IMG/VR virus record: IMGVR_UViG_3300049324_000053
Reading direction: 5' to 3' (one strand)
DNA: 64,000 bases
Origin: a virus
Part shown: positions 1-64,000 of the stretch, piece by piece
Position numbering within the stretch: position 1 is the first letter of the stretch
Layout of the letters: every line of letters starts with the position of its first letter
The notes under the pieces: model-generated
What the model was told of the DNA's origin: nothing
The model's input: only the letters and a program-made list of their open reading frames with translations
The model's database searches: none
Program-made: the position numbers and the translations under genes

Positions 1-28
1 AGCGTCGGTGAGAGCCTGTAGGTATGCG

Positions 29-67
29 AAAGCACCCGGCCCCCTGTGAGGAGGGGTCGGGTGCCTT
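29..67 (-). terminator. Hairpin, probable terminator of the leftward TA/antitoxin operon
   Basis: GCACCCGGCCCC...GGGGTCGGGTGC inverted repeat with AAA on the left, just past the stop at 85. Confidence 0.55.
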
Positions 68-84
68 ATGTAGTCCGTGGTGCG

Positions 85-459
85 CTACCAGAGGGCCAGT
101 TCGATGACGCCCCAGTCGTCGCCGAAGTCGATCTGCAGGTACATGCGTCCACCGAGGGCTGTCAGGTGCTTACTCAGCGTGCTCAGCAGCAGATCCGGTT
201 GATCCTCCAGCAGGAGTTTGGTTGTGGTCTCATCGCCGTCCATCTGCCCGGCGAGTGCCAACGTTGCTTGCTGTATTGCCTCGCCTGTCGCGTTCATCCG
301 CAGGGTGTAGGTATCGTTGGTCTTCAGCAGTATCGCGAGCTTCTGGGCATTCGTCCGGTCCGGGTTTGGGCCGGATGCGCGCCCGACGAACCGCCGCGCT
401 CGTTCAAGCAGTTGCTCGACATGCGGCGACAGCTCGTCGTCAGCGTCGTCGTCGCTCAT
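85..459 (-). CDS. Degenerate HigA/XRE-like orphan antitoxin
   Basis: C-terminal DLLLSTLSKHLTALGGRMYLQIDFGD resembles the HigA-type DxxLSTLxxYxxALGG motif; HTH region looks degenerate; ATG at 459 overlaps the upstream stop (ATGA). Confidence 0.55.
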   Translation of the reverse strand: MSDDDADDELSPHVEQLLERARRFVGRASGPNPDRTNAQKLAILLKTNDTYTLRMNATGEAIQQATLALAGQMDGDETTTKLLLEDQPDLLLSTLSKHLTALGGRMYLQIDFGDDWGVIELALW

Positions 460-653
460 CGCGGCGGTAATCCAAGGCCGGCGCGGACCTCTTCCGAGGT
501 GTAGACGCGGCCGGCGGCAATGTCTGCCCTCGCTTCCTGGATCTCGGCGATGATGCGAGGGTTCGTGGACATACGCCGGATCTCGCGGCGAGTGATGAAG
601 ATCCTGTTGGTTCGGACGTATTTCTCCCACCATTGGTCGAGCGCCGAGAGCAT
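456..653 (-). CDS. Phd/YefM/RelB-like antitoxin C-terminal (toxin-binding) fragment, 65 aa
   Basis: NPRIIAEIQEARADIAAGRVYTSEEVR motif; no Phd N-terminal domain; TGATG coupling at 651-655. Confidence 0.6.
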   Translation of the reverse strand: MLSALDQWWEKYVRTNRIFITRREIRRMSTNPRIIAEIQEARADIAAGRVYTSEEVRAGLGLPPR

Positions 654-985
654 CAGGAAGCAGCCCTGACGGCGTTGTGCTGGAAGACTACCGGCGCGTC
701 TTCTCCGAGTGTAGCGATCAGCACCTGGCGTACCCATTCGGAACGTGACATGTGGCAGTTTGCTGCTGCTGCATCCACTGCCTTGGTCAGTTCGCGTGAG
801 GCGCGAACCCGGATCGTTGGTGATGGTCCAGGTTCAGAAGGTGCCAGGGGTGGCCGGCCACCCCTGCGTTCGAATCGGGTCATCGTGTCTTCGACCAGTT
901 CGTTGATGTATTCGTCCGTCAGCGGCCGGCCATGGCTGTCGTAGACGATTTCGTCATCTGGGATGTCGCGACCGGGCTTCCTCAT
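653..985 (-). CDS. RHH/CopG antitoxin
   Basis: GGRPPL...SPTIRVRASRELTKAVDAAAANCHMSRSEWVRQVL; ATGA-coupled to the toxin. Confidence 0.8.
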   Translation of the reverse strand: MRKPGRDIPDDEIVYDSHGRPLTDEYINELVEDTMTRFERRGGRPPLAPSEPGPSPTIRVRASRELTKAVDAAAANCHMSRSEWVRQVLIATLGEDAPVVFQHNAVRAAS

Positions 986-1236
986 GGTTTTCTCCTTCGG
1001 AGGTTGTAGGGCATCACATGAATGACGATGATCTCTTCTGGGAGATCCAGTGCGATGACTTCCAACACGAGACCTCGGTCGTCTGGGCCGAACCACATCA
1101 GCCGACCATCGTGCCCGTCGGTTCCTGTTTCGAATGTTGGCTCCGTGGTGTTCATGACGTGCTGGGCGTGGGCTTTGCCGATCCGGTGTTTTCGTGCTGA
1201 GCGGTACCAGCTGACCGGGCGATGATCGTCGGTCAC
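982..1236 (-). CDS. Putative type II toxin (small RelE/BrnT-like actinobacterial SARKH family)
   Basis: SARKHRIGKAHA...GPDDRGLVLEVI...IIVIHVMP; lies upstream of the RHH gene; CACAAT box 6 nt before the GTG. Confidence 0.7.
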   Translation of the reverse strand: MTDDHRPVSWYRSARKHRIGKAHAQHVMNTTEPTFETGTDGHDGRLMWFGPDDRGLVLEVIALDLPEEIIVIHVMPYNLRRRKP

Positions 1237-1344
1237 GTAAGTATTGTGGCACAGTACCGTGTGGGGTGGCAAGCTGCGTTGGGTGATCGACCGCGTGCGG
1301 AGTGTCACCCTGAAGCAGGACGTTTCGGGCGGTACCGTGCCTGT

Positions 1345-2160
1345 ATGGCCTCCAAAGCCGGTGATCCGGGTCCTGCCCGTCGTGCCGCGCGGGTAGGCAA
1401 GCCCGAAGCGCGTCGTTGCGCGCAGTGTGGCCAGAGCAAGCAGCTGCGCAACTTTCCGTATGTGTACGCCGATGGTGAGCCGCCGGGCGTGTGCCGGCGG
1501 TGTTTGTGGGCGGCGAAGCTGGCGGCGGATGAGGCCGGTGTGCGGCCGGTGCCGGTGCTGGTGGCTGATCCCCCGGTTCTGGTTTCGGCGCCGGCGCCAG
1601 TTGTCGACGAACCCACGTTGCCGGTGTCCGAGCCGCCGCTGTCTGATCCGCCGCCACTACCCGACCCGTTGCCACCTGACGTCTTGCCGCCCGATCCGTT
1701 GACGCCGCGGCCGGTCGTGTCGCCGCCGCCGAAGGTGGATCGCTGGCCGGCGGCGCTGCGTGCCTGCGGGGCCCCGAGTGACGATCTTGCCGAGTTGATG
1801 CGCCGTCAGGGCGGGGTGTGTGCGTGTTGCGGTTGCCCGTTCGGTGCGCGCAAGCCGCGCATCCACCGGGACCGTAGCCAGCCGGACCAGGACAGCTTCT
1901 GCGCGATCTTGTGCCATCGGTGTCTGAGCGCTCTGGGAATGCTGAACAACGAGGTGCGGCTGGTGGCGCGGGCGGCGGACTATCTGCGGTCGGTGTCGGC
2001 GGCTGATGCGGATCCGTGTGTGACGACGCCTGTTCCGCCCGCTACGGGCGCGTCGTGGCGGGTGTTGACGCCGGGGATGGTGGTGTGCGTGCCGGTGGTG
2101 TCCTGGTGGGTGCGGGTGCGATCGCGGTTCGTTTCCTGGTGGATGTCGGGTCGTCCCTGA
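1345..2160 (+). CDS. Recombination endonuclease VII-like protein, probably catalytically degenerate
   Basis: N-terminal CxxC...CxxC, Pro-rich linker, QGGVCACC...LCHRCLSALG...ARAADYL; leaderless TACCGT-N6-ATG. Confidence 0.65.
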   Translation: MASKAGDPGPARRAARVGKPEARRCAQCGQSKQLRNFPYVYADGEPPGVCRRCLWAAKLAADEAGVRPVPVLVADPPVLVSAPAPVVDEPTLPVSEPPLSDPPPLPDPLPPDVLPPDPLTPRPVVSPPPKVDRWPAALRACGAPSDDLAELMRRQGGVCACCGCPFGARKPRIHRDRSQPDQDSFCAILCHRCLSALGMLNNEVRLVARAADYLRSVSAADADPCVTTPVPPATGASWRVLTPGMVVCVPVVSWWVRVRSRFVSWWMSGRP

Positions 2161-2184
2161 GATCCGGCTTCCGGTGCGCCGATG
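2158..2184 (+). promoter_or_regulatory. Putative late promoter, copy 1
   Basis: TGAGATCCGG-N10-GCCGATG; one of five copies upstream of structural/lysis genes. Confidence 0.6.
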
Positions 2185-2216
2185 ACTGCTGGGAGTGAGA
2201 AACGGGAGGCGAGGCC

Positions 2217-2744
2217 ATGCCAGTCGCAGATGTCGTCATGGAAACCTGGCGCGCGGTCACTGAGATGACTGTGTGGGTGTGGGTGCGTGACGAGCGTAAC
2301 GGCGGGTTCCGTAAGCAGCGGGTCGGTGGGGGCAATGGTGGATCCCGGGTGCTGCGTATCAGCCATGATGATCGTCTTTACAATGCCGAGATCACTGCTG
2401 AGGAATGCCGGTCCGCCGATCCGTTCAGCAATGGTGCGTTACGTCTTGAGGGTGAATCGGCGTTCGGTGATGTCGATGTGCGTTATCACTGGACGGATGC
2501 TGAGTACGAGAATCTGATCGCGGTGCGTGATGAGGGTCTGTTCCGTGAGCAGGTTGAGGAGATCGGTTCGGAGCTGGTGTTGCGCCGGCTGCGGTCGCTG
2601 ACGGAGCGGTCGGGGACGACGGCGCAGAACGAGATCATCACTGAGGTGTTGGCGGTGCGGTATCCGGTCGGTGGGTCGCAGCGGACATATCTGGAGATGG
2701 CCGCGGAACGTGCGCAGGCCCCTGGCATTCCGTTGAGCGCTTGA
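2217..2744 (+). CDS. Hypothetical structural-region protein
   Basis: GGGAGG SD; follows late promoter; abuts the next gene. Confidence 0.6.
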   Translation: MPVADVVMETWRAVTEMTVWVWVRDERNGGFRKQRVGGGNGGSRVLRISHDDRLYNAEITAEECRSADPFSNGALRLEGESAFGDVDVRYHWTDAEYENLIAVRDEGLFREQVEEIGSELVLRRLRSLTERSGTTAQNEIITEVLAVRYPVGGSQRTYLEMAAERAQAPGIPLSA

Positions 2745-2745
2745 T

Positions 2746-3177
2746 ATGAGCGGCTCGAAGAGTGACTATCTGGAAGCGGCACTGCTGAATCTGGTGCTGG
2801 GTGGTACGGCGTGGACGGCGCCGGCGAACGTGTATGTGGCGTTGTCCACGGCCACCTATTCGGACACGGCGACGGGCACGTCGATGACTGAGGTGTCCAC
2901 GACGTCCACCGGTTATGCGCGGGTGTTGCTGACCAACAATGCCACCAACTGGCCGGCGGCGTCGGGGACGAGCCCGACGACCAAGGCCAATGGTACGACG
3001 ATCACGTTTCCGACGGCGTCCGGCAGCTGGGGCACGGTGACGTCGTTCTATCTCGTCGACGCGGCCAGCGCCGGGAACGTGCTGTACGGCGGTGACCTGT
3101 CGGCGTCGAAGGCGATCGCTTCCGGGGACACGGCATCGTTCGCCGCGACGACCGGCATCACGATCACGGAGGACTGA
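2746..3177 (+). CDS. Small virion structural/fibre-associated protein
   Basis: SDYLE..LL....G.AW.AP..VYVAL.T...YARV...ITFP.A..SWGTVT family motif common in phage virion modules. Confidence 0.75.
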   Translation: MSGSKSDYLEAALLNLVLGGTAWTAPANVYVALSTATYSDTATGTSMTEVSTTSTGYARVLLTNNATNWPAASGTSPTTKANGTTITFPTASGSWGTVTSFYLVDAASAGNVLYGGDLSASKAIASGDTASFAATTGITITED

Positions 3178-3180
3178 CCG

Positions 3181-3495
3181 GTGGCTACCAGCTACGAGAC
3201 GGTGCTCGACGAGGCCGGTTTCACCGCCGACAGCGATCTTGCGTCTCAGCTGTCCGATCATGCGGACGCTGCGGGGATGCGCAGCAATGGTGCGTACGAG
3301 CTGCACGGTGCTTGGAGCAAGGGTGACGTGCGGGTGCATCTGGAGCAGACCACCGCTCCGGATGCGAGCGGCGGCATGAAGATCATCGTTGAGCATCCGC
3401 CGGTACTGATCGTGGTCGCCCCGAATCTGCGGGTCGCGGTCAACCCTGACGACACCGACGCGCTGACCTCGCTGCTGACCGAGATCGCTTCCTGA
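3181..3495 (+). CDS. Hypothetical protein
   Basis: Fills the operon gap; GAGGA SD. Confidence 0.6.
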   Translation: MATSYETVLDEAGFTADSDLASQLSDHADAAGMRSNGAYELHGAWSKGDVRVHLEQTTAPDASGGMKIIVEHPPVLIVVAPNLRVAVNPDDTDALTSLLTEIAS

Positions 3496-3511
3496 CTTCG
3501 GGAGGTGCGGC

Positions 3512-4459
3512 ATCAGTAACGAGCGGCGGGCACGGACCAACTTCGTTCTCGGTGTTCTGACCACGGCGGTCGGTACTACCGACGTGACGCTGGTGGGTGA
3601 CGCCTTCGCAAATCTGCCGGCCATCGATTCCACCAGCCATGCCGCGATCAGCCTGATCGACACCGTGAACGGCTGGTACGAGATCGCGACGGTGACGGCG
3701 CATACCGCGGCGTCGAGCACGGTGACGGTGCTGCGGGGGCAGGAATCCAGCACCGCGTTGACGTGGGCGGCGGGCAGCACGTTCGTCGCCGCCCCGACGA
3801 CGCGCGACTTTCCGGCCGGTCCGGACTATCCGTGGGCCGGGGACACGTTGACGGGTGGCCCGTACGACCAGGAGTTCGACCGGATCGGTGTGAACTCCAC
3901 GTTGCCGACGGGCTGGTCGTGGGTGGGGCAGGGCAGCGCCACCTATGAGGAGCAGTACGGCTGGGGGTCGATCGTCACTCCCGGTTACAGCCCGACGTCC
4001 GGTTATCAGCACTGGATGGTGGTGCGCAGCCTGCCGTCCGCGGCGACGTGGACGGCCACCGCGAAGATCGCCGGTGCGTTTCCGAAGTCGGCGACGGCGG
4101 GTGCGGGCAGCAACCCGACGATGCTGCTGCGCGAGAGTACGACGGGCAAGTTCATCACGATCGAACCGCGGCAGCATCTGTCGGCGCTGTACTCGGTGAC
4201 GTACACCGGTCCGACGACCGGTGGTGCGGTGCTCACGTCGCCGGCGTGGGTGGCGACCATCGGGCCGCAGTATCTGCGGTTCGCGCGGACCGCGACCAGT
4301 ACCTATGTGCTGTCGGCGTCGATGTCGGGCAGTACGTTCGTCCCGTTCTATACCTGGACGTCGTCGTTTACTCCCAACCAGGTGGGATTCGGCGCGGCGC
4401 AGGAGATCGGGCCGCTCGGGGCGGCGGTCGCGCACTGCGACTGGCTGCGGGTCAGGTGA
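3512..4459 (+). CDS. Virion fibre/lectin-like protein; apparent ATC start (first standard start 3584)
   Basis: YEIATVTAH...TVLRGQESSTALTW N-terminal motif and beta-rich C-terminus; GGAGGT SD 5 nt before an in-frame ATC. Confidence 0.6.
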   Translation: MSNERRARTNFVLGVLTTAVGTTDVTLVGDAFANLPAIDSTSHAAISLIDTVNGWYEIATVTAHTAASSTVTVLRGQESSTALTWAAGSTFVAAPTTRDFPAGPDYPWAGDTLTGGPYDQEFDRIGVNSTLPTGWSWVGQGSATYEEQYGWGSIVTPGYSPTSGYQHWMVVRSLPSAATWTATAKIAGAFPKSATAGAGSNPTMLLRESTTGKFITIEPRQHLSALYSVTYTGPTTGGAVLTSPAWVATIGPQYLRFARTATSTYVLSASMSGSTFVPFYTWTSSFTPNQVGFGAAQEIGPLGAAVAHCDWLRVR

Positions 4460-4465
4460 GCTGAC

Positions 4466-5281
4466 GTGCCGATCCACTACTACACCGACACCGCGCAACC
4501 CACGACGCTGTCCAGTGCGATTCTCGCGACGGGGACCTCGATCATCGTGCCCAGTCTCGTGGGATATCCAGCGCAGTATCCCTTCACGCTGCGCCTTGAT
4601 CCGGGCACCAGCAGCGAGGAACTCGTCGATGTCACCGCCGCGCCGACCGGGTCCGGCCCGTACACGCTGACCGTGACGCGCGGCGTGAACGGCACGACCG
4701 CGCTCGCCCACCCCGGCGGAACTGCCGTCACGCTCGGCTGGACCGGCCGGGACGCGACCGAGGCCGCGACGCATCAGTACACGCAGCCGCTGCTGAACAC
4801 CGGCGCCGGTGTGCACGGGCTGCCGACCGGTCAGGCGGTCCTCGGGTACGACAGCAGCTACACGGTGGCCCGTCCGGACGGTGCGGCATTGTCGACGGTG
4901 GCGACGGTGGCGTTGACCAACGTGAATACGATCAATGGATATGTGGTCGCGCCGACCAGCGTTCCGATCACCGCGTCGAACGGGTGGGTCAATGTTGCCA
5001 CAGGTTATCGCACCTTACGTTATCAGGGCCCTGATGCGCGTGGCCTGGTCACAGTGGAGGGCTATCTGAAAAGTGGCACCGTGGCGGCGAACACCACTAT
5101 CGCGTCCGGACTGCCCAGCCCACAGGCGACAATCATGTTTCTGGGGGTCGCCTGGATCTCGACGACATCCGCTGCGCCGGCGTTCCTGACTCTCGGTCCT
5201 GCCGGCAATATTTCGAACACCGTGGCGATGGCCGCGGGTAGTCAGCTGTTTATCGAGCTGATTTACAGCGTGTCTGCTTGA
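4466..5281 (+). CDS. Virion fibre protein
   Basis: GYP..YPFTL.LDPG...EELV.VT...TVTRG.NGT.A.AH motif; lower-GC, probably swapped C-terminus. Confidence 0.7.
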   Translation: MPIHYYTDTAQPTTLSSAILATGTSIIVPSLVGYPAQYPFTLRLDPGTSSEELVDVTAAPTGSGPYTLTVTRGVNGTTALAHPGGTAVTLGWTGRDATEAATHQYTQPLLNTGAGVHGLPTGQAVLGYDSSYTVARPDGAALSTVATVALTNVNTINGYVVAPTSVPITASNGWVNVATGYRTLRYQGPDARGLVTVEGYLKSGTVAANTTIASGLPSPQATIMFLGVAWISTTSAAPAFLTLGPAGNISNTVAMAAGSQLFIELIYSVSA

Positions 5282-5314
5282 CGTTCTGTGTGATCCCTAC
5301 CGGAAGGTTCCACG

Positions 5315-5632
5315 ATGGCATTCACCGACGAAGCGGCGCTCGCCACCGACGTCACGTTTCGCCAGCGGGTGACGATCGCCACTGTTGTGGCCGCGAAGGC
5401 GGTCATGGCCGAGGCGTTCGCCGGTCCGGGGCACGAGAATTACCACATCCTGCGCCAGCAGCTTGCTCAAGGTGTGATGAACACCCCGGCGGCTTACACC
5501 GATCGGTTCGCCCTCGCGGTGGCCAGCAACCCGGCTATCGACGCCAATTCCGACGACGGCTCGCTGCAGTTTACGGTGAACAGCGTCTGGTCGTTGATGG
5601 CCGGTGTGCCTTCATGGCAGGTGCCTTCCTGA
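5315..5632 (+). CDS. Small fibre-associated hypothetical protein
   Basis: LATD..FRQRV...D..LQFTVNSVW..MAG pattern; GGAAGG SD. Confidence 0.6.
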   Translation: MAFTDEAALATDVTFRQRVTIATVVAAKAVMAEAFAGPGHENYHILRQQLAQGVMNTPAAYTDRFALAVASNPAIDANSDDGSLQFTVNSVWSLMAGVPSWQVPS

Positions 5633-5675
5633 CGCGCGTCGTGTTCTGAGGGCAGCGTAAGGCAGGGGGTGTGGT

Positions 5676-8228
5676 GTGGCGTGGGGTCTTGCGTTCACGC
5701 TGCCCGGCGGCCGGTTTCGTACGTCGACATCCCTGCCCGGCTACGCGCTCGCCGGTTACGGTGTCGCCGCCTACGCCGACAGTGCGGTACCAGCGGGCAG
5801 CAGGACACTTAACGCGCAGGTCACCGCCACCGCCACCACCGCCGCGGCGCTGGGTTTCAGCTGGCAGCTGCAAGGACAGCCGGCCGCCGGCAGCGCGCAG
5901 ACCACCGGCCAGCTGGGGTTGCCGCGGCACCTGACGGCCACCGCCGCCGGCGCCGGCGTGGTCACCGCTACCGGTAGCCGCCGCGTTCAGGTGACCTGCA
6001 CGGCTGCCGGTCATGCGAGCGTCACGACCGGGGTGTTGCGCCGGGTGCAGACGCTGACCGGGTCGGGCGCCGGTCATGGTGCGCTCACCGGGACGGCGCG
6101 GGTTGCCCGCAGACTCACCGGCACCGCCGCGGCCGGCGCGGGAGTGACCGCTACGGGTGCGGTCGTGCGCCGCCTGACCGGCGCCGCCATCGGCGTCGCG
6201 TCCGGCGCCGCGACGGTCGCCCGTAACCGGGGTCTGAACGGGCATGCGGCCGGTGCCGGGGTGATGTTCGCCGGACGGTACTTGCAGGCGTATGTGCTGA
6301 CGTCCTCGTGTGCCGGCGCCGGCAGTGCCGGCGGCGGGCTGTTGCGGTTGCGGCGGACCACGGCGACCGCCGCGGGGTCGGCGAGTGTTGTCGCCGCTGT
6401 GCCCGTCGCGCGCAAGCTGACTGCCGTTCCGGCCGGTCATGTGGCGGTCGCCGCCACCGTCAAGATCGCGGGAACGTTCACCGGTAGTAGTGTCGCCGCC
6501 GCGATCTTGTCCGCGACTCTTGCCCGCGGCCGTCGTGTCACCGGTGCCGCTGCCGGTATCGCGACAGCGGCCGCGGTGCCACGCGGCACCATTCCGCTCG
6601 CCGCGGTCGTCGCCGGCGCCGGCGTGGTCACCGGCGCCATGACGGCCCGGCGGGTTCTCGTTGCCGTCGTGCACGGGGCGAGCAGTGTCGGCGGCGCTGT
6701 CCGCCGTCGTTATGCGCTGACCGGTTCGGGTGCCGGCACCGGCGACGGCGCCGGTGTGCTGCTGGCTGGGCTCGCCACGCTGACCGCTGCTAGTACCGGC
6801 AGCGCAGCGACGAGCGCGGTACTGCCCCGTGCCCGGCGTCTGACGGTCGTCAGCGCCGGGTGGACGGTGGCGACGGCGCAGGCGTTGCCCGACCGGGGTT
6901 TGACCGCCACCGTGACCGCGGCTGCCACCACGAGCAGTGTGCTGACCCAGCTGGTGCCCACGTTCGGGGTGACCCGGCTGCTGACCGTGACCAGCGATGG
7001 GGCTGCCACGGCCGGTGCGGACGCGGCGGTGGCGGTCCTTGCTGTTCTCGCCGGCGCCGGTGACGGTGCGGCCACCGCCGGTGCGGTGGCCACGTTTGCG
7101 GTGGCGTTCGCCGCCGGTGGTGCCGGTGTTGCGGCCGGTGGCGGTGACCTGGTCCGGCGGCGGGGTGTGACCGCTGCGAGCGTCGGTGCCAGCAGTGCCG
7201 AGGCTGGGGGGGTTGTCTTCTGGGCGTTGCGCGTGGACAGCGCCGGCGGTGCGGTGTCGGCCGGTTCGATGTCGGCCGGCCGGGGTTTGGCCGGCGCCGG
7301 TGACGGCAGGGGCGTCGTTGCTGCGAGCGTGACTCTGCTGCAGCTGCTGGCCGGGGTGACGGCGGGCGGCGCTGCGGTTGTTGTGAACGTCGACCGGGAT
7401 CGGGGGTTGGCCGCGTCGGCTACCGGCATCGGCGACGGCGCCGGTGTGCTGGGTCTGGTGCGGCTGCTGGCCGGCGCCGGCAACGGTGGCGCTGCTGTTG
7501 TTGTGCTGCTGGCAGGTGGTCGTGATGTCACGGCGGCCGCGGACGGCATGTCGAGCGCCGACGGGACGGTTGCTGTTGTCCGGCTGCTGGCCGCCGCCGC
7601 GGCCGGTGCTGCTACGTTCGCCGTCGAATTGGTGAGTGCCCGGGGCCTGGTGGGGGTGTTCACGGCCGGCGCGGTGGCCGGTGCGCAGCTGGCGGTGCTG
7701 CAGCTGCCCAGCGGGTCCGGTGCCGGCGCGGCTGTTGTGGTGGCAGCTGTTCGTGGTGACTGGAGTGTGACTGGCGCCGGTGGGGGGGCCGGCAGCGGGG
7801 CCGGGGTTCTGGTGCTGGGGCTGGCGCTGTTGAACGGCGCCGGCGCTGGTATCGGTCAGGTCGCTGCGGCGGCAATGGTGGCACTGATCGGCGTCGAAAG
7901 TTTCATCGAGGGGTGTTCAACGGTCGTTTGCTGGGTCGAACTGGCGGTGGTGTTCACCGGTGAGCCTGCCGCCGGGGTCGCTGCCGGCACCGCTGCGGTG
8001 ATCGGGGTGCTGGCGCTCGCGCCCACCGCGGTGGCGGTCACCTTTGCCGCTGTTCGTATTGCCGGGGTCACTGTTCTGGCGGCGCTGCTCGGCCTGGCGG
8101 TACCCGAACCGGTGCTGCCGCCGGCGCCATCCCCGGTGCCTCGTGCGGCGCCGCAGGTGGCAGCGAGCAGTGTCGGCGCTGGTGGGGTGGCGGACGTGGT
8201 GCATTTTCATGGCGGCCGTGCCCGGTGA
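5676..8228 (+). CDS. 850-aa Ala/Gly/Val-rich repetitive virion-region protein
   Basis: Long ORF with ~19-aa imperfect repeats such as RRLTGTAAAGAGVTA. Confidence 0.6.
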   Translation: MAWGLAFTLPGGRFRTSTSLPGYALAGYGVAAYADSAVPAGSRTLNAQVTATATTAAALGFSWQLQGQPAAGSAQTTGQLGLPRHLTATAAGAGVVTATGSRRVQVTCTAAGHASVTTGVLRRVQTLTGSGAGHGALTGTARVARRLTGTAAAGAGVTATGAVVRRLTGAAIGVASGAATVARNRGLNGHAAGAGVMFAGRYLQAYVLTSSCAGAGSAGGGLLRLRRTTATAAGSASVVAAVPVARKLTAVPAGHVAVAATVKIAGTFTGSSVAAAILSATLARGRRVTGAAAGIATAAAVPRGTIPLAAVVAGAGVVTGAMTARRVLVAVVHGASSVGGAVRRRYALTGSGAGTGDGAGVLLAGLATLTAASTGSAATSAVLPRARRLTVVSAGWTVATAQALPDRGLTATVTAAATTSSVLTQLVPTFGVTRLLTVTSDGAATAGADAAVAVLAVLAGAGDGAATAGAVATFAVAFAAGGAGVAAGGGDLVRRRGVTAASVGASSAEAGGVVFWALRVDSAGGAVSAGSMSAGRGLAGAGDGRGVVAASVTLLQLLAGVTAGGAAVVVNVDRDRGLAASATGIGDGAGVLGLVRLLAGAGNGGAAVVVLLAGGRDVTAAADGMSSADGTVAVVRLLAAAAAGAATFAVELVSARGLVGVFTAGAVAGAQLAVLQLPSGSGAGAAVVVAAVRGDWSVTGAGGGAGSGAGVLVLGLALLNGAGAGIGQVAAAAMVALIGVESFIEGCSTVVCWVELAVVFTGEPAAGVAAGTAAVIGVLALAPTAVAVTFAAVRIAGVTVLAALLGLAVPEPVLPPAPSPVPRAAPQVAASSVGAGGVADVVHFHGGRAR

Positions 8229-8237
8229 GCGGGTCTT

Positions 8238-8405
8238 TCACTGCCGGTTCGCGGCACGCTCCCACGGATCGTCGACCGGATCGTCGATGCCCGCGTCGAT
8301 GTCGGCTCGCCACTCGCGCCAGTCCTGTGGCGGCAGCGTCGCAAGGAACGCGTTCACGTCCGCGCCGGTCACCGGTGGCTTGCCGGGCGGGTCGTTCGTC
8401 TGCAC
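8238..8405 (-). CDS. 55-aa orphan VapB/Phd-like antitoxin C-terminal fragment (below ORF-track cutoff)
   Basis: Hand translation MQTNDPPGKPPVTGADVNAFLATLPPQDWREWRADIDAGIDDPVDDPWERAANRQ; paralog at 50973-51140; TAGGCT-N7-GTG. Confidence 0.65.
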   Translation of the reverse strand: MQTNDPPGKPPVTGADVNAFLATLPPQDWREWRADIDAGIDDPVDDPWERAANRQ

Positions 8406-8425
8406 CTTCGTGAGCCTAGCGACGT

Positions 8426-8452
8426 TCGCATCCGGGTGCGGCCCGGTCGATG
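8426..8452 (+). promoter_or_regulatory. Putative late promoter, copy 2
   Basis: TCGCATCCGG-N10-GTCGATG upstream of 8461. Confidence 0.55.
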
Positions 8453-8460
8453 TCTACGGC

Positions 8461-8985
8461 GTGACGGATCTGCTCGACTACGTGCCGGCGTTGGAGCGTG
8501 CTGTCGCCCCGCCGGGCACGTTCGCGGCGACGTTCCCCGCGGCCGGCACCGACGACATGGTCGGTTATCTGCTTGATGGTCTTGCCGAGGCGCAGATGGA
8601 CGGGTTCCTGATGGATCCGCGTCTGACGTTCACCCAGGACGGGGTGGTGACACCGGATCTGAGCCCGGGGCAGGCGGCGCTGGTGACGATGTATGCCGGG
8701 TTGCGGCTGCTGCGGGCGACACTGCTCAACCGGGTCGGGTCCACCCGGTACAAGGCCGGGCCGGTGGAGTACGAGACGTCGACCGGTACGAGCCTGCTGG
8801 TGGCGTTGCTGAAGGAAGCTCAGGACCGCCGGGATCGGCTGCTGGTCCGGTTGCAGACGCTCGCGGGAGGGATGAGTTTTGCGATGGGCGACCTGTATCT
8901 GCTCAAAGCGACCGGCAGTTACGGGGTGGCGATCGCCGAGCTGCCTTCGCTCGGGCAGGTGTACGACCCGATGATGGGCGGCTGA
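8461..8985 (+). CDS. Head-to-tail adaptor-like protein
   Basis: RYKAGPVEYE motif; first gene of the joining cluster. Confidence 0.6.
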   Translation: MTDLLDYVPALERAVAPPGTFAATFPAAGTDDMVGYLLDGLAEAQMDGFLMDPRLTFTQDGVVTPDLSPGQAALVTMYAGLRLLRATLLNRVGSTRYKAGPVEYETSTGTSLLVALLKEAQDRRDRLLVRLQTLAGGMSFAMGDLYLLKATGSYGVAIAELPSLGQVYDPMMGG

Positions 8986-8989
8986 ACCG

Positions 8990-9433
8990 GTGGCGGGCAT
9001 GGCGCCAGGCGGGTTCGACGCGGCCGCGTTCCGCGCCGGCATTCACACCGCGATGGTCATGGGCACGCCGGTCGACGATGCGGAAGCGGCGACGTTCTAC
9101 TTCCCGGCGACCGTGACCTACGACCGGCCCGTCGACGCGGACAACGTGCCGTTCGACCCTGGCGCGCATGCCACGAAGGTGGCGCCGGCGTCGGTGCGGG
9201 TGCCGGTGGCGGTCGAGTACCGCGACGAGACCGAACAGCTGGTCAACTTCGGGTACGTCACCCCCGCCTATGCGGTGATCACATTGTTGGACGAGGAGTA
9301 CGCGCAGGTCGCCGGCTGCGAGTATGTGCTGCTGCGGGGCAGCAAGTTCCGCTACCAGTCGACGGCGTACCCGGTGGCCCTGTTCGACGTCGGCGTGTAC
9401 ACGATGCACTTCGTGTCCGAGGACACCCGGTGA
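8990..9433 (+). CDS. Head-closure/stopper-like protein
   Basis: Size, position and beta-rich composition. Confidence 0.5.
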   Translation: MAGMAPGGFDAAAFRAGIHTAMVMGTPVDDAEAATFYFPATVTYDRPVDADNVPFDPGAHATKVAPASVRVPVAVEYRDETEQLVNFGYVTPAYAVITLLDEEYAQVAGCEYVLLRGSKFRYQSTAYPVALFDVGVYTMHFVSEDTR

Positions 9434-9975
9434 GCACCCCGCCGGGACCGCTGTTCACGCCGCCGATCGTGCTGCCGGTGCGGTTTCGTTCCCGGCATGT
9501 TGCCCGCACGATTTTTGCGTACCTGTCGCAGCGGCTCACCGAAGCGGGCTGGGTGCACGATCCAGTCAACTTCGGCGCTACCGCGATCACACTGCAGGAG
9601 TCGCCGCCCGAGGATGTCACCACCATCGCCGTGAACACCGTCGCGGTCACGATCGGTGACGAACCGGCTGATCTTGACGAGCAGCTTGGCGGGGGGTTGG
9701 TGAGCGTCGAATATCCGGTGCTCGTCGATGTTTTCGGGGAAAGTTACAGCCTGTCGCAGTCGCTGGCCGCTGACGTCAAAGACGCGCTGTCCCGGCGCGT
9801 CATCCCTGCGTACGACTGGTCGAACGGTGGTCCGACATTGCTGGACGGATCGCTGATCGAGTTCGTCGACGTGTCCGGGCCCCGGACCCCGGCCAGCTCG
9901 CAGGCCCTCGCGGGAGCGGCACGCCACTGGCGGGTGCTGACCGCGATCGCCTACACCACGTTCGCCCTGCCCTGA
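9430..9975 (+). CDS. Tail terminator/completion-like protein
   Basis: VDVFGES..LSQSLAADVKDAL pattern; position. Confidence 0.5.
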   Translation: MSTPPGPLFTPPIVLPVRFRSRHVARTIFAYLSQRLTEAGWVHDPVNFGATAITLQESPPEDVTTIAVNTVAVTIGDEPADLDEQLGGGLVSVEYPVLVDVFGESYSLSQSLAADVKDALSRRVIPAYDWSNGGPTLLDGSLIEFVDVSGPRTPASSQALAGAARHWRVLTAIAYTTFALP

Positions 9976-9989
9976 CGAAAGGCACCTTC

Positions 9990-10292
9990 ATGGACGGCGA
10001 CAACACTCTCGCGCGGGCGCTGCTCGGCCAGCAGCGTAAACGGCTGCTCGCGTCCACCCTCGGTGCTGCTGAGACGGCGCCCTGGTGGGGCACGCTGACG
10101 CCTGAGCAGCGTGGCACGTTCCGCGACAAGGTGCTCGCGTCGGTGAACACCTATTACGAGTTCTGCCTGGACCTGATCGCGTCCGGTGGTGATGTGCTGC
10201 GCAGCGACGACACGCTCGCGCTGCTGCAGACCATTCACGCCTCTCAGCTGCGTGTCGAACGTGGCGTCGAAAGCAACGGAGTGCGCCGGTGA
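9990..10292 (+). CDS. Hypothetical protein
   Basis: AAAGG SD; GTGA-coupled to the next gene. Confidence 0.55.
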   Translation: MDGDNTLARALLGQQRKRLLASTLGAAETAPWWGTLTPEQRGTFRDKVLASVNTYYEFCLDLIASGGDVLRSDDTLALLQTIHASQLRVERGVESNGVRR

Positions 10293-11188
10293 GCCCGGAT
10301 CGTGATTACAGCGCCAGGCAGTACGGCGGCCTTACGGTAAAAGTGTTCGCCGACGCGGAGCGGGCGAAGATCCGTAATGCGCGTGGCTGGTTCTCCTCGA
10401 TGAGCCAGCAGGTCGTTCCGGCGCACGAGAAGATGGCCGAATCGCTGGCCAAGGCCATCGCTGCGGAGCTGACTCGCCGCGTCGAAGGTGGTGGTCGGGC
10501 ACAGGTGACCCGCAACCGGCACGGGCAGTCGCTCGCCGAGCTGATCTGTAACCCGGCGAACCGCATCATCAAGCAGGACAGTTTCCAGGTCATGATCCCG
10601 CAGTTTCTGAACGAGGGGCCGGCGCGGGGGTACTGGAAAGGGCTGGAAGTCGGTTCCGATGCGCACGTCGGGCAGACGTTCCCCGGATACTTCCTGGCTG
10701 CCGGGTCCTGGCACCGGCAGGGGCCTCGAAGCGAGCATCACGATCCGATCCTGGTGCGCGTCAAGGCCGGCACGACCGGCAAGAAGTTGTCCGGGGAGGA
10801 TCGTGCCTCGCTCAAGCGTGGTGAGTGGGGCCAGGTGCGTTCATGGGGCAAGGCGCCGCAGGTCGGCCATGCGCAGGGGGCGGGTCCGGGACGTGCGCGT
10901 GGCGCCCGGGGGGAACCGATCGCGACGCCCGCCGGCGAGCAGCTGCGCCGCGGCGGCGGCACACCGGCGCGTGGCCGCCCCGGGTCGAAGTCCACGACGG
11001 TGACCGGCGCCCGGGTGTGGGAGATCACGATTCGTAACCGGATCCGGCCGTACGAGTACATCGCCACCGGGGCGCGCAACTGGAACAACGCGCGGACCTG
11101 GGAGCCGATTTTGCAGGATGCGCTGGATCTTGCGAAGTTGCGGGCGCTGGGTATCGAGCCGCGGTTCAGCCATAAGCCGCTCGGCTGA
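10289..11188 (+). CDS. Basic tail-completion (HK97 gp10-like) protein
   Basis: YW.GLEVGS motif; Arg/Gly-rich; lies before the tail tube. Confidence 0.45.
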   Translation: MSPDRDYSARQYGGLTVKVFADAERAKIRNARGWFSSMSQQVVPAHEKMAESLAKAIAAELTRRVEGGGRAQVTRNRHGQSLAELICNPANRIIKQDSFQVMIPQFLNEGPARGYWKGLEVGSDAHVGQTFPGYFLAAGSWHRQGPRSEHHDPILVRVKAGTTGKKLSGEDRASLKRGEWGQVRSWGKAPQVGHAQGAGPGRARGARGEPIATPAGEQLRRGGGTPARGRPGSKSTTVTGARVWEITIRNRIRPYEYIATGARNWNNARTWEPILQDALDLAKLRALGIEPRFSHKPLG

Positions 11189-11209
11189 CCGCATGCGCTG
11201 ACACGCCGG

Positions 11210-11236
11210 TGAGATACGGCCGCTGCTGCGCCGATG
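11210..11236 (+). promoter_or_regulatory. Putative late promoter, copy 3
   Basis: TGAGATACGG-N10-GCCGATG upstream of the tail tube gene. Confidence 0.6.
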
Positions 11237-11261
11237 TTCTTGGCACAGGCCGATACCGGAG

Positions 11262-12560
11262 GTGTCCGTGTCCATCAAGAGCGGCGAGCTGATTCACGTG
11301 GGGAACCACATCCTTGTGGACCGCGCGCAGACCGGCGGCGTGTCCTCGTTGAACCAGCCGCAGGACAAGATTTACGAGCTGGGCAATTACCGGAGCGTCG
11401 GGATCGTGCGTGATATCCCGGACCTGACGTTCGGGTTGGAGTCCTTTGACACGAGCGCGGCGCTGGAGGCGTTGCTGCTCGGGCGGGACGCGGCCGCCGA
11501 CCCCGACGGCCAGGTGTATGACCTCGGCCGGATGCAGTACATGGATGTTGCCAGCCAGTTCAAGTCCGGGTTCTCCCGGGCGAACGCGTACGACGTCGTC
11601 GGGTCGATCGCATTGCCGTTCTTGGCTCCTGAGAACGTCGGCTACCGCTTCGGGTTGCACGACAACGCCAGTCAGACGGCGTCGCTGCGTGGGGACTCGA
11701 TCTTCTACGCCGAAGGTCCGACGTATGTCGAGGACACCGTCGGGTCCGGCACCGCCGGTCAAAGTGTGGTACTGGCCCAACCGGCGATTCCGTACACCGG
11801 TGACGCCGGCAGCGGGGTGGCGCGGTATGCGCTGTCCGTGTCGCTGGTGGGTGCGGGCAGGCGGCTGCAGATCGGCCCGGACTACACCGAGGCGGTGACC
11901 GGAGCGGGTCCGGCGAAGGCTGTCACGCTGACGATCACTGCGGCGGTGCCGGCGACGGACTCGGTCCGGGTGGTGTATCAGTCGACGACGGTTGCTACCT
12001 ATCCGCAGGCGTCGCACACGCCGGTGACGAGTGCGACGCCGGGTGCGTGGGTGAAGCCGGCGGCGATTCGTGGCAAGGACATCACGATCCTGCTCGGTCC
12101 TCGCACCGTGGCCCTGGACCCGCAGCTGCACAAGATGGGCAACGTGCAGGCATTCTCCGCCGAATGGAGGGTGAACCTGGAGCGTGACGAGCAGCTCGGT
12201 TCGGGACAGGCCACCAGCGCCGACTATGTCACCCCGGACGTGACCGGCACCGTGGATCTTAAGCCGTTCGATTTCCATGATCTCATGGAAAGGATTCGTC
12301 AGCTGTCCGGCAAGGCATCGGGAACGGTGGAGTCCATCGGCCCGTACCAGGTCATTCCGGTGCAGCTCGCGGCGATCTTGCACGACCCGAACTCCACCAC
12401 CGGCGAGATCCTCAAGACCCTCTACATCCCGGACGCCCGGTTCACCCTGCCGACGTTCCAGGCCCGCGCCAACACCAAGATCACATCCACGATGAACTGG
12501 TCCAGTGAGTCGGGCATCCTGCAAGCCAGCAAGGGCCTGTTCCCGTTCGCCATTCCGTAA
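11262..12560 (+). CDS. Major tail (tube) protein
   Basis: IYELGN...VRDIPDLTF motif; directly precedes chaperone and tape measure. Confidence 0.75.
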   Translation: MSVSIKSGELIHVGNHILVDRAQTGGVSSLNQPQDKIYELGNYRSVGIVRDIPDLTFGLESFDTSAALEALLLGRDAAADPDGQVYDLGRMQYMDVASQFKSGFSRANAYDVVGSIALPFLAPENVGYRFGLHDNASQTASLRGDSIFYAEGPTYVEDTVGSGTAGQSVVLAQPAIPYTGDAGSGVARYALSVSLVGAGRRLQIGPDYTEAVTGAGPAKAVTLTITAAVPATDSVRVVYQSTTVATYPQASHTPVTSATPGAWVKPAAIRGKDITILLGPRTVALDPQLHKMGNVQAFSAEWRVNLERDEQLGSGQATSADYVTPDVTGTVDLKPFDFHDLMERIRQLSGKASGTVESIGPYQVIPVQLAAILHDPNSTTGEILKTLYIPDARFTLPTFQARANTKITSTMNWSSESGILQASKGLFPFAIP

Positions 12561-12601
12561 ACCCAAGGACCGGCCGGCGCGCGTCGCGATGCGCGCAGCG
12601 G

Positions 12602-12704
12602 GCCGAAGCCGGCCGGCGGCGATGAGGTGTGCGTTGCTCGCACCCTCGTCTGCCGCCGGTTCGGCGCACACTACGAAACAGAAACAGAAACTGAACCCGA
12701 AACA
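12602..12704 (+). repeat. Long imperfect hairpin followed by (GAAACA)n-like repeat
   Basis: GCCGAA..CCGGCGGC GATGAGG.GTGCG / CGCAC CCTCGTC.GCCGCCGG TTCGGC, then GAAACA GAAACA GAAACT GAACCC GAAACA. Confidence 0.6.
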
Positions 12705-12723
12705 GTGATCCACCTGGGGGTTT

Positions 12724-13620
12724 GTGATGCCTTCGCGCGCCAAATACCGGCGCATGACCGAGTTGTATACCGATGGTGTCGTCGAACTGCTTGACGACGG
12801 CAACCCCATCTTCCTTCGGGTGCTGAACCCGTACGAACGTCAAGAGGCGCTGCACGACGCGCAGGCCGCTCGCGCCCGTCTCGTGATGGCGTTGACCCGG
12901 TTCGACTCCGACGAGGAAGTGAAAGCCCGCGCGTCGATGGCGGTCGACGGTCGTGAGAAAGCTGTCGAGCAACTCATCAACCTCAAAAGCAGTGAGCTGA
13001 TGGTTGACGCGCTCAACGAACTGCGCGACGATCCGGAATGGAAAGAACGTATCGACGTTCTTGACCGTTCCGAGGAACTTGTCGCTCGTCCCCGCGAGGA
13101 CAGCGAACGTCAACTCCTTGACGCTGTCGAGGTCGAATATCTCAACGAGATCAGCGCCCGGTCCGATGCAGCCCGTGAACAGGAACGGGCCCGTCTCATG
13201 CATCTGCGCGACGAAGAACTGCTCGGCGAGTACATCGACGCCTGGCGTGCTATGCGTGGCGGTGAGGTCGCCGACGCCGAGTTCCGGCTGACCGAACTGT
13301 GGTATGCGGCGCGCTGCTGCGACGGGGTCGAACGGGGGGACGGAGTCTGGGATCACAGCGCCTGCGAAGGGCATCGCACCCGGCTGTTCGACGTCAAGGC
13401 CGACATTGCTGGATTGCCGACCCGGTTGCAGGAGCAGCTGATGGCGGCACTGACCCGGCTCAACATGAGCGTGCGTGAAGCAAAAAACTCGGTCAGGGCG
13501 CCGAACTCATCAGCCTCGTCTCCGCAGCCAAACGCGGAGGAGGAATCGACGCCCTCTACCCCAATCGAGATCCCCGACAATGTCCCTGGTACCTCGCCAC
13601 CGCTATCCAGCACGCCCTGA
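12724..13620 (+). CDS. Tail assembly chaperone (short form)
   Basis: Between tube and tape measure; slippery A AAA AAC at 13482-13488. Confidence 0.8.
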   Translation: MMPSRAKYRRMTELYTDGVVELLDDGNPIFLRVLNPYERQEALHDAQAARARLVMALTRFDSDEEVKARASMAVDGREKAVEQLINLKSSELMVDALNELRDDPEWKERIDVLDRSEELVARPREDSERQLLDAVEVEYLNEISARSDAAREQERARLMHLRDEELLGEYIDAWRAMRGGEVADAEFRLTELWYAARCCDGVERGDGVWDHSACEGHRTRLFDVKADIAGLPTRLQEQLMAALTRLNMSVREAKNSVRAPNSSASSPQPNAEEESTPSTPIEIPDNVPGTSPPLSSTP

Positions 13621-13805
13621 CGGTTCTCGGCTATTTCGAACTGCCTGAAGCCGATCAGCCGCCGGAGCGTATCTGGCTCGACAACAAGGCCCTCATCGAG
13701 CATTTCGACGGGGTGCGTGCCAAATACTCGGCGAACAGCTCCGGCCGAGAACTGATCGAAGACGTGGATCTGGATCAGAACGAACTGACCCGGGACCTGC
13801 ACTAG
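13482..13805 (+). other. -1 programmed frameshift extension of the tail chaperone
   Basis: -1 frame is open to TAG 13803-13805 and reads KLGQGAELISL...FELPEADQPPERIWLDNKALIEHF...LH. Confidence 0.8.
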
Positions 13806-13821
13806 AAGGACGGGAGATGCC

Positions 13822-16800
13822 ATGGCCGGCGAGGATCTTTTCCTTCATGTCGGTACCGACATCCGGCAGGTCAGCGAGATTTTCACCACCGAGCTGGACC
13901 GGATGCTAAACCACCGGTCCGAAGGTGGTGAGTTCGCCCCTGATCTGATTCCGCAGCTGCGCCGGGCCATGGAGGAGATGAGCCGGTACGAGGCGCAGTA
14001 CAAGAAGCTGCTGCAGCTGACCGAACGGTCCGGATCCCTGTTCCAGGCCACGGCGGGCGTGCCCGCGGGCAGCCCGCAGGAAACCGTCCGTCAGAGTGCC
14101 GCCAAGAACCTGACGACGGCCGGCCCTGAACTGGAGAACTTGCTGGCCGGGTTCCAGCGTTCTATCCATGATTTCTACACTCTGGCCAAGGCGGCGATCC
14201 CCGCGGACGCCGAGGGGCTGCAGCGGGCGCTGGCCGAGACGATGCGCGCGCTGTTCGACCAGGCCGCGACTGCGGCCCGGGAAGCTGCGCATCAGACATT
14301 CGGTGCCGCTGCCAATGCCGGTTCGCCGGCCGGTGGCGGTGATGCGGCAGTGACGGCGATGGCCGAGCAGATTCGGCTGGCCGGCGAGTCGCTGACCCGT
14401 TCGGTGATCACCTCTGCGGAGTCGTTCGCCCGCATCCTGCATGACGCCACTGCGACCGGTGGGACAACGGCATCCGGCGCCGCGCCGAACACGGCACCGC
14501 TGGAAACGCTCAACTCCACCAACCTGGATCTCACCGCGGCGATACGGCTGCTGGTCGCCGAAATGGGCGTGCTGTCCGCTCAGATGGCGGCGAACGTTGC
14601 TACCGCCAAGGGTGCCAACGCCACCGCCAGCACCGGTGGCCATGGTGGCGGCCACGGTGGTGGGCATCGTGGCGGTGGGACAACTGGCGGCGGCGGTTCC
14701 GGTGGCGACGGCGGCGGCAGGCAGTATCACAATGGGCACCCCGACGACCCGTGGGATCCCGAAGGCGCCGACCATGACCGGCGCCGGGCGCAGAAGGACT
14801 GGCGCCGGCGCACCGAAATCTCCACCCAGGAGCTGTACAAGCGGGCCCGCGACCCGCACGACCCGGACTTCTTTTTCGCCGGCACCGAACCGGGACAAGG
14901 TCATGTCCCGCCGACAGAAAGTTCCCCGATCATCCGGCGCAGCGGTGCCGGTGAGAACTGGGTGTACAACGCGGTTGCCGCGGTCCCTGACAATCCGCTG
15001 GCGATGTCGTTCGCCCGGTCCCCCGGCCAGCAGCGTGACACACCGCAGCAACGTCAGTCCACCGCCGAACGGCGCGACGCGCAGCAAGAACAGATCGCCC
15101 GTCTTGAAGCGCGACGTCTCGCGGGGGAACTGCAGACGGTCGCCCCCGGCATCCTGCACGAACCGTCGACGGGGCAAATCTACTCGGCGCGCACCGGCCG
15201 GCTGGCGGGCACCGCCGCGATCGACCCGGCCACCGGCCGCCATGAAGGCGTCGCGGGGCCACGCGACGGCACCCGGTCGGAGAACCGGGTCGACCAGAGC
15301 ACCCTGACACGCGGCGTCGAGGAACTGCGCAAGCTGGCCGAGGGCGGCGCTGTCAGCGAGTCGCGCGCCGATGTGCTGCGCCGCGGGCTGCCCGGCGGGA
15401 ACCTGACCCCGCTGTCGGCGACGACCTATCACGATCCGTCGACCGGCCAGATCCTGTCGTCGGCGACCGGGCGCACCGTCGGCACCGCCCATGTCGATCC
15501 GCACACCCAGATCGTCGGGGCCACCGCGGAAGCGGCCGCCGGCGACCGCTCCCTGGAGCAGATCACTGCCGACCTCAAAGAGTTCAAAGCGGCGCTGGCC
15601 GCGTTGGAACGTAACGCGGCCAGCGCCGCCAAGGCCGCTACTGCCGACACTCGTGACGCGGCACGCACCGACGTGCAGCGCCGTGCCGACGCCGGTGAAC
15701 TGCGCCGCGTCGGCACGACCAGCGCCTACCATGATCCGGCGACCAACGAGCTGTTGTCGGCCAAGTCCGGGCGGGTACTGGGCACCGCGCAGATCGACCC
15801 CAAGACCCAAGAGGTTCTGGGGTCGCAGGTCAACTCCGCGAACCGCACCACCGAGCAGGTCGCCACCGATTACGCGGAGTTCAACGCCGCGCTCAACGCG
15901 TTGCACAACAACAGCCAGAAAGCGGTGGAGAACGCGGCCAAGACCGCGCAGACTGCTGCCGCCGGGCAGGTGCTGGCCAAGGGCGCGGCCGGAACCGGGG
16001 AGTACCGCCAGCTGGGCGCCGGTTCGGTGTATCACGACCCGATCAGCGGTGAGCTGCATTCGAGCCGGACCGGACGTGCGCTCGGCACCGCGACGACCGA
16101 TGCCACGACCGGCAAGGTGTCCATCGCGCCGATCACCAACGCGAGTCTCACCGAAGAAGAGATCAACGCTGATCAGCGTGAGCGTGCCACGGCGTTACGG
16201 TTCCTTGCCCGTGAGACCGAAGCCAGCGCCAAAACGGCCAAGGAAGTGGCCATCGAAGCGCGCCGGCAGGTCGAGATGGAGCAGGTCAATCTCGGTAACC
16301 GGCTGGCATACGGCGGGCGTAAGCCTCTTTTCACCTCTGACGCTGCCGGCGGCAACGTTCGTGATCTGCGCACCGGTGAGGGGATCGCCACCCCCAGCCA
16401 GCAGTACGAGTTCGACGCGCTGCACGCCACGGAACGCAAGAAGGCCGAGGCCCAGGCCAAGCAGCGGGCCCGCGCCGAGCAGGGTGAACCCGGGTTCGGA
16501 TCGGCGTTCGTCGGTGGTCTGACGTCCAGCGGGTTCCACGCCCCCGGCACCGGGCTGGTGTCACTGGCCGGTACCGCAGGCGTGCTGGCCCGGTATTCGG
16601 CCGCCGGCGCCGGCATCAGCTTGCTGTTCAAAGGCGTCAGCCAGGTCAAAGACGCGATCATGACGACGGATGCGGCGTTCGTCGACTTCAACGAGGCCGT
16701 CCGTGCCGCCGGCGCCGGCACGGTCGACACCTCGAAGGCGTTCTCCGAGATGGCCGCCTACGGCATCGACGGGGTGCAGGCACTGACCATCGGCGCGCAT

Positions 16801-19800
16801 GCGCTGATGGTGTTCAAGGACGAGATCAAAGACGGCAAAGACAGCACTGATCTGTTCAACGAGTCGATCAAGCAGGCCGGTATTTATGCGCTGGCCACCG
16901 GTCAGGACGCCGAGACCGCCGGCAAGCAGCTTGCCCAGTCCGCCAAGGACTTCGGCGGCGGATCCGCCATGGAGCCTCGTCTTGCCGACGCGAGCGTTAC
17001 CGCCGCTACCAATTATGGCGTCGATCATAAGCAGCTGGCGATTGCGAGTGCCGGCGCCGCCAACGTTGCCAGCATTGCCGGGGTCAACCCCGAAGAGCTG
17101 AACAACATTCTTGCCGCCGGCATGCAGGGATCCGGGATCAGCGGCACGCAGGCATCCACCCAGTTCGCCGGGCTGATCAGCCGCACCGAGAAGGGCCCGT
17201 TTCAGGCGTTACGCCAGAAGCTGAGTGTCTCCGACACCGGGGATGCCGCGCAGCAGATCGTGGCGATGGGCGCCGCGTTCGAGAAGTTGAACACCGCCCA
17301 GCAGCATGCCGCTCTTTCGTCGGTGGCGTCGGGGCGCAACATGAACTTCTACCAGGCGTTGATGCGCAACGCCGCGGGCCTGAACGACAATGTCACCAAG
17401 AGCCTGGAGGAGCAAGGCGCTGCTGCGGATCTTGCCGCCCAAAAGCAGCACACCATCGCCCAGGAGCTGCGTGACCTTGGCACGGCGTTCAAGACACTCG
17501 CCGAGAACATTGCCAAGTCCGGCATCCTCACTCCGCTCGGAGCGTTGCTTGCGGTCCTCGGCCCGATCGTCAACACGCTCAACTTCCTGTTCTCCGGCCT
17601 GCAGCATGTGACTGACCAGCTGCCGATCGTTGGCAAACACTTCTCCCAGGTGACCGGCACCATCATCGACGCTTGGCTGGCGATGAAGCTGTACGCCGCG
17701 GCGATGAGTGCGGGCGGGCTCGGGCCGGCGCTCGGTGCGCTCGGCCGGGTTGGACGTCATGGCGATCCCGCCACTGCGCCGACGCCTGGGACGACTTCGC
17801 TGCCGGTCCTGAAGCCGACTCCGGCTCCAACACCAACACCAACTCCCAAGCCGACACCAACCCCGGCCCCGGCACCGGCCCCAACGCCAACCCCGGCCCC
17901 GGCACCGGTACCGGCACCGAAGCCATCTCCGAAGCGGATCCGGACGCCAAGACCGACCCCAACCCCGGCGCCGGCACCGGTACCAACCCCGACACCAACC
18001 CCGGCGCCGGTCGTGGTGCCGCCTGCAGCGCCAACCCCGGCGCCGGTCGTGGTGCCGCCTGCGTCCAACGCCCGACGTGGGGGCCGGCTGAACCCGCTGC
18101 AGGGAGCGCCGACTCGTGCCGTACTGCGCGAGGCGGAGGTCAGCGAACGGGTTGGTGCGGCGTATGCCTCCGACGAGGAGATGATCGCCGCGCGTCGTGG
18201 TCCGCGGTTGTACCGGCGGCTCGGTGCACAGACTGCTGATGCCGCATCGCTGGCCGGTGCCAACCGTGAACTGGGCGCGACCCGCGGTTGGGCCGCAGGC
18301 CGGGAAGCGGACTTCCACAGTGAGGCTGGTGCCATCCGCGCGGGTGCCGCAGGTGGCAGCACTGCGCAGATGGAGCAGGCTGAAGCGGAGATCAGCCAGC
18401 GGCGTGCGGCGATGCAGCAGGAGATTGCCGCACGCATGGAGGCGTCGGAAGCTGCCGCCAGGGCCATTCTGTCCGGCGGTCAGCAGGGTGCTACCGCGCT
18501 CGCCGAGTCCGCCACGAGGATTGCTGCCGCCGAGCAGGCGCTGGCCGCGGAACTGGGCGCTGGCGGCGTCGAGATTGGTGCTGCGGCGGCCGCGGCTGGT
18601 GCGGAGATCCTCGCCGGCGGCGCTGCCGGTGGTGCTGCGGCGGCCGCGGCCGGCGCCGTCAAGGGTGCTGCCGGTGCTGCCACCGGCGCCGTCGGTGCCG
18701 TTGAAGGTGCTCTGGGTACGGCGGGCCGTGAAGTGGAAACCGTGCTGCCTGGTGCCGGTGGTGTGGCTCGCGGCGGTCTTCGCGGAGCGCTGGGGCGTGG
18801 CGCGGGCGGTCTTCGTGGGCTGCTGGGTCGCGGTGGGGCCGGCGGTGCGGCCGGAGCCGGCCGGTTCGCCCGGCTACGCGGCGCCACCGGGATGGGCGGC
18901 ATGGGCGCGATGCTCGGCATCGGCGCCGCCATCATGGTCGGCACGGAGCTGTGGAAAGAGAAAGACGCGGTCAACGATGCCCAGAACAAGGGCATGGACG
19001 CTCTCGGTGCCGGTATAGGCGACGATCCGGCGTCGTACGCCGCGAGCGCAACCGCCGCAGCCAAAGAGCTGCACAGGGCGGACAACAAGTTTCTGACGAA
19101 GCATTTCTTGACACCGGTCGTCAGTGGCATCAACCACATCCCCGGCATCGGTGGCGGCGGGTTGAGCGGCAAGGAGGAGGAGAAGGAACTCAACGAGCAG
19201 GCCGGAGACGCCAAGACGACGGCGAAGAACATCGAGGACGCTCGTTCGGCGGCGAACCTGGCGAGTGCCTCCAATGCCGCGTCGGTGAACATGCATGATC
19301 TCGCCGGGTCGTTCAAGGCGCTGACCGACCGCGGTGTGTCGGCACGTGATGCGATGAACACTATCGCGGAGGCGTTCGGCAACTTCGTCAACAACAAGGG
19401 GATCGGTGGCGACCCGCACTCGCAGCGGTTCCTTGCCCCCGGCCAGGCGGGTGTGCTCGCGGCGACCGCGGCTGGTGACATCGAGGCGCAGCTGCGTACG
19501 CAGCAGGAGGGGCACGGGGCGAACGATATTCTCAAGAACGACCTGAAGGGCAAGGATCTCGACAAGGCCCAGAACGACATCAACACCAGCCTGCAGAGTT
19601 ACATGAAAGACCATCAGGGTCAGGTCAACCCTGATGAGCTGAAGAGTGTCGCATTGCAGGCCGAACTGCAGGCACTGGGCATTACTCCTGACGCGTATGC
19701 AGCGATGTCGCCGGACAAGCAGCAGGCATATGTGCGGATAGCGAACGCCGGGGTGCAGCAGAGCACGCGATCGGTGACCGGCACCGATCTGCAGACCTCT

Positions 19801-22017
19801 GATGAGATCAAGCAGTTCCTGGATGTCACCCAGCAGGCACTGCCCGAGGTCGGGCATGAGGCAAGCCGGGACGCCTATCTGGACCCGACGAACGCCAACG
19901 GTGGCACCCTGTCCGGTGTTCTTGCCAAGGAAAAGCGTGCGGACGATGACATCGCTCTGGCGCAGAAAGCGCTCGACGACGATGCCAAGCGGCCCGAGGG
20001 TGACAAGGACAAGATGTCCCCCAAGGATCGGGCCGACGCCGAGACGAGAGTGAAAAAGGCAAGGGACGACCGCAAGGATTTGGACATCGAGGAGCAGCAG
20101 GCCCGCGAGCAGCATGAGGAGAACCTCGGCCAGGTCAAGGAGTCCCGGGTCAGCCAGTACGACAAGTCCGGCCGGGCCGACGTCGCGGTCGACACGGCGC
20201 AGACCGAGTACAACATGGCGACCGACGCCGACGACAAGGCGCAAAAAGAGGCCAAGCTCAACGCTGCCAAGCAGGCGCAGGCCGCGCAGAAGATGGCCGA
20301 CCAGAACGCTGCAACCCTGGCCGCCGCCACCCCCGGCGATCAGGTGTCCCAGACGCAGGCGCAGCTGAAAGCCGCGCAGCACACCCTGGAAACGCTCAAA
20401 GCGCAAGGCGCGAAGGGCGAGGATCTGTCGAACGCGGAGAAGGCGCTCAAGGAGGCGCAGCACGCCGCCGCATACGCCACCATCGAACAGGCCACCGCGC
20501 TGGCTTTGTCACTGACCGACATGCGTGACACCGCCGCTCGGGACGCCGCCGCGGTCGACGACGCGCGCAAGCATCTGGAGCAGGCGAAAAAGGAAGGTAA
20601 CAAGACCGACGAGTACAAGTACACCCAGCAGCTCAACGATGCGAAGGTCACCGGCGAGCAGCATGCTGATGCGGCGACATCGGCCAAGGAACTGGTCAAC
20701 ATTGATCCGCGGGCCACGGTCGCTCTTGCCCAGCAGCATCTCACGGATCTGCAACGCCAGCTGAACCGGTTCACCAGCGAAGGGCAGGGAAAGACCCAGG
20801 GCGCTGATCAGCTTCGCCAGCAGATCACCGCCGCGCAGCAGACCCTGGCCGAAAAGCAGGGCGCGATGCTGGTCTCGACTCTGGAAACGACGACCGGTCC
20901 GCAGGACACCGTCGGCCAGGCCAAGATCAACCTGGCCAAGGCGCAGAACGCGCTGACCGCCCTTATCCCGTCCAACGAGGGATACGGCGCCGCGCTGACC
21001 GGGGTGCGTAACGCGCAGCTGGATCTTGCCAAAGCGCAGGACGACATGGCCATCTCGCAGTTGCGCGCGTCGACCAGTTCGCAAGACACCGTCGGCCAGG
21101 CCAAGATCACGTTGGCAGAGGCGCAGCGTAAGTTGCGGGAAACGGACCCGAGCAACTCTGGGTACGGCGTCGCGGCGCAGGCGGTGACGGACGCGCAGCT
21201 GGCACTGGCCAAAGCGCAGGATGACATGGCGGTGTCCGCGGTCGTCGCCGGCACCATCACCGAGGGGGCGCTGGGGCAGGCGTCGATCGCGCTGACGCAG
21301 GCCAAAGCGAACTTCGATCGCGCCAACGTCAAGTCCGCCGACTTCGGGCAGCTGGTGGCGGCGTTGTACGCAAGCCAGCTGGCGTACGCCAATGCCCAGG
21401 ACGCTGCCGGGGCGACCGCCGCCGGGTTGCATCAGGATCTCACCGACCCGACGGTCGTGGCGCACAACGCGGTCGTCGCCGCGCAAAACAAACTGCAACG
21501 GCTCAAAGAGGCGATCGCCAAGCAGCGGGCGTACGACCAGGCACACGGGATCAAGTTCGACGAGGCCGCCGCTCAGGATGCGATCGACTCCGGGCAGACC
21601 GACGTGAACGCTGCGGCGAATGCCGAACAGAAAGCGACGTTCGACGCCCGACTGCAGGAAACTCAGCAGGCGTATTCGCTGCATCAGCTGTCCGGCGCCG
21701 CATACATTGCGGCTCTGAAGAAGCAGCGCGACGGCATTGTCGATGTCAACTATCAGACGCATCAGGAGATTTACCAGCTGAACAAGGCGATCCAGGACGC
21801 CAACGAGCAGGTGAGCGGCCAGTTCAACCTGACCGATATCAAACTTCCGACGGTGTATGAGGTGCGCCGCGCGGTCGCCTCCGGTAATCAGAACATCGAC
21901 GGTACCGTCAACAACAACAATGTCACCATCAACGGCGCTGATTTCACCAAGGTCGTTGCTTATATCAAGTCCATTCTCACTCCGGCGACCGGTCGTGTCG
22001 TCACCCCGCGGAGGTAG
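13822..22017 (+). CDS. Tape measure protein (2731 aa)
   Basis: Longest ORF; Ala-rich helical core, hydrophobic segments, coiled-coil C-terminus; follows the chaperone. Confidence 0.9.
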   Translation: MAGEDLFLHVGTDIRQVSEIFTTELDRMLNHRSEGGEFAPDLIPQLRRAMEEMSRYEAQYKKLLQLTERSGSLFQATAGVPAGSPQETVRQSAAKNLTTAGPELENLLAGFQRSIHDFYTLAKAAIPADAEGLQRALAETMRALFDQAATAAREAAHQTFGAAANAGSPAGGGDAAVTAMAEQIRLAGESLTRSVITSAESFARILHDATATGGTTASGAAPNTAPLETLNSTNLDLTAAIRLLVAEMGVLSAQMAANVATAKGANATASTGGHGGGHGGGHRGGGTTGGGGSGGDGGGRQYHNGHPDDPWDPEGADHDRRRAQKDWRRRTEISTQELYKRARDPHDPDFFFAGTEPGQGHVPPTESSPIIRRSGAGENWVYNAVAAVPDNPLAMSFARSPGQQRDTPQQRQSTAERRDAQQEQIARLEARRLAGELQTVAPGILHEPSTGQIYSARTGRLAGTAAIDPATGRHEGVAGPRDGTRSENRVDQSTLTRGVEELRKLAEGGAVSESRADVLRRGLPGGNLTPLSATTYHDPSTGQILSSATGRTVGTAHVDPHTQIVGATAEAAAGDRSLEQITADLKEFKAALAALERNAASAAKAATADTRDAARTDVQRRADAGELRRVGTTSAYHDPATNELLSAKSGRVLGTAQIDPKTQEVLGSQVNSANRTTEQVATDYAEFNAALNALHNNSQKAVENAAKTAQTAAAGQVLAKGAAGTGEYRQLGAGSVYHDPISGELHSSRTGRALGTATTDATTGKVSIAPITNASLTEEEINADQRERATALRFLARETEASAKTAKEVAIEARRQVEMEQVNLGNRLAYGGRKPLFTSDAAGGNVRDLRTGEGIATPSQQYEFDALHATERKKAEAQAKQRARAEQGEPGFGSAFVGGLTSSGFHAPGTGLVSLAGTAGVLARYSAAGAGISLLFKGVSQVKDAIMTTDAAFVDFNEAVRAAGAGTVDTSKAFSEMAAYGIDGVQALTIGAHALMVFKDEIKDGKDSTDLFNESIKQAGIYALATGQDAETAGKQLAQSAKDFGGGSAMEPRLADASVTAATNYGVDHKQLAIASAGAANVASIAGVNPEELNNILAAGMQGSGISGTQASTQFAGLISRTEKGPFQALRQKLSVSDTGDAAQQIVAMGAAFEKLNTAQQHAALSSVASGRNMNFYQALMRNAAGLNDNVTKSLEEQGAAADLAAQKQHTIAQELRDLGTAFKTLAENIAKSGILTPLGALLAVLGPIVNTLNFLFSGLQHVTDQLPIVGKHFSQVTGTIIDAWLAMKLYAAAMSAGGLGPALGALGRVGRHGDPATAPTPGTTSLPVLKPTPAPTPTPTPKPTPTPAPAPAPTPTPAPAPVPAPKPSPKRIRTPRPTPTPAPAPVPTPTPTPAPVVVPPAAPTPAPVVVPPASNARRGGRLNPLQGAPTRAVLREAEVSERVGAAYASDEEMIAARRGPRLYRRLGAQTADAASLAGANRELGATRGWAAGREADFHSEAGAIRAGAAGGSTAQMEQAEAEISQRRAAMQQEIAARMEASEAAARAILSGGQQGATALAESATRIAAAEQALAAELGAGGVEIGAAAAAAGAEILAGGAAGGAAAAAAGAVKGAAGAATGAVGAVEGALGTAGREVETVLPGAGGVARGGLRGALGRGAGGLRGLLGRGGAGGAAGAGRFARLRGATGMGGMGAMLGIGAAIMVGTELWKEKDAVNDAQNKGMDALGAGIGDDPASYAASATAAAKELHRADNKFLTKHFLTPVVSGINHIPGIGGGGLSGKEEEKELNEQAGDAKTTAKNIEDARSAANLASASNAASVNMHDLAGSFKALTDRGVSARDAMNTIAEAFGNFVNNKGIGGDPHSQRFLAPGQAGVLAATAAGDIEAQLRTQQEGHGANDILKNDLKGKDLDKAQNDINTSLQSYMKDHQGQVNPDELKSVALQAELQALGITPDAYAAMSPDKQQAYVRIANAGVQQSTRSVTGTDLQTSDEIKQFLDVTQQALPEVGHEASRDAYLDPTNANGGTLSGVLAKEKRADDDIALAQKALDDDAKRPEGDKDKMSPKDRADAETRVKKARDDRKDLDIEEQQAREQHEENLGQVKESRVSQYDKSGRADVAVDTAQTEYNMATDADDKAQKEAKLNAAKQAQAAQKMADQNAATLAAATPGDQVSQTQAQLKAAQHTLETLKAQGAKGEDLSNAEKALKEAQHAAAYATIEQATALALSLTDMRDTAARDAAAVDDARKHLEQAKKEGNKTDEYKYTQQLNDAKVTGEQHADAATSAKELVNIDPRATVALAQQHLTDLQRQLNRFTSEGQGKTQGADQLRQQITAAQQTLAEKQGAMLVSTLETTTGPQDTVGQAKINLAKAQNALTALIPSNEGYGAALTGVRNAQLDLAKAQDDMAISQLRASTSSQDTVGQAKITLAEAQRKLRETDPSNSGYGVAAQAVTDAQLALAKAQDDMAVSAVVAGTITEGALGQASIALTQAKANFDRANVKSADFGQLVAALYASQLAYANAQDAAGATAAGLHQDLTDPTVVAHNAVVAAQNKLQRLKEAIAKQRAYDQAHGIKFDEAAAQDAIDSGQTDVNAAANAEQKATFDARLQETQQAYSLHQLSGAAYIAALKKQRDGIVDVNYQTHQEIYQLNKAIQDANEQVSGQFNLTDIKLPTVYEVRRAVASGNQNIDGTVNNNNVTINGADFTKVVAYIKSILTPATGRVVTPRR

Positions 22018-22019
22018 TC

Positions 22020-23288
22020 GTGCCCACGCCGGCCATCACGTCGATCAGCCCGTCGCCGTTGTACGCGGGGGCCACCGCCACCGTCTTCGGCACCGACCTG
22101 CCGCTCACCATCGACACGGTCCGCGCGTCGGTCGCGCCCCCCGACTACGACCCGACGCCGGCAGAGCCGGACGCGGCCGGCACGGTGCATCCGATGTTCG
22201 TGCTGGCCGGTATCCCGGTGACCTGGGTCGGGGGACATCCGACGTTCGTCGTGCCGGCCACGACACGCACCACCGGGGTGCTGGTCGTGTCGCTGAACGC
22301 CACCGGCGGCACTCACGACATCAAGTGGGACACACCGGTGGCACCCGATTTCGTGGTGCCGTTCGTCGTTCCTCCCTCCGGCGCCGGCACCGCCCCCGGT
22401 GTGACCCCACCGCCGGCGTCGGCGACGGTGAACGGTGTCATCTACGACCCGTCCTGGAATCTGCTGACCAATCCGGCGCCGAGCCCGGCAGCGTTCGTCA
22501 CGGTGATCGACCCGTGGCCGGTGTACTCCGGGCTGCTGTGCACCGCCGGCGGCCCGAACGTCGGCGTCTGCACCGACATTTTGATCACCACGGTGAAAAC
22601 GGTCAACGCGGTGACTACTCAACGCACGTTGAGCGCCCCCCTGACCCGGCTGAACCAGAACTCGGCCAGCTTCACCTTGCCCGACTTCGGGGTCGAGGCG
22701 TTCACCACCGCCGCCGCCCAGGTGCGGTACACCGTCGACGGGGCGGTGCACCTGTCGTATCCGCTGCCGCTGGTTCTTGTCGCTCCCCCGGCCGCCACCG
22801 GACCGCCCGCCACCGCCGTCACCCCCACCTACGGCTACAACATCCCGACGGGCGGCTACTGGGGGCCGCTCGCGATGCAGCGGTGGCAGTTTCATGATCC
22901 GAGCGACCCGGATCCGGTGACGAACACCTGGACCGTACCGATAAACCCGCGCGAGATGAGCAGCGTGTTCCCCACCCGCGCGTTCACCCAGAAGCATTCC
23001 ACCGCGGTCGACGGGCAGCTACTGCTGTTCGAAGGCCCACCGGCGCCGGTCGATTTCACGTTCGCCGGCGCCATTCTTGACGCCAACCATTACGACATGC
23101 TGCGTTCCTGGACTTACGAGCGGCACACCGCCATCGAGATCCGCGACCATTTTGGGCGCACCCTGCTCGTCGTCATGACCAAGTTCGACGTCAAACCGAA
23201 GAATGCGCGTGGCGTGTACTGGCGGCATGAGTATTCGATCGAGGCGCTGCTGCTGGACATCAGCCCCCCGACCCTGATTCCGGCATGA
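22020..23288 (+). CDS. Distal tail (Dit)-like protein with N-terminal IPT/Ig-like domain
   Basis: PAITSISP start; C-terminal W.VPINPREM...IRDHFGR; follows tape measure. Confidence 0.6.
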   Translation: MPTPAITSISPSPLYAGATATVFGTDLPLTIDTVRASVAPPDYDPTPAEPDAAGTVHPMFVLAGIPVTWVGGHPTFVVPATTRTTGVLVVSLNATGGTHDIKWDTPVAPDFVVPFVVPPSGAGTAPGVTPPPASATVNGVIYDPSWNLLTNPAPSPAAFVTVIDPWPVYSGLLCTAGGPNVGVCTDILITTVKTVNAVTTQRTLSAPLTRLNQNSASFTLPDFGVEAFTTAAAQVRYTVDGAVHLSYPLPLVLVAPPAATGPPATAVTPTYGYNIPTGGYWGPLAMQRWQFHDPSDPDPVTNTWTVPINPREMSSVFPTRAFTQKHSTAVDGQLLLFEGPPAPVDFTFAGAILDANHYDMLRSWTYERHTAIEIRDHFGRTLLVVMTKFDVKPKNARGVYWRHEYSIEALLLDISPPTLIPA

Positions 23289-26200
23289 GGCCCGTCACAC
23301 CGGAGATGGCCGCGATCTGGCATGGCGGCCAGTACGTCGGCATCAACCGGTCGATGGCCCGGGTCACCGTGCAGACCGGTGCGATGCAATTGCATTCGAC
23401 CAGTTCCAACGTGTACGCCAGCTACCTGTTCAACGCTCCCGGCTTGCCGCAGGAACTGCCCAACGTGCGTGAGGTGTCCTGGTCACGCGGCACCGAAACC
23501 GATTTCGGTTCCTGCACGATCGTGCTGACGAACACCGCAAACGTCGCCGGCCGCGCCGGCGCCAGCCGTGCCGCCGACGGCTGGTACTCCCCGATGCGCG
23601 GCATGAACGCGCTCGCCGCCCGCTGGGCGCAGCAGCCGAATACCTGGGCGCGGATGCTGCTGCCGGACAACTTGATCCGCACGTTCGAAGGTTACGGCGT
23701 CAACCCGGATGCCCCCCCGGAGCTGGACATTCACCTGATGCTCACCGGCGTCTGGCGCATCGACACTGTGCAGCTGACCGCCGACGGTCTGGTCACGATC
23801 ACCTGCCGGGATGTCACCAGCATCCTGGACAAACAGATCATGTTCCCGCCGGTCGTTCCCAGAGCGTTCTATCCGTTGCAATTCGCCGGCGTCGACACTA
23901 CCCCAGGGTTCGTCGCGGGCAGCACCTACACGTTCACGCTGACCGCCGGCGGCAGGCACAACACCACCCATCCCCCGGCCAACGGATACACCGGCCCTTA
24001 CGATCCTCCCGCCACGGTCACCGCCACCGCCGGCCCCGCGAACATCACTGTTCACTGGTCGCCGCCTGCGGGGTTCGACAACGCCGGAGGCCCGATCGAG
24101 GTCGTCGGCTACCAGGTGCTCGTCGACGCAGTTCGCCTGCCCACCCTCTACCCGCCGGCGAGCACCCAGGCGACCATCAGCACCGGCATCATCGCTGGCA
24201 ACGTCTACTCGGCCGGCGTCGTGGCCGTCTACCGTCAGCATTTGACCGCCGACGAACGTGCCGCCGCAGTACACGCCGGCCGCGCGAACACCGACCCGCA
24301 GGAAGTGTCCGACGTCGGTCACGCGCCCACCATGGCGCACCCAGGACATCCGAACGGCCCCACGACAACCGCCGGGTCGCTGCGCCTGGACATCGCCAGC
24401 AACGGTGACGTCACCCCCCGCATGGTCAGCTGGCAGTGCGACACCAAAGGCGCGCCGACGCACTGGACGCTGATCGCTTACCGGGGGGGCAATCCGCCGG
24501 CCGACAAACGCATCTACCATGTCGATCTTCCTGCCGGCGCGACCGGCGGGCAGATCCTCACCGACGTCACCGACAACATGCAAGCCTGGAACTGGCTGGT
24601 GTACGGCATCATCAACTACACCGCCCCACCGGCCGGCGGCAAACCGCCCGTTACGTCCACGTTCATCGGCACCGCCGACGCCTTCTTGCGTAACATCGGT
24701 GCCGGCGAGTTCTACGCCCCTCCGGTCGCCGGCGCACCACCGCGGTACACCACCGGTCCCGGCGGCGCCACGTTCACCACCCCCATCACCGGTGGCTCAC
24801 CGGCGTCCGGCGCCCGGCCCACCGGCGCCACCGTCAAGGTTCCGGCCAAGCCGTCGCTCATGGCCTGCACGTACGACGACACCAGCAACACCTATTACGT
24901 CGGCCGCGGCGGCACAATGTTCGGTCATCGCGCCACCGACGCGTTCGATTCTCAAAGCGCGTCCTGGTGGATGAGCGTCGGCAACATCTCCCCCAACCGC
25001 GGCTTCGCCTTCGAATGGGTGCAGGGCGCGGTGCGTAACGTCACCGTCACCAGCGTCAAGTTTCATACCAAGCTGTCCGGTTATCACGCCTACATTTCGC
25101 TGTTCGCGCACGGCGCCTGGGTGCACTATCATCCTTCCGATCTCATTCCGTACGACCCGACATTGCCCGAGAGCCACAACCACGGCAACATTCCGTATGC
25201 GGCAAGTTTCGTGACCGGCGTCAACGACGAAGGTCCGCACACGGTGGTGCTGCGCACCCCGGTACCCGGGGTGACCAAGGTGCGGCTCACGTTGCGTAAC
25301 CTGCAGAATTTCAACCGGGCGAACCTGTCCAGTGGTTACGCCTACCGTGCCGGTGTGCGGTCCCTGTCGGTGTACGGCGTCGCCGCCAGTAGCGGCGGTG
25401 GCGGTGGTGGTGGTAACGGTCCTGGTGTTCCCGGGCCCATCGAGGACGACGACACCGCCGACGGTGCCACCACCTACGAAAAGTACATCGCCCCGTCCAT
25501 CGTCACCGGCGCCGGTGACCATCCCGGCCAGTTCTCCGACTACACCGGTATCGTGAAACTGCTCACCGGCTGGGGCGGGTTCTTCTGGCCCGACCATGGT
25601 AAGCAGATGTGCTGCGACGGCAGCTATCAGCAGTTCGATCACGGTCTTGGCCCGTACGGGCTGCCCAACGTCGACCCCGAACTCGGTGGCGTCGACGGCG
25701 GTCGTATCTGGGGCGACTTCATGGACACCGGCACCCACGCCTCCACGTTGCTCCCGATCGCCACCTGGGACAAGCAGCCTTTGATGGCCGGCGTCGGTGT
25801 CGTCAAGCAGATCATTGGATTCAACTTTTACGGCGACGAGACCGGCGGCGTTGTGTGGCGGCTGCCGAACATCTACTCGGTCGGCAACTGGATCACCATG
25901 CCGACCGGGGACCGGGCCCGCACATCTGCAGTGCTGACCATTGACGATTCGCAAACCCTGATGGGCCTGCAAAGCACCTACTCGGGGGCGGCGCTGCGTG
26001 AACGTATCTTCGTCGGCACCCCCGACGGGCTGTATGGCGCGGTGGCCGCCGGCTGGAACCCGAACCCGACGGGGTTGCGCAGAGTGGGTGGCTGGACCGA
26101 CTACAACTTTGCCGCCGGTGCCGCGCCGCCGCCGGTTGCCAGCAAGACGGGATTCATGAACCCTCGGTTCGTCATCGACCCCGCCAGCTGGCGCGACCCG

Positions 26201-26569
26201 TCCATCAACCCGATGCTGCAGGTCACCGCCGACATGATCCAGATGCGGGCGCTCATGGCGTATCACACCGCGCAAGTGCAGATCCCTGGTTATCCGGCCG
26301 TGCAGATCGACGATCAGATCCGGGTCAACGAACGCATCACCGGGGAAGCAGCGCTGCACTATGTGCAGGGCATCTCCAGCAGCAACGATCTGATGGCCGG
26401 CGTGTGGACCTACACTCTGGACACCACCTGGCTCGGGACCGACCCGAGCGACCTGTGGCTGTTTCGGGCGTCGATCCTGCCGGAGGAGACGCAGGCGTTC
26501 CTCACCGCGCTGTCCGCCGTGGCTGCCAGCACCCTGTCCACCGGATCGGCCAGCGACGTCACCATCTGA
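23285..26569 (+). CDS. Baseplate hub/Tal-like minor tail protein with FN3 and carbohydrate-binding-like inserts
   Basis: TGVWRIDTV...ITCRD; IPGYPAVQIDDQI; FN3-like ITVHWSPP. Confidence 0.7.
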   Translation: MRPVTPEMAAIWHGGQYVGINRSMARVTVQTGAMQLHSTSSNVYASYLFNAPGLPQELPNVREVSWSRGTETDFGSCTIVLTNTANVAGRAGASRAADGWYSPMRGMNALAARWAQQPNTWARMLLPDNLIRTFEGYGVNPDAPPELDIHLMLTGVWRIDTVQLTADGLVTITCRDVTSILDKQIMFPPVVPRAFYPLQFAGVDTTPGFVAGSTYTFTLTAGGRHNTTHPPANGYTGPYDPPATVTATAGPANITVHWSPPAGFDNAGGPIEVVGYQVLVDAVRLPTLYPPASTQATISTGIIAGNVYSAGVVAVYRQHLTADERAAAVHAGRANTDPQEVSDVGHAPTMAHPGHPNGPTTTAGSLRLDIASNGDVTPRMVSWQCDTKGAPTHWTLIAYRGGNPPADKRIYHVDLPAGATGGQILTDVTDNMQAWNWLVYGIINYTAPPAGGKPPVTSTFIGTADAFLRNIGAGEFYAPPVAGAPPRYTTGPGGATFTTPITGGSPASGARPTGATVKVPAKPSLMACTYDDTSNTYYVGRGGTMFGHRATDAFDSQSASWWMSVGNISPNRGFAFEWVQGAVRNVTVTSVKFHTKLSGYHAYISLFAHGAWVHYHPSDLIPYDPTLPESHNHGNIPYAASFVTGVNDEGPHTVVLRTPVPGVTKVRLTLRNLQNFNRANLSSGYAYRAGVRSLSVYGVAASSGGGGGGGNGPGVPGPIEDDDTADGATTYEKYIAPSIVTGAGDHPGQFSDYTGIVKLLTGWGGFFWPDHGKQMCCDGSYQQFDHGLGPYGLPNVDPELGGVDGGRIWGDFMDTGTHASTLLPIATWDKQPLMAGVGVVKQIIGFNFYGDETGGVVWRLPNIYSVGNWITMPTGDRARTSAVLTIDDSQTLMGLQSTYSGAALRERIFVGTPDGLYGAVAAGWNPNPTGLRRVGGWTDYNFAAGAAPPPVASKTGFMNPRFVIDPASWRDPSINPMLQVTADMIQMRALMAYHTAQVQIPGYPAVQIDDQIRVNERITGEAALHYVQGISSSNDLMAGVWTYTLDTTWLGTDPSDLWLFRASILPEETQAFLTALSAVAASTLSTGSASDVTI

Positions 26570-26583
26570 TTTGTGAAGGAGGC

Positions 26584-27429
26584 ATGTTGAGCATCGACAT
26601 CGGCGGCCATCTGCCGCCGCCCCTGTTCGAACTGGCCAACGCTGCCAATTCCGATGTGGCGAACGCCAACAGCCAGAACGCCGCCCGCCCCGCGACCAGT
26701 ACCATGACCGTGGACATCACCGGTTCCGGGCAGACCGTCCGGTCCAAGCCCGTCCCGTTCGACACCGCGTTCGACGGCAAACCCGTCTTCACCTACGGCG
26801 TCGAACTGACCAAATACGACCCGGCGTACGCTTACCCGTCGGCGACTGCCGGCGTGTACAAGTGGGTCATCGACGCCAAGGGCCTGTACACCGGCTGCTA
26901 TCTGTATTTTCATGTCGATGTGGAGGCCAAGAATCTGCAGGTGCTGCAGTACGCGGAAATGTCGGCGCGGATGAATCTGTCCTACCAGTACAGTCGACAG
27001 ACGGCGTTTAAAACAGCTGCTAACCAAGGTTACTACTCTAACGGCTACTGGTGGCCACCTGGTTTTGCAGAGGGCAAGGATCTTTACCCGGGGGATGACG
27101 GCACCATTGCGGGGGCGCAGTACCAATATTATCGGGCAGTCGCAGCGTACGCCGCATATCATCTGTACGCCAAGGCGCAGCAGGAGCAGCAGAAGGTGAT
27201 CAATGCTGCCGTCAAACTGGCCGAAGCTCAGCAAGCCTTGGCTACGGCGGCGCTGGCCAAAGCGGTCGCTGCCAAGGCTCCGACGACGATCACCACGTTT
27301 CATCTGTCGTTCTACGGCACGGCGTTGAAAGTACTGCCTCCGGAGTTGACCGATGACAGTTCTCCGACGCTGCCGACGTACAACCCGCCGTGGACGCCCG
27401 ATCAGCCGATCATGGTGCAACCGCTGTAG
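26584..27429 (+). CDS. Minor tail protein
   Basis: GGAGG SD; position; lower-GC central segment. Confidence 0.55.
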   Translation: MLSIDIGGHLPPPLFELANAANSDVANANSQNAARPATSTMTVDITGSGQTVRSKPVPFDTAFDGKPVFTYGVELTKYDPAYAYPSATAGVYKWVIDAKGLYTGCYLYFHVDVEAKNLQVLQYAEMSARMNLSYQYSRQTAFKTAANQGYYSNGYWWPPGFAEGKDLYPGDDGTIAGAQYQYYRAVAAYAAYHLYAKAQQEQQKVINAAVKLAEAQQALATAALAKAVAAKAPTTITTFHLSFYGTALKVLPPELTDDSSPTLPTYNPPWTPDQPIMVQPL

Positions 27430-27444
27430 CAGACAAGGAGCGCC

Positions 27445-29091
27445 ATGCATCGGGTGGCATTGGTGAACTATCCGACGTTGCAGAACCCGCGAACGATCGG
27501 CCGGATTTCCGACTCACAATTGCTGGTTGCCAGCGATGAGCCTTTGGATGACAACTCGTACTGGCTGGAAGCTGACCTGCTGTACAGCATTCCGATCAAC
27601 GCCATGGCCGGCAGCAACGCGTTCGCCGGAACCGCCCTGCCGGTAGCGATCCCCCATCCGCAGCCCCCCGCGGTTGCCGACGTCAACTGGATGCCCGTGA
27701 CGATTCGGGTCGTTGCCGCGCTGCCCGTGGGCGCCGACGCCACCGTGCTCATCCTGCTCGCCGAATGGATCAACCCGGGGTCACCGCACGGACCGGACTA
27801 CCCACCGATCGACGCCAGCCTTTGGTGTTACATCGTGCTGCGTCACAGCGGCACCGCGATGTATTACGGCTCCCCTCAGCTGCTCCTGCAGGAGTACTTC
27901 GACGTCGCGGGCACCCAGACCGACGTCAACGGTGCGCCGGTCTACTGGATCCGTACCTTCGGCCCGTCGATCGGCTGGGACCACTTCGAGGTGCAAGGTG
28001 ATCTGCTGGTCGGGACCGCACAGCATCCGGGACCGTACAACGTCGACGACATCATCGGTCCCGTCGCCGTCGGCGTCTACGGCGGCAACGAGGTCGACAT
28101 CCGGTCGATGGGCAACGCTGCGGTGCTGGTCGCGTCGGCGCTGTCCAGCCCGGTCGTCGTTCCCATCACACCTGGCGAGTCCAACCCGCCACCGCTGCCC
28201 GCGCCGACCCCGTCGACGCTCACCGACGCCCAGCTGGCCGGCCTTGCGGCCAGCGTCGGATTCACCGGACGCGACATCGTGCTTGCGGTCGCGATGGCCC
28301 TGGCAGAGTCCGACGGACGCACCGACGCTACGAATGCCAATGCCAACGGCAGCACCGACTACGGGCTGTGGCAGATCAACACCATTCACCCGGAGCTGCT
28401 GGCCAGCGGCACCTGGTCGGTGCCCGCCGACAACGCCCGCATGGCGTACTCGGTGTTCACCGACGCCGGCCGCAGCTGGACACCTTGGTCCACCTACAAC
28501 AACGGCGCCTACCTGAAGTTCTACGCACGCGGGCAAACGGCCGCAGCCAATCCGGACACCACCTACGCCAGCACCGCTGCGGCCACCCCACGAGCGGTGA
28601 CCAGCGCCGGCACGGGAACCGGACTGGACAACACGGCGTCCTGGGGCAAGGTGTGCGTCGATGTGGTGCGGGTGAACGGGGTGTACCTGCTGCTGACCGT
28701 GCAGGCCGGCGCCGGGCTGATGCTGGTCCGCACCGACGGCACCACCCGGCTGACCACGATGCTGGACCCGCAGGTCTACCCCAACCCGATCGAAGCTTTG
28801 GACCTGGCCAACAACCCCGGTCTCGGTGCGCAAGCCGAGACGTATGTGCTGAGCAACGGGCACGGCCTCATTCTCGACGGGCAGCTCGCCCGGTACGACA
28901 TGAGTCCGTACGGCGGCTACATTCACGTATGGCGTGAATGGATCCACACGTCCGCGGATGGTGCTCAAACTCGCGATGTTGAGCTGATCGCTGTCGCAGC
29001 ATCCGGTTTGCTGAGCGGGGAAGCGACCGTCGTCGACCGCATGACGGTCAGTTCCCGTCCGTATCCCGAACCGGTCATCGACATCAGCTAA
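27445..29091 (+). CDS. Minor tail protein with internal lysozyme-like (SLT-type) domain
   Basis: VGFTG.....AVAMALAES.G...DYGLWQINTIH...W.PWSTY. Confidence 0.75.
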   Translation: MHRVALVNYPTLQNPRTIGRISDSQLLVASDEPLDDNSYWLEADLLYSIPINAMAGSNAFAGTALPVAIPHPQPPAVADVNWMPVTIRVVAALPVGADATVLILLAEWINPGSPHGPDYPPIDASLWCYIVLRHSGTAMYYGSPQLLLQEYFDVAGTQTDVNGAPVYWIRTFGPSIGWDHFEVQGDLLVGTAQHPGPYNVDDIIGPVAVGVYGGNEVDIRSMGNAAVLVASALSSPVVVPITPGESNPPPLPAPTPSTLTDAQLAGLAASVGFTGRDIVLAVAMALAESDGRTDATNANANGSTDYGLWQINTIHPELLASGTWSVPADNARMAYSVFTDAGRSWTPWSTYNNGAYLKFYARGQTAAANPDTTYASTAAATPRAVTSAGTGTGLDNTASWGKVCVDVVRVNGVYLLLTVQAGAGLMLVRTDGTTRLTTMLDPQVYPNPIEALDLANNPGLGAQAETYVLSNGHGLILDGQLARYDMSPYGGYIHVWREWIHTSADGAQTRDVELIAVAASGLLSGEATVVDRMTVSSRPYPEPVIDIS

Positions 29092-29101
29092 GGAGCGCGG
29101 C

Positions 29102-29395
29102 ATGTACCAGTCCGCTGACGTCAGCGACCCGATCGGCCGCTGGGACCAGTGGCAACGTCAGACCCAGCGCAGCACGTTCCAGGCGCTCGGCAACCAGGTG
29201 CTGTACGGCAACGGCCTGTACGTCGTCGACCGCGTCCTGGCGCCGACCACCCCGACCGGCGGCCCGCTGCCCGACGACGGCACCCAGCCGCTGCTGGACC
29301 CGCCTCCGGAGCTGCCCGACGGCAGTGCCGGCCCCCCTGCGGAAGGGGCGAGCAGCGTGATGGGCGACAAGCCCTCGGTGCTGTTCGAACCCTGA
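29102..29395 (+). CDS. Hypothetical protein
   Basis: AAGGAG SD. Confidence 0.5.
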   Translation: MYQSADVSDPIGRWDQWQRQTQRSTFQALGNQVLYGNGLYVVDRVLAPTTPTGGPLPDDGTQPLLDPPPELPDGSAGPPAEGASSVMGDKPSVLFEP

Positions 29396-29439
29396 CGGGC
29401 GGGACTTGATCCTTCCGGTGGCGATTCGTGCCGGGATGG

Positions 29440-29466
29440 TCCGATCCGGTCGTCGGCATGCCGATT
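29440..29466 (+). promoter_or_regulatory. Putative late promoter, copy 4
   Basis: TCCGATCCGG-N10-GCCGATT. Confidence 0.55.
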
Positions 29467-29484
29467 CGTTCATGGGAGGTGGCT

Positions 29485-31566
29485 GTGGTCACGCGCAGGT
29501 TCTCGCTCAGCCAGTTCGGTGGCAGCGTCGGGGGATCCATCATCGACGACGGCGCCAAGTACTCCACCAGCGATCGCGCGGTCATCGACGCCGTGCTTGC
29601 CGCGTTCGAAACGCACTCGCACACCGAGATCCGTACCGGCGGCACCCGCATCGCGGACCCCACCGAAGCGCCCCGCCTGGACCTGGCCATCACCGGCGGC
29701 AACCTGCCCGGCAACATCACTTACTACTATCAGTGCTCGTTCATCGACACGTTCGGTCTGGAGACCGCCGCATCCAGCGAGGTGTCCGTCGCGACCGGTG
29801 AACCGGTTCTCGCGCCGAACCTGCCGATCCTTTCCGGTGCCACCGGCGGCACTCTGGCCGACGGGCTGTATCTGTACGGGCTGACCTCGCTGACCGCCGC
29901 CGGCGCCGAATCCGAACTCGGTTCCGTCGCCAGCATCACCGTCATCCCCGGCGATCACACGGTCATCGTCGGTTTTCCGCCGCTGCCGGCCGGCGCCGCC
30001 ACGTTCGGCGTCTGGCGTCAAGGCCCGCAAACCACCGCCCCGACCCGCATCGTCATCGTCGATCCGGCTGCCACCGACAGTTTCACCGACACCGGTGCCA
30101 TCGCCGCGGACCCCCTCGCCGGTACCCCCGGGCATCTGCCGCCCACCATGAACCTGACCAACGCCTCCAACGCGGTCACCATCACCTGCCCCGACGCCGG
30201 TCTCGTCGCCGCCGCCGGTACCGGCATCGCCGCGTGGCGCATCTACCGGTCCACCTCCTCGGGGGTGTACCCGGCGGCAAGTCTGCTCGCCGAAATCGTC
30301 GGACCCGGCGCCGGCGGCATCGGCCTTGTCGCCACGTTCGTCGACGACGGCACCGCGGTCCCCACCCAGGGCGGGCCCCTGTTTCATACCCAGACCTTGC
30401 AGCCGGCCGCCTCCGTGCTGCGCACCGTCACCACCTTGCCGACGCCGGCGCCACCCACCCCGACCGGCGTGCTGCACCTGGTGTCCAGCCCCGGCCAGTT
30501 CGCGCTGTACCTCACCGACGGCGCCGCCTGGCACACTGTCGGTGGCTCATCAGGGGTGTTCGCCCCCGCCAGCCGGCTGATCGTGTCCGTCGCCACCCCA
30601 CCCGCCGCCACCGGTGCCGGTGCGCCGCTGACCGTCACCGGCGACCCGCTCGACACTGTCGGCAACGACACCACGGTGCTGCCGTTCGCCGACGGCCCCC
30701 TCGCCCAGCTGACCACCGCCGGCACCTGGGCCGTGTCGGTCACCGCCGGCCCCTGGCCCGTCACCGACCCCGGCGACACCCTGCTGCTGATGGTGCATGC
30801 CGCCCTGCCCGACGGCGCCGCCGACATCATCCCCGACGCCGCCGGCCAGGTCACCGCAGTCGCCGGCCAGAGCGCGATCACCGTCACCACCGCGCTGCCC
30901 ACCCGCCGGTATCCGGCCGGCACCCGCCTCACCGGCCTCATCACCAGCTACTACACCACCGACACCCCAGCGCTGATCCCCATCACCTTGTCCGCCGCCC
31001 TGGTCGCCGGAACCGCCGCCGACGCCGTCCTCACACCCGCCACCAGCCTGATCCTGACCCGTGCCGACGCGTCCGCGACCGTCGCGTTCACGTTCGCCCC
31101 CGGCGCCGACCGCCATGAACTGCGCCTCTACGCCGGCGTCACCTTCGTCGACGCGATTCCCGCCGCCATCTCCGGCCAGTTGCTGACCGGACTGACGAAC
31201 GGCACCGAATACACCGTGCAGGTGTACGCCGTGCACGCCGGTGCGTACGCCGCCCCCGCCACCGGTGTCGTCACCCCCACCGCACCCACCGTCCCCGACC
31301 CGCCCCGGCTGCCACTCGCCTCCGGCGGCAACGCCATGGCCACCATCAGCTTCACCCCGCCGAGCTACGACGGCGGCAGCTCCATCACCGGTTACACCGT
31401 CACCAGCGACCCTGACGGTCTGGCCGCGACCGGCGCCGAAAGCCCCATCATCGTGACCGGCCTGACCAACGGCACCGCCTACACGTTCACCGTCACCGCG
31501 ACCAACGCGCAAGGCGAATCCGCACCGTCGATCCCCACCGACCCGATCATGCCTGCAGGCACCTGA
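29485..31566 (+). CDS. Tail fibre-like protein with C-terminal fibronectin type III domains
   Basis: TGLTNGT.YT..V twice; DGGSSITGYTVT; GGAGG SD before GTG 29485. Confidence 0.75.
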   Translation: MVTRRFSLSQFGGSVGGSIIDDGAKYSTSDRAVIDAVLAAFETHSHTEIRTGGTRIADPTEAPRLDLAITGGNLPGNITYYYQCSFIDTFGLETAASSEVSVATGEPVLAPNLPILSGATGGTLADGLYLYGLTSLTAAGAESELGSVASITVIPGDHTVIVGFPPLPAGAATFGVWRQGPQTTAPTRIVIVDPAATDSFTDTGAIAADPLAGTPGHLPPTMNLTNASNAVTITCPDAGLVAAAGTGIAAWRIYRSTSSGVYPAASLLAEIVGPGAGGIGLVATFVDDGTAVPTQGGPLFHTQTLQPAASVLRTVTTLPTPAPPTPTGVLHLVSSPGQFALYLTDGAAWHTVGGSSGVFAPASRLIVSVATPPAATGAGAPLTVTGDPLDTVGNDTTVLPFADGPLAQLTTAGTWAVSVTAGPWPVTDPGDTLLLMVHAALPDGAADIIPDAAGQVTAVAGQSAITVTTALPTRRYPAGTRLTGLITSYYTTDTPALIPITLSAALVAGTAADAVLTPATSLILTRADASATVAFTFAPGADRHELRLYAGVTFVDAIPAAISGQLLTGLTNGTEYTVQVYAVHAGAYAAPATGVVTPTAPTVPDPPRLPLASGGNAMATISFTPPSYDGGSSITGYTVTSDPDGLAATGAESPIIVTGLTNGTAYTFTVTATNAQGESAPSIPTDPIMPAGT

Positions 31567-31946
31567 TGCTGTTTTACGCGATGGCCGAATCCACCGGCTC
31601 CCCGGTCCTGGACTCCTTCTTGCCGTTCATCAACCTCGGCGTGCTCGTCGTCGTCGTCGGCATGGTGCTGACCCGCCGCGGTTTCATTCCGTCCTGGTCG
31701 CTGCAGGACTGTGAGACATCACGGGACCGGGAATTGGCCGAAACGCGCGCCCAGTACGACCGTGCCGTGGCGTTTCTGCAGGCACAGATGGATCGCGTCG
31801 AAGCCGAACGCCGGGACTTGCGCCATCAACTCGACACGTTGCAACGCACCACCACCGAGCAGGTGGTCCCCGTGCTGATCGAAGCCAACCGGATCACCAG
31901 TCAATATCTGGACACCCTTTCGCGTCAGCAATCGCGGCTGTTGTGA
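31566..31946 (+). CDS. Holin-like membrane protein
   Basis: Single TM (FINLGVLVVVVGMVL) plus coiled coil, at the start of the lysis region. Confidence 0.5.
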   Translation: MLFYAMAESTGSPVLDSFLPFINLGVLVVVVGMVLTRRGFIPSWSLQDCETSRDRELAETRAQYDRAVAFLQAQMDRVEAERRDLRHQLDTLQRTTTEQVVPVLIEANRITSQYLDTLSRQQSRLL

Positions 31947-32146
31947 ACGACATCTCCGCGCGTCCATCACCTGACATCATGGCCCGCGCCGAGTCCGACC
32001 TTCTCCGTCGTCGTACCGACCAGATCATCACTCAATCACTGCTGCTCGTCGGCGAACTGCGCACCCGCACCAATCAGCTTCAAGACCTCGTCGCCGACCT
32101 CACTCAACGTGCTGCAGCGGCGCAAGGAGATGACGATGCCTGTTGA
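31943..32146 (+). CDS. Small coiled-coil protein
   Basis: GTGA-coupled. Confidence 0.45.
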   Translation: MNDISARPSPDIMARAESDLLRRRTDQIITQSLLLVGELRTRTNQLQDLVADLTQRAAAAQGDDDAC

Positions 32147-32768
32147 GCGCCGCTACGTTGATGACCCTGATTACGACGGCCCCGAACGGCGCCTGGAGCT
32201 GATCACTGCAGCTCAAGTCGCCGACCTGCGTGTTGCCGTGTCCAGCCTCGCCGAACGGGTCACCGTCCTCACCGACCAGGTCGCCGACGTCGGGGAGCTG
32301 CACCGCCGTCAGCAAGCCATCGACGAACTCGCCGCCCATGCCGAACGGGAAGCCGAAGCCGCACTCGCCAAACTTGCCGACGTCGAAACCACCATCGTCA
32401 GCCGTGAAGAACTGGCCCGGACCGCCACCGCCGACCGCGCCGAACGTGACCGGGTCCGCGCCCGTCTCGCCCGCCTGATCTTTCGCGTCGCGTTCAGCAC
32501 CCTCGTCGTCGGTTTCCTGCTCGGTGCGCTGCTCATCGTTGCACTCGTGCGCCAGTCGCACGACAACACCCGGCTCGCCGCCCAGACCCACACCTTCGCC
32601 ACCGCCTGCGCCGCGCGCAACGTGCAGCTGGCCGTGCAACGCCAGCTGTACGTCGACCAGAACGCCACGTACACCGCACACCCGAACGACCCGCTCGCCG
32701 TGCAGCTGGGCCAAGCCGCCCGCGCGGCGCTGGCCAAACTGCCGCCGGCGCAGGACTGCACGCCGTGA
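32136..32768 (+). CDS. Membrane-anchored coiled-coil lysis-region protein
   Basis: AAGGAG SD; one TM segment. Confidence 0.55.
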   Translation: MPVERRYVDDPDYDGPERRLELITAAQVADLRVAVSSLAERVTVLTDQVADVGELHRRQQAIDELAAHAEREAEAALAKLADVETTIVSREELARTATADRAERDRVRARLARLIFRVAFSTLVVGFLLGALLIVALVRQSHDNTRLAAQTHTFATACAARNVQLAVQRQLYVDQNATYTAHPNDPLAVQLGQAARAALAKLPPAQDCTP

Positions 32769-32791
32769 GTGTCGCGTCGTAGGCTTCCGGC

Positions 32792-32938
32792 ATGGACGAC
32801 GACGAGCCCGGCGATCACACGGCAGACAGCATCGAGAAGTTGTACTGGCGTCTTGCTGACCGGGCGTTGCTCGATCGGCCGGATCTCCAGGAAAGTCTTG
32901 CCCAGATGCGCCGTGGCGAAGGTGAGATTGTTGCTTAG
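32792..32938 (+). CDS. 48-aa YefM/Phd-like antitoxin C-terminal fragment (below ORF-track cutoff)
   Basis: Hand translation MDDDEPGDHTADSIEKLYWRLADRALLDRPDLQESLAQMRRGEGEIVA; TAGGCT-N6-ATG. Confidence 0.5.
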   Translation: MDDDEPGDHTADSIEKLYWRLADRALLDRPDLQESLAQMRRGEGEIVA

Positions 32939-33231
32939 CGCGTGTCGAAGATTTCGTGTGTTCCGATGCGACGCCAGATGACATGCACCTGTCCTGGAAG
33001 CACTTCCGGCCCGTATTCGAACGTGGCGCGCCCGTTCGGTGCCCATGTCATCTCGAACACGCCGGAGACATGCACTTTCTTCACTCGCAACCCCGGGGGG
33101 AAGGGTTCGCCTTTGGTCAGCGCCGGGACAAATAGCTCCTGAATCTTTTCGAGGAACCGGCGTTTCTGTTCGGCGGTCAGCTGCTGGTGGTCAGCAGTGA
33201 ATCGGGCTGCGCGCTCAAACGTCGGCGGCAT
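32935..33231 (-). CDS. RelE/ParE-superfamily toxin
   Basis: LRVKKV...VFEMTWAPNGRATF...WRRIGTHEIF. Confidence 0.8.
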   Translation of the reverse strand: MPPTFERAARFTADHQQLTAEQKRRFLEKIQELFVPALTKGEPFPPGLRVKKVHVSGVFEMTWAPNGRATFEYGPEVLPGQVHVIWRRIGTHEIFDTR

Positions 33232-33523
33232 CGACGGCCAGCGACTCGGTGAACTCTTCGACGCTCATCGGCCCGGACGTGTATCCAGCGGCGATGTCGC
33301 AGCTGGCTTCGTGTTCTCCGGCCTGCCATGCCGGCGTCCAGAACCATGCCTGATCCGCCGGGATCACACGCGCCGGGATCAGCCGGACACCGTCATCGTC
33401 CTGCAGGAAGATCACCTCGTCGCCTTCGGTGAGGTGCAGCGCTTCGCGAATCGGTGCCGGCAAGGTCAGCTGACCGCGAGCGCGCATCGTGCTGTGCGGC
33501 GTGAGGTGGGAGGTGGTGTCCAA
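33215..33523 (-). CDS. AbrB/MazE-family antitoxin
   Basis: RGQLTLPAPIREALHL.EGD.V; DQAWFWTPAWQAGE.EA..DIAAG. Confidence 0.88.
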   Translation of the reverse strand: MDTTSHLTPHSTMRARGQLTLPAPIREALHLTEGDEVIFLQDDDGVRLIPARVIPADQAWFWTPAWQAGEHEASCDIAAGYTSGPMSVEEFTESLAVDAADV

Positions 33524-33593
33524 CGAAGCCTCCTAGGTGCTGTACAACTTTCAGACTATCCGAGATTCGGACGGCCTGGCATCTCCCGGGGGC

Positions 33594-33620
33594 TCGGATC
33601 CCGCACGCCGGATGCCGATG
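33594..33620 (+). promoter_or_regulatory. Putative late promoter, copy 5
   Basis: TCGGATCCCG-N10-GCCGATG upstream of the endolysin. Confidence 0.6.
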
Positions 33621-33662
33621 TTCTTCTCGACGGGCCCCTCCGTCGCTGAGGAGCTGATCGCC

Positions 33663-34445
33663 ATGCCACGTTGCCCGTTCGCTACCTGGGAGCCGGCCAC
33701 CAAGTCCCATGGTGGGACGATGACCGGTCATCTCGGTGTTGTTGCACACGTGAACGAGAGCACCGGAGACATCTACAACTGGTGCAACAACCCCGGAAAC
33801 CAGGTCTCTTCGCACTTCCAGGTCATGAAGGACGGCAGCCTGCTGCAGTACGTCGACACCGACGTTGCCAGCTGGTGCCAGTCGTCCGGCAACTACTCGT
33901 ACCTGTCGGTCGAGACCGAGGGATACCACACCGAAGCGTTCACCCCCGCCCAAGTCGAGACGTTCGCCCGCCTCATGGCCTGGGCCCATCAGGTCCACGA
34001 AATTCCGCTCACCCTCGCCGACGTCGTCGGACAACGCGGCCTCGGCTGGCACGGCATGGGCGGCAAAAGTTGGGGCGGGCACACCAGCTGCCCCGGCGAG
34101 CCGCGCAAAGCGCAGCGCGCCGTCATCCTGCAGCGCGCCGCGCAACTGCTGAGCCCCCCGCCGGTCACCCGCCCGTCCAGCGCCAACCAGCCGACCGTGC
34201 CCGCCCCCAGCCATCCGCCGTTCAGCGGCCGCCAGCTGTTCCAGCCCCCCGCCCTCTACGGCCTCGACGTCCACGCGTGGCAGATGCAGATGGCCCGCCG
34301 CGGCTGGGACATTGGCACCGATGGCTGGTACGGACCCGCCAGCGAGAAGGTCGCTCGCGCGTTCCAGGCCGAAAAGCATCTGACCGTCGACGGCGTCGTG
34401 GGTGCGGCTACCTGGGATGCGGCCTGGACCGCATCGCTGAGCTGA
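33663..34445 (+). CDS. Endolysin: N-acetylmuramoyl-L-alanine amidase plus PG-binding domain
   Basis: Zn-amidase motifs VAH..., SSHF, SVETEG, GWH...HTSCPG; DGWYGP...FQ...LTVDGVVG..TW. Confidence 0.9.
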   Translation: MPRCPFATWEPATKSHGGTMTGHLGVVAHVNESTGDIYNWCNNPGNQVSSHFQVMKDGSLLQYVDTDVASWCQSSGNYSYLSVETEGYHTEAFTPAQVETFARLMAWAHQVHEIPLTLADVVGQRGLGWHGMGGKSWGGHTSCPGEPRKAQRAVILQRAAQLLSPPPVTRPSSANQPTVPAPSHPPFSGRQLFQPPALYGLDVHAWQMQMARRGWDIGTDGWYGPASEKVARAFQAEKHLTVDGVVGAATWDAAWTASLS

Positions 34446-35185
34446 TGGCCGTTCTCGGAGGACGCGGCGCCTGGCCGGCGTCGGGACGCGGCGGCACCTT
34501 ACGCGCCGGCGCGCCCGGCCCGTACTACGAGTTGGCCGGTGACGGTATTCCACTGGTCGGCAGCCAGCCTGGAGTCAGTCCCGACCATCTGGCGGTCACG
34601 TTCGGCGTCATCGCCATTCAGAAGATGTGCAACATGAACAACTTTCGGGACGCATCCGGGCTGGCGCTGAACCCCGACGGCATCTACGGCCGGCGCACCG
34701 CCGCCGCCGTCGCCACCGCACAAAGTGCCCGCCTCGGCGGTACCGGCATCCCCTGGACCCTCGGCCGCGTCGACGCGGCCACCGCGTTCGCCTTGTTCGA
34801 GCCGCTGTACCAGCAGATCGAAGAACGATACGGCTTGACCGATGGCATCGTCGGCGGTGGGGCACGCACCGAATCCGGTCACGACCCGGGCGCCGTCGGC
34901 AACGCCAACGCGCACGACTACGGCCTCGTGCAGATCAACGCCGACTATCACGGTCCCGGCACGGCCAGCAACCTGGCGGTCGCGGACATGTTCAACCCGT
35001 ACACCGCACTGGACTTCCTCGGCGCCTGGTACCGGCGCTCCTACGACATCTATGGTCGCTGGGACTGCACCGTCGCCAGCTGGCACAACCCTGGTCAGGC
35101 CCGAACCTGGGCACGGACCGGCAGCCCGCCGAACCCGGAGATCGCGCTGTACGCCGCCAACGTGCTCGCCGGCGGAAGAATCTAA
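34445..35185 (+). CDS. Second lysin: PG-binding plus lytic transglycosylase domain
   Basis: DGIYGRRT; ES..DP.A...DYGLVQIN; TGATG coupling. Confidence 0.8.
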   Translation: MAVLGGRGAWPASGRGGTLRAGAPGPYYELAGDGIPLVGSQPGVSPDHLAVTFGVIAIQKMCNMNNFRDASGLALNPDGIYGRRTAAAVATAQSARLGGTGIPWTLGRVDAATAFALFEPLYQQIEERYGLTDGIVGGGARTESGHDPGAVGNANAHDYGLVQINADYHGPGTASNLAVADMFNPYTALDFLGAWYRRSYDIYGRWDCTVASWHNPGQARTWARTGSPPNPEIALYAANVLAGGRI

Positions 35186-35186
35186 G

Positions 35187-35270
35187 ATGCTCGCGCAGCA
35201 TGCCAAGGCGTTCGTTGCGGCACTTATCGCACTGAGGCACGTACCGATCGGTCAGTGGCTGAGCACGTAG
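35187..35270 (+). pseudogene. Possible truncated holin 5' remnant
   Basis: MLAQHAKAFVAALIA starts 1 nt after the lysin stop and runs into an antisense insert. Confidence 0.35.
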
Positions 35271-35698
35271 GCGAGCTGCAGGACGACGCCGAGGGCCAGC
35301 ACTGTCGCGCCGGTACCGGTTGCGACCAGCGTGATCCGTCCCTGCTGCATCGTCCACGGCGTCAGGCGCTTGGAGATTCGGGTTCCGGCGACGTATCCGG
35401 CCGCCAGCCCGGCGATGCTCCACGCGTTGGTGAACGTGCCGTGGGTGTTGGCGGAAACCAGCAGCAATACGAGCACGTTCAGTGCCAGCAGGCCGACCAG
35501 GGTGGGCAGGGAGGCGCGGCTGCTGTCGAGGTGCCGCCAGCGGGAGGATGCTGGCCGGGTTCGCGGGAAGGCGACCAGCAGGTCGCCGATCAGGATGCCG
35601 AGGACGCCGCCGACGATGCCGTCGAGAAATGAACCGATCACGCCTTCAGAATAGGGCAAATAGGGCGGGCGGGCTGCGGCCGCGCTGACCTGGTTCAT
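35252..35698 (-). CDS. Multi-pass membrane protein (moron)
   Basis: About four hydrophobic segments; CATGCT-N5-ATG. Confidence 0.6.
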   Translation of the reverse strand: MNQVSAAAARPPYLPYSEGVIGSFLDGIVGGVLGILIGDLLVAFPRTRPASSRWRHLDSSRASLPTLVGLLALNVLVLLLVSANTHGTFTNAWSIAGLAAGYVAGTRISKRLTPWTMQQGRITLVATGTGATVLALGVVLQLAYVLSH

Positions 35699-35761
35699 CG
35701 CCGAGCATGCCGTGGCGGCGAAGGTCTGACCCTGACGCTGTTCGGCCAGTGTCCTGCCAGC

Positions 35762-36133
35762 TCAGGAGGACGACAGATAGCGTATCGCGGCGGCGTGCAG
35801 CCGGGGATCGTCGTCGTCGGTGAAGCGTGGCCAGCTGCCCTTGCAATGCACGCACTGCCAGAGCAGCACCCCGTCGTACACCTCGGGCACCTCGTGGCCG
35901 ATCAGCATGCTTTCGGGATCGGTCTCGTCGTGCGGCCAGAGGCAGGGTTTCGTGCTCGGTGTGCCGAGGTCGGGTCGGGGTCGGGGCCGCGCGGCGGGCG
36001 CGTCGGTGGGCCACCGCGTGCCGCAGTGGGTGCAGCGCCAGATCAGTGTGCCGTCGTGGACGGCGGGAGCCTCGTGGGCGATCTGCAGCCATTCGGTGTC
36101 GGACTGCGGATGCGGCCAGGGGCAAGACACCAT
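35762..36133 (-). CDS. Tandem Zn-ribbon protein
   Basis: Two C.WPH...HE.P.V.DG.L.W.C.HC...WP repeats; TAGGGT-N6-ATG. Confidence 0.65.
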   Translation of the reverse strand: MVSCPWPHPQSDTEWLQIAHEAPAVHDGTLIWRCTHCGTRWPTDAPAARPRPRPDLGTPSTKPCLWPHDETDPESMLIGHEVPEVYDGVLLWQCVHCKGSWPRFTDDDDPRLHAAAIRYLSSS

Positions 36134-36189
36134 GAGACGACCCTAGCGGGGTAAATCCGGGTTCGTACTTCCCCGCTAGAGTTGCTGCC

Positions 36190-36372
36190 GTGCCTACCGA
36201 AGACGACTACGCCGCGGCCGCCGACTGGGCCGAGTACGACATGGTGCTGGTGCCCAACTCGCGCACGGCACTGCACGGCGCTGCCGCAGCCCAGTACAGC
36301 CGGGCTCTGCTTGCACGCGCAGGTGTCGATGTGTCCGGCGTGTCTGGCTCGGATGTGGCATCGGCCACGTAG
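36190..36372 (+). CDS. N-terminal fragment of an RHH-antitoxin-like protein
   Basis: DYAAAADWAE.DM.L..NS.TALHG.AAA...R.LL.RAG with no downstream RHH; TAGAGT-N7-GTG. Confidence 0.5.
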   Translation: MPTEDDYAAAADWAEYDMVLVPNSRTALHGAAAAQYSRALLARAGVDVSGVSGSDVASAT

Positions 36373-36391
36373 CGCCCTCTACGCTGCGGGC

Positions 36392-36766
36392 ATGGCACAA
36401 CCCCTGGTGATTCCGGCGGACACTACCGTTGAAGAACTTGCCGACATTCTGCGCGTCCAAGGTGACCGCACCCTGCTTGTCTGCCGCGACATGGGGCACG
36501 GCTGGGTCGACCATGACGGTAAGGTTCTGGGTCGGCGACTCTATGAACGCACCATGCGCTGCACTCGTTGCGGCACCCGCCGCATCCAGCAGCTCAACCA
36601 CATCGGCGAGATACTCGGCTCCTGGTACGAGTACCCCGACCACTATCTGATCAAGGGGATGGGCAGACTGACCACCAAGCAGCGTTCCGCGTTCCGCCAG
36701 GTCACCCTGCTCGACGCGCTCGTCGAACAGGGCCTCATGGCCTCTGCGCATCCAAAGAAGGCGTGA
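36392..36766 (+). CDS. Actinophage Zn-binding hypothetical protein
   Basis: CRDMGHGW...C.RCGT.R...YEYPDHY; TACGCT-N6-ATG. Confidence 0.65.
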   Translation: MAQPLVIPADTTVEELADILRVQGDRTLLVCRDMGHGWVDHDGKVLGRRLYERTMRCTRCGTRRIQQLNHIGEILGSWYEYPDHYLIKGMGRLTTKQRSAFRQVTLLDALVEQGLMASAHPKKA

Positions 36767-36768
36767 GC

Positions 36769-37326
36769 ATGGCACGCCATGTTGTCGCCTACTGTGATCA
36801 GCATTTATTGCATGGTGAGCAGGTTGCTGCTGACCCGCGCCGGGCCTGCAAGCTGGTCGTCGGTGACGTGCACATCACCGTCGACCTGTGTGAGGAATGC
36901 CGCGCGAGCTTCGCCGCACCGTTACATGCGCTGGCCGGCGCGGACCGCACCCGTGAGGAACAGCAGGTCGCGGTCAAGCCGCAGGAATCTGCGCCTGAAC
37001 CCGGGCGTCAGCGCGCCAGGCGGGTGTACAAGATTCAGCGCGGCCACAGCCACACCTGTGACCTGTGCGGCACGAAGGTCGACTACATGGCGCGCTTCGT
37101 GCATGTTCGTGGCGCGCACCCGGAGCTGGCGCCGACGTTGTCGTGTCCGCACTGCGATACGACCAACTCGTCCTGCAGCGGGCTGGCCAAGCATTTGCGT
37201 GACGAACATCCGGAGCACTACGTCAGCCAGGCGCGAGCTTACGCTTTCGCGCTCGACGAGATACGCCCAAGGACGCTGGCCGAGCATGGCCTCAAGGAAC
37301 CGACCTTCACGCCGCTGCCGCGCTGA
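36769..37326 (+). CDS. Lsr2-dimerisation-like domain fused to two C2H2 zinc fingers
   Basis: YCD.H...ITVDLCEEC...F..PL; CDLC...H....H and CPHC...GLAKHLRDEH. Confidence 0.6.
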   Translation: MARHVVAYCDQHLLHGEQVAADPRRACKLVVGDVHITVDLCEECRASFAAPLHALAGADRTREEQQVAVKPQESAPEPGRQRARRVYKIQRGHSHTCDLCGTKVDYMARFVHVRGAHPELAPTLSCPHCDTTNSSCSGLAKHLRDEHPEHYVSQARAYAFALDEIRPRTLAEHGLKEPTFTPLPR

Positions 37327-37365
37327 ACGGCTGCCGCGCTGAACGCACCGTTGTTGAACGGTCGT

Positions 37366-37695
37366 TCAAGCGGTCCCGAGACTGTCCTTGTCAGCGGGCA
37401 CCGTGTCGTTGCGGGGAGCCGTCAACGGCCGGCAGGCGAGTAGGCATGTCTCGCAGTGCGGGTCGTGGCATGTCCACAACGGGATGATCAACTGACCGAT
37501 GAGCCCTGGCAGCGGCATGGGCAGGACCAGCGTCCAGCGGCACCATTCGTCCCCGCCCAGCCACGGCCACGGCCGCGACATGGAACGTGTGGTCCACGGG
37601 ATCCAGCGCTTCGGTTCGTCGGGGTCGGGGACGCCGAGGTGTTCCCAGCAGGCTGGTCGGCGCAGGTCGTGTAGCGCGGTCAGCAGGTTCTTCAT
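37366..37695 (-). CDS. Hypothetical Trp/Cys-rich protein
   Basis: GGAGG SD; PWLGGDEWCRWT. Confidence 0.5.
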   Translation of the reverse strand: MKNLLTALHDLRRPACWEHLGVPDPDEPKRWIPWTTRSMSRPWPWLGGDEWCRWTLVLPMPLPGLIGQLIIPLWTCHDPHCETCLLACRPLTAPRNDTVPADKDSLGTA

Positions 37696-37801
37696 GCGTC
37701 CGGCCTCCGTCCGCGTTCTCGTGAGTGCATCGTATCGGTGGTTGGATTCATGCCGACCCACCGAGAACGTTGCTGATGTTTTGTGTAGAGTGTTCGTCAT
37801 T

Positions 37802-38428
37802 ATGACGTCCTCTGCTGAGTACGACGCCTATATTCGCAGTCCTCAGTGGGCTGCGAAGCGTCGTCAGTTCTGGGCCTCGCATCCTCGTCGTTGCGCTGCA
37901 TGTGGTTCGAACGAGCATCTGCACTGCCACCATATGACCTACGTCCGGTTCAAGGACGAGCGGATGAGCGACCTCATTGGCGTCTGCAAGTCCTGCCACG
38001 AGGCGATTCATGCTTGGCATAAGCGGTGGGGCGGCGACCTGCAAGCAGCAACACTGGCGTATGTGCGGGACTACGCCCCCACCAAGCAGACTCCCAAGGT
38101 GAAGGCGAAGCCGCCGGCCAAGACGAAGAAGGCGGCCAAGCAGCCTGTCAAGACGCCAACCGCGGCCGGCACCGGGAAGCGCAGGAAGCGCAAGAAGCCG
38201 AACGCGTCCGAGGCGGGCAAGCCGGCCGCCGAGCGCGCCCGTGGTACCGCGGATGCGCCGCAGCGGTACCACGGGGCGCTTGACGGCCTCATCCAGGTGC
38301 AGCGGCGCCCCCTGCCCGTCAGCAACAAGGCCAAGCAGAAGGCGGCGAAGATCGCTGCCCGGGACGCCGCCTACAGCGCGATCAGGAAGCGCCAGGAGGA
38401 GTACCTGAAGTCGATCGGTGGATCTTAG
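37802..38428 (+). CDS. HNH endonuclease with Lys-rich tail
   Basis: Y..YIRS.QW..KR...CAACG...LHCHHMTY...E...DL..VC..CH..IH. Confidence 0.85.
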   Translation: MTSSAEYDAYIRSPQWAAKRRQFWASHPRRCAACGSNEHLHCHHMTYVRFKDERMSDLIGVCKSCHEAIHAWHKRWGGDLQAATLAYVRDYAPTKQTPKVKAKPPAKTKKAAKQPVKTPTAAGTGKRRKRKKPNASEAGKPAAERARGTADAPQRYHGALDGLIQVQRRPLPVSNKAKQKAAKIAARDAAYSAIRKRQEEYLKSIGGS

Positions 38429-38430
38429 CG

Positions 38431-39015
38431 TCAGATGGCTTGGCTGGCTGCGGCCAGTTCGGCTTCCAGCCGGGCGATCTCTGCTTGGGCGGCTGCCAGT
38501 TCGTCCGTCACCGTAGATGACGTTGGTTTGCTGTTGCTATCGAGGACGGCGGCGATGTCGCCGTTCGTGCGGCGGCGAGCCAGGTCAGCACGCAGCGCTG
38601 CTCGGCCCGGAGCTTTGCCCTTGTACCCCAGGCTGGGGTCAAGCCGGTAGACGTAGGCGTTCCCAACCCGTTCACCGCGATGGATGATCCCGCGTTTGAT
38701 CAGGCGCGACAGGGCTCGGGATGTCGCCTCACGCGTCACCGACATGGTCTTGGCCATGTCGGTGACGTTGATATAGAGGTAATTGTCCCAATGCAGTTCT
38801 GCTATCAGCTTGAAGACGAGGCGCATCTCCAGCGACGTCACGGTCTGGTCGGCGGCAAGCTCTCGAAGGACCCGCTGTGATACCAGCATAAATCCCCCTT
38901 CCGGCTCGTGCCGTATCGAAGCGAACAATTGGGGCACCGCATACTCGCGGTGCAGGATCTCGCCTGTCGCGTCGTCCACGATTTTAATGTTCCGCCTCGG
39001 CGTAGTCGAATCCAC
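38431..39015 (-). CDS. RepL-like winged-HTH replication/maintenance protein
   Basis: VDDATGEI; HTH DMAKTMSVTREATSRALSRL..RGII; YRLDPSLGYKG. Confidence 0.65.
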   Translation of the reverse strand: MDSTTPRRNIKIVDDATGEILHREYAVPQLFASIRHEPEGGFMLVSQRVLRELAADQTVTSLEMRLVFKLIAELHWDNYLYINVTDMAKTMSVTREATSRALSRLIKRGIIHRGERVGNAYVYRLDPSLGYKGKAPGRAALRADLARRRTNGDIAAVLDSNSKPTSSTVTDELAAAQAEIARLEAELAAASQAI

Positions 39016-39309
39016 GTGATGAGTGTGACATGCTCCATCATGAGGTGTGAATCTGGGGTTCACACCCGAACCGGTAAACACCCAGCTCAGGGGGTCGCCT
39101 TCTTCCTCTTAAGAGGTAACCGAGCTGGCAGGTGCGTCGCGTTGCGTGCTTGCAACGCTATCCGAGCGGCTCGCGGGGCCGGGGCGGGAAGCACCATGCC
39201 GGCGACCTGGCCGGTTCTTCTGATCTTGTCTTGGACCCCTGGTGAGCCGACATGGCCCACCCTCGAACCTCAAACCCAAGGGCGCCGCAAGGGCAGCGGT
39301 GCCGCCGCC

Positions 39310-39425
39310 GGCGCGCGGCGCTGTCTGGTCCGGGTGAGCCCGGCGGGAGTCCGCCACGCGGGTGTTCGGTCCGCGGGGTTCGGGGGGCGCGGTTGCCCCC
39401 CGTTCACGCGGCCGCAGCCTGCGCC
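39310..39425 (+). repeat. Structured non-coding element, copy A
   Basis: Similar to the reverse complement of 48714-48833. Confidence 0.8.
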
Positions 39426-39514
39426 ATGAACCGCTGGTGAGCGGACGCCGGCAAGAAGATGGGCCTCGGCTGCGCCGAGTCCTTGTGGGAGTCCGACGTC
39501 GTATCCTGCAGCTC

Positions 39515-40045
39515 ATGACGGACAACGCCGCCGACCTGATCGCACGTGCGCTCTGGATGGCCGGTCTGACCGCCGCGCAGCTGGCCAGCCGGCTGGACAT
39601 GCCGCAGTCGTTGCTCGACCAGCATCTTGACGGGCAGGTGCAGCCGACCCTGCGGCAGCTGGAGCACATCCTGGCCGTCGCCGGCCTGGAACCGGACATC
39701 GAGCTGCGCCCCCTTGGCACCCGCCAGGGCCAGAAGCTGTTGCAGGTGCTGGCGGTCACGGAGCTGCTGCCGCACGGGGAGCCGGGCCCGTTGCTGTTCC
39801 CGCCGTTTCGGACGTTCCTGCGCCGCGCTGATGACGAGGTTGCGTCCAGGCGAGACGATCAAGAGGTCGTCGACGTCTTCCGTGCTGCGCAGAGGGATTG
39901 GCCTGAGCACTTGAGGGACGACGCCCCGGTGCAGGCTTGTTCTGGATGCGGACGAAAGACCTGGACGTCTACCCGCTTCGGCCGGCCATGCGCGATGACG
40001 CAACCGGACGGAACACGTTGTCCCGGCGTGTTCGTGTCGGCGTAG
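39515..40045 (+). CDS. XRE-HTH (antitoxin-like) protein with Cys-rich C-terminal extension
   Basis: AGLTAAQLA....PQS......GQVQPTL..L..IL..AG; L.QVL...E.LP......L.FPP; TATCCT-N7-ATG. Confidence 0.6.
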   Translation: MTDNAADLIARALWMAGLTAAQLASRLDMPQSLLDQHLDGQVQPTLRQLEHILAVAGLEPDIELRPLGTRQGQKLLQVLAVTELLPHGEPGPLLFPPFRTFLRRADDEVASRRDDQEVVDVFRAAQRDWPEHLRDDAPVQACSGCGRKTWTSTRFGRPCAMTQPDGTRCPGVFVSA

Positions 40046-40190
40046 GGAGGAGCCTGCAGCGTGCCGGTTCTGTCGGACCTGTGCGTTACGGTCAGGCCAA
40101 GATGGGGCGTACGGCGCGTAACTTGACGATCCGGACGTAGCGCAGCGTATTGTCAGCGTGCCCCAGTGTGACGGCACCGAGGATACCCCT

Positions 40191-41096
40191 GTGATCATTC
40201 GCCAGAGCCTGCTTGCATCGTGGGCGCGCTGCCCCGCCGCAGCCGGCTTCGAGCGCGGCGGATTCCCCCGGCGGATCACCAGCGCCCTGGCCTACGGCAC
40301 CGTCATGCATCACGCCCTGCTGGTGTTCGAACGGCTGCTGGCCGAAGGCCGTCCCGCCGCCGACGCCCTCGTCGAGGCGACCGAGGCGTTCACTTTCTAC
40401 TGGTCACCGGCGAACATCCACGCGATCGGCGAACCGGTCTCCCCCGACGGCTGGCTACCACGCCAGTCGTACGCCGACCTGCGCCTGCGCGGCATCGAGA
40501 CCCTGACCAAGTACGCCGCCGGCATGCACGGCCGTCCCCGCACCCTGCTGGCCTGCGAGTACCGGTTCCAGGTGCCCGTCGACGGCACCTGGGACGACGT
40601 GGCCGGCGAACCGCACATCCTGTTCGGCACCCTGGACCGGCTACAGCTCGAACGCCATCACGGCCGGCCCGTGCTCGCGATCGCCGACTACAAGACCGGC
40701 GCCCAACCCGCCTACCTGCGCCAGCATCTGCAGTTCACCGCCTACGCCTACGCCAGTACCCGGCGCGAGTTCTGGACCGGGTGGCGTGGCGAAGAAGGGT
40801 TCGGTCCCGACCATGGCGCCGACATGTACGAGCGGTTCGCGCCGTTCGCGCGCCGCGGCACCTGGATCAACCTGAGCAAGTTCACGGAAGCCGACGCCGG
40901 CTGGCGCGGTGAGGCGGACTACGCCCGGCTGCGCATCGCCATCAGCCAGGTCGCCGCCTCCATCGCCGCGGACATTTTCCCCCTCAACCTTGTCGGCGAG
41001 GTCTGCACGCACTGCTCGTACACGGCCGTCTGCGGTGGCACCGGCCTGCCCGACGACGACGCCGGACGGCCGCTCGCCGGCCGCATCACCACGTGA
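40191..41096 (+). CDS. PD-(D/E)XK RecB/Cas4-like exonuclease
   Basis: GTVMH; GTLDRL; ADYKTG; QF.AY; C..C.Y...C. Confidence 0.85.
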   Translation: MIIRQSLLASWARCPAAAGFERGGFPRRITSALAYGTVMHHALLVFERLLAEGRPAADALVEATEAFTFYWSPANIHAIGEPVSPDGWLPRQSYADLRLRGIETLTKYAAGMHGRPRTLLACEYRFQVPVDGTWDDVAGEPHILFGTLDRLQLERHHGRPVLAIADYKTGAQPAYLRQHLQFTAYAYASTRREFWTGWRGEEGFGPDHGADMYERFAPFARRGTWINLSKFTEADAGWRGEADYARLRIAISQVAASIAADIFPLNLVGEVCTHCSYTAVCGGTGLPDDDAGRPLAGRITT

Positions 41097-41106
41097 GGAC
41101 ATCGGC

Positions 41107-42750
41107 ATGCCGCTGAAAGTGTTCACCACCGGCCTCGACCAGTACGCCGCCGGTGGTGACGGACGCATCAAACTGCTGGTCATCGGCGGCCCGAACGCCG
41201 GCAAAACTCGGCTCGCGTCCTACTTCCCGAAGCCGATCTTCGCCGACGCCGACAAGGGGCTGGCGAGCATCCGCGACCGGCGTTCGCGTGGTGTACTCAT
41301 CGGCGGGTCCGCCGACATGTTCGATTTGCTCGCCGAACTGGACCGTGAATGCAAACGGCCCTGGGATCAGCGCGCCTACCAGACGCTCGTGATCGACACG
41401 TTCGACGTTCTGTCGCGCAAGGTCGCCGACGAGTGGGTGCGTGCGGACCGGGCGCGGTCGGTGTTCTCCGGCTGGGAGGCGTACGACTATCTCGCCGCCA
41501 AACTTGGCACGATCATGACCCGGACGTTGAACCTCGACATGCATGTCGTCGTCAACTGCCATTTCACGGACAAAACGGTCAAGGGCCCCGACGAGACCGG
41601 CAAGATCATCGAGCGGACCGAGTACGGCCTGCAGGTCCGCGGCAGCATGCGCGACCAGCTGTTCAACGACTTCGACCTCATCGGCTGGCTCGGCCTCGCG
41701 TGGGAGAACGAGGACGGCCGGCAGGTGTTGCGCCGCGAACTGAGCTTCACCCCCGCACCCGACAAGCCGTTCCTCAAAGACCGCCTGCACGTGATGCCGC
41801 CCGCCATCCCCATCACCCTCGGCCAGCAGGACTTCGCCACCCTGTTCGGCTACATCGCCGGCGGCCTGGACAACCTGCCCGAAGCCGAGCAGGTCGGTGA
41901 GATCCCCACCGGCAGCACCCTCGACGACACCGCAGCGCCCGCACCGGTCACCGCCGGCGCCTTGCCCGGCGCCGCGACTGCCGCACCACCCCGGCCGTCG
42001 CTGGTCGGCCTCGACCGTCCCACGCTGATGAACCTCGCCCGCGAATACGGCGGCAACCCTCGCGCGACCGCCACGAAAAGCGAGCTGCTGGACATCATCA
42101 ACCGTGCGACGGAGGCCCGAACGCGTGCTACCACCTCACCGGCCTCCACGCCTTCACCGGAGCCCACGCCCGCCCCGAACGGACAGCACTCCGAACGCGC
42201 GCCAGCCCCGCCAACCGCGCCGCCAGCCGCACCGCCGGTCCCCACACCCGCTGCGCCGCAACCCACCCCGGCCGCCGCCACCGGTGCCATCGCCCCCGCA
42301 CCGGCGCCGGCCACCCTCGAACCGGTTGCCGCGGACCCGGCGCCGCCGGTCAGCCGCGAAAAAGCCGTCAACGCCGTCCTCGAACAGCTCGGCGCTTCCA
42401 TCCTGTCCGAGACACCGGAACTGAACACCGCCGCGCCGGTGGTCCTGCCCACCACGCCGGCCGGTCCGCCGGCAGCGAAAACACCGGCCGTCGTGCCACC
42501 CGCGCCGGCCGTCGTTCCTGTTGTCACCCTCGCCCCTGTTTCAGCAGCTGCCGCCCCCCAGGTGGGCGCGGTGCGTACGGCGACCGGCGCGCCCAGCGCT
42601 ACCGACATCCTCGCCGGCCACTGCGACTCCTGCGCCAAGGCGCTCGCCGCTGAAGAGGTCGACCTTGTGCGCATCGGACGGGTCAAGTTTCGCCGGTTGC
42701 TGTGCAACAGCTGCTTCAAGACCCTAGTTGAGGAGAACAGCCGCAGATGA
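41107..42750 (+). CDS. Sak4-like AAA ATPase/recombinase with Pro/Ala linker and C-terminal Zn finger
   Basis: GGPNAGKT..ASYFPKP..D.DKG; LVIDT; KDR; CDSC...CNSC. Confidence 0.75.
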   Translation: MPLKVFTTGLDQYAAGGDGRIKLLVIGGPNAGKTRLASYFPKPIFADADKGLASIRDRRSRGVLIGGSADMFDLLAELDRECKRPWDQRAYQTLVIDTFDVLSRKVADEWVRADRARSVFSGWEAYDYLAAKLGTIMTRTLNLDMHVVVNCHFTDKTVKGPDETGKIIERTEYGLQVRGSMRDQLFNDFDLIGWLGLAWENEDGRQVLRRELSFTPAPDKPFLKDRLHVMPPAIPITLGQQDFATLFGYIAGGLDNLPEAEQVGEIPTGSTLDDTAAPAPVTAGALPGAATAAPPRPSLVGLDRPTLMNLAREYGGNPRATATKSELLDIINRATEARTRATTSPASTPSPEPTPAPNGQHSERAPAPPTAPPAAPPVPTPAAPQPTPAAATGAIAPAPAPATLEPVAADPAPPVSREKAVNAVLEQLGASILSETPELNTAAPVVLPTTPAGPPAAKTPAVVPPAPAVVPVVTLAPVSAAAAPQVGAVRTATGAPSATDILAGHCDSCAKALAAEEVDLVRIGRVKFRRLLCNSCFKTLVEENSRR

Positions 42751-43193
42751 AAATCAGCAACGACGACAGCGAACTGCTGCCCGCTGACACGATCTTCAAA
42801 GGTGCTGTCGAAGCGATCGCTCCCGACACGTACATGTTCACCGACACGACCACCGGCAAAGACGTCGAACGTATCAGCCTCAAATGGCGCATCAAGATCC
42901 TCGAAGGCGACTACAAGGAACGTGTCGCGTTCGGTTCCACCTGGGCGCGCATCGGCGGCAAGAACAACCCGCTGCGCGACTGGATCGAAGCACTGCTCGG
43001 CCGGGAACTGGCCCCCGGCGAGGAGTTCGACACCGACGACTTCCTCGGCATGGTGTGCGAGTTCACCGTCCGGCACGGCACCAACAACAAGACTGGGCGG
43101 CCGTTCGCCACCATCGACACCGTTTTCCCTGCCGTGTCCGCGCTCACCGGCGCATCCGGTGGCTACGTTCCCACCGACGACGTCCCGTTCTAG
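42747..43193 (+). CDS. ssDNA-binding protein-like
   Basis: OB-like; acidic aromatic tail DDVPF; follows the recombinase. Confidence 0.65.
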   Translation: MKISNDDSELLPADTIFKGAVEAIAPDTYMFTDTTTGKDVERISLKWRIKILEGDYKERVAFGSTWARIGGKNNPLRDWIEALLGRELAPGEEFDTDDFLGMVCEFTVRHGTNNKTGRPFATIDTVFPAVSALTGASGGYVPTDDVPF

Positions 43194-46184
43194 GTGGACA
43201 CATTCGACCCGGTGGCGTACCTCGCGGGCAAGGGCTGGCACGGACGCGCCACCGGCGGTCACGAGGTCGTCTACCCGTGCTTTTTCGACTGCGGCGAAGA
43301 TCAGAGCAGCCGCAAACGCAAGTTGTACCTGAACTCCACCACCGGCATGTACGACTGCAAGGTCTGCGGCACACACGGTGGGCCGTACCTGCTGGCCAAG
43401 CATTTCGGTGACATTCTCACCGACAACCAGCTGCACACCGACCAGCAGCTCGCCGGCGATCCGTTCGCCCGTCGCCGGCTGCTGGACGCTGCGACCACGG
43501 CCGCTGCGGACATGCTGCCCGCCAACCCGGCCATCCTCGATTACCTCACCGGCACCACCATGACCCCCTACGGACTCGGCCGCGGTCTCACCCCGGAAAC
43601 GGTCGTTGAACGCCGGTTGGGGTTCGCCGGTGGCAAACACTGGTCGCTCACCGCCGCCTTGGACCTGACCGGTGTCGACGCCGCCACCTTGACCAGCACC
43701 GGTCTGGCTCGTTCCGACGGGCGCGACACCTTCAGCACTCACATCACCATCCCGTACCTGGCCCGCGGGCACACCGAACAGATCCGCGGCCGCAACATCG
43801 GTGCGACCGGCAGCAAATACCTCTCGGCCGCCGGCGCCGGCGTTGCGCTCTACAACCGGGACAGTCTCGACGACGCCGACGAGGTGCTCATCACCGAAGG
43901 CGAGTTCGACGCGATGATCGCCCGGCAGTCGTTCGCTGCCAGCGGCGACGAGAAACTCGCCGCCTTGGCCGTCGTCGCCCTGCCCGGCACCAGCAGCTGG
44001 CCGACCGACCTGCCCGGCTACCTGACCGGGGTGCGGCGCATCTGGCTCGGCCTGGACGCCGACGAACCCGGCCGCAAAGCCACCGCCAAGCTCGCCGACA
44101 CGCTCGGCCGCCGCGCCCGCCCCCTCGCGCTGCCCGAAATGCATCAGGACTGGACCGACTGGATCGCCCGCGGCGGCGCCACCTGTGAACAGATCGCCGG
44201 CCTGTTCGCTGCCGCCAGCGGCCGTCGCGTTTTCAGCATGGCCGATGCTGGACGTAGCTGGCGCGCGCAGCGCACCCTGTCCGGCGGGTTGAAGACCGGG
44301 TACACCGGATTGGACTCCACCATTCTTCCTGGCCTGCTTCCCGGACAAGTTGCCGTGCTCTACTCGAAGACGGGTACAGGCAAACAGAACGATGTTGATG
44401 AGGTCGTCCCGACCCCAACCGGATGGCGCCGGTTCGGCGACTTGCAGCCCGGCGACCAGGTGTTCGGGCAAAACGGTAGCCCCACCACCGTCACCGGCGT
44501 CTGGCCCCAGATCGACCGGCGCGCCTGGCGGGTCACCTTCTCCGATCGAACAAGCCTCGTCGCCGGCCCCGACCACCTGTGGCAGGTCTCCTATCGTGGT
44601 GGACGGCGCCGGGAGTGGATCCCCTGCGTCATGTCCACCACCGAGATCCTTGCCGCCGGCCTGCACTACAGGCGCGAGTATCGCTGGATCATCCCGATGC
44701 CCGGCCCAGTCCAGTTCCCGAAGCAGCAACTACTTATCGCGCCCTACACGTTCGGCGCGCTGCTCGCGAACGGCTACCTGACCGGCACGGGCGCCGTGCT
44801 CACCACCCCTGATCCGCACGTCGTCGCCCGCTGCCGTAGCGAGCACATCCTGCACAAGCACAAGACGCCCGACGGTGCTTGCCGCCGGTACGGGGTGCTC
44901 GGCGTCCTGCCCGACCTGCGGCGTCTCGGCCTCACCGTCGGCAGCTACGACAAGTTCATCCCCGAGATGTACCTGACTGCCAGTGTTGAGCAGCGTATCG
45001 CCCTGCTGCAGGGGCTGATGGACGGCGACGGCAGTACTCGCGGCGCCGGACGTGCCTCGGTGCGGTATCACACCATGTCGCGGCGGCTGGCCGCCGATGT
45101 GCAGCGTCTGGTCTGGTCGCTCGGTGGCACGGCGATGGACAACTGGATGGACCGTGGCCCCAAGGGTGTCGAGGGAATGTTGTCGATCATGATGCCGTCC
45201 GAGATCGAGCCTTTCTACACCCCCCGCAAGGTGCGTGGTTGTCCGCCCAAGTACAGCGAGCCGCGCCGTGCCATCGTCAGCATCGAACCGGTCGAAGACC
45301 GTGACATGCAATGCATCAGCGTCGACGCTCCCGATGCGCTTTATCAGATCGGCGCCGCGCATATCGTCACCCACAACACGATCTTGCTCTGTAATATGTC
45401 CTACAATATGCGCCGGCATAATATTCTGTTCATCTCACTGGAGATGACCCGTGAGGAAATCTACGAACGACTGCGCCGCATCTATCTGTTCTGGAATCCC
45501 AACGCCACCGATGCAGAAGTCGATGCGGGTCTCGAACACATTTACATCTGCGACGAGAACCGCCTCGATGAGAATGCCTGGGCCGACGTCCTCGAAGAAT
45601 ATCAGACCGAGACCGGAACCACTCCTGACCTTGTCATGGTCGATTATCTCGGTTATTACGCTCGCGGTCACGCCGGCGCCAACCGGTACGAGCAAGTCTC
45701 CAACGCCATCATGAGCCTCAAAGCCGCCGCCAAAGGCAACGGCAACCCCGACAGCCGGTTCGCACTCATCACCCCCAGCCAGGTCAATCGTGGCGCCCGC
45801 GCCGGCGCTCCCGTCGAACTCGACGACGCCCGCGACTCCGGCGGTGTGGAGGAAACCGCCGACTTCGTGCTGAGCCTCTACCGTCCCGAGGACGCCCTGA
45901 CCGCGTCCGATCCTACCGCCGGACGTACCGGCGGCCGCCCCGCACCGCCCGTTGCAGCCGTCGCCACCGGCGCCCTACGTCTCGGTGTTCTCAAAAGCCG
46001 GCACGGTGGCGTCGGACGTGAATTCGGTTTGCAGATGGATCTGCTCACCTTGGCCATCGTCGAGATGAACACCGCCGCCGCACATCGTGCCGCCGATCAT
46101 AACAACTTGCACCGCCGTGGCCACGACTGGAATTACCTGCGGATGACCGAAACCCAACCCCGCCAACTGCGGATCGTCACCTAA
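43194..46184 (+). CDS. Fused primase (Zn finger plus TOPRIM) and DnaB-like helicase, intein-containing
   Basis: C..C/CKVC; TEGEFDAM; LDADEPG; TGTGK/T; SLEM; VDYL; SQVNR; LKSRHG. Confidence 0.92.
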   Translation: MDTFDPVAYLAGKGWHGRATGGHEVVYPCFFDCGEDQSSRKRKLYLNSTTGMYDCKVCGTHGGPYLLAKHFGDILTDNQLHTDQQLAGDPFARRRLLDAATTAAADMLPANPAILDYLTGTTMTPYGLGRGLTPETVVERRLGFAGGKHWSLTAALDLTGVDAATLTSTGLARSDGRDTFSTHITIPYLARGHTEQIRGRNIGATGSKYLSAAGAGVALYNRDSLDDADEVLITEGEFDAMIARQSFAASGDEKLAALAVVALPGTSSWPTDLPGYLTGVRRIWLGLDADEPGRKATAKLADTLGRRARPLALPEMHQDWTDWIARGGATCEQIAGLFAAASGRRVFSMADAGRSWRAQRTLSGGLKTGYTGLDSTILPGLLPGQVAVLYSKTGTGKQNDVDEVVPTPTGWRRFGDLQPGDQVFGQNGSPTTVTGVWPQIDRRAWRVTFSDRTSLVAGPDHLWQVSYRGGRRREWIPCVMSTTEILAAGLHYRREYRWIIPMPGPVQFPKQQLLIAPYTFGALLANGYLTGTGAVLTTPDPHVVARCRSEHILHKHKTPDGACRRYGVLGVLPDLRRLGLTVGSYDKFIPEMYLTASVEQRIALLQGLMDGDGSTRGAGRASVRYHTMSRRLAADVQRLVWSLGGTAMDNWMDRGPKGVEGMLSIMMPSEIEPFYTPRKVRGCPPKYSEPRRAIVSIEPVEDRDMQCISVDAPDALYQIGAAHIVTHNTILLCNMSYNMRRHNILFISLEMTREEIYERLRRIYLFWNPNATDAEVDAGLEHIYICDENRLDENAWADVLEEYQTETGTTPDLVMVDYLGYYARGHAGANRYEQVSNAIMSLKAAAKGNGNPDSRFALITPSQVNRGARAGAPVELDDARDSGGVEETADFVLSLYRPEDALTASDPTAGRTGGRPAPPVAAVATGALRLGVLKSRHGGVGREFGLQMDLLTLAIVEMNTAAAHRAADHNNLHRRGHDWNYLRMTETQPRQLRIVT
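44385..45377 (+). mobile_element. Class 3-type intein (331 aa) with LAGLIDADG homing endonuclease, inserted in Walker A
   Basis: GK/QNDV...TPTGW; DHLW; LLANG and GLMDGDG; MQCISV; VTHN/T. Confidence 0.88.
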
Positions 46185-46200
46185 CACACCAGGAGTTGTC

Positions 46201-46371
46201 ATGCCACAAGATAGTCATCGCCCTCCGGAAGGTAAGTACGCCGCGCCACTACTGCTGACCTGCATCCTCACCGGCCCCGACGCCTATTACGTCGCCGGCG
46301 CCCTGAACGAACGTGGCGTCAGCGCCGAAGAATTCACCCGCGAAGCCATCCTCGAATACGCGGCAAGGTAA
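46201..46371 (+). CDS. 56-aa small protein with RHH-like C-terminus
   Basis: AGGAG SD; ...ALNERGVSAEEFTREAILEY. Confidence 0.45.
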   Translation: MPQDSHRPPEGKYAAPLLLTCILTGPDAYYVAGALNERGVSAEEFTREAILEYAAR

Positions 46372-46373
46372 CC

Positions 46374-46784
46374 ATGACACCTGCACAGTTCGTCAAGCAC
46401 GCCGAAAACACTCTCGGCACCGACATCAGCACCCCGCTGTGGAAATGCCGCGCCCGGGAAACCGCCAAACTCACCCGCTGGCTCGACACCCATCCCGGCA
46501 CCACCATGCACGACCTGCTGCTGGCAGTCGAATACTGCCGCACCATGCACGTGACGGTCCGCACCCCCCTCGGCGTCACCTACTACATCCCCGACGCCAC
46601 CGCCCGCACCCACCGGCCCGCGCCCACCGACGCCCGCGAACAAGCCCGTCAGGATGCGCTCACCGTCCTCGCGGCCCGCACCGACGCCGACGCCGCCGCA
46701 TGGATGACCCGTCTGCAGCGTGCCGACGGCGACGGTCTCGACGACGTTCTCGCCGAGTACCACAGCGCCCGCCCGGCCGCATGA
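46374..46784 (+). CDS. Hypothetical protein
   Basis: AAGGT SD; operon position. Confidence 0.55.
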   Translation: MTPAQFVKHAENTLGTDISTPLWKCRARETAKLTRWLDTHPGTTMHDLLLAVEYCRTMHVTVRTPLGVTYYIPDATARTHRPAPTDAREQARQDALTVLAARTDADAAAWMTRLQRADGDGLDDVLAEYHSARPAA

Positions 46785-46974
46785 TGCGCACCCTGCGGTT
46801 ACGCACCACCGTGCTGAGCTACGCGATCGTGCTGCGCCTGCTGCCGACCGGCACCAACAGTCGCGTCACCTGCGACATGGCGCTGCATCGCCTCCTGGAA
46901 CGGCTCGCCAGCGCCGACAACGCCACCGGCCTGCCGCCCGTCGTGCGACCCATCCTCAACCATCGCCAGCCCCG

Positions 46975-47316
46975 GTGAGCATCCGCACCGGTTTCCCCGC
47001 CCTGGCGCGCACCACCCGGCGCACCGTACGCACCGGCCTGCACGCCCACGGCTGCCCCCGCTGCCGGCGCCGTTTCGACTGCACGTGCGGGACGCCCGGC
47101 GCCGACCCCGAATGCATCACCTGCCGTGCCGGCACCCCCGCCTGGGAACTGCTGGCCGGCAACCGCGCACCCCGCCCCTGCTGTGCGGCGCGCGCCCGGC
47201 CCGTCACCGCCGAGGAACGTTCCCGCTATCGGCTCGCCGGCAGCTGCCCCTGGCTGATCTGCCCCGCCTGCTACCGCACCCATCCCTTCTGCATCCGAAA
47301 GGTCCATCCGCGATGA
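46975..47316 (+). CDS. Cys-rich Zn-binding protein
   Basis: HAHGC..C...C.C...C..CR...CC...C..C.RTHP. Confidence 0.55.
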   Translation: MSIRTGFPALARTTRRTVRTGLHAHGCPRCRRRFDCTCGTPGADPECITCRAGTPAWELLAGNRAPRPCCAARARPVTAEERSRYRLAGSCPWLICPACYRTHPFCIRKVHPR

Positions 47317-47678
47317 GCGAGCCCACAGGGTACGACCCCGCCACTGGTGAGATTCGGCCGGCGGAGGCGTTCGACGACAATGCCGAGTTCGTTCCCGCCG
47401 CGTTGGCGCCGGCGCCGGTCGTGCCGTACTTGTTCGAGGGCACCGAAGTCGCCGCGTCGACCGCCAAGCTGGCCAGCAAGAGCGGCTTGGACATCGGCGA
47501 CCGGGTGTTGTCGTACGGCGACTACATCGAACTGACGATCATCGCTCGGGTTGCCGGCGTCGACCACGCTCCGATCCCGGAGAACGAGGACATCCTTGGC
47601 CGCGGACATCGTCTCGTCGTCGCCGACACCACGTTCCTGCGAGCCTGGAACCCGCGCTCCGGCCTGGAATACCGTTGA
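47313..47678 (+). CDS. Hypothetical protein
   Basis: ATGA-coupled; DPATGEI...FEG..V. Confidence 0.55.
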   Translation: MSEPTGYDPATGEIRPAEAFDDNAEFVPAALAPAPVVPYLFEGTEVAASTAKLASKSGLDIGDRVLSYGDYIELTIIARVAGVDHAPIPENEDILGRGHRLVVADTTFLRAWNPRSGLEYR

Positions 47679-48010
47679 GCAGTCCACCTCCTGGCGCCCT
47701 GCCAGGGCGTGCGACCCAGGTGGTGCGCACCATCGAGTTCTCCCCTGACGGCGGCTTGACCGTCGAGTACGTCGACCCCGAACAGGACGTCAAATCCAAC
47801 GGCCTCATGGTCAACCATGTGTTGTGGATTCCGTACGAGCCGTACGAGGACGAGATCGAGAAGCTGGTCGACACGTTGCGCGAGTTGGTGGCCGAAGCGA
47901 CCCGTGACCTGGCCATGTTGGGGCCGCCGCTCACACATCCCAGTGAAGAACGCTCGTTGGGCGCCCCCGACGACGACGACGAGGAGGACGGCCCGGACTT
48001 CCCGCGTTGA
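47675..48010 (+). CDS. Hypothetical acidic protein
   Basis: TTGA-coupled. Confidence 0.5.
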   Translation: MSSPPPGALPGRATQVVRTIEFSPDGGLTVEYVDPEQDVKSNGLMVNHVLWIPYEPYEDEIEKLVDTLRELVAEATRDLAMLGPPLTHPSEERSLGAPDDDDEEDGPDFPR

Positions 48011-48076
48011 CGGTAGTCGTAGACAGCTTCACATGTTGGTAGTAACCCTCGGCAAACACCCAGCGTGACGGCATGG

Positions 48077-48637
48077 TCACCGATCTTGGGGTACGGGGTG
48101 GAACGCCTGCCGGTACTGCGACCGCAGCGCCTCCCACAGCGCCGGCACGCCGCGCGCCAGACATTCCAGCTCCAACACGCCGGCGTCGAGGTTGCCGTGG
48201 TAATAGCAGCGCGACCCGGCCAGGACTCCGCGCAGCGCATCGCATTTACCGCCCTCGCTGTAGGGCTGGCCGGTCGACCAGGGGCGCGGCGCATGCCAGC
48301 CGACCCGCTCGCCGATGCATTCCACCAGGTCGCCGTCCAGGTAATGCGTCCACGCCAGCTTGTCGCCGATATCGGGCCGGTTCTGGATCGCGCAGGTGCG
48401 ATCCTCGGGCGACAGCAGTCCGGGACGGGTAACGATGCCGGGCATCAGATTCAGCAGGAATGTCGTCGCCTCACGAGGTAACGGTCGCTGGTACACCGTG
48501 AAGTTGACCGTGCCCTGCACCCCGGCCAGCCAGTAGGTGTGCATCGTCCAGTGGTCGCACTGCCGCTCGGTGATCCAGGTGACGAACTCTGATTCCGTCA
48601 GTTCGTGGTCCGTCGGGTGTTCGGTGGCATTGCTCAT
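48077..48637 (-). CDS. Hypothetical protein
   Basis: CAGGAT-N7-ATG; GWHAP.P...GQ....KCD.L.....CYY.G. Confidence 0.55.
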   Translation of the reverse strand: MSNATEHPTDHELTESEFVTWITERQCDHWTMHTYWLAGVQGTVNFTVYQRPLPREATTFLLNLMPGIVTRPGLLSPEDRTCAIQNRPDIGDKLAWTHYLDGDLVECIGERVGWHAPRPWSTGQPYSEGGKCDALRGVLAGSRCYYHGNLDAGVLELECLARGVPALWEALRSQYRQAFHPVPQDR

Positions 48638-48713
48638 GGCCGCCATCCTGGCACCGGGCAAGGTCCGACCGGCGCCTGTCGCGCCTGCCGGCGAACGCCC
48701 GCCGACGACCCGC

Positions 48714-48833
48714 GGCGCAGCCGGCGGTCCCGCTTCGGGGGGCCAACCGCGGCCCCCCCGTACCCCGGCGGACCGAATCCCCGCGTGGCGGGCTGCCGCT
48801 CGACTCACCCGGACCGGGCAGCGGTGCGCACCC
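48714..48833 (-). repeat. Structured non-coding element, copy B (inverted relative to A)
   Basis: Shares GGTCCGGGTGAG, CCGCCACGCGGG, TTCGGTCCGC and a G-run/GCGGTT/C-run hairpin with copy A. Confidence 0.8.
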
Positions 48834-48867
48834 ATTCGATAGGTTTCCTCCTAGCCAAGGAGGGCCT

Positions 48868-49785
48868 ATGTCATCGAACGACACCGATGCCGAACTCGAC
48901 GAGATCCTCGAAGAGTTGAAGATTCGCAAGATCGACCTGGTTGCGCAGGGCGGTGCCGACGGTGACGACAACGTCGACGGTGACGACGACCTGCCGTTCA
49001 CCATTGACTGCTGGCGCGACGGCCTGCGCATCGCCGTGCTGATCTTCGGGCAGGCCATACCGGACATCGTCCTGAAAGCCGCCCACATGGCGATCATCGG
49101 GTTCAACGCCGACCGGGTCGTGGTGTGCAATGAGGGATACATCCAGAACCTCATCACCGACCCCACAGCACCCCCCTACGGCATCAACCCGGCCACCGGC
49201 CGGGAATGGGAGCACGGCGAACTGGGTGAAGTCTTCACCAGTGGCCAACATCCCGGCGTCGTCGTGGAAACCTTGAACGTCCTCGACGTACGGCGTGACG
49301 GCACGGGATGGATGTGCGGTGCCCCCTACGAACGCACCGCACGCCAGGTGCGCTGGCTTCCCAAACTCACCATGATCGAGATCGACGGGATCGACGGTGG
49401 CCGCGTCCCCGACGCACTGCACCACGCGTTCGCCCAACCGTGCATGCTCGACGAGGCCCGCCCTGCGATCGACGAACTCGGCCTCGACCTGGCCTACGCA
49501 CAGACCGCCATGGACATCACCACCGCGAAGCTGCTCATGGCGCGCATCCCGTACATTGCCGTGATGCTTGCCACCCGCGACCCACAGAGCCACGCGATGA
49601 TCGGCAATGCGTTTCTCGACAGCACTCTGCAGGACTTCCGCCAGGGCGTGCTGCTCGCCAAAGAAAAGGCCGGCGCAAGCGCCGAACGTCTGGTCCTCGC
49701 ACGCGCCATGCTCTACGGCTCCGGCCTGAACAATGAATGGGACATCATCGAGGTCGACGCCGACGCCGATCCGTCAGGAAGCTGA
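48868..49785 (+). CDS. Hypothetical protein
   Basis: AAGGAGG SD; 305-aa ORF. Confidence 0.65.
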   Translation: MSSNDTDAELDEILEELKIRKIDLVAQGGADGDDNVDGDDDLPFTIDCWRDGLRIAVLIFGQAIPDIVLKAAHMAIIGFNADRVVVCNEGYIQNLITDPTAPPYGINPATGREWEHGELGEVFTSGQHPGVVVETLNVLDVRRDGTGWMCGAPYERTARQVRWLPKLTMIEIDGIDGGRVPDALHHAFAQPCMLDEARPAIDELGLDLAYAQTAMDITTAKLLMARIPYIAVMLATRDPQSHAMIGNAFLDSTLQDFRQGVLLAKEKAGASAERLVLARAMLYGSGLNNEWDIIEVDADADPSGS

Positions 49786-49799
49786 CGGTAGGCGGGCGC

Positions 49800-50078
49800 T
49801 CATTTTTGACTTCGGGGCAGGACGGTCGGGCCGTATCGTTCGCGGGCGTCCTGCTTGCTCATGCCGAGGACGGCACCGATCAGCCCCCAGCGGCAGCCGT
49901 TCACACGGGCCTGGGTTACCACGGCGGTCAGGTGCTCATCGTCGGCATCGTTCTCGACGGCGGCGATCAGCGCGCGTAGGTCGGTGGCATCTGTCATAAC
50001 GACGGTCTGCGGGTCGAGCTGGTCCAGCCAGGCTTCTGCGGCGAGCACCTCGGCGCGTAGCTGTTCGTCGTCCATCAT
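49800..50078 (-). CDS. Orphan HTH antitoxin-like protein
   Basis: WLD.LDP....DATDLR...V..AR..G..W..IG.VLGMSKQ.A.ERYG. Confidence 0.6.
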   Translation of the reverse strand: MMDDEQLRAEVLAAEAWLDQLDPQTVVMTDATDLRALIAAVENDADDEHLTAVVTQARVNGCRWGLIGAVLGMSKQDARERYGPTVLPRSQK

Positions 50079-50575
50079 CGAACCTCCCGGACGGCCGCGT
50101 CGATCCGTGCCTGTGCTTCGGCCCTCTTCGGACGAATCGCCAGGCCGTCTTCGGTGTGGAAGACCTCGAAGTCGCTGCGGTACTTCTCACGCCAATTCGG
50201 GTCGTAGGCGGTCAGGACCGACTCGGCGTCGGTGCGTTCACTGGCCAGTCGAAACACGAGTTGCGGTCCTTCGGCTGCGTAAAGATCCAACCCGGTGATG
50301 GGGTAGCCGAAGGCGATGGGGGTCTCAAGCCACGAGGCCACGTCCTGGATGTGGTGATCCTGCGTAAGCAGTACGCAGGTGGCAAGCAGGGCGGCCACGG
50401 ACGTTCGGTTTTCCTCAGACGACGTCCCACCGTTCCGCCACTTTTGGACGGCGGGTACGTTCACGCCCACGAGGCGGGCGACGTCGCGCCAGGCAAAACC
50501 GTACTCAGCAACCTGTTCCAGCAATGAGGGCATGTCCAGTCGGGCCAGGTCGGCGGTCGTGGGTTCCAGCATCAT
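50075..50575 (-). CDS. Orphan Xre-MbcA/ParS-like antitoxin
   Basis: GFAWRDVARLVGVNVPAVQKWRNG; DVASWLETPI..G.P.T.LDL. Confidence 0.6.
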   Translation of the reverse strand: MMLEPTTADLARLDMPSLLEQVAEYGFAWRDVARLVGVNVPAVQKWRNGGTSSEENRTSVAALLATCVLLTQDHHIQDVASWLETPIAFGYPITGLDLYAAEGPQLVFRLASERTDAESVLTAYDPNWREKYRSDFEVFHTEDGLAIRPKRAEAQARIDAAVREVR

Positions 50576-50976
50576 GAATGCTCCTTCGTGGCACGCCCCC
50601 AGGGGTCGTTGACCGGATCGTCGATCCGTGCCTGCGCCTCGGCGAGTTCGTCCTTGGTGAAGACGCCGTGCCCCTGCTGGTAGCGCGCCAGCTCGGCACC
50701 CAGCAGCTCATGCCGCCGCTGCGGGTCGTCCCCCTCCTGCTTCAGGCGTTCGAGCACCCAGCCGCGGGCCAGCTGGCTCATGGACGTTTTACGCGCCTGC
50801 GCCGCCGTCTCCAGGTCGAACAGCTGGTCGCCCGGCAACCGGATGGACAAGACGAACGCCAGGGCCTGCGGCGGCAGGTTCGGATCGGCGCGCACCCAGC
50901 CGCCGTCCGGTTCGCTGTCACCGAGCGCGTCGGCTTGGGCTTTGAGTGCGGCGAACTCTTCACGGCTCAACGTCAA
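50572..50976 (-). CDS. Chimeric RHH/CopG antitoxin-like protein
   Basis: VLSIRLP...L...A......SQLARGWV.ERL plus YQQ.HGVFT.DEL.EA plus IDDPV.DPW tail. Confidence 0.65.
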   Translation of the reverse strand: MTLSREEFAALKAQADALGDSEPDGGWVRADPNLPPQALAFVLSIRLPGDQLFDLETAAQARKTSMSQLARGWVLERLKQEGDDPQRRHELLGAELARYQQGHGVFTKDELAEAQARIDDPVNDPWGRATKEHS

Positions 50977-51140
50977 GACTGCTCCTTACTGCGGTTCGCG
51001 GCACGCTCCCACGGGTCGTCGACCGGGTCGTCGATACCGTGATCGACGTCCCTGCGTAGTTCGCGCCAGTCTTGTGGCGGCAAGGTGGCGAGGAACGCGT
51101 TCCATTCACCTATCGTGACCTGCGGTTTTGGGGTTTCCAT
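50973..51140 (-). CDS. 55-aa orphan VapB/Phd-like antitoxin C-terminal fragment
   Basis: Hand translation METPKPQVTIGEWNAFLATLPPQDWRELRRDVDHGIDDPVDDPWERAANRSKEQS; TAGCCT-N8-ATG; TTGA-coupled. Confidence 0.65.
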   Translation of the reverse strand: METPKPQVTIGEWNAFLATLPPQDWRELRRDVDHGIDDPVDDPWERAANRSKEQS

Positions 51141-51174
51141 AGGTGGCCAGGCTACTGCAGCCGGGTCGTGGGGG

Positions 51175-51226
51175 AAACAAAAAAAGGCCCGGTGGCCGGG
51201 CTCTGTGCGAGCCGGCCACCGGGCCT
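51175..51226 (-). terminator. Rho-independent terminator
   Basis: AGGCCCGGTGGCCGG..CTC/GAG.CCGGCCACCGGGCCT stem with a T7 tail on the minus strand. Confidence 0.85.
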
Positions 51227-51252
51227 GGTTGGTGCGGGGCGATGCGGGTGGT

Positions 51253-52350
51253 TCAAGCCTTCACGGAACGGCCGAGCTGCGCCAGCCCGGTCATCGCCAG
51301 TTCCAGCGCCGCGCCGGCCCGATCCTGGGACACCTGCAGGATCTCGCTGTACATGTCGGCCTGATCCAGCAGCCGCTGATACTGCTCGGTGAGCGCCGCG
51401 TACAGCTTCGCCGGGATCCGCTCCCGGCCGCCGAGCTTGGCGATCTCGTCGAGCAGCCCCTGGATCTCCTTTTCGACCTCGTCCTCGAACGCTGTCATCA
51501 GCATCTGACGCTGTTCGGGCAGGTCCAGCAGCGGCAGCTGATGCATGCTGCAGCCGGAGATACGGGTCAGCACCGACTGCAGCGCGTCGATCACAGCCTG
51601 ATGGACGGTGTGCACGTAGTACACCCCGGACGCGGGCTTCACGCTGATCGCCTGCATGCCCGCACGCAGATAGTTGCGCACCACCGCACGTACCGCCTGG
51701 CCCTGCAGGAAGCTGCGCAGCTGCGTGTACCGGACGTCGAACGCGTCGAGTGCGGCTTGCACCTGCTCACGGTCGACGGCACCCATCGGCACGGGAGCGA
51801 CGGCGACGGGCTTGTTGTCCGGGCCGACCGCTTCGAGCAGTGAGTGCATCTCGGTGCGCACATGCTGACGGGTCAGGTCGCGGCGGCCGGTCATCGGGTC
51901 GTGCGCGCCGCGGAACAGCCGCAAGGTGGCGACGCGGGCGGTGGACACGGTCGCCGAGGAGCCGGTGTCGACCAGGTCGCGCATCAGGTACCGGATGATG
52001 ACCTCGTCGTCGGCGTGCACCTCGACGACACGCAGCCGGGCGTTGCCCGCGGGGTGCGGGTAGGCCGGCCGGCGGGCCAGTTCGCCGCTGGCCGCGCGAA
52101 AGCAGTCCATCGGCTGCGGCAGGCGCGGCAGGTACTTGGCGTCGAGGCCGGCGGCGGCGAACCACCCGGTCAGGTCGGCGTGCGACACGAGACCGCCGTG
52201 TTCGGGGATCGAGAACCAGGTGATCGTGCCGAGGATCATTTCGGGGTGCGCGCGCAGCATGTCGAGGCCGGAGCGGGTGTAGTCGGCCAGCTGTGCCTCG
52301 GGCTGTGCAGGGTTTGTGCTGCTGGACGGTCGTTCCTCGGTGACGGTCAT
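51253..52350 (-). CDS. DUF6744-like protein
   Basis: LG.ITWFSI...P...DCFRAA; SGVYYV; typical AAA/vWA neighbour. Confidence 0.6.
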   Translation of the reverse strand: MTVTEERPSSSTNPAQPEAQLADYTRSGLDMLRAHPEMILGTITWFSIPEHGGLVSHADLTGWFAAAGLDAKYLPRLPQPMDCFRAASGELARRPAYPHPAGNARLRVVEVHADDEVIIRYLMRDLVDTGSSATVSTARVATLRLFRGAHDPMTGRRDLTRQHVRTEMHSLLEAVGPDNKPVAVAPVPMGAVDREQVQAALDAFDVRYTQLRSFLQGQAVRAVVRNYLRAGMQAISVKPASGVYYVHTVHQAVIDALQSVLTRISGCSMHQLPLLDLPEQRQMLMTAFEDEVEKEIQGLLDEIAKLGGRERIPAKLYAALTEQYQRLLDQADMYSEILQVSQDRAGAALELAMTGLAQLGRSVKA

Positions 52351-52578
52351 GCGGTCCTCCTGTTGGCGCCTCGGGTGAAATCTACCTCTGAACGGTCGTT
52401 CATCGCCAGAGATACTGTGAATCGTTCGGGTGAAATATGCGGGCTACTTGCACAGAGCTTGCAGGGCAACTGCATGGCAGACGCAGGATTGCTGCGGAAC
52501 TTCAGTCGAGAAACTGCCGCCGAACGACACGAGTCACGCGGGGCGGCCGCAGATGCCATGGCGGCATCCTGTGTGTTG

Positions 52579-54114
52579 TCAGACGAGCCGGTACAGGTCC
52601 GCGACCTGGTCGACGTCGGTCAGATCGTCGATGCGCCGCGTCTGATCGGCCAGCGCCTTCAGCGTCGGCGTCACCGACGCCGCGATCGACACCGCGAACA
52701 GCCGGAACCCCAGACGCGCCTTGGCGTCGGCGAACCGGGCCGCGAACATCTCATCCACCCGGCACTCGCCATCGGTGAGCAGCACGATGTCCGCGGCCAC
52801 CCCAGGCTTGCCGTACGCCCCGTCGATCAACTCGACCGCCTGCGTCAACGGCGCAGCGAAATCGGTGCCACCGTCGAACGTGTGCCCCGCCCATTCCAGC
52901 AACCCGTCAAGATCGGCGTCGGTGCGGCCGGCGGGAAACTGCCAGCACCGCTGCTGACCAGCAGCACTGAAGTTGACCAGCGCAAGGTCACGGCGCCCGG
53001 TGCGTGCCGTGTCCGCAAGACCGAGCGCGACCGCCTTGGCCCACGCCTCCCGGCTCACCCCCGCATACGAGGTGTTCATCGAGTCGGATGTGTCCAGCAG
53101 CACGATCAGCGCGCCCTGCCCGGCTCGTTCCACCCCGGCATACGCTCGCGTCAGCAGCTGCCCCTCCCCGAGACGGGCGAGGAAGTCGAGGCGGGTGTGC
53201 CGGTTGGTCAGTGCGACCAGTTCACTGCCGAGCACATCCGGCAGCCGGTCAGATAGGTCCACCCCGATGACCTCGTCACGGCCGGTGACCACTTTGCGGG
53301 CCCGTTCGGTGTTCGCCCGTACCCGCACCCGGCCGATCAGATCCGCGAACCGCGCGAGACGATGCGCGGACAGTTTGTCCAGCAGCGCCACCCGCTCGCC
53401 GACATCCACCGTCCCACCCGCACCGGGAGCCATCCCCCACGCCGTCAGCAGCGCCGCTTCCTGCTTCAGCTGGGCGTCCGCTGCTTTCGCTGCCACGTTC
53501 ACCGCGGCACGCATCCGGCTGGCCGTGTCCGCCGGCAGCATGTCGCTGGCGTCCTGCGCGGCCTGCGCCGCGCCCAACGCCGCCGCAAGCGCACCATCAT
53601 CGTGCGCCGGGTCGCCGTCCGCGGTGTTCTTGTCTTCGTGATGCGCGGCGAGAGCATCGGACAGCGCCTGCGCCGCCCGCTCGGCGTCCTGCTGTGCGGC
53701 CTGCGCGCGGCCGGCGGCCGCGGACAGCTGCTCGACGAGCACCGGCGCCAGCGTCAAGGCACCGATCGCGGCGCTGTACTCGTCGTGGCGGGTCCGTTCC
53801 CGCAACGTCTCGACAGCGTCGCTGGTGGCCAGCTGCCCGATCGCTGCCCGGTTCACGCTGTACCCGTCGGCCATTGCCGACGGGTCCGCCAGCGTCGGGG
53901 AACCCTGATACAGCAGGGCCAGTAGGTCTGTCACCAGCTCCGGTGCATGATCGTGCGTTTCGGACAGTTCGTCGGTCAACGCCGATAATGCCGGCAACCC
54001 GGCCTGCAGCTCGGTCAACATCCGTGCATCGAACCCGGTCGTGACGACCGCCTGCGTGCTGATGCGTGCGGTGCGCCGCGTCAGGAACGCCCGTGCCCGG
54101 TCGATGAGGTTCAT
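52579..54114 (-). CDS. vWA (ViaA/CoxE-like) protein
   Basis: MIDAS LDTSDSM, GGTDF, LTDGE. Confidence 0.88.
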   Translation of the reverse strand: MNLIDRARAFLTRRTARISTQAVVTTGFDARMLTELQAGLPALSALTDELSETHDHAPELVTDLLALLYQGSPTLADPSAMADGYSVNRAAIGQLATSDAVETLRERTRHDEYSAAIGALTLAPVLVEQLSAAAGRAQAAQQDAERAAQALSDALAAHHEDKNTADGDPAHDDGALAAALGAAQAAQDASDMLPADTASRMRAAVNVAAKAADAQLKQEAALLTAWGMAPGAGGTVDVGERVALLDKLSAHRLARFADLIGRVRVRANTERARKVVTGRDEVIGVDLSDRLPDVLGSELVALTNRHTRLDFLARLGEGQLLTRAYAGVERAGQGALIVLLDTSDSMNTSYAGVSREAWAKAVALGLADTARTGRRDLALVNFSAAGQQRCWQFPAGRTDADLDGLLEWAGHTFDGGTDFAAPLTQAVELIDGAYGKPGVAADIVLLTDGECRVDEMFAARFADAKARLGFRLFAVSIAASVTPTLKALADQTRRIDDLTDVDQVADLYRLV

Positions 54115-55307
54115 GACGCCACCATCGTTTCGGCGGTCTTACGGGCAGCCTGCTCGTTCATGCCCAGCGAAATGACCAGCACGTGGGTCTGCACCACGGT
54201 CAGCAGTTCCCGCGCCGCGGCGTACCGGCTGCCCGCTCGGGTCGCCGTGTCCACCTTGGCGAGGGCCTCGGTGAACTTGCGCAGCTGCGCCTGCGCGTCA
54301 CCGGCCCACGCGGAGCGCTTCTCCCGTGACAGACCGTCCTGCTCGGACAGTTGCGCATACAGGGTGTCGAGCGCATCGGACACCTCGGCGACCACCCGCA
54401 GCTGCGGGTCACCATGCGCGTTGACCAGTTCCCGTACTGCAGGCAGATGCGCCGGGTCGTCCCACAGCACATGTATCAGCACCGACAGATCCGCGGCGGT
54501 GACCGTGTCACGACCGGACAGGAACGCTTGCGCCTGCAGCACCCGCACACACATCGCCCACCGGCGGTCCGACGGAACGATCCCCTTGCGGGCCAGCCCG
54601 GTGCGCAGCGTCCACAACGTCGAGATGATCGCATCAGGGATACGCACCGCAGGTACCAGCGCGTCGGCGGCGGTACGCAGCTCGTCCAGTGTCACCGTCG
54701 TCGGGGTGGTCGTGGCGGTCGCTGCGGCGCGGGTCAGCAGCCGCGCGAACGAGCCCGGCTCCTTGACGTAGTCGACCATCAGCCGGATCGTGAACCGGTC
54801 CCAGATCGCGGCCAGCTCCGTTTCCAGCAGCTCGTTACTCGCCGAGATCATGCTCAGCAGCGGCAGGTCACGCCACCCATCGCCGGCGTTGAACCTACGT
54901 TCCTCCATCACCGTCAGGTACGGGTTCACCGACGCCGGGCCCGCTTTGCCGATCTCGTCGACGAACGCGACATCCGCGTCGACGAGCGTGTCGCCGGTGC
55001 GGCGCACCCATTCACCGGTGGCCTCGAACCGGGCGATGTCGATCGGCCCGAAGCTTTCCTCACGGGGCAGCTGACGGTCCATCAGCACATGCCAGTAGCG
55101 GGCACCGACGATCCGGCCGGTCAGCGCCCGCACCATCGCACTCTTGCCGGTACCGGGCGGGCCCAGCACGAAGGCGTGAGACCGTGCCAGCAGCGCCACC
55201 ATCAGCATCTGCAGCGCCTCGTCACGTTCCACGAACTCTGTGGCCAGCTCACCGATGATCGCGGTCAGTTTCGTTGCCGTTGTCGTCGTCGTCGTAGTGG
55301 TGGTCAT
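54111..55307 (-). CDS. MoxR/RavA-like AAA+ ATPase
   Basis: GPPGTGKS; FVDEIGKA; ASNE; DRF; SDRRW. Confidence 0.88.
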   Translation of the reverse strand: MTTTTTTTTTATKLTAIIGELATEFVERDEALQMLMVALLARSHAFVLGPPGTGKSAMVRALTGRIVGARYWHVLMDRQLPREESFGPIDIARFEATGEWVRRTGDTLVDADVAFVDEIGKAGPASVNPYLTVMEERRFNAGDGWRDLPLLSMISASNELLETELAAIWDRFTIRLMVDYVKEPGSFARLLTRAAATATTTPTTVTLDELRTAADALVPAVRIPDAIISTLWTLRTGLARKGIVPSDRRWAMCVRVLQAQAFLSGRDTVTAADLSVLIHVLWDDPAHLPAVRELVNAHGDPQLRVVAEVSDALDTLYAQLSEQDGLSREKRSAWAGDAQAQLRKFTEALAKVDTATRAGSRYAAARELLTVVQTHVLVISLGMNEQAARKTAETMVAS

Positions 55308-56278
55308 GAGGTCGCCCTTTCGTTGCGTAGCGCGGTGGCACGACGCCGGCCGGCGGCTGTCAGCACCCGGCCCTGCTTCGTGAAAGCGATCAGTTCGGCG
55401 TCCCCGAGCAGCGTTTCGGTGTCCGACAACCCACCCGGCTCACGCAGCATCTCCGCGAGCGCCGCCTTACCAAGACCTTCCGGGGTCGAACGCAACGCGA
55501 TCAGATAACGCTGTGCAAGATCGGTCAGCCCGTCCTCGCTGAGACCCATCCAGCTCAGAACCGACGTCAGGTCGTAACCGTTCTCCTCATCCCAGTTCGC
55601 GCCCTCATTGCCGAGCGCATCGTTGACCAGATTCGTGAAGATCGTGCCGATGCGGCGCGGGTTACGCACCGCCGCACGCGCCACCCGCTCGCACGTCGCC
55701 CGGTTCGGCTGCGGCAGCCCCGTCCCGGCGAACTTCGCCGTGCCGGTCAGAATGGCGATCAGCACCGCCTCGGCCTCGGTGTACGCCTCCAGCACCGGCC
55801 GCAACGGAAACCGGTCCAGGATCGGCACCGGCAGTCGTCCCACGTCCGTCGTCGCCGCGACGACCGTGATGTTCGGCATTTCCTCCGCGCCGCACGGCCC
55901 CATCAGCACACCGTCCTGCAGCAGATGAAGCAGCCACTCGGCGTTCTGCTTGCCACCGTTCACGAGACGATGCACCTCGTCGATGAACAGAATCGACCCG
56001 TCTTCCATGTCACCGATCAGATAGCGCGCCTCGTTGAGGCCGAGCTTGCCGGACACCACCTCGCACGGCACGCCCATCTCGTCGGCGATCAGCAGCGCCA
56101 GCGTCGTCTTCCCGAGCCCCGCATGCCCGCTGGCCAGCAGCGTGTGATCGAGACGCCGTCCGCGGGTCTTCGCCGCGTTGATCGCCGCCCGTAGCTGTGC
56201 TTTCGCTTTCGGCTGCCCGACGTACTCGTCCCAGCTGTTCACGTACTGACCGGTTCCGGCCATCGTCGCTGTGCTCAT
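55304..56278 (-). CDS. ruvB: RuvB-like AAA+ ATPase
   Basis: W.EYVGQ..K; LDHTLL..G..GLGKTTLA..IA.EM; ILFIDEVHRL; ATT..G.L..P..DRF; GR..T..G. Confidence 0.8.
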   Translation of the reverse strand: MSTATMAGTGQYVNSWDEYVGQPKAKAQLRAAINAAKTRGRRLDHTLLASGHAGLGKTTLALLIADEMGVPCEVVSGKLGLNEARYLIGDMEDGSILFIDEVHRLVNGGKQNAEWLLHLLQDGVLMGPCGAEEMPNITVVAATTDVGRLPVPILDRFPLRPVLEAYTEAEAVLIAILTGTAKFAGTGLPQPNRATCERVARAAVRNPRRIGTIFTNLVNDALGNEGANWDEENGYDLTSVLSWMGLSEDGLTDLAQRYLIALRSTPEGLGKAALAEMLREPGGLSDTETLLGDAELIAFTKQGRVLTAAGRRRATALRNERATS

Positions 56279-57222
56279 GCCGCTGCCTCAATTCGGGGGA
56301 TGTCGACCAGCTGGTCGATCGTGCAATCGGTGGGTGCGATGTCGTCGCGCAATGTGAGAAACACCGGATGCCGTGGCGCGCCGGACGGTTCGAGCAACGC
56401 CGAAACGCTGATCTCCGCGACCTGCAACTGGCCACCGTCCAGCCCGGCACGTACCCGGGTCAGTTCTGTGTGCGACAACCCGGACCCGACCCGGCCGAAC
56501 CCGACCGCACCGGCCGGACCGACCAGCGCCAGCTGCAGCGCACCGAACGTCGCCGCCCGGCTGCCGTGACCCGCCGTCGCGCCGACGATGACCGCCGACA
56601 CCCGATGCTCGGGCTTGAGCTTCACCCACGCCCCGGACCGTCCCGGCACCCACGACGCACCCGGCGCTTTGGCGACGAGGCCTTCAAGACCACGCCGGGT
56701 CACGAACCGCCATGCCGCCTGCCCGTCGCCGAACTCACGCACCGGCCGCAGCCGGGTGCCCCGCAGCCGCAGCTCACGCAGCGTCTGCGACCGGACCCGT
56801 TGCGGTGTGCGGCGCAGATCCGTACCGTCCGCGCGAAGCACATCGAACACGCAGTACGCCGCAGGCCACCGCCGTGCCGCCGCCGCGATCGCCGCCGTGC
56901 TGGCCTGCGCGTCACGCCGGTGTGTTGCCGCGAAATCAGGTTTGCCGCCGGTGAACACGACCACCTCACCGTCGAGCGTCCACATCCCGACCGGGAACTT
57001 GCGCGCCAGCGACGCGGTGATCTCCGGGAAACGGGCGGTCGCGTCGATCCCACGCCGGCCGGTCAACGTGACCCGGCCATGCTCGATGTGCGCGACCATC
57101 CGCACCCCGTCATATTTGATCGAGAACAGGTAGCCGCGAGCGGCGAGCACGTCGATCGCCTCGGGAATGTTCGGCGCGATCCGCCGATGGCCCTCGGCGA
57201 GCATCACCAGCGGCGTACTCAC
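56275..57222 (-). CDS. ATP-dependent DNA ligase (LigD/LigC-like ligase domain only)
   Basis: KYDGVR, LDGEVV, FDVL, EGLVAK, WVKLK. Confidence 0.88.
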   Translation of the reverse strand: MSTPLVMLAEGHRRIAPNIPEAIDVLAARGYLFSIKYDGVRMVAHIEHGRVTLTGRRGIDATARFPEITASLARKFPVGMWTLDGEVVVFTGGKPDFAATHRRDAQASTAAIAAAARRWPAAYCVFDVLRADGTDLRRTPQRVRSQTLRELRLRGTRLRPVREFGDGQAAWRFVTRRGLEGLVAKAPGASWVPGRSGAWVKLKPEHRVSAVIVGATAGHGSRAATFGALQLALVGPAGAVGFGRVGSGLSHTELTRVRAGLDGGQLQVAEISVSALLEPSGAPRHPVFLTLRDDIAPTDCTIDQLVDIPRIEAAA

Positions 57223-58058
57223 GCCGACACCGGCGTCTTACGAGCGCGCGGCTTACGCGCCGCCCGCGGCTTGGGTGCCGCCGCAACCTGCTCGGCGGCG
57301 GCACGTTCGGTCACCGCCGCGGTCAGCCGGTCCAGCAGGCTGGTCACCGTCGCGTCCGGCCCGCTCGTGTCCGGCGCGGCACCGGCAGCCACCGGCGTCA
57401 CTGCGGCGAGCGCCGCATCCAGGGCCGCCTTGCGGGCGTCGATGTAGTCGGCCTCGGCGAACGGGATGCATGCGGCATCGGCGAACGCCTCGACCGCCGC
57501 GAGCAGCGGCGACGCCGCAGGCAGGCTCGGCGCGGCCGGAGCGGCACGCATCTGCTCGGGGCGGGCCAGCGCTGTCAGTGTCAGCACGCCGCGCGCCACT
57601 CCGAGCCGGTAGAGGCTGACGTTCGAGCGCGGTGCCCATTGGGCGAGGAACGCCAGGTCGGGGCGGCGGGCGACCAGCTGTGCGATCAGCGCGTACGCGG
57701 TGTCGGTGTTGCTGCGGGCCTTGAGGTGGTAGACGTTGCCCGCCGCGAGCAGGGTCACGTCGTCGGCGCGGTGCACCGACAGCGCGATCTGCTCTTTGAG
57801 TTCTGCCGCGACCGGCGTCACCGCGTCCGGCGGGACCAGCACGAGCGTGCCGTCCGGCAGTTCGCGGGCCGAGAAGAAACCATGCCGGTCGGCGGCCTTG
57901 CAGGTGGGGCAGGCGACGGACTGACGGACCCGGATCGGGTCGTGCCCGTCGGTGCACACCGTGTGCAGGGATTCGGGGGTGCTGACGGCGGCCTCGACGT
58001 CGATCAGCGTACTGACGACCTCGGCCAGCTTGAGGGTGACCTTGACGCGGACCGCCAT
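57219..58058 (-). CDS. ku: Ku-like DNA end-binding protein
   Basis: Ku-like N-terminus (RVRQSVACPTC...ELPDGTLVLV), Y.L, EQMRA, Y.D, basic tail; coupled to the ligase. Confidence 0.72.
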   Translation of the reverse strand: MAVRVKVTLKLAEVVSTLIDVEAAVSTPESLHTVCTDGHDPIRVRQSVACPTCKAADRHGFFSARELPDGTLVLVPPDAVTPVAAELKEQIALSVHRADDVTLLAAGNVYHLKARSNTDTAYALIAQLVARRPDLAFLAQWAPRSNVSLYRLGVARGVLTLTALARPEQMRAAPAAPSLPAASPLLAAVEAFADAACIPFAEADYIDARKAALDAALAAVTPVAAGAAPDTSGPDATVTSLLDRLTAAVTERAAAEQVAAAPKPRAARKPRARKTPVSA

Positions 58059-58223
58059 GATGACGGCTCCCTTCCTGATGGGCGTTCAGATTAGCGCCTC
58101 TGATGTCAGAGTACGCGAGCATGAGTCGTGACGCAGCGTCAACCGCTACGCCATCCGAGTGAAACTGGGGCTGTCAACGAGCGTTGAGAAGCCCATCCGT
58201 GCCGATGAGCCGGTGAACGACCG

Positions 58224-58613
58224 TCAGGCGTACCACTCGGCGCACTCTCGGGCCGAGATCGAATACCCGTACACCCGGAACGTCGCGTTCAGCGACATGA
58301 ACCGCCACAGCCATGCCGCGCGCCGCACCGCGTTCTCCCGGTCCATGACATGATCGTCGCCGTCGATCTCACCGTCGTCGCCGATGTCCATCAGGCCCAG
58401 CTGCAGATCATCCGCGCCGTTCCACACCTCGATCTGGTGGTCGTCGGCCTCCGGCTGCTGCAGCCCCGCGATCCACCACTCGCCGCCGTCGCGCTCGCCA
58501 GCGGCACCGGCGTCCTCGGAGTCCGCGAACGGCCCCGTGAAGCGCAGCCCGTCGACCGGGTTGCCCTGGATCAGCAGCTGGGGCACGGGACGCGGGTCGT
58601 TGTTGTTCGTCAT
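58224..58613 (-). CDS. Hypothetical protein
   Basis: GNPVDGL.F.GPF motif; coupled. Confidence 0.55.
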   Translation of the reverse strand: MTNNNDPRPVPQLLIQGNPVDGLRFTGPFADSEDAGAAGERDGGEWWIAGLQQPEADDHQIEVWNGADDLQLGLMDIGDDGEIDGDDHVMDRENAVRRAAWLWRFMSLNATFRVYGYSISARECAEWYA

Positions 58614-58819
58614 GATGTTGTTTCCGATCTGCTCGATGTAGCCTGCTGATGGATTCCGGCTTCGACCTGGGCAATGTGTGCCGCGCCAGCCCTTTTGGCG
58701 TCCGCGTGGTAGGCGATTGCGTCGTACACGATGCCGCACGAGCAGGTCACCGTGTAGGTGCCTTCGCCGTGCCAGCGCAGCCCCGAGATACTCCAGGTGT
58801 GGCTGGCAGCGTCGCTCAT
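58610..58819 (-). CDS. Small Zn-finger-like protein
   Basis: CSCG...AH; ATGA overlaps. Confidence 0.45.
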   Translation of the reverse strand: MSDAASHTWSISGLRWHGEGTYTVTCSCGIVYDAIAYHADAKRAGAAHIAQVEAGIHQQATSSRSETTS

Positions 58820-59082
58820 GCTGCGACGACCAGCGGTAGATCCGCGTGCTCCAGATACGCCGCGAACCGGCGCACCGTGGCCTCGGCATCCTCGACGGTG
58901 CCGTCACACGTCCACGGCTCCCGCATCAGACTCGGCTCGTACCACGCGCCCGTCATCGCCGACCGCAACCGGAACGTCAGTGCCCGCGCCGTCGGCCGCC
59001 AGGAAATCTCGTGCACCGTGCCGACCGGCACCGTCCACGACCACACCACACGTTCACCGTCATGACGTCGCTCCACAAACAT
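58816..59082 (-). CDS. Hypothetical protein
   Basis: GGAGG SD. Confidence 0.5.
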   Translation of the reverse strand: MFVERRHDGERVVWSWTVPVGTVHEISWRPTARALTFRLRSAMTGAWYEPSLMREPWTCDGTVEDAEATVRRFAAYLEHADLPLVVAA

Positions 59083-59092
59083 GACTGGCCTC

Positions 59093-59794
59093 CTAAGCGA
59101 TCTCGCGCAGCAGATGCGCGATCATGTCGTCGCGGGTGTCGAAATACTGGTCGCTTTCGTTGCCGTACGACAGCGGGTACAGGTAAGCCGGCCATTCCTG
59201 TGCGCGCATCGAGCTGCACACCCATCGCCGCTGTCCCGACCGAAGCCGTCGCGTCCCGAACGACACCTCCTTGCCGCCCGGCACCGCCGAACCGCCCGGC
59301 AACCCCGACATGAGCACCCAGTTCTCACGCAGCACCGGCCTCACCGTGACATCCGGCGGGCAGATCCCCGCGGCACGCATCGCGGCCACCACCGGCCCCA
59401 CCAGGTCACGCATCAGCACGTGCTGCTCGGGGTCGAACTGCCCGAGCCCGCTCCACAGCACGTCACCGAGTAGGGCGTACTGCACGAGCATTCCGGCACG
59501 TTCGCCGGTCAGCTCACCGTTCGCGCCCCGGCTGGCGTACGCCGCACTCGCCCGGCCCGGCGTGACCGGCTGGTGGTACGGATCGGCCAGCGCCGCAGCC
59601 AGGCCACGCGCCATCGTCGCCGCAGTGATCGTCCACGTGCGCGGCGGCCAGTGCGTGTCGACCTGCAAGTGCGCCTCGGGTCCGAACGGGCGGTACGTCC
59701 ACATGTCGGACCAGGCGCACCAGCCGGACTCGACCGCCAGCACCAGCAGATCGGCGTCGGTCAACGCCGTTGCCGATGTCACGTCGGCGCTCAT
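59093..59794 (-). CDS. Hypothetical protein, possibly a two-domain fusion
   Basis: AVESGW..WS...LVQYALLGDV.W; coupled. Confidence 0.5.
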   Translation of the reverse strand: MSADVTSATALTDADLLVLAVESGWCAWSDMWTYRPFGPEAHLQVDTHWPPRTWTITAATMARGLAAALADPYHQPVTPGRASAAYASRGANGELTGERAGMLVQYALLGDVLWSGLGQFDPEQHVLMRDLVGPVVAAMRAAGICPPDVTVRPVLRENWVLMSGLPGGSAVPGGKEVSFGTRRLRSGQRRWVCSSMRAQEWPAYLYPLSYGNESDQYFDTRDDMIAHLLREIA

Positions 59795-60021
59795 GACGCG
59801 GGCTCGATACGCACGATGTGTCCCGCGCGGGTGACCACTTGCACGTCGACGTCGCGCCACTGCGAGTTGGTGATCTCGTAGTTCACTGCCGCGTCGGGCT
59901 CGGTGAGTGCTGCCGTGTTGTCGGTGAACACCACCCGGTACTGCGGGTTGCCGTCGCGGGTGTTCTTCAGGCGCACCAGCGACGCGATGCGCGCCACCGT
60001 GCGAAGCTCGGATGTGTTCAT
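59791..60021 (-). CDS. Small OB-like protein
   Basis: RLKNT.DGNPQY.V.F; ATGA-coupled. Confidence 0.55.
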   Translation of the reverse strand: MNTSELRTVARIASLVRLKNTRDGNPQYRVVFTDNTAALTEPDAAVNYEITNSQWRDVDVQVVTRAGHIVRIEPAS

Positions 60022-60422
60022 GCGCTGATCGCCTCGTTCTCGTCGGCTGCCGGGGTCGGCAGCACCGTATCGGGATGCAGTTGCAGGTACGCGTTGACGA
60101 CCTCGTTGGGCAGCGGGCCGCGATCGGACACCCTCATGCCCGCACCGAGCGCCCAGGCGCGCATCTTGGCCCACTGGCCGTTGTCATTCGACCGGCGCGG
60201 CGGCTTACGATCCGCCGTCGTCGAACGCAGGATGCGCGTCGGTTCCTTCGGCTCCGGCAGCGGCCGGGCCAGCGGAATGTATGCCGCCAGCGCGCTGAAC
60301 ATCTCGCCGGCTTCCTCCTCGGTCAGGTCGATCTCGAACCCGTGACCGGGACGGCCGATCTGATAGCGCGCGGCGGGGGACCTACCGGACAGGTCGCTGA
60401 TGATGACCAGACGCTCAGCCAT
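60018..60422 (-). CDS. lsr2: Lsr2-family nucleoid-associated protein
   Basis: SDLSG...FEIDLT....M..AL..YI..AR; MRAWA...G..VSDRGPLP..VV.AY. Confidence 0.85.
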   Translation of the reverse strand: MAERLVIISDLSGRSPAARYQIGRPGHGFEIDLTEEEAGEMFSALAAYIPLARPLPEPKEPTRILRSTTADRKPPRRSNDNGQWAKMRAWALGAGMRVSDRGPLPNEVVNAYLQLHPDTVLPTPAADENEAISA

Positions 60423-60517
60423 GGGATGCTCCTTTCGGGTGCTTTGGGTGCTGCCGGATCAGTAGCCGAAGGTGAACTTGCGCCCCACCAGTTCCGGCAC
60501 ACTGATCGTTGTGGCGC

Positions 60518-61078
60518 TCATATGAAGGACACATCGAGCAGCGCGTCGATGCCCGCGAGCCGCTCGACCAGCCGGGCACGTTCGTCGGCCAGCTGCTGAC
60601 GTGAGGCGCTGACCGTGGCCTGCACCTCGGCCACCGTGGTTCCGGCGTCGATCAGCGACAGCTCCTTGATGACGCTGAACCGGATCGCCGCGTGATAGGT
60701 GTCCAGCGTCAGGCCCAGCGAGCCGTCCTTGGTCCGGGTGGTGAGGCCGGTGATCCTTCCCTCGAAGGTCTTCGCGGTCTGCACGCGCACCTTGCGCCCG
60801 ATCAGCGCGAGGACGTCCAGCGCGTTCGGGGCGCTGTCGCTGACCACCTCGGGCTCGACCTCGGGCTCGGGCGCCTCGTAGATCAGCTTCCTGCTCTTGA
60901 GGGCGTCGATGGTGAGCGAGGCGTCGACCGTTTCCAGTTCGTACTTCCAGTTGCGCAGTTTGATGTTGTTCGCGCGCAGCGCGTCGTCGGCGCCGTCAAA
61001 TCCGTTTTGCTTGGCGAGCAGTTCCAGTAGGCGCATTTGTGGTTCGGTGACCAGCTTCGAGCCGATCTTGCCTGCCAT
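60518..61078 (-). CDS. Hypothetical protein with Sm/SH3-like C-terminus
   Basis: AAGGA SD. Confidence 0.55.
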   Translation of the reverse strand: MAGKIGSKLVTEPQMRLLELLAKQNGFDGADDALRANNIKLRNWKYELETVDASLTIDALKSRKLIYEAPEPEVEPEVVSDSAPNALDVLALIGRKVRVQTAKTFEGRITGLTTRTKDGSLGLTLDTYHAAIRFSVIKELSLIDAGTTVAEVQATVSASRQQLADERARLVERLAGIDALLDVSFI

Positions 61079-61237
61079 GTCGTTCCTTCTCTCGTGTTGT
61101 CGGTGGCCGGTGGTAGGCCGAAAGCGAGCACCGGGGCCGGTGAACGGCCGTTGAGGCAACGTCGTGTGCGTTCATGATATCGCATATTAGCGGGGAGTGC
61201 AGTAGCGAGTGCAGTAGCGTGACCGTGCTGTGACCGA

Positions 61238-61275
61238 ACGCAGGTCCGCTCAACGAGCGTTGAGCGGACCTGCGT
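61238..61275. repeat. Perfect 18-bp-arm palindrome containing the operator motif
   Basis: ACGCAGGTCCGCTCAACG-AG-CGTTGAGCGGACCTGCGT. Confidence 0.85.
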
Positions 61276-61289
61276 GACGTCCGGGTGGT

Positions 61290-61718
61290 TCAACGACCGT
61301 TAGCAGGCCGTCTGCGTGGGGCGTACCAGCGCACCGGCAGACACGACTTGCGCGCCCGCTCGATCATCACGAGCAGCACCTGTCCGGCGCCCTCGTCCAT
61401 GGGCGCCCGTTCGTCCAGCGCGTACGCCGCCGACCGCAGCACCCCGAGCACGCCATGCCAGTCACGGGCGTCCAGCTCATCGACCGGCACCGTAGCCATC
61501 GTGCGGACCAACTCGACCAGCGCCTCACCGGCCGCCGTCTGCGTCGGCGTATGCGTGCGAGTCGCCGCCGCCGTCGGGCTCATGTAGGCGAACGACTGCC
61601 AGTAGTGCCAGCCGTCCCCGTCCTCGTTCTGTGCCCCCTGCCAGTCGATGTTGACCGGCTTCGCGTCGAGCGACACGACAGACAGATCGTGCAGCGGGAT
61701 GCGGGTGTCGTTGTTCAT
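61290..61718 (-). CDS. Hypothetical protein
   Basis: GGAGG SD. Confidence 0.5.
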   Translation of the reverse strand: MNNDTRIPLHDLSVVSLDAKPVNIDWQGAQNEDGDGWHYWQSFAYMSPTAAATRTHTPTQTAAGEALVELVRTMATVPVDELDARDWHGVLGVLRSAAYALDERAPMDEGAGQVLLVMIERARKSCLPVRWYAPRRRPANGR

Positions 61719-61786
61719 GTGTGCCTCCAAAGGCAAACGGTGCGCGTCACCGCGCACCGTCGAGGTTGGTGATGTTGTGGAGCCGA

Positions 61787-61990
61787 TCAGGTGCTGTGAC
61801 ACTCGGTCCGCGAATAGTCCCGCGTAGTGGTACAGGTGGTGGTGTGGCCGTAGTTGTCGGTGATTCTCGTGGTGGATGATCCGTCGTTGCTGGTCGTGTT
61901 CGTCGTGGTTGAGTCGTAGGGCGGCGTGTCGTCGGTGCAGGCGCTCGCGGCGATCAGCAGACCGATGACCAGCAGACCGATACGCTTCAT
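61787..61990 (-). CDS. Small putative lipoprotein
   Basis: MKRIGLLVIGLLIAASA/C lipobox-like signal. Confidence 0.55.
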   Translation of the reverse strand: MKRIGLLVIGLLIAASACTDDTPPYDSTTTNTTSNDGSSTTRITDNYGHTTTCTTTRDYSRTECHST

Positions 61991-62166
61991 GGCGATACCT
62001 CGTCTCCGTGTTTGTCATCGGCAGATGCGACGCTGCCGACGGCAGGGGTGAGCGTGAAGGCGATGGTGGCGTCGTACGTGCGCAGCCATTCGTGCAGGTT
62101 GCGCGACACGTCGTCGGTGCCGCCGTGCTGCTCAGGCATGGTGCTGCTCCTGTTCGTGTTCGGACG

Positions 62167-62475
62167 TCAGCTGTCGTGCGGCTGAAGCGGTCGGACGATG
62201 TAGCGTGGCTTTCCGAGCCTTGCGTGCATTGCTCGTGCCGTAGGCAGTTGGTCACACTGTTGGTAGAACTCCATCAGCGCCAGCGCCTCGGCGGGTGTGT
62301 CATACGGCCCGATCACGTACACCGAATCCGGGTCTCCGTCGTTCAGGCACACCACGACATGCGGATATTCCAGCTCTGCCGCAGCTTCCCTCGCCTCTTC
62401 GTCATCAAGCCAGTTCTTGATGCGCGCGAGTCCGGCGCGCACCTGCTTTTCGTAGGGGTCGCTTGGGTCGGTCAT
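62167..62475 (-). CDS. Hypothetical protein
   Basis: GGAGG SD. Confidence 0.5.
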   Translation of the reverse strand: MTDPSDPYEKQVRAGLARIKNWLDDEEAREAAAELEYPHVVVCLNDGDPDSVYVIGPYDTPAEALALMEFYQQCDQLPTARAMHARLGKPRYIVRPLQPHDS

Positions 62476-62479
62476 GCAA

Positions 62480-62728
62480 TCACCCTCCGAACTTCTCGAA
62501 GCGTGCGTTGGCGAGCGCCTCGGCCAGGTCCCGGTCGTACTGGGTGGCGTCCGGAACGCTCGCCGTCTGCGCCGCCTCGGTGCGGCGCGGCTCGTAGTCC
62601 TCGGGCTCGTATCCGGCGCCGGGGTCGACGTCTTCGACCTCGACGTCATCGCGGCGTACGCCGTCGATGTAAACGGTGATCGAGCATTCGGAATCGGGGT
62701 CGCGCTGGTGGATGATCTGGATCTTCAT
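62480..62728 (-). CDS. Hypothetical acidic protein
   Basis: RDPDSEC...V.IDG...VDPGAGY. Confidence 0.55.
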   Translation of the reverse strand: MKIQIIHQRDPDSECSITVYIDGVRRDDVEVEDVDPGAGYEPEDYEPRRTEAAQTASVPDATQYDRDLAEALANARFEKFGG

Positions 62729-62907
62729 GCTGCGTCCTCCAGGTATCGCTTGTCGGCGGCGTCCAGTTCGTACAGCCCGGCCGTCGCAAGTGCGTGCTTG
62801 ACGATGTCCTCGGCCTCGATGATGTCGAGTGGGTCACCGGACAGCCGCAGCGTCCAGCGTTCCAGCCCGACCGCGTTGCTCATGTCGAGAGTGATCTTCT
62901 GCTTCAT
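62725..62907 (-). CDS. Hypothetical protein
   Basis: GGAGG SD; ATGA-coupled. Confidence 0.45.
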   Translation of the reverse strand: MKQKITLDMSNAVGLERWTLRLSGDPLDIIEAEDIVKHALATAGLYELDAADKRYLEDAA

Positions 62908-62966
62908 GTTGGCCTCCGTAGGCGTGAACGAGCGTTCGGATGTTGGGGTACTACGTGCATGAGCTG

Positions 62967-63206
62967 TTAGTGTGCGCCGATCAGTTCGGCCATGTCCACC
63001 TCGACGTACTCGTTGGCCTGCTCGTCGAAGTAGTCGGACGGCCAGCCGCTTTCTCCATACGTTAGTACGCACACCAGGGCGCCCTCTTGCGGGGCACTGC
63101 TTGTCTTGCCGGACACAGTGACTTCCAGCGGTGCCATGGCCGCTTGGAATGCAGCCAGGTTTTTGACGTGGAAGTAGTTCGTGCGTGCGATTCCTTCGTA
63201 GTTCAT
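62967..63206 (-). CDS. Hypothetical protein, possibly truncated
   Basis: ARTNYF.VK motif; AAGGA SD. Confidence 0.5.
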   Translation of the reverse strand: MNYEGIARTNYFHVKNLAAFQAAMAPLEVTVSGKTSSAPQEGALVCVLTYGESGWPSDYFDEQANEYVEVDMAELIGAH

Positions 63207-63209
63207 GGG

Positions 63210-63968
63210 TCAGTCCTTCCGGTCGTTTGCTGTCCGTGCGGCGAGGTACGCCGCCGTCTGGCGCTCTTCGATCTCGGTCAGGTGCGCCTCGCGGGCTTCC
63301 TCCTTGTCCACTTCCAGCACGCCGCCGGTCTCGTCGAACCAGTAGCCTGCGTAGTAGCGTTCCAGTTCGTCGTCCGATTCCTCGGCTTCGAGGAATTCGT
63401 AGCCCTCGCGTTCTAGGTAGCGGCTGACGTCGCGCAGGAAGTCGACCAGCGGGTCATCCTCGCGGGGGTCGAGCGGTTCGTCGGAGTCGGAGACTTCATA
63501 GAGGTCGAACGACATGGTGTTGTAGTGCGAGTAGTGGTTGCTGAGGCTTGTGCGCTCACTGCGAATCCAGCCGCGCGGCCCCAGGTCCCGCAGTACCTGA
63601 ATCGCCTTGTCGAGCCCGTCCTGTCCGCTGATCTTCACCAGCGCCTCGGTGTCGACGTAGCCCATGCTCCGGTCCGGGATGGTGAGTGCTGCGAGCATGT
63701 CGGCAGCGTCGATGCGGCCGTAGAACGCCACGCCGTCCCCTTGCGAATGACTCAGGCGCCATTCCAAGCTGAGATCAGCGGAGCGATTACGGTTGCTGGG
63801 CGTGATCGCCGACGCCCCGGTCAGTTCTTCGAGAATCCCGGTCAGACGCTCGCTGACGTCGTAGAGCACGATCGACTGCCGGTCCTGGTCGTTCATCCGC
63901 CGTTCTGCCTTGGCTGTCTCACTGAGTTCGTCCCAGCGGTAGGCGGTCACTCCTATGATCTTGCTCAT
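63210..63968 (-). CDS. Mobile-element early protein; homologs often labelled 'antitoxin of TA stability system' (unverified)
   Basis: Y.WDELSE.AK...SQGDG..F...HYSH...LE..GYE.....Y.F.E.G. Confidence 0.6.
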   Translation of the reverse strand: MSKIIGVTAYRWDELSETAKAERRMNDQDRQSIVLYDVSERLTGILEELTGASAITPSNRNRSADLSLEWRLSHSQGDGVAFYGRIDAADMLAALTIPDRSMGYVDTEALVKISGQDGLDKAIQVLRDLGPRGWIRSERTSLSNHYSHYNTMSFDLYEVSDSDEPLDPREDDPLVDFLRDVSRYLEREGYEFLEAEESDDELERYYAGYWFDETGGVLEVDKEEAREAHLTEIEERQTAAYLAARTANDRKD

Positions 63969-64000
63969 GCGGTCTCCTTCGAGGAGGGTCGGTACAGTGG

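What the first reader, a model, noticed from the sequence alone, without database searches (positions are those of the whole stretch)
85..51140. Dispersed library of toxin-less antitoxins from several type II families: candidate phage anti-TA system
Seen: only two toxins are visible (982-1236, 32935-33231), each with its own antitoxin. About ten further antitoxin-like ORFs have no toxin partner: 85-459 (HigA-like), 456-653 and 32792-32938 (Phd/YefM C-termini), 8238-8405 and 50973-51140 (VapB/Phd-like C-termini), 36190-36372 (RHH-antitoxin N-terminus), 39515-40045 (XRE), 49800-50078 (HTH), 50075-50575 (Xre-MbcA/ParS-like) and 50572-50976 (RHH chimera). Several have lost the DNA-binding domain and kept the presumed toxin-binding segment. 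All are intact ORFs, either translationally coupled or with their own TANNNT leaderless promoter. Known: TA systems act in antiphage defence, phage antitoxin mimics exist (T4 Dmd, phiTE pseudo-ToxI), and actinobacteria carry many TA loci. Inference: a multi-family set of minimal decoy antitoxins that neutralises host toxins without autorepression. Family calls are by eye.
Basis: partly seen in the sequence, partly recalled or inferred. Interest (0 to 1): 0.92.

Follow-up and report, generated by a model that had tools for sequence, protein, structure and literature searches.

The report
Phage genes for antitoxin tails only
A large high-GC actinobacterial phage carries small, conserved genes that encode only the toxin-binding tail of a VapB antitoxin, with no DNA-binding half and no toxin next to them; they may disarm PIN-domain toxins, but most of the other listed "antitoxins" are ordinary regulators or cannot be assigned.

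Summary
Partly confirmed. All listed ORFs exist and are intact. The family calls hold unevenly.

- Strong: 8238-8405 and 50973-51140 (55 aa each) are the C-terminal half of a Phd/YefM-type VapB antitoxin. Full-length relatives (P0006, P0009, 14 Lentzea/Saccharothrix/Actinosynnema loci) have the missing N-domain. All but P0006 sit next to a PIN VapC. dN/dS across copies is 0.07-0.37. Each has a TANNNT hexamer 7-8 nt before its start.
- A sister phage (L006) has vapB-vapC-vapB' exactly where this window keeps only vapB'.
- 50572-50976 is an RHH protein carrying the same tail (88% nt identity over 41 nt).
- Moderate: 456-653 carries a RelB/YefM-type tail (M. tuberculosis Rv2865, E 4e-4).
- Leads only: 50075-50575 (NatR/MbcA-like fold from a poor model) and 85-459 (HigA-type HTH by language-model features).
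- Generic HTH: 39515-40045 and 49800-50078.
- Unsupported: 32792-32938 and 36190-36372.

So there is a real tail-only antitoxin family, not a ten-member multi-family library. No VapC of the L006/Lentzea type (profile A4) lies in the window. First-reader notes place one about 18 kb upstream; I could not reach that DNA. The target (host, rival phage or own VapC) is open. The same arsenal was noted in overlapping windows of this genome, not on other DNA.

The parts
8238..8405 (-). vapB'-1: a 55-aa stand-alone C-terminal (toxin-binding) half of a Phd/YefM-type VapB antitoxin. It is leaderless (TAGGCT 7 nt before the GTG) and lies antisense between virion genes.
   Evidence: 78% aa identity to residues 40-89 of full-length P0006 and 83% to the vapB' of L006. 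Profile A5 E 8e-26. dN/dS 0.13-0.22. Hexamer.
50973..51140 (-). vapB'-2: a 55-aa paralog that is the first gene of a four-gene coupled operon. TAGCCT lies 8 nt before the ATG.
   Evidence: P0006 found with E 4.5e-18, 76% identity, query 4-54 on protein 42-92. 80% aa and 81% nt identity to vapB'-1 (D3, 27). dN/dS 0.07-0.14. Hexamer.
51187..51201 (-). Intrinsic-terminator-like hairpin (6 G-C pairs plus a T run) that separates the DUF6744 gene from the vapB'-2 operon.
50572..50976 (-). 134-aa RHH DNA-binding protein with a grafted VapB tail. The last ~20 residues (about 50575-50634) carry IDDPVNDPW.
   Evidence: PHROG 10190 DNA-binding 1.4e-5. Homolog P0004: DUF6290 3.1e-4, CopG_antitoxin 6.8e-3, RelB 2.3e-4, all below cutoff. 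Tail: A5 profile E 3.3e-4 for residues 115-134 and repeat D7, 88% over 41 nt. Homologs carry different tails.
50075..50575 (-). 166-aa protein with an N-terminal HTH and a C-terminal domain; possibly Xre-MbcA/NatR-like.
   Evidence: HTH_23 1.1e-3, below cutoff. ESM Atlas: actinobacterial HTH clusters 0.95 and TM 0.79; PF09722 clusters only 0.88. AF2 model pLDDT 60.6. Longest VIA matches: NatR 8QNL_A Z 8.2, rmsd 3.2, 103 aa; MbcA 6FKG_C Z 7.8, rmsd 4.4, 107 aa; 8GUG_C Z 7.0, rmsd 3.8, 115 aa.
49800..50078 (-). 92-aa HTH protein, last gene of the operon.
   Evidence: phrog_18428 1e-7 and phrog_686 HTH 7.6e-4. 43% identical to the C-terminal part of the L001 126-aa protein, in the same synteny.
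456..653 (-). 65-aa basic protein (pI 10.7) whose last 36 residues resemble the toxin-binding C-terminus of RelB/YefM-type antitoxins. The N-domain is incomplete.
   Evidence: PDB 3G5O_A (M. tuberculosis Rv2865) E 4.1e-4, query 30-65 on chain 63-98. NCBIfam RelB/ParD NF050811 E 1.2e-4, 22 bits against a cutoff of 60, profile 25-83 of 83.
85..459 (-). 124-aa acidic (pI 4.4) ORFan coupled to 456-653; a possible degenerate HigA-type XRE domain.
   Evidence: Only itself among 5.8e9 proteins. No Pfam, PHROG or NCBIfam hit. ESM Atlas HTH_37/HTH_3 clusters 0.90-0.93; structure TM 0.40-0.44 on a pLDDT 0.49 model.
653..985 (-). 110-aa RHH antitoxin-like protein, the partner of 982-1236.
   Evidence: NikA-like 3.8e-3, RHH_1 0.021, DUF6290 0.045. 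PHROG 22338 3.1e-5. NCBIfam VapB_Myco 3.1e-3, below cutoff.
982..1236 (-). Toxin-like first gene of the 1236-to-85 operon. A promoter-like site lies just upstream.
   Evidence: phrog_36779 'toxin' 6.5e-4. TTGCCA-18-CACAAT at 1272-1243. No Pfam, NCBIfam or PDB match.
33215..33523 (-). MazE/AbrB-type antitoxin, the only curated-threshold antitoxin hit in the window.
   Evidence: Pfam MazE_antitoxin 4.8e-10, 39.7 bits against a cutoff of 24.7. TIGR01439 AbrB 1.7e-10.
32935..33231 (-). 98-aa basic (pI 9.7) presumed toxin, overlapping the end of the MazE-type gene.
   Evidence: Context only. No Pfam, NCBIfam, PHROG or PDB hit. Homologs (59%) on Streptomyces plasmids are annotated hypothetical.
32792..32938 (+). 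48-aa acidic leaderless ORF of unknown family.
   Evidence: TAGGCT 6 nt before the ATG. No family hit. No similarity to 456-653.
36190..36372 (+). 60-aa acidic leaderless ORF. It is a homolog of the N-terminal module of a 126-aa protein in sister phage L001, not an RHH.
   Evidence: 61% identity over 41 aa to the L001 4775-5155 product. TAGAGT 7 nt before the GTG. No antitoxin hit.
39515..40045 (+). 176-aa XRE-type HTH regulator with a Cys-rich C-terminus.
   Evidence: HTH_31 5.2e-5, below cutoff. PHROG 4583 transcriptional repressor 1e-5.

Best explanation
The window is part of a roughly 145-kb high-GC phage genome; its Lsr2 gene and its closest protein relatives point to an actinobacterial host. 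The finding mixes one real, unusual gene family with ordinary genes.

The real part is a set of VapB-derived modules:
- two 55-aa stand-alone genes (8238-8405, 50973-51140) that encode only the C-terminal half of a Phd/YefM-type VapB antitoxin;
- an RHH protein (50572-50976) with the last ~20 residues of that tail grafted on;
- more weakly, a 65-aa protein (456-653) with a RelB/YefM-type tail.

Shown here: they are translated and under purifying selection. They begin where the N-terminal dimerisation/DNA-binding domain of full-length relatives ends. Each vapB' has its own -10-like hexamer placed as for a leaderless transcript. Most full-length relatives sit next to PIN-domain VapC toxins. A sister phage has vapB-vapC-vapB' at the very site where this phage keeps only vapB'.

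Inferred: the tail-only peptides bind the VapC groove and block the RNase, as the C-terminus of VapB does in solved VapBC complexes, but they cannot bind operator DNA. They would act as constitutive, non-repressing antitoxins. The most likely targets are VapC toxins of the type carried by sister phages or prophages, or by actinomycete chromosomes (anti-addiction or anti-abortive-infection).

The remaining ORFs are best read as DNA-binding regulators or unassigned small leaderless genes: 39515-40045, 49800-50078, the HTH part of 50075-50575, 36190-36372 and 32792-32938. The four-gene operon then looks like a small anti-defence gene followed by its regulators.
For: Homology:
- An exhaustive HMMER search with 50973-51140 found P0006 (93 aa) at E 4.5e-18, 76% identity, query 4-54 on residues 42-92.
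- P0006 and P0009 have Phd/YefM N-domains: PF02604 at 28.5 and 37.3 bits (cutoff 29.8), TIGR01552 at 31.2 bits for P0009.
- The family profile hits M. tuberculosis VapB5 (3DBO_A, 6.4e-13) and VapB46.
- Alignments A1 and A5 show the window ORFs starting at the domain boundary.

Toxin partner:
- P0009 overlaps a PIN protein, P0018 (PF01850, 31.4 bits against a cutoff of 23.6).
- All 14 chromosomal loci have a full-length VapB ending in DDP[LV]DDPW; for 12 of them the script found an overlapping PIN-like ORF, and the L007 one passes Pfam PIN.

Selection: pairwise dN/dS is 0.07-0.37 among the five copies, with dS 0.3 to over 1.5.

Synteny:
- L006 1-471 matches window 8896-8426 (85%) and L006 1212-1732 matches window 8422-7903 (70%). 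The window therefore lacks only the 740-nt vapBC cassette and keeps vapB' (83% aa).
- A third phage contig has a 55-aa gene coupled to the RHH homolog P0003.

Promoters: TANNNT lies 7-8 nt before vapB'-1 and vapB'-2, and TACNNT 7 nt before the L006 vapB and vapB' and the L003 vapB.

Tail graft: 41 nt at 88-95% identity among the three window copies (D7); profile E 3.3e-4.

RelB-type tail.

Complex prediction of VapC P0018 with window 8238-8405: weak support. Score 0.57 against a best control of 0.02. The mark was reached by 58 of 80 solved complexes and 2 of 110 mismatched pairs; at 0.60 or under it was reached by only 7 of those 80 and by both mismatches that passed. The runs agree in at least 79% of contacts and the partner pLDDT is at least 65. 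VapBC complexes are solved, so the pass may reflect likeness only.

Precedent: orphan DarG-like antitoxins in T4-like phages neutralise DarT1 (PMC11825919).
Against: - No binding or rescue was measured, and the complex prediction is only weak support.
- In L006 vapB' lies directly after a complete phage-borne vapBC, so its primary partner may be the phage's own toxin rather than a defence toxin.
- The nearest chromosomal VapB tails are only about 44% identical, so no host target is identified and the host is unknown.
- L003 carries a full-length VapB without a toxin, so orphan status is not tied to truncation.
- For 456-653 the evidence is sub-threshold and there are no relatives. No toxin in the window hits a RelE model.
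- Only three related contigs are known, all short metagenome pieces.
Confidence: 0.5

Rival explanations
1. Accessory antitoxin of the phage's own toxin. vapB' would be the third gene of a vapB-vapC-vapB' module: a non-repressing spare antitoxin that buffers the phage-borne VapC. In this phage the copies serve a VapC encoded elsewhere on the 145-kb genome, not host or rival toxins.
For: L006 has vapB, vapC and vapB' in a row on one strand; vapB' follows vapC after 30 nt and has the lowest dS against its own vapB (0.32). First-reader notes report a vapBC island about 17.6-18.9 kb before the window start in the same genome (not checked).
Against: The window keeps vapB' exactly where the vapBC cassette is absent, and has a second copy 42 kb away in another operon. 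vapB' has its own promoter-like hexamer rather than coupling to vapC. No stretch resembling the L006 VapC was found in any noted window of this genome or in this window. So any own VapC is not close to the one whose VapB tail these ORFs resemble.
Confidence: 0.2
2. One reading: about ten ORFs from at least five type II families (VapB, YefM/RelB, HigA, MbcA/ParS, RHH) form a deliberate broad-spectrum decoy library against host TA defences.
For: Several by-eye calls gained some support. VapB tails. RelB2-like tail. NatR/MbcA/VPA0769 are the longest structural matches of 50075-50575, and PF09722 clusters score 0.88. HTH_37/HigA-type clusters score 0.90-0.93 for 85-459. The small candidates share a rare leaderless promoter signature. 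Tails differ among homologs of the RHH protein, as expected of a shuffled toolkit.
Against: No ORF passes a curated antitoxin threshold. 32792-32938 and 36190-36372 show no antitoxin similarity. 39515-40045 and 49800-50078 are generic HTH proteins. The RHH and HTH proteins keep DNA-binding folds and are syntenic core genes in L001. The MbcA-like and HigA-like evidence rests on low-confidence models and scores that shuffled proteins reach 4-10% of the time.
Confidence: 0.15
3. Relics. The tail-only ORFs are leftovers of TA cassettes that were deleted, with no present function.
For: The window differs from L006 by a clean 740-nt vapBC indel next to vapB'-1. The sister phages whose contigs were fetched carry complete TA modules: PemK in L001 and vapBC in L006.
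Against: dN/dS is 0.07-0.37 with saturated dS. The length is the same 55 aa in three or four phage contigs. The start and -10-like hexamer are conserved. In L006 vapB' coexists with an intact vapBC, so it is not what a deletion left behind.
Confidence: 0.05
4. The VapB-like tail is a short protein-interaction motif reused for something other than toxin control, for example docking onto a host or phage factor. The four-gene operon would be purely a transcription-regulatory cassette.
For: The tail occurs on an RHH DNA-binding scaffold. The operon is otherwise RHH plus two HTH proteins. L003 has an orphan full-length VapB behind a conserved regulatory element also found before two unrelated window genes.
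Against: Apart from the orphan P0006, every full-length protein found with this tail is a Phd/YefM antitoxin lying just upstream of a PIN or PIN-like gene: P0009 in L006 and at least 12 of the 14 chromosomal loci. The complex prediction gives weak support for VapC binding.
Confidence: 0.1

Closest known systems
Phd/YefM-type VapB antitoxins of VapBC modules (for example M. tuberculosis VapB5 in VapBC-5, PDB 3DBO)
   Same: The C-terminal ~50 residues are homologous: 76-78% identity to P0006, and the family profile hits 3DBO_A at 6.4e-13. Most relatives pair with PIN toxins. From my own knowledge of solved VapBC complexes, the C-terminal region of VapB is the part that wraps VapC.
   Different: The window genes lack the whole N-terminal Phd/YefM domain, have no adjacent toxin, are phage-borne, occur twice, and have their own promoter-like hexamers.
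Antitoxins without a DNA-binding domain in three-component TA systems (PaaA2 of paaR2-paaA2-parE2; epsilon of omega-epsilon-zeta). Comparison from my own knowledge.
   Same: A small, acidic, toxin-binding-only antitoxin, with DNA binding left to a separate RHH or HTH protein encoded nearby.
   Different: Those sit in one operon with their toxin. Here no toxin lies in the operon or the window, and the peptide is recognisably a truncated VapB. No sequence relationship was tested.
Phage-encoded orphan antitoxin-like counter-defences (DarG-like enzymes of T4-like phages against DarTG1, PMC11825919; T4 Dmd; pseudo-ToxI of phiTE)
   Same: A phage gene derived from, or mimicking, an antitoxin, with no cognate toxin beside it, proposed to neutralise a defence toxin.
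   Different: The DarG-like proteins are enzymes that reverse a modification. Dmd is unrelated in sequence to the antitoxins it replaces. Pseudo-ToxI is RNA. Here the proposed agent is a truncated type II protein antitoxin acting by sequestration, and nothing has been tested functionally.
Anti-addiction chromosomal antitoxin homologs (ccd of Erwinia chrysanthemi against F-plasmid ccd). Comparison from my own knowledge.
   Same: An antitoxin copy protects its carrier against the toxin of a related module carried by a competing element.
   Different: That case is a complete chromosomal TA pair. Here there are tail-only orphans on a phage.
acr-aca anti-defence operons (a small anti-defence gene followed by an HTH autorepressor). 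Architectural analogy only.
   Same: A short gene behind a promoter-like hexamer that follows a terminator-like hairpin, followed by coupled RHH and HTH DNA-binding genes.
   Different: No homology to known Acr or Aca beyond generic HTH fold matches. Regulation was not tested.

Membership tests
Phd/YefM antitoxin (PF02604 / TIGR01552), VapB subtype | N-terminal Phd/YefM dimerisation and DNA-binding domain | tested here: not met
   8238-8405 and 50973-51140 give no PF02604 hit at E up to 1. In alignments A1 and A5 they start after the domain present in P0006, P0009 and the Lentzea VapBs.
Phd/YefM antitoxin (PF02604 / TIGR01552), VapB subtype | C-terminal toxin-binding region homologous to bona fide family members | tested here: met
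   E 4.5e-18 to P0006 residues 42-92. Profile A5 E 8e-26 and 8.5e-25. The terminal DDPxDDPW motif is shared with 14 chromosomal VapBs.
Phd/YefM antitoxin (PF02604 / TIGR01552), VapB subtype | Adjacent cognate toxin (PIN-domain VapC) | tested here: not met
   A VapC profile (A4) finds nothing in six frames of the window; best E 0.19. The neighbours are virion genes or RHH/HTH genes. Relatives do have one. The rest of the genome could not be read.
Phd/YefM antitoxin (PF02604 / TIGR01552), VapB subtype | Binds and neutralises its toxin | tested here: inconclusive
   The complex prediction with the L006 VapC gives weak support: 0.57 against a best control of 0.02. Needs experiment.
RelB/YefM-type antitoxin of RelE toxins (NF050811; M. 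tuberculosis Rv2865, PDB 3G5O), for 456-653 | Sequence match at the curated threshold over the whole domain | tested here: not met
   22.2 bits against a cutoff of 60, covering profile 25-83 of 83. Only residues 30-65 match 3G5O_A 63-98, E 4.1e-4. No Pfam hit.
RelB/YefM-type antitoxin of RelE toxins (NF050811; M. tuberculosis Rv2865, PDB 3G5O), for 456-653 | Adjacent RelE/YoeB-type toxin | tested here: not met
   The downstream coupled gene 85-459 is acidic (pI 4.4), an ORFan and matches no toxin family. The upstream genes are an RHH protein and a toxin-like protein of unknown family.
Xre-MbcA/ParS/NatR antitoxins (PF20432 + PF09722), for 50075-50575 | C-terminal Xre_MbcA_ParS_C (DUF2384) domain | tested here: inconclusive
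   Pfam shows no PF09722 at E up to 1. ESM Atlas PF09722 clusters score only 0.88. On a pLDDT 60.6 model the longest matches are NatR Z 8.2, rmsd 3.2, 103 aa; MbcA Z 7.8, rmsd 4.4, 107 aa; 8GUG_C Z 7.0, rmsd 3.8, 115 aa. Foldseek E 0.07-0.4.
Xre-MbcA/ParS/NatR antitoxins (PF20432 + PF09722), for 50075-50575 | Adjacent RES-domain or ParT toxin | tested here: not met
   The neighbours are the RHH protein and a 92-aa HTH protein. None of the roughly 60 window ORFs put through Pfam gave a RES hit.
HigA-type XRE antitoxin (HTH_3 / HTH_37), for 85-459 | Detectable XRE helix-turn-helix domain | tested here: inconclusive
   No HTH hit in Pfam, NCBIfam or PHROGs. ESM Atlas feature scores of 0.90-0.93 to HTH_37/HTH_3 clusters and TM 0.40-0.44 on a pLDDT 0.49 model. 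Lead only.
RHH (CopG/BrnA/DUF6290/RelB-type) antitoxin, for 50572-50976 | Ribbon-helix-helix domain at the curated threshold | tested here: inconclusive
   Window protein: DUF6290 0.043 and RelB 0.064. Homolog P0004: DUF6290 3.1e-4, CopG_antitoxin 6.8e-3, RelB 2.3e-4; all below cutoffs. PHROG DNA-binding protein 1.4e-5. No PDB sequence hit with profile A3.
RHH (CopG/BrnA/DUF6290/RelB-type) antitoxin, for 50572-50976 | Adjacent toxin | tested here: inconclusive
   In L001 a 124-aa gene of unknown family precedes the homolog. It has no Pfam or NCBIfam hit and its model failed at pLDDT 40.8. In the window and in a third contig a 55-aa gene holds that place.
Phage orphan-antitoxin counter-defence (functional class, for example DarG-like, PMC11825919) | Restores phage growth on hosts carrying the matching TA defence | not testable with these tools
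   Needs plaque assays and toxin-rescue assays.

The most novel reading that the evidence does not exclude
This phage lineage has turned type II antitoxins into a modular toolkit of toxin-binding tails. The toolkit would comprise stand-alone leaderless tail-only genes (vapB' x2, a RelB-type tail), tails grafted onto unrelated DNA-binding scaffolds (RHH-VapB tail, with different tails in sister phages), orphan full-length antitoxins, and diverged MbcA/NatR-like and HigA-like proteins. Together these would form a broad-spectrum anti-TA counter-defence arsenal spread over a 145-kb actinophage genome.
Probability: 0.2. Interest if true: 0.85.

Novelty: new variant of a known kind. Interest (0 to 1): 0.62.

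Why it matters
TA modules, VapBC above all, are very numerous in actinobacteria, and their role in phage defence is still debated. A phage that carries only the toxin-binding tail of a VapB, kept by selection, duplicated, grafted onto other proteins and present with or without an adjacent vapBC in sister phages, gives a concrete test: does a 55-aa peptide neutralise PIN toxins, and whose? A yes would add a protein-sequestration route by truncated type II antitoxins to the known phage counter-defences. It would give minimal VapC inhibitors for study and show how TA cassettes are taken apart and reused on mobile elements. It also shows that curated HMM thresholds miss such fragments, so similar genes may be widespread among unannotated small phage ORFs.

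Tried and rejected
- Megablast of 20-22 kb pieces against phages and plasmids: no match.
- No whole genome is held. Walking with roughly 4-kb Logan contigs was judged too costly.
- tblastn against 50,697 phages: nothing for 50572-50976 or for P0006; only distant matches (<60%) for the primase-helicase.
- IMG/VR scans with 85-459 and 50973-51140: nothing useful.
- Metagenome scan with the VapB-tail alignment: nothing; that collection seems to lack the samples that hold P0006 and P0009.
- PDB sequence searches: nothing for 32935-33231, 982-1236 (best 'Toxin' 9SDC_C at E 0.11), the RHH profile A3 or 50075-50575.
- AF2 model of the L001 124-aa protein, a suspected toxin by eye (BrnT-like C-terminus): pLDDT 40.8, unusable.
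- The 50075-50575 model is poor (pLDDT 60.6), so its fold matches are leads only.
- 32792-32938 against 456-653: no similarity.
- Idea that 456-653 plus 85-459 is itself an antitoxin-toxin pair: dropped, because 85-459 is acidic and resembles XRE domains if anything.
- Reading 39404-39910(-) instead of the XRE frame: my codon score preferred it, but the + frame has the HTH hits and the normal GC1/GC2/GC3 pattern.
- Rfam and tRNA scans of the window: empty.
- Literature searches found no report of truncated VapB genes in phages.

Full report
WHAT THE WINDOW IS. The sequence is about 66% G+C. It has no near match among sequenced phages or plasmids, and no genome is held for it. The gene content is that of a large phage:
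- a plus-strand virion block from about 2.2 to 32.8 kb, with a Gp80 podophage-fibre domain (5.9e-34), a 2731-aa giant protein and a minor-tail/J-like C-terminus;
- a lysis cassette of amidase plus SLT transglycosylase;
- replication genes: exonuclease, Sak4-like protein and primase-helicase;
- a minus-strand block with an ATP-dependent ligase, a RuvB-like AAA protein, MoxR, vWA and DUF6744;
- Lsr2, which points to an actinobacterial host.
Window proteins lie on a 145,127-nt contig.

THE OBSERVATION. All except the 'toxin' 982-1236 and the XRE frame 39515-40045 appear in a codon-usage gene call that I trained on long ORFs only. The 4-nt stop/start overlaps are in the coordinates. The promoter claim also holds. 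Five uncoupled candidates have TANNNT 6-8 nt before the start codon. Among 76 called genes only four have such a hexamer at 5-9 nt, all four are candidates, and the background is 0.8%. This phage therefore has a distinct class of small genes with a leaderless-type promoter signature.

CURATED FAMILY SEARCHES. None of the ten 'orphans' reaches a curated threshold in Pfam, PHROGs or NCBIfam. The only antitoxin that does is 33215-33523, a MazE/AbrB type (4.8e-10), which overlaps the presumed toxin 32935-33231. Neither 'toxin' hits Pfam or NCBIfam. 982-1308 hits a PHROG annotated 'toxin' at 6.5e-4. 32935-33231 has 59%-identical homologs on Streptomyces plasmids that are annotated hypothetical.

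THE VapB TAIL FAMILY. 8238-8405 and 50973-51140 are 80% identical in protein and 81% in DNA. An exhaustive HMMER search of 1.84 billion representatives with the 55-aa protein gave one strong hit, P0006 (93 aa, E 4.5e-18). Its residues 42-92 align with the query, and its first 40 residues form a classic Phd/YefM N-domain.

A search with P0006 found P0009 (94 aa, 66% identical, same tail; PF02604 at 37.3 bits and TIGR01552 at 31.2 bits, both above cutoff) and more distant prevent-host-death antitoxins. The family profile hits M. tuberculosis VapB5 (3DBO_A, 6.4e-13) and VapB46. In the alignments the two window ORFs begin where the N-domain ends.

P0009 is followed, with a 4-nt overlap, by a PIN-domain protein, P0018 (PF01850 at 31.4 bits against a cutoff of 23.6). 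A scan of one genome per species found 14 loci, all in Lentzea, Saccharothrix and Actinosynnema. Each has a full-length VapB ending in DDP[LV]DDPW, and for 12 of them the script found an overlapping PIN-like ORF.

ARE THE FRAGMENTS ALIVE? Pairwise Nei-Gojobori dN/dS over 43 shared codons among the five available copies is 0.07-0.37, with dS from 0.3 to saturation. The copies are the two window vapB', the L006 vapB', the L006 vapB and the L003 vapB. The substitutions between the two window paralogs are mostly synonymous in the minus frame. This also settles that 8238-8405 is read on the minus strand even though it lies inside the plus-strand virion block.

SYNTENY WITH SISTER PHAGES.
- L006 is a 2963-nt metagenome contig flanked by homologs of window 8380-8985 (85% aa) and of the Gly/Ala-rich 5676-8228 protein. 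Its order is vapB (P0009), vapC (P0018), then a 55-aa vapB' (P0019) that is 83% identical to window 8238-8405.
- At the DNA level L006 1-471 matches window 8896-8426 and L006 1212-1732 matches window 8422-7903. The window differs by a clean 740-nt indel that holds vapB and vapC, and it retains vapB'.
- The L006 vapB' has its own TACGCT hexamer 7 nt before its GTG.
- L003, from the same sample as L001, carries a full-length VapB (P0006) with no toxin. It is convergent with homologs of window 47313-48010.
- A third contig has a 55-aa gene coupled by a 4-nt overlap to the RHH homolog P0003, the same order as window 50973-51140 and 50572-50976. No DNA was available to confirm its identity.

THE CHIMERA AND ITS OPERON. 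50572-50976 has only three homologs among 5.8 billion proteins.
- Its core is an RHH. PHROG DNA-binding protein scores 1.4e-5. For homolog P0004, DUF6290 scores 3.1e-4, CopG_antitoxin 6.8e-3 and RelB 2.3e-4, all below cutoffs.
- Its last 20 residues match the VapB-tail profile (E 3.3e-4). They are 88% identical in DNA over 41 nt to the vapB' genes (D7), so this is a recent graft.
- The homologs end differently. P0002 has a shortened DPW tail. P0003 has a tail like the C-terminus of window 50075-50575. P0004 has neither.
- In L001 the order RuvB-like, MoxR, vWA, [124 aa], RHH homolog, [126 aa], [151 aa] parallels the window.
- The L001 126-aa protein equals window 36190-36372 (61% over 41 aa) plus window 49800-50078 (43% over 75 aa). 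So 36190-36372 is a separated N-terminal module of that protein, not an 'RHH antitoxin N-terminus'.
- The RHH and HTH genes are conserved core genes with intact DNA-binding folds. That fits regulators better than decoys.

THE OTHER CALLS.
- 456-653: residues 30-65 match the C-terminus of M. tuberculosis Rv2865 (3G5O_A 63-98, E 4.1e-4, about half identical). NCBIfam RelB/ParD gives 1.2e-4 but only 22 bits against a cutoff of 60, over profile positions 25-83. This is a RelB/YefM-type tail with an incomplete N-domain; support is moderate.
- 85-459: an acidic ORFan. Its only lead is language-model similarity to HTH_37/HTH_3 clusters (0.90-0.93, a level that shuffled proteins reach 4-10% of the time) and TM 0.40-0.44 on a poor model.
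- 50075-50575: a weak HTH hit. It belongs to an actinobacterial family of 170-190-aa HTH proteins (0.95, TM 0.79). On a low-confidence AF2 model (pLDDT 60.6) the only matches spanning more than 100 residues are the RES-type antitoxins NatR (Z 8.2, rmsd 3.2, 103 aa), MbcA (Z 7.8, rmsd 4.4, 107 aa) and chain 8GUG_C of the VPA0770-VPA0769 toxin-antitoxin entry (Z 7.0, rmsd 3.8, 115 aa). Foldseek E-values are 0.07-0.4.
- 39515-40045 and 49800-50078: generic HTH proteins.
- 32792-32938: no detectable relative and no similarity to 456-653.

IS THERE A TOXIN FOR THEM? A profile of the L006 and Lentzea VapCs finds nothing in six frames of the window. Pfam scans of some thirty further window genes found no toxin family. 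First-reader notes on overlapping windows of the same genome describe a vapBC island about 17.6-18.9 kb upstream, a Doc pair and further orphans. These notes are unchecked and I could not fetch that DNA. A look-up with the L006 VapC sequence found no look-alike in any noted window. If the genome has a VapC, it is therefore not a close relative of the one whose VapB tail these ORFs resemble.

MECHANISM.
- Shown: tail-only, translated, conserved genes that appear to be separately promoted and are homologous to the VapC-binding half of VapB.
- Inferred: they bind and block PIN toxins without operator binding. The basis is established knowledge that the VapB C-terminus wraps VapC and occludes its active site, as in VapBC-5.
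- A complex prediction of the L006 VapC with window 8238-8405 gave weak support. The score was 0.57 against a best control of 0.02. The mark was reached by 58 of 80 solved complexes and 2 of 110 mismatched pairs, but at 0.60 or under by only 7 of those 80 and by both mismatches that passed. Runs agreed in at least 79% of contacts, and the partner pLDDT was at least 65. Solved VapBC complexes may be remembered by the model.
- The target is open. The closest cognate VapC known is phage-borne (L006). Chromosomal tails are about 44% identical.
- I rate anti-VapC sequestration directed at rival phages or hosts at about 0.5, an own-toxin accessory antitoxin at about 0.2, the full multi-family library at about 0.15, a non-toxin use of the motif at about 0.1 and relics at about 0.05.

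COMPARISON AND NOVELTY.
- Functionally the peptides resemble DNA-binding-less antitoxins such as PaaA2 or epsilon, and anti-addiction antitoxins (my own knowledge).
- As phage genes they fall in the class of orphan antitoxin-like counter-defences, now documented for DarG-like enzymes in T4-like phages (PMC11825919).
- They are not members of PF02604 as defined, because the N-domain is absent.
- I found no report of truncated VapB genes in phages and no homolog in 50,697 phage genomes.
- Verdict: a new variant of a known kind. It is real and testable, but much narrower than the finding claims.

Noticed in passing
window 39241-39489 (+) and 48686-48832 (-); L003 38-286: A roughly 250-nt GC-rich non-coding element is present twice in the window (80% identity) and at 88% in a sister phage. 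It lies upstream of three unrelated genes: the XRE gene at 39515, the 48077-48661 gene, and the orphan full-length vapB of L003. RNAalifold gives a long hairpin with two compensatory changes in a G6/C6 stem. There is no Rfam match.
   Followed up: partly
window 8238-8405, 32792-32938, 36190-36372, 39515-40045, 50973-51140: These small genes share TANNNT 6-8 nt before the start codon. Only 4 of 76 called genes have this, against a 0.8% background. They look like a separately promoted, leaderless gene class, possibly expressed at a different time from the long operons.
   Followed up: partly
L006 513-1396: A sister-phage cassette vapB-vapC-vapB' is inserted antisense between two virion genes. 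The window lacks exactly the 740 nt that hold vapB and vapC.
   Followed up: yes
L001 4775-5155 versus window 36190-36372 and 49800-50078: A 126-aa protein of a sister phage corresponds to two separate window genes 13 kb apart: its N-terminal module and its C-terminal HTH module.
   Followed up: partly
L001 7648-8213: The sister phage carries a complete PemK/MazF-type pair (a 77-aa gene followed by a 111-aa PF02452 gene) that has no counterpart in the window.
   Followed up: no
window 13822-22017: A 2731-aa ORF contains a Pro/Thr/Ala-rich tandem repeat (12-18-nt periodicity at 17798-18057) and 180-nt repeats at 20832-21230. It is probably a tape-measure or internal virion protein; no PHROG search was run on it.
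   Followed up: no
window 5676-8228: An 850-aa Gly/Ala/Thr/Val-rich protein (74% GC locally) with internal repeats spaced by multiples of 30 nt. Homologs lie in L006, and it has no family hit.
   Followed up: no
window 51253-58058 (-): The operon of ATP-dependent DNA ligase, RuvB-like AAA, MoxR and vWA (plus DUF6744 in the window) is conserved in sister phage L001 at 46-60% identity. It lies directly upstream of the RHH/HTH cassette.
   Followed up: partly
window 60018-60422 (-): An Lsr2-like nucleoid-associated protein, with both the dimerisation and the DNA-binding domains above Pfam cutoffs. This is a marker of an actinobacterial host.
   Followed up: no
window 653-2217: This stretch has a low coding score. 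The 312-aa plus-strand ORF 1222-2160 has an endonuclease VII domain (2.1e-5) and overlaps the toxin-like gene by 15 nt at its start. L004 shows a second endonuclease VII gene just beyond the window start.
   Followed up: no
window 50572-50976, residues 2-30: The invariant N-terminus of the RHH family (TLSRE...EPDxGWVRA) loosely echoes the VapB tail pattern (TLPPQD...DDPWERA). The profile score is insignificant (0.6 bits), so this may be chance.
   Followed up: partly

Follow-up and report, generated by a model that had tools for sequence, protein, structure and literature searches.

A phage operon of overlapping antitoxin-like genes without recognizable toxins

Phages are known to carry antitoxins of their own. 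For example, Dmd of phage T4 is an antitoxin against RnlA and LsoA. Other cases are orphan antitoxin homologs that are single genes and encode enzymes: AdfN, which neutralizes the DarTG1 defense (PMC11825919), and the DarG2-like protein of chimalliviruses (PMC13309987). The operon that we analyzed is like these cases in that a phage carries toxin-less homologs of bacterial antitoxins. Unlike the proven cases named here, which are single genes, it groups three homologs of DNA-binding type II antitoxins in what appears to be one coupled unit, and its function is a prediction. Phage orphan antitoxins have already been published, so stacking several of them in one operon is a variation on a known idea. 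Another parallel is the T6SS of Vibrio cholerae, in which Kirchberger et al. (2017) reportedly described arrays of orphan immunity genes that form by sequential displacement. In both settings, nested 3' ends of genes record recombination that leaves protective genes without their toxic partners. The array studied here differs in that it is in a phage, in that its genes are components of toxin-antitoxin systems, and in that just two or three events are recorded.

The operon has four small genes, ORF1 to ORF4, and three type II systems are relevant to the last three. First, in the RelS-RelI system of M. tuberculosis (Rv2663-Rv2664; PDB 9SDC), an acidic/Trp motif in helix alpha1 of RelI plugs the active site of RelS and contacts its catalytic residues (PMC13284704). 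The alignment of ORF4 with RelI spans 71 residues and takes in both the alpha1 motif and the C-terminal HTH, and ORF4 is as long as the proteins of the short RelI group. On the other hand, it follows ORF3 instead of relS, it sits in a phage accessory operon, and KQAA in the HTH recognition helix has become KQDA. Second, the antitoxins of Xre-RES systems include MbcA, NatR, ParS, and VPA0769 (PDB 6FKG, 8QNL, 8GUG, and 6GW6). A model of ORF3 superposes on both domains of MbcA, NatR, and VPA0769, but ORF3 has no Pfam-level sequence match to this family, there is no recognizable RES toxin nearby, and its cellular kin lie in a cassette with a TIGR04255 protein. Third, as in BrnT-BrnA, proteins of the ORF2 family are conserved at the N-terminal end and then have a ribbon-helix-helix (RHH)-like segment, and in a related phage contig (L010) a BrnT/DUF497-like gene comes first. 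Here, however, ORF1 is in the toxin's place, the RHH matches are below the curated cut-offs, and ORF2 has a C-terminal extension of ~50 residues that is missing from BrnA.

Layout and surroundings of the operon

The window is a 64,000-nucleotide stretch of viral DNA (IMG/VR record IMGVR_UViG_3300049324_000053), and the operon runs from 51140 to 49800 on its minus strand. ORF1 (50973..51140, 55 amino acids), ORF3 (50075..50575, 166 amino acids), and ORF4 (49800..50078, 92 amino acids) start with ATG, and ORF2 (50572..50976, 134 amino acids) starts with TTG. Neighboring genes overlap by 4 nt each, and the junctions, in gene order, are TTGA, ATGA, and ATGA, which confirms the initial annotation of four genes joined by stop/start overlaps. 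ORF2, ORF3, and ORF4 have strong Shine-Dalgarno (SD) sites (AAGGAG, GAAGGAG, and GGGAGG, respectively), each of which lies within the tail of the preceding gene. There is no such site ahead of ORF1.

The strong terminator that had been proposed upstream is real. It lies at 51177..51226 on the minus strand and closes the upstream DUF6744 gene; its 18-bp stem (51226..51185, also found as inverted repeat I4, 15/15) is followed by the U-run UUUUUUUGUUU, and its minimum free energy is -42.8 kcal/mol (z = -5.75 relative to shuffled sequences). Between this terminator and ORF1 is a candidate -10 box, TAGCCT (TANNNT; 51149..51154, minus strand), 8 nt before the ATG. Because this box is present but a scan for consensus sigma-70 promoters found no match, we infer only that a leaderless type of start for ORF1, with TAGCCT as the candidate promoter, is plausible. 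At the other end, the stop codon of a convergent gene (48868..49785) is 15 nt from that of ORF4.

Phage-type genes in the window include a minor tail protein, which has a PHROG match, and a primase-helicase. There is also an ORF of 2731 amino acids that has the size of a tape-measure protein and has no PHROG match. The best explanation is that the window comes from a novel high-GC siphophage-like element, with the operon as an accessory part. The DNA of the operon has no matches in phage or plasmid records, and searches of IMG/VR with the DUF6744 protein, ORF3, and the MoxR alignment found no related loci. Among JGI metagenome contigs, MoxR gave only a match at 26% identity, and it had no match among the genome contigs.

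Relatives of ORF2, ORF3, and ORF4

As judged from sequence, ORF4 is a homolog of RelI-family antitoxins, which fits the earlier description of it as an HTH antitoxin. Residues 15-85 align with residues 8-79 of RelI (PDB 9sdc_A, E = 2.6e-10), and E15, W17, and D19 of ORF4 align with D8, W10, and D12 of the alpha1 motif. A word-based search for homologs of ORF4 was empty, while a full HMMER scan gave 314 cluster representatives at E <= 1e-3. Some of its phage relatives are next to a BrnT-like gene. In prophage prophi104-2, the relative of ORF4 lies after an annotated BrnT-like toxin, and in Gordonia phage Yeezy the gene before it is small and unannotated and matches BrnT from Pfam weakly (E = 0.046). 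With tblastn, queries of the RelS/BrnT type had no match in the operon, where the gene preceding ORF4 is ORF3. RelI-type antitoxins were described only in 2026, and ORF4 would be a first phage-borne relative without a toxin.

ORF3 combines an Xre-type HTH with a second domain that resembles those of MbcA and NatR. Its AlphaFold2 model (pLDDT 93) matches MbcA with a Z score of 9.8 (rmsd of 3.4 Å over 103 residues), NatR with 8.8, and VPA0769 with 8.3, and these matches cover both domains. These scores of 8.3-9.8 are modestly above those for plain HTH proteins (6-7.6). Relative to the Xre-RES antitoxins, ORF3 has an additional beta-hairpin and a borrowed C-terminal helix. It had been labeled Xre-MbcA/ParS-like, and the fold agrees with this; the sequence does not, in that ORF3 has no match to Xre_MbcA_ParS_C from Pfam and has just weak matches to HTH_23, HTH_Tnp_1, and HTH_3 at E <= 1. 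So, going by the model, ORF3 is a two-domain protein of the Xre/MbcA/NatR type and is antitoxin-like by fold only.

The cellular relatives of ORF3 are 54-64% identical to it. They belong to an actinobacterial family of ~216 amino acids, of which ORF3 aligns with residues ~81-216 only; the N-terminal ~65 residues are missing, and 15 additional residues of ORF3 come from a tail of the ORF2 type. In cells, the gene is the middle one of three, between a TIGR04255 protein and a protein of ~240 amino acids, and both partners are present in 68 of 80 genomic loci. This cassette is often on integrative conjugative elements. ORF3 is a copy of the middle gene of such a cassette, minus the N-terminal part. 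Neither partner was found in the window, and none of 50,697 phage records has a member of the ORF3 family. The ~240-amino-acid protein has no match in Pfam or NCBIfam and no recognized toxin domain, and its AlphaFold2 model (pLDDT 56) is too poor for a fold search. We also did not recognize a RES toxin in the window or in the cellular cassette. The array points to this cassette of TIGR04255, Xre-MbcA-fold, and ~240-amino-acid proteins, which is widespread in Actinomycetota, as a probable toxin-based system.

The evidence for ORF2 is weaker. All of its matches are below the cut-offs, and all are to residues 43-83: DUF6290 (E = 0.043), RelB antitoxin (E = 0.064), and phrog_10190 (E = 1.4e-5). 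The homolog in L010, which is 62% identical, gives better values (DUF6290, E = 3e-4; CopG_antitoxin, E = 0.007; RelB, E = 2e-4). In an hhalign comparison, ORF2 matched the other RHH antitoxin of the window at E = 0.061 only; a profile of ORF2 had no match in PDB; and an alignment of ORF2 found no related locus in JGI metagenome contigs. We weakly identify ORF2 as an RHH/BrnA-like protein. The initial annotation had called it an RHH chimera, and this seems right: the RHH matches are weak yet consistent, and the tail beyond them is demonstrably a mosaic.

Overall, ORF2 to ORF4 are predicted to be toxin-less homologs of type II antitoxins, each from a different, unrelated family, in an operon without partner toxins. 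Because ORF2 to ORF4 retain DNA-binding domains (an HTH in ORF3 and in ORF4 and the RHH-like segment in ORF2), it is possible that they are plain regulators. The main rival to a role against toxins is that they were domesticated purely as transcription factors, which would control the timing of phage genes or immunity or repress promoters of the host or of prophages without binding toxins, as anti-CRISPR-associated (Aca) proteins and orphan HigA-like regulators do. The structural neighbors of ORF3 at Z scores of 6-7 include Aca1, Aca2, and controller C-proteins, and the relatives of RelI that are fused with other domains are typically stand-alone genes (PMC13284704). However, the best matches of ORF3, and the only ones that span both of its domains, are all antitoxins bound to toxins, and ORF4 retains the alpha1 motif that plugs the toxin. 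It would also be odd to find four regulators coupled in a single operon that has no evident cargo, and AACGNNCGTT, a palindrome that is enriched in this phage, is missing from the operon's promoter region. We think it rather unlikely that these proteins are purely regulators, but we take the idea seriously.

Toxins and possible roles of the array

None of the four proteins has a match to a toxin in the family libraries or in a sequence search of PDB. A six-frame search of the window with BrnT- and RelS-like toxins and with the partner proteins of the ORF3 family found none of these. The claim that the operon lacks a toxin therefore stands, but it cannot be extended to the phage as a whole. Searching the window revealed a RelS/BrnT-like toxin at 982..1236, which is paired with an RHH antitoxin (653..985) and is 49 kb from ORF4, and a second apparently complete toxin-antitoxin pair at 32935..33523. 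As it has two apparently complete pairs, the phage is not free of toxins.

The interpretation that we favor, and to which we would give a little less than an even chance, is that the operon provides antitoxins that act in trans, for counter-defense or against addiction. The four proteins would be made by translational coupling from the single leaderless-type start. The spare antitoxins would then bind and neutralize RNases of the RelS/BrnT type as well as the effector of the three-gene cassette, whether these come from the host or from co-resident integrative elements and prophages, and the phage would thereby be shielded from abortive infection or addiction that relies on toxins. The DNA-binding domains might also hold matching promoters shut. 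If toxins are neutralized in trans, this would mean that phages stack homologs of classical DNA-binding type II antitoxins in one co-expressed unit, and the array would illustrate a simple recombination route for adding members. On the other hand, toxin-less homologs of RelI and ORF3 also occur in bacterial genomes, which counts against this interpretation. Also, because the phage has apparently complete toxin-antitoxin pairs of its own, the array could serve the phage's own toxins or could be a by-product of turnover.

A more ambitious version of the trans-acting interpretation is that the operon is a battery, with a single leaderless transcript providing spare antitoxins against at least three families of toxins from mobile elements of the host, including the effector of the tripartite cassette, and that it gains new specificities by recombination at the SD-bearing tail, which would act as a docking site. 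We are doubtful about this version. In it, the conserved acidic IDDPVDDPW tail of ORF1, which was copied onto ORF2, might itself be a peptide that plugs toxins.

Assembly of the array and the place of ORF1

Repeats in the gene tails suggest how the array formed. The D1 repeat is at the 3' ends of ORF1 (50995..51035) and ORF2 (50585..50625), and its two copies are 88% alike over 41 nt. The D3 repeat, which encodes "AEAQARID," is in the tails of ORF2 (50619..50643) and ORF3 (50098..50122); its copies are 92% alike over 25 nt, and between them is the inserted ORF3 segment. (All four copies are on the minus strand.) Because the repeats are nested and lie in tails that bear SD sites, we conclude that the array was assembled through recombination. 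One junction was reused to place ORF3 between ORF2 and ORF4. It had been argued from the coupling of the genes that the operon was assembled deliberately rather than by decay. This was overstated, as the tail repeats and the related loci indicate ordinary recombination, but the genes do look maintained rather than decaying: the four frames are open, the SD sites are strong, and we saw neither frameshifts nor remnants riddled with stops.

Our comparison with related arrays draws on the DNA of a single contig (L010) and, for one further locus, on the layout of its genes alone. Homologs of ORF2 from other samples are 87% and 77% identical to it, and the gene order is the same: close relatives preserve ORF1, ORF2, and the next gene with identical 4-nt overlaps, and a gene of 55 amino acids lies ahead of one homolog of ORF2 (P0128). 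In L010, however, the ORF2 homolog is directly 3' of a BrnT/DUF497-like gene (encoding 124 amino acids), with an ATGA overlap, and this toxin-like gene occupies the position of ORF1.

The toxin-like gene in L010 raises the issue of whether the array is debris, i.e., the residue of toxins that were lost or displaced as modules turned over, as in orphan immunity arrays, with little or no current function. The nested tails do record successive recombination, ORF3 is shorter than its family, ORF2 starts with TTG while its relative starts with ATG, and in another locus (L012) a decayed relS-like stub precedes a RelI homolog. Even so, this seems improbable to us, given the intact frames, the SD sites, and the exact overlaps, the conservation of ORF2 and of gene order in other samples, and the selection on ORF1 (see below).

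ORF1 encodes an acidic protein with a conserved tail, IDDPVDDPWERAAN, and we did not recognize its family. It has no match in Pfam, NCBIfam, PHROGs, PADLOC, PDB, phage records, or plasmid records. It had been described as a VapB/Phd-like fragment, which does not hold up: ORF1 showed no similarity to VapB or Phd-YefM antitoxins, as searches of Pfam and NCBIfam at E <= 1 and of PDB by sequence and by profile were all empty. Instead, it is an intact gene with a paralog elsewhere in the window (8238..8405, minus strand, also 55 amino acids). The two proteins are 79% identical with dN/dS of about 0.11, which indicates that ORF1 is under purifying selection. We also considered whether ORF1 is a remnant of the BrnT-like gene of L010 and rejected this, as homology between the DNA of the two loci begins just 9 nt before the start of ORF2.

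Could ORF1 itself be the toxin? It might be a new kind of small toxin or growth inhibitor, with ORF2 as the adjacent antitoxin, in the order of BrnT-BrnA. It is in the slot of the BrnT-like toxin of L010, a copy of its tail is in ORF2, and it belongs to no recognized family. But we consider this very improbable, as ORF1 is short, acidic, and non-hydrophobic, which sets it apart from the known toxins of types I and II, and it has no toxin match in any library. Also, its paralog is solitary: it has no antitoxin-like neighbor and lies amid plus-strand genes, beside the block of tail genes. A separate TAGGCT box is 7 nt ahead of the GTG with which the paralog starts. Finally, the Atlas neighbors of ORF1 have scores of at most 0.87; DUF2281 and AF2212-like proteins are at 0.76-0.78, and we regard these as leads only.

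Structure of the operon and the status of ORF1

The four genes lie on the minus strand: ORF1 (51140..50973, 55 aa, ATG start), ORF2 (50976..50572, 134 aa, TTG start), ORF3 (50575..50075, 166 aa), and ORF4 (50078..49800, 92 aa). The initial annotation described all four as coupled by 4-nt stop/start overlaps, and they are (TTGA, ATGA, and ATGA, in gene order). ORF2, ORF3, and ORF4 have strong Shine-Dalgarno (SD) sites (AAGGAG, GAAGGAG, and GGGAGG), each within the final codons of the gene before it. The strong terminator ahead of the operon is also there: an intrinsic terminator with an 18-bp stem and a U-run (MFE -42.8 kcal/mol, z -5.75) closes the DUF6744 gene (51253..52350) upstream. At the other end, the stop of a convergent gene is 15 nt from the stop of ORF4, so a further gene would not fit, and we found no RelS/BrnT-like sequence in or beside the operon. 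This agrees with the claim that the operon has no toxin and no space for one.

The proposed leaderless promoter holds up in part. Because ORF1 has no SD site, and because there is a TAGCCT box 8 nt 5' of its ATG and a TAGGCT box 7 nt 5' of the GTG of its paralogue, a leaderless-type start is a plausible candidate. A scan for the sigma-70 consensus gave no match to support the promoter itself.

ORF1 had been called a VapB/Phd-like fragment, which we cannot support, as it has no match in any of the family libraries or structure databases. It is nevertheless a real gene, since it has a solitary paralogue at 8238..8405 (79% protein identity and 73% DNA identity) with dN/dS of about 0.11, and since a 55-aa gene lies 5' of P0128, an ORF2 homologue from another sample. 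Could ORF1 be a hidden toxin? As the protein is acidic rather than hydrophobic, this role is very doubtful. We also note that a 42-nt tail encoding IDDPVDDPWERAAN (8238-8290; 50988-51035) is 95% identical at the DNA level between ORF1 and its paralogue, as compared to 73% for the genes overall. Either synonymous-site conservation or gene conversion may account for this.

Relatives of ORF2, ORF3, and ORF4

The clearest homology is that of ORF4, which had been described as an HTH antitoxin. Residues 15-85 match residues 8-79 of the antitoxin RelI (PDB 9SDC chain A, E 2.6e-10), from the RelS-RelI system, whose structure was solved in 2026; ORF4 has relatives in 314 cluster representatives. In RelI, two residues of helix alpha1, D8 and D12, are linked by salt bridges to the catalytic residues of RelS (PMC13284704). 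ORF4 retains E15, W17, and D19 at positions aligned with RelI alpha1 residues. Around phage relatives of ORF4, the toxin-first order of RelS-RelI is kept. For example, in prophage prophi104-2, gp31 ("BrnT-like toxin") is followed by the ORF4 relative gp32 ("antitoxin"), and in Gordonia phage Yeezy, the gene before the ORF4 relative gp34 is gp35 (78 aa), a weak match to BrnT. In the window, in contrast, it is ORF3 that precedes ORF4. At another locus (L012, 2180-2455), a stub upstream of a close RelI homologue (P0131) reads ...SARKHGVSDADIQHA and then stops; here, a relS-like toxin gene seems to have decayed ahead of an intact antitoxin.

ORF2 has few homologues, which come from related phage-like contigs. 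One of these contigs, L010, has AAA, MoxR, and vWA genes in common with the window (47-60% identity). There, a 124-aa gene lies before the ORF2 homologue (62% identity over 81 residues) and overlaps it by ATGA, and a RelI-like gene comes after the homologue. In the Atlas, this 124-aa gene falls among the DUF497/BrnT toxins, with a feature score of 0.90 and a structure TM of 0.68/0.91. ORF2 is best read as a homologue of BrnA-like RHH antitoxins whose toxin slot is now occupied by ORF1. The earlier label of RHH chimera fits the mosaic tail of ORF2, while its RHH matches, all within residues 43-83, are sub-threshold only. About 2.5 kb downstream of this string of genes, L010 also has a complete pair (7648-8213), in which a PemK/MazF toxin (PF02452 E 1.4e-14) is partnered by an antitoxin of 77 aa.

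ORF3 has 168 homologues, most of which are about 216 aa, with about 65 extra N-terminal residues, and which stop where ORF3 reads ...IRPK. The ORF3-type gene of Streptomyces, Micrococcus, and metagenomic integrative elements is flanked by genes for a TIGR04255-family protein on one side and a protein of about 240 aa on the other. When we scanned one genome per species, both partners were directly adjacent at 68 of 80 loci. This conserved actinobacterial cassette of three genes (L002-L007 and L016-L095) is often on integrative conjugative elements with RepSA, FtsK/SpoIIIE, and an integrase. A literature search returned no paper naming TIGR04255, and the cassette is a candidate for an uncharacterised tripartite toxin-antitoxin or defense system. 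Neither partner was found in the window, and among 50,697 phage records, none has a member of the ORF3 family. A few short members of the family lack a toxin. One of these is a 177-aa protein from an Acidimicrobiia MAG (L081, 722-3965), whose neighbors, judged by eye, are an ATPase-like gene of 479 aa and one that resembles the DUF4065/SocA (Panacea) type.

AF2 gave a confident model of ORF3 (pLDDT 93). Its best structural matches are MbcA (Z 9.8, rmsd 3.4 A, 103 residues aligned), NatR (Z 8.8), and VPA0769 (Z 8.3), which are all antitoxins of RES-type toxins and are the only matches that cover both domains; their margin over plain HTH structures (Z 6-7.6) is modest. ORF3 has no Pfam match at the sequence level. 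So the model points to an Xre-RES antitoxin-like fold rather than to demonstrable membership in that family, and the description of ORF3 as Xre-MbcA/ParS-like stands for its fold alone.

Assembly and possible function of the array

The 3' ends of the genes are nested: the tails of ORF1 and ORF2 share a 41-nt repeat (88%), and those of ORF2 and ORF3 share a 25-nt repeat (92%) that encodes AEAQARID. The initial annotation suggested comparing array content among relatives. P0127 has the same tail as the window's ORF2, and P0128 ends in ...AQAQIDAAARDVR, which is the tail found on ORF3 in the window. DNA homology between the window and L010 begins 9 nt 5' of the ORF2 start, with ATGA in L010 versus TTGA in the window. 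In the simplest reading, an ancestral ORF2 would have had the ...IDAAVREVR tail with ORF4 directly after it, as in L010, and recombination at AEAQARID would later have inserted, as one segment, the ORF3 core together with an ORF1-type tail and the SD of that tail. Because the tails hold the SD of the next gene, a gene that moves with its ribosome-binding site carries a piece of its former neighbor. A recombinational history for the array is well supported, as are the operon structure and the homologies.

As to function, we tentatively favor the idea that ORF2-ORF4 are spare antitoxins that act in trans, for counter-defense or anti-addiction, rather than plain regulators, which seems somewhat unlikely, or debris of toxin-antitoxin turnover, which we consider improbable. 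Three different antitoxin-type proteins have been split from their partners, yet they are intact, coupled, and conserved. ORF3 was clearly copied from a cellular cassette gene with no other occurrence in phage records, and ORF4 retains the toxin-contacting motif. Also, orphan antitoxins are a proven strategy in phages (PMC11825919).

As a caution, the phage is generally rich in toxin-antitoxin genes, as the window has two apparently complete pairs, both on the minus strand. In the first (653-1236), an 84-aa RelS/BrnT-like toxin (982..1236) with a SARKH motif and its own TANNNT-type start has a 4-nt overlap with a 110-aa protein (653..985) with a C-terminal RHH. The toxin aligns end to end with the toxin chain of 9SDC, SARKH included, but with E of only 0.11. 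This RelS-like toxin could even be a target of ORF4. The second, likely pair (32935-33523) comprises a MazE/AbrB-type antitoxin (33215..33523, PF04014 E 4.8e-10) and then a 98-aa gene (32935..33231) that is RelE/ParE-like by eye and has no match in the family libraries.

Phage setting

The window appears to come from a novel siphophage-like genome with high GC content (about 67%), and searches of INPHARED, PLSDB, and IMG/VR turned up no close relatives. The protein database lists these proteins under a contig of 145 kb. A 2731-aa ORF of tape-measure size is followed by more large ORFs, one of which matches minor-tail-protein PHROGs, and there is a block of AAA, bpMoxR, vWA, and DUF6744 genes. 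Residues ~390-735 of a 996-aa primase / DnaB-like helicase (43194-46184, plus strand) match "terminase large subunit" PHROGs, probably due to a shared intein-like insertion.

The window has 11 copies of the palindrome AACGNNCGTT versus 1.2 expected, and none of 100 shuffles had as many. The promoter region of the four-gene operon has no copy, one copy is upstream of the DUF6744 gene, and the sites include 52391-52400, 58176-58185, and 61143-61301. Finally, an 850-aa frame (5676-8228, plus strand; 74% GC) has Ala/Gly/Thr/Val-rich repeats with a recurring ...RRLTG.AAG.G pattern and may encode a structural, fibre-like protein; at its end it meets the convergent ORF1 paralogue.

Follow-up and report, generated by a model that had tools for sequence, protein, structure and literature searches.

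The cluster described here lies on the minus strand of a 64-kb stretch of phage DNA (hereafter the window, meaning the whole stretch analysed). It comprises five consecutive genes, coding for a Ku-like protein, a DNA ligase, a RuvB-like ATPase, a MoxR ATPase and a vWA protein, and a gene of the DUF6744 family located downstream after a gap of 228 bp (Table 1). An earlier note on this DNA had described the five genes as joined by 4-nt overlaps and followed by the DUF6744-like gene and a terminator. Both parts of this description were borne out: the reading frames lie at the positions listed, the four junctions from Ku to vWA read GTGA, ATGA, ATGA and ATGA, respectively, the sixth product matches PF20529, and a hairpin with a T-run closes the cluster. 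The operator-like copies claimed to precede the Ku and DUF6744 genes were also found, one palindrome standing ahead of each of the two transcription units of the cluster (the Ku unit and the DUF6744 unit). This palindrome, TSAACGNNCGTTSA, occurs seven times in the 64-kb window, against 0.71 expected copies, and the one within the gap lies 4 nt ahead of a TANNNT-like hexamer and 39 nt ahead of the start of DUF6744. Rfam gave no match in the cluster region. The source phage is large and has a high GC content.

Table 1. Genes and control signals of the cluster (positions within the 64-kb window)
Feature	Position	Strand	Remarks
Ku homologue gene, divergent	57219..58058	-	279 aa
ATP-dependent DNA ligase gene	56275..57222	-	ligase-only, LigD LIG-domain type, 315 aa
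RuvB-like AAA+ ATPase gene	55304..56278	-	phage-restricted clade, short presensor-1 hairpin, 324 aa
MoxR-class AAA+ ATPase gene	54111..55307	-	bpMoxR / RavA-like ATPase module, no LARA domain, 398 aa
vWA gene	52579..54114	-	ViaA-like, complete MIDAS motif, 511 aa
DUF6744 gene	51253..52350	-	365 aa, PF20529
Intrinsic terminator	about 51187..51236	-	GC hairpin + T7 run, closes cluster; sequence and scan
14-bp palindrome TCAACGAGCGTTGA	58174..58187	.	upstream of Ku gene; candidate operator
14-bp palindrome TGAACGGTCGTTCA	52389..52402	.	within 228-bp gap upstream of DUF6744

The six gene identities proposed earlier (Ku, ligase, RuvB, MoxR, vWA and DUF6744) were upheld, as family and profile matches agree, and the hallmarks of the Ku and ligase families are kept. 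The Ku sequence taken singly has no Pfam match, and it reaches TIGR02772 over its full length with an E-value of 3.9e-11 (42.9 bits, cut-off 150); it also matches phrog_4873. A profile built from 13 Ku orthologues aligned its positions 10-265 with positions 31-290 of solved bacterial Ku (1.2e-33), and PF02735 was recognised in 9 of these 13. The protein carries a Lys/Arg-rich C-terminal tail. Judged by these profiles, it is a divergent member of the Ku family, with a predicted beta-barrel core over its full length. The ligase was identified by PF01068 (95 bits, cut-off 26.2) and TIGR02779 (2e-52), and its nucleotidyltransferase motifs I, III, IIIa, IV and V, including the adenylated lysine (K36-Y-D-G, D84-G-E, F126-D, E180-G-x3-K185 and K201-x-K203), are shared by at least 85% of 36 orthologues; the C-terminal OB region gave a weak match (19 bits). 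Full-length LigD models match the protein in their ligase segment only, the polymerase/primase and phosphoesterase domains being absent. We therefore propose that an enzyme devoid of polymerase and nuclease domains would join compatible ends without editing.

RuvB is regarded as RuvA-dependent. The RuvB-like protein of the cluster contains RuvB_N (97 bits) and aligns with NF000868 at 1e-37 (positions 14-312 against 22-322 of 330), its score of 129.8 being below the equivalog cut-off of 282 (TIGR00635 / NF000868). The family profile matches solved RuvB over the full length (7e-56 to 1e-56), including the three-domain architecture, and the Walker A, Walker B, sensor 1, arginine finger and sensor 2 motifs are retained in the clade. 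This clade is monophyletic and splits from canonical RuvB with a support of 0.98. Its members differ from canonical RuvB in a presensor-1 hairpin that is 8 residues shorter (15 of 15 aligned members), in a Walker B to sensor-1 spacer of 37 (42 of 61 members) as opposed to 42 (107 of 115 canonical proteins), in 3 extra residues after Walker B, and in ATT-D/E (ATT-D in the window protein) where canonical RuvB usually has ATT-K/R. The presensor-1 hairpin, together with helix alpha3, is the site on which domain III of RuvA docks (PMC9477746). The earlier description of this RuvB as lone holds beyond the window: a RuvA HMM recognised no RuvA-like ORF in the 64 kb and none at 73 loci of the clade, compared with 77 positives among 115 canonical-RuvB loci. 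From the missing RuvA and the shortened docking hairpin we infer that the clade may be RuvA-independent.

The MoxR protein (MoxR AAA+ class, PF20030 / PF07728) matches PF20030 (bpMoxR, 144 bits), AAA_lid_8 and AAA_5, the two latter models giving scores of 56 and 67 bits in one order or the other; all are above the cut-offs. It has conserved Walker A (G49-x2-G-x-G-K55) and Walker B (D117-E118) motifs. Alignment with the RavA model NF010054 (5.8e-52, 177 bits) covers profile positions 6-296 of 498; the LARA domain is absent and the equivalog cut-off (681) is not reached. The vWA protein was recognised by PF00092 (28.7 bits, cut-off 23.8) and PF13519 and resembles ViaA (2e-11). Its MIDAS residues (D341-x-S343-x-S345, T417 and D448) are invariant in 14 orthologues, and the N-terminal 330 aa, which belong to no named family, are common to other phage vWA proteins. 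The catalytic motifs are intact in the ligase, in both ATPases and in the MIDAS site.

The DUF6744 protein (PF20529, 80 bits, cut-off 27) belongs to a family for which a profile search returned 3958 representatives and on which we found no literature. The AF2 model has a pLDDT of 94 (37 for the single-sequence fold). A Foldseek search of the PDB with this model yielded nothing at E <= 1e-3. The sole results of a wider fold comparison were generic three-helix bundles, aligned with residues 275-365, and weak resemblances of residues 78-214 to helix-grip-like folds (Z 5-7), the N-terminal two thirds being barely probed by these fold searches. The BFVD matches were uncharacterised viral proteins and those from the ESM Atlas were DUF6744 clusters; the profile found only coiled-coil noise among PDB sequences, and a word-based homologue search returned the protein itself alone. 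The alignments diverge too strongly for pattern scanning. Longer, fused forms were sought without success, which is weak evidence. RuvA homology was considered and rejected (hhalign against a 12-sequence RuvA alignment, probability 0.6%). Since the family shows no conserved catalytic-looking motif and the model no informative solved relative, the role of an adaptor suggested below derives from gene context.

This context was surveyed at 66 non-redundant loci of the RuvB-like clade and 115 canonical-RuvB control loci, and co-occurrence was scored at the 27 non-redundant clade loci with at least 6 kb upstream and at least 3 kb downstream. Near the RuvB-like gene we found DUF6744 at 24 of the 27, the ligase at 21, MoxR and vWA at 20 each and Ku at 18, always in the same direction, whereas none of the 115 controls had DUF6744, ligase, MoxR, vWA or Ku. 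The linkage put forward in the earlier note is conserved. DUF6744 can no longer be viewed as the mere appendage that the note had made of it, being the most constant partner of the cluster. No other gene of the window was conserved at more than 6 of the first 25 loci. WGR-domain genes, mostly placed just upstream of the RuvB-like gene, were present at 12 loci of the family and at no control locus, and these neighbours reinforce the DNA-end theme.

The order of the genes varies, with at least 10 complete arrangements (24 order patterns if cut contigs are included). The RuvB-like gene stands between MoxR and vWA at at least 6 loci and between Ku and ligase at 3, and at one locus (L003) it is joined to DUF6744 by a 4-nt overlap. 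DUF6744 follows vWA almost everywhere, often with a start/stop overlap, and is translationally coupled to it at locus L027. The neighbourhood persists over RuvB-like identities of 34-58% and GC contents of 0.47-0.71. The linkage is thus conserved and reshuffled across many uncultured phages, far above chance; most of the loci belong to uncultured high-GC phages that are related to one another, and hence shared descent accounts for part of the co-occurrence. The cluster is almost absent from cellular genomes, as a search of 185,579 species genomes returned 80 loci, of which only 3 are of the RuvB-like clade.

DNA similarity searches gave no match among cultured phages and only a 67-bp AAA ATPase fragment among plasmids, and scanning viral and metagenome contigs with single proteins produced no hit. 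When Ku, the RuvB-like protein and DUF6744 were compared by tblastn with 50,697 phage records, the only close relatives were DUF6744 and MoxR of Moorella phage MTATph1. The window Ku had no match at E <= 1e-3 in these records, which means that no cultured phage of the set encodes a close relative of it. Ku genes are known from mycobacteriophages Corndog and Omega.

Some genomes carry partial sets. Three near-complete ones (G003, G004 and G005) encode the RuvB-like protein and DUF6744, with or without MoxR-vWA, and lack Ku and ligase; MTATph1 has only DUF6744-MoxR-vWA, without RuvB-like, Ku or ligase genes. These four near-complete phage genomes thus carry the ATPase/DUF6744 core without Ku, so the unloading of Ku is not the general role of this core, and the earlier suggestion that the ATPases move or unload Ku fails as a general explanation. 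In the complete genome G001, DUF6744 accompanies the RuvB-like gene in the absence of MoxR, and in G003 and G004 MoxR lies more than 20 kb from the RuvB-like/DUF6744 genes. Direct terminal repeats occur in a genome with Ku (G007) and in two without it (G004 and G005); no link between the presence of Ku and the type of terminal repeat was evident among the few genomes classified.

We propose, with a probability of about one half, that this phage cluster joins DNA ends and carries out ATP-driven remodelling, with DUF6744 as the adaptor common to its parts. Ku would bind double-strand ends, to be sealed by the ligase-only enzyme of the LigD type. The RuvB-like protein, with its shortened RuvA-docking hairpin and no RuvA partner encoded, would be a hexameric motor acting on duplex DNA, and MoxR-vWA a RavA/ViaA-like protein-remodelling ATPase with a MIDAS adaptor. 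DUF6744 might recruit or activate the RuvB-like motor in place of RuvA, and might also be a client or third subunit of MoxR-vWA. Its position as a hub is suggested by its pairing with the RuvB-like gene without MoxR (G001), with MoxR-vWA without the RuvB-like gene (MTATph1), and by its coupling to vWA (L027). The whole set may connect the ends or breaks of phage genomes and afterwards shift or take apart the protein-DNA complexes that remain there. The physical contacts, the substrate and, from the palindromes, an early repressor-controlled timing are likewise presumed.

The same genes may, alternatively, form three independent units, kept close together within the DNA-metabolism region of a single phage lineage, and build no joint machine. 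Ku-ligase would then serve circularisation or repair, the RuvB-like protein with DUF6744 branch migration in recombination-dependent replication, and MoxR-vWA would be a general assembly chaperone (e.g. for the virion). This is possible, although we consider it rather unlikely. Ku/ligase and MoxR are missing from some complete genomes, so the units may be merely co-located; they occur separately in G001, G003, G004, G005 and MTATph1, the distance of MoxR in G003 and G004 points the same way, and even in the window the cluster is split into two transcription units. For other viruses, MoxR-vWA pairs have also been suggested or described to act as chaperones of virion assembly (PMC7824862). This explanation is, however, difficult to reconcile with a RuvB-like gene that interrupts the MoxR-vWA or the Ku-ligase pair at several loci, with the nearly invariant place of DUF6744 behind vWA, or with the conservation of the six genes but not of those flanking them, in a neighbourhood that is kept despite reshuffling over the whole range of identity and GC content.

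A counter-measure to host end joining appears improbable. According to it, the phage Ku and the editing-free ligase would outcompete the error-prone host Ku-LigD at phage ends, and the ATPases would strip end-binding proteins of the host off phage DNA. One report states that host NHEJ in Mycobacterium smegmatis restricts a phage via imperfect repair of cos sites (PMC12848934), which would favour such a function, as would a ligase lacking polymerase and nuclease domains and operator-like palindromes, typical of early control regions, ahead of the cluster. Several phages, however, possess the ATPase core but neither Ku nor ligase, and direct terminal repeats are found in related genomes irrespective of Ku. 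The view that MoxR-vWA-DUF6744 (possibly with the RuvB-like protein) is a conflict system for superinfection exclusion or defence, analogous to bacterial ternary systems and with Ku-ligase as an unrelated neighbour, is very improbable. MoxR does match the Pfam family defined on these ternary systems, where MoxR-vWA has a third protein as partner and one class adds another AAA+ ATPase (PMC7159879), but Pfam recognised no effector domain (nuclease, protease, TIR etc.) on any component, the only match to known defence families is a marginal one of MoxR to mad8 (E 7.5e-4, 17 bits), the genes are closely associated with those for DNA ends (Ku, ligase and WGR), and cellular genomes nearly lack the cluster.

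Within the preferred reading of an end-joining and remodelling cluster, a bolder version may be formulated, to which we give little credence. DUF6744 might be a new loader and activator replacing RuvA for a phage-specific RuvB motor, and together with MoxR-vWA it might form a machine that clears or extracts proteins bound to ends, among them Ku rings caught on DNA after sealing. Such rings require active removal, which in eukaryotes is performed by the AAA+ ATPase p97/VCP; to our knowledge, no mechanism has been established for the removal of bacterial-type Ku from repaired DNA. If true, this version would give AAA+-driven Ku removal its first counterpart among prokaryotes or viruses, and the cluster is in any case a source of testable candidates for this step. 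The cluster further links MoxR-vWA remodelling with the joining of DNA ends. Moreover, a phage RuvB clade with a shortened RuvA dock and a different constant neighbour offers a direct route to the function of DUF6744, an uncharacterised family with thousands of members. The compact, self-contained pair of actinophage Ku and ligase-only enzyme could serve end joining in Actinobacteria.

The cluster shares features with several known systems. It resembles the p97/VCP pathway in that an AAA+ remodeller is genetically tied to Ku, but the phage ATPases belong to different families, no ubiquitin is involved and the core also exists without Ku. The MoxR-vWA-centred ternary conflict systems described by Kaur et al. 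in 2020 (PMC7159879) likewise combine a MoxR-vWA core with an obligatory third protein and, in one class, a second AAA+ ATPase. Those systems are found in multicellular bacteria, whereas the window cluster is phage-borne, and Pfam detected effector domains neither on its vWA protein nor on the 13 orthologues of that protein. Its third protein belongs to DUF6744, the one family that Pfam recognised there, and structural searches with it gave no relative of VMAP, iSTAND, FtsH or beta-propeller type among the matches listed. RavA and ViaA are the closest named models for the MoxR and vWA proteins, and the arrangement, a MoxR AAA+ gene with a vWA gene of complete MIDAS motif directly behind it, is that of RavA-ViaA; the window pair differs in having no LARA domain, in its phage DNA-metabolism setting and in the conserved third gene, DUF6744, beside it.

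With bacterial NHEJ (Ku and LigD) and the Ku of Corndog and Omega, the window shares a phage-borne Ku with a basic C-terminal tail, placed directly beside a LigD LIG-type ATP-dependent ligase. In contrast to these, the phage supplies its own ligase, which unlike LigD has no polymerase or phosphoesterase domain, and the pair is set within a group that also includes two AAA+ ATPase genes, a vWA gene and DUF6744. The RuvB-like protein, finally, has the full-length three-domain homology and the catalytic motifs of the RuvAB motor, from which it departs by its hairpin (8 aa shorter), the 3 residues added after Walker B and ATT-D/E, and its gene adjoins, instead of RuvA, DUF6744, which has no RuvA homology.

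Using the RuvB-like protein as the anchor of a survey, we demonstrated that linkage of the six genes is conserved. Loci were collected from IMG/VR, public metagenomes and species genomes, and were scored by tblastn and with HMMs made from its matches. The RuvB-like clade comprised 66 non-redundant loci, 27 of which had at least 6 kb upstream and at least 3 kb downstream; in these, DUF6744 (PF20529) was present in 24, the ligase in 21, MoxR and vWA in 20 each, and Ku in 18, and all matching partner genes shared the strand of the RuvB-like gene. None of these five genes occurred in the 115 canonical-RuvB loci from the same scans, and no other window gene was present in more than six of the first 25 loci. 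The linkage, whose loss the earlier note had regarded as fatal to its idea, thus holds (27 clade loci versus 115 controls). The commonest order was Ku-Lig-MoxR-vWA-DUF6744-gap-RuvB. The RuvB-like gene also lay between MoxR and vWA (at least six loci), between Ku and ligase (three), directly before DUF6744 (four; a 4-nt overlap in locus L003, approximately 0.4-0.7 kb apart in the others) and, in L001, 1.6 kb upstream of Ku; the window's own order was found only once among the surveyed loci. That the neighbourhood persists despite a reshuffled order and differing flanks points to selection for clustering, and not only to shared descent.

The window belongs to a large, high-GC tailed phage (contig listed at 145,127 bp in the homologue search), which also carries tail genes, an endolysin, an HNH nuclease, an exonuclease, a Sak4-like annealase, a primase-helicase and a repressor-like gene (39362-40045). 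A single 2731-aa ORF in the tail-gene region (13822-22017, plus strand) presumably encodes a tape measure protein of very great length. The primase-helicase is a 996-aa primase/DnaB-like helicase fusion (43194-46184, plus strand), whose middle third (residues ~390-735) is similar to PHROGs annotated as terminase large subunit and as helicase loader; this part could be an intein or an additional P-loop module. A 134-aa ORF (60018-60422, minus strand) clusters by BLAST with an Lsr2-annotated gene of L003 and ORFs of three other related loci, and probably encodes a phage Lsr2-like nucleoid protein.

Coordinates of the cluster and of related features (window positions unless a locus or phage is named)
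Feature	Coordinates	Strand	Remarks
Gene 1, Ku	58058-57219	minus	
Gene 2, ATP-dependent ligase	57222-56275	minus	
Gene 3, RuvB-like	56278-55304	minus	
Gene 4, MoxR	55307-54111	minus	
Gene 5, vWA	54114-52579	minus	
Gene 6, DUF6744	52350-51253	minus	
GC-rich hairpin with T7 run	~51236-51187	minus	cluster end
Palindrome TSAACGNNCGTTSA, sites in window	22619, 37355, 52389, 58174, 61141, 61250, 62925		
Palindrome copy upstream of gene 1 (Ku)	58174-58187		
Palindrome copy in 228-bp gap	52389-52402		4 nt before TANNNT-like hexamer
WGR-domain proteins	L002:9407-10000, L013:8816-9376, L017:8648-9205, L119:6878-7414		~180-200 aa; 8 further loci
MTATph1 (L026, OR602862)	6375-13135		Firmicute phage; DUF6744 downstream of RNR large subunit
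HVTV-1 (L192, KC117377)	5957-10966		DUF6744 downstream of RNR large subunit

All four junctions of genes 1-5 are 4-nt overlaps (GTGA, ATGA, ATGA and ATGA), and a 228-bp gap separates genes 5 and 6. The 14-bp palindrome TSAACGNNCGTTSA has seven copies in the window where chance predicts 0.71, and a phage repressor probably uses it as its operator. Gene 1 encodes a divergent Ku. The single sequence had no Pfam match and scored below the cut-off of TIGR02772 (42.9 bits), yet aligned over its full length; a profile of 13 orthologues, nine of which match PF02735, matched solved bacterial Ku (1.2e-33, positions 10-265). Its C-terminus is a Lys/Arg-rich tail. The ligase is nearest to the LigD ligase domain (TIGR02779, 2e-52) and conserves motifs I, III, IIIa, IV and V; domain searches of gene 2 detected neither a polymerase nor a nuclease domain. 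Gene 4 encodes a MoxR ATPase (bpMoxR, 144 bits), whose nearest named model, RavA, matches only over the ATPase module. Gene 5 encodes a vWA protein whose MIDAS site is invariant, and gene 6 matches DUF6744 (80 bits). The gene identities proposed in the earlier note are supported by these matches, and the joined genes, the terminator and the candidate operator copies before Ku and DUF6744 were all found in place.

Gene 3 aligned with RuvB over its full length. In a 153-sequence tree, with groups set by HMM score before tree building, its clade stood apart from canonical RuvB (support 0.98). All ATPase motifs are retained, the presensor-1 beta-hairpin stretch is eight residues shorter than in canonical RuvB, three extra residues follow Walker B, and sensor 1 reads ATT-D/E in 61/61 clade members versus ATT-K/R in 103/115 canonical proteins. 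The presensor-1 hairpin and helix alpha3 form the dock of RuvA domain III, which activates RuvB (PMC9477746). An HMM made from RuvA genes adjoining canonical RuvB matched 77 of the 115 control loci, but none of 73 clade loci and nothing in the 64-kb window. The "lone RuvB" of the first reading was thus borne out, and is a property of the lineage rather than an accident of one genome. The clade is essentially phage-borne, since a search of 185,579 species genomes returned 80 loci, of which only three fall within it. A second RuvB-like protein (P0002), 86% identical to that of the window, was listed on a 145,127-bp contig; it would reflect either tandem duplication or an assembly wrapping into a strain variant. 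Related genomes have one cluster copy each.

The cluster was also seen at the end (positions 1-14986) of L031, a 739,543-bp Actinomycetota MAG contig, and in the IMG/VR record behind L009, classed as a provirus, which suggests that some cluster-bearing phages are temperate and infect Actinomycetota. In the record behind L015 (G013, 136,218 bp), each contig end holds one part of the RuvB-like gene, and about 40 codons are shared by both parts; this 'linear'-classed record is therefore a circularly permuted assembly.

Gene context across loci points to DUF6744 as the putative hub of the set. In nearly every locus it comes after vWA (the two genes overlap by 4 nt in L027); it is kept with the RuvB-like gene in the complete genome G001, where MoxR is absent, and is kept with MoxR-vWA in the Moorella phage MTATph1, which lacks the RuvB-like gene, Ku and ATP-dependent ligase. 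The haloarchaeal virus HVTV-1 encodes a member (gp25, E 3e-15), together with an AAA ATPase and a vWA protein 15 kb away. In both MTATph1 and HVTV-1, a few small ORFs separate the DUF6744 gene from the gene for the ribonucleotide reductase (RNR) large subunit upstream of it. A profile search returned 3958 representatives (E <= 1e-3), with no conserved acidic or histidine cluster across the family, and we found no paper mentioning it. The AlphaFold model, a confident one (106-sequence alignment; pLDDT 94, pTM 0.86), predicts an alpha/beta part broken by a five-stranded meander, then a terminal three-helix bundle; fold searches returned nothing beyond uncharacterised viral proteins and generic matches. 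Kinship with RuvA was rejected, as profile comparison found no relation.

Thirteen other related IMG/VR genomes encode exactly one Ku each. Ku is absent from three near-complete genomes (G003, G004 and G005) that retain the RuvB-like gene with DUF6744, and MoxR-vWA in some form; unloading of Ku therefore cannot be what the ATPases do in general. Host Ku could substitute in such phages. The WGR domain of PARP enzymes senses DNA breaks. In 12 clade loci, WGR-domain proteins are encoded close to the RuvB-like gene, in most cases immediately upstream, whereas none is encoded in the 115 canonical loci or in the window; these proteins suggest a DNA-break theme independent of Ku.

Our preferred reading, to which we assign a probability of roughly 0.5, is that the cluster handles DNA ends for the phage. 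Ends would be joined by Ku and the editing-free ligase; the RuvB-like motor, which DUF6744 would recruit or activate in RuvA's place, would move along duplex DNA; MoxR-vWA would remodel one protein of the set via the MIDAS site; and one repressor may control both transcription units through the two TSAACGNNCGTTSA palindromes. It is unlikely, though still the strongest alternative, that the genes are co-located but independent units. That the phage competes with error-prone end joining by its host, which is reported to restrict a mycobacteriophage (PMC12848934), seems less probable again. A role as a MoxR-vWA ternary conflict system (PMC7159879) is very improbable, because searches found neither effector domains nor any solid defence-family match.

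To conclude, the observation made in the earlier note was confirmed, and its interpretation, an end-protection or repair machine whose ATPases may move or unload Ku, was partly supported. In the literature and collections covered by our searches, this set of genes, the RuvB clade without RuvA and the centrality of DUF6744 appear to be undescribed; the component families are, individually, already known.
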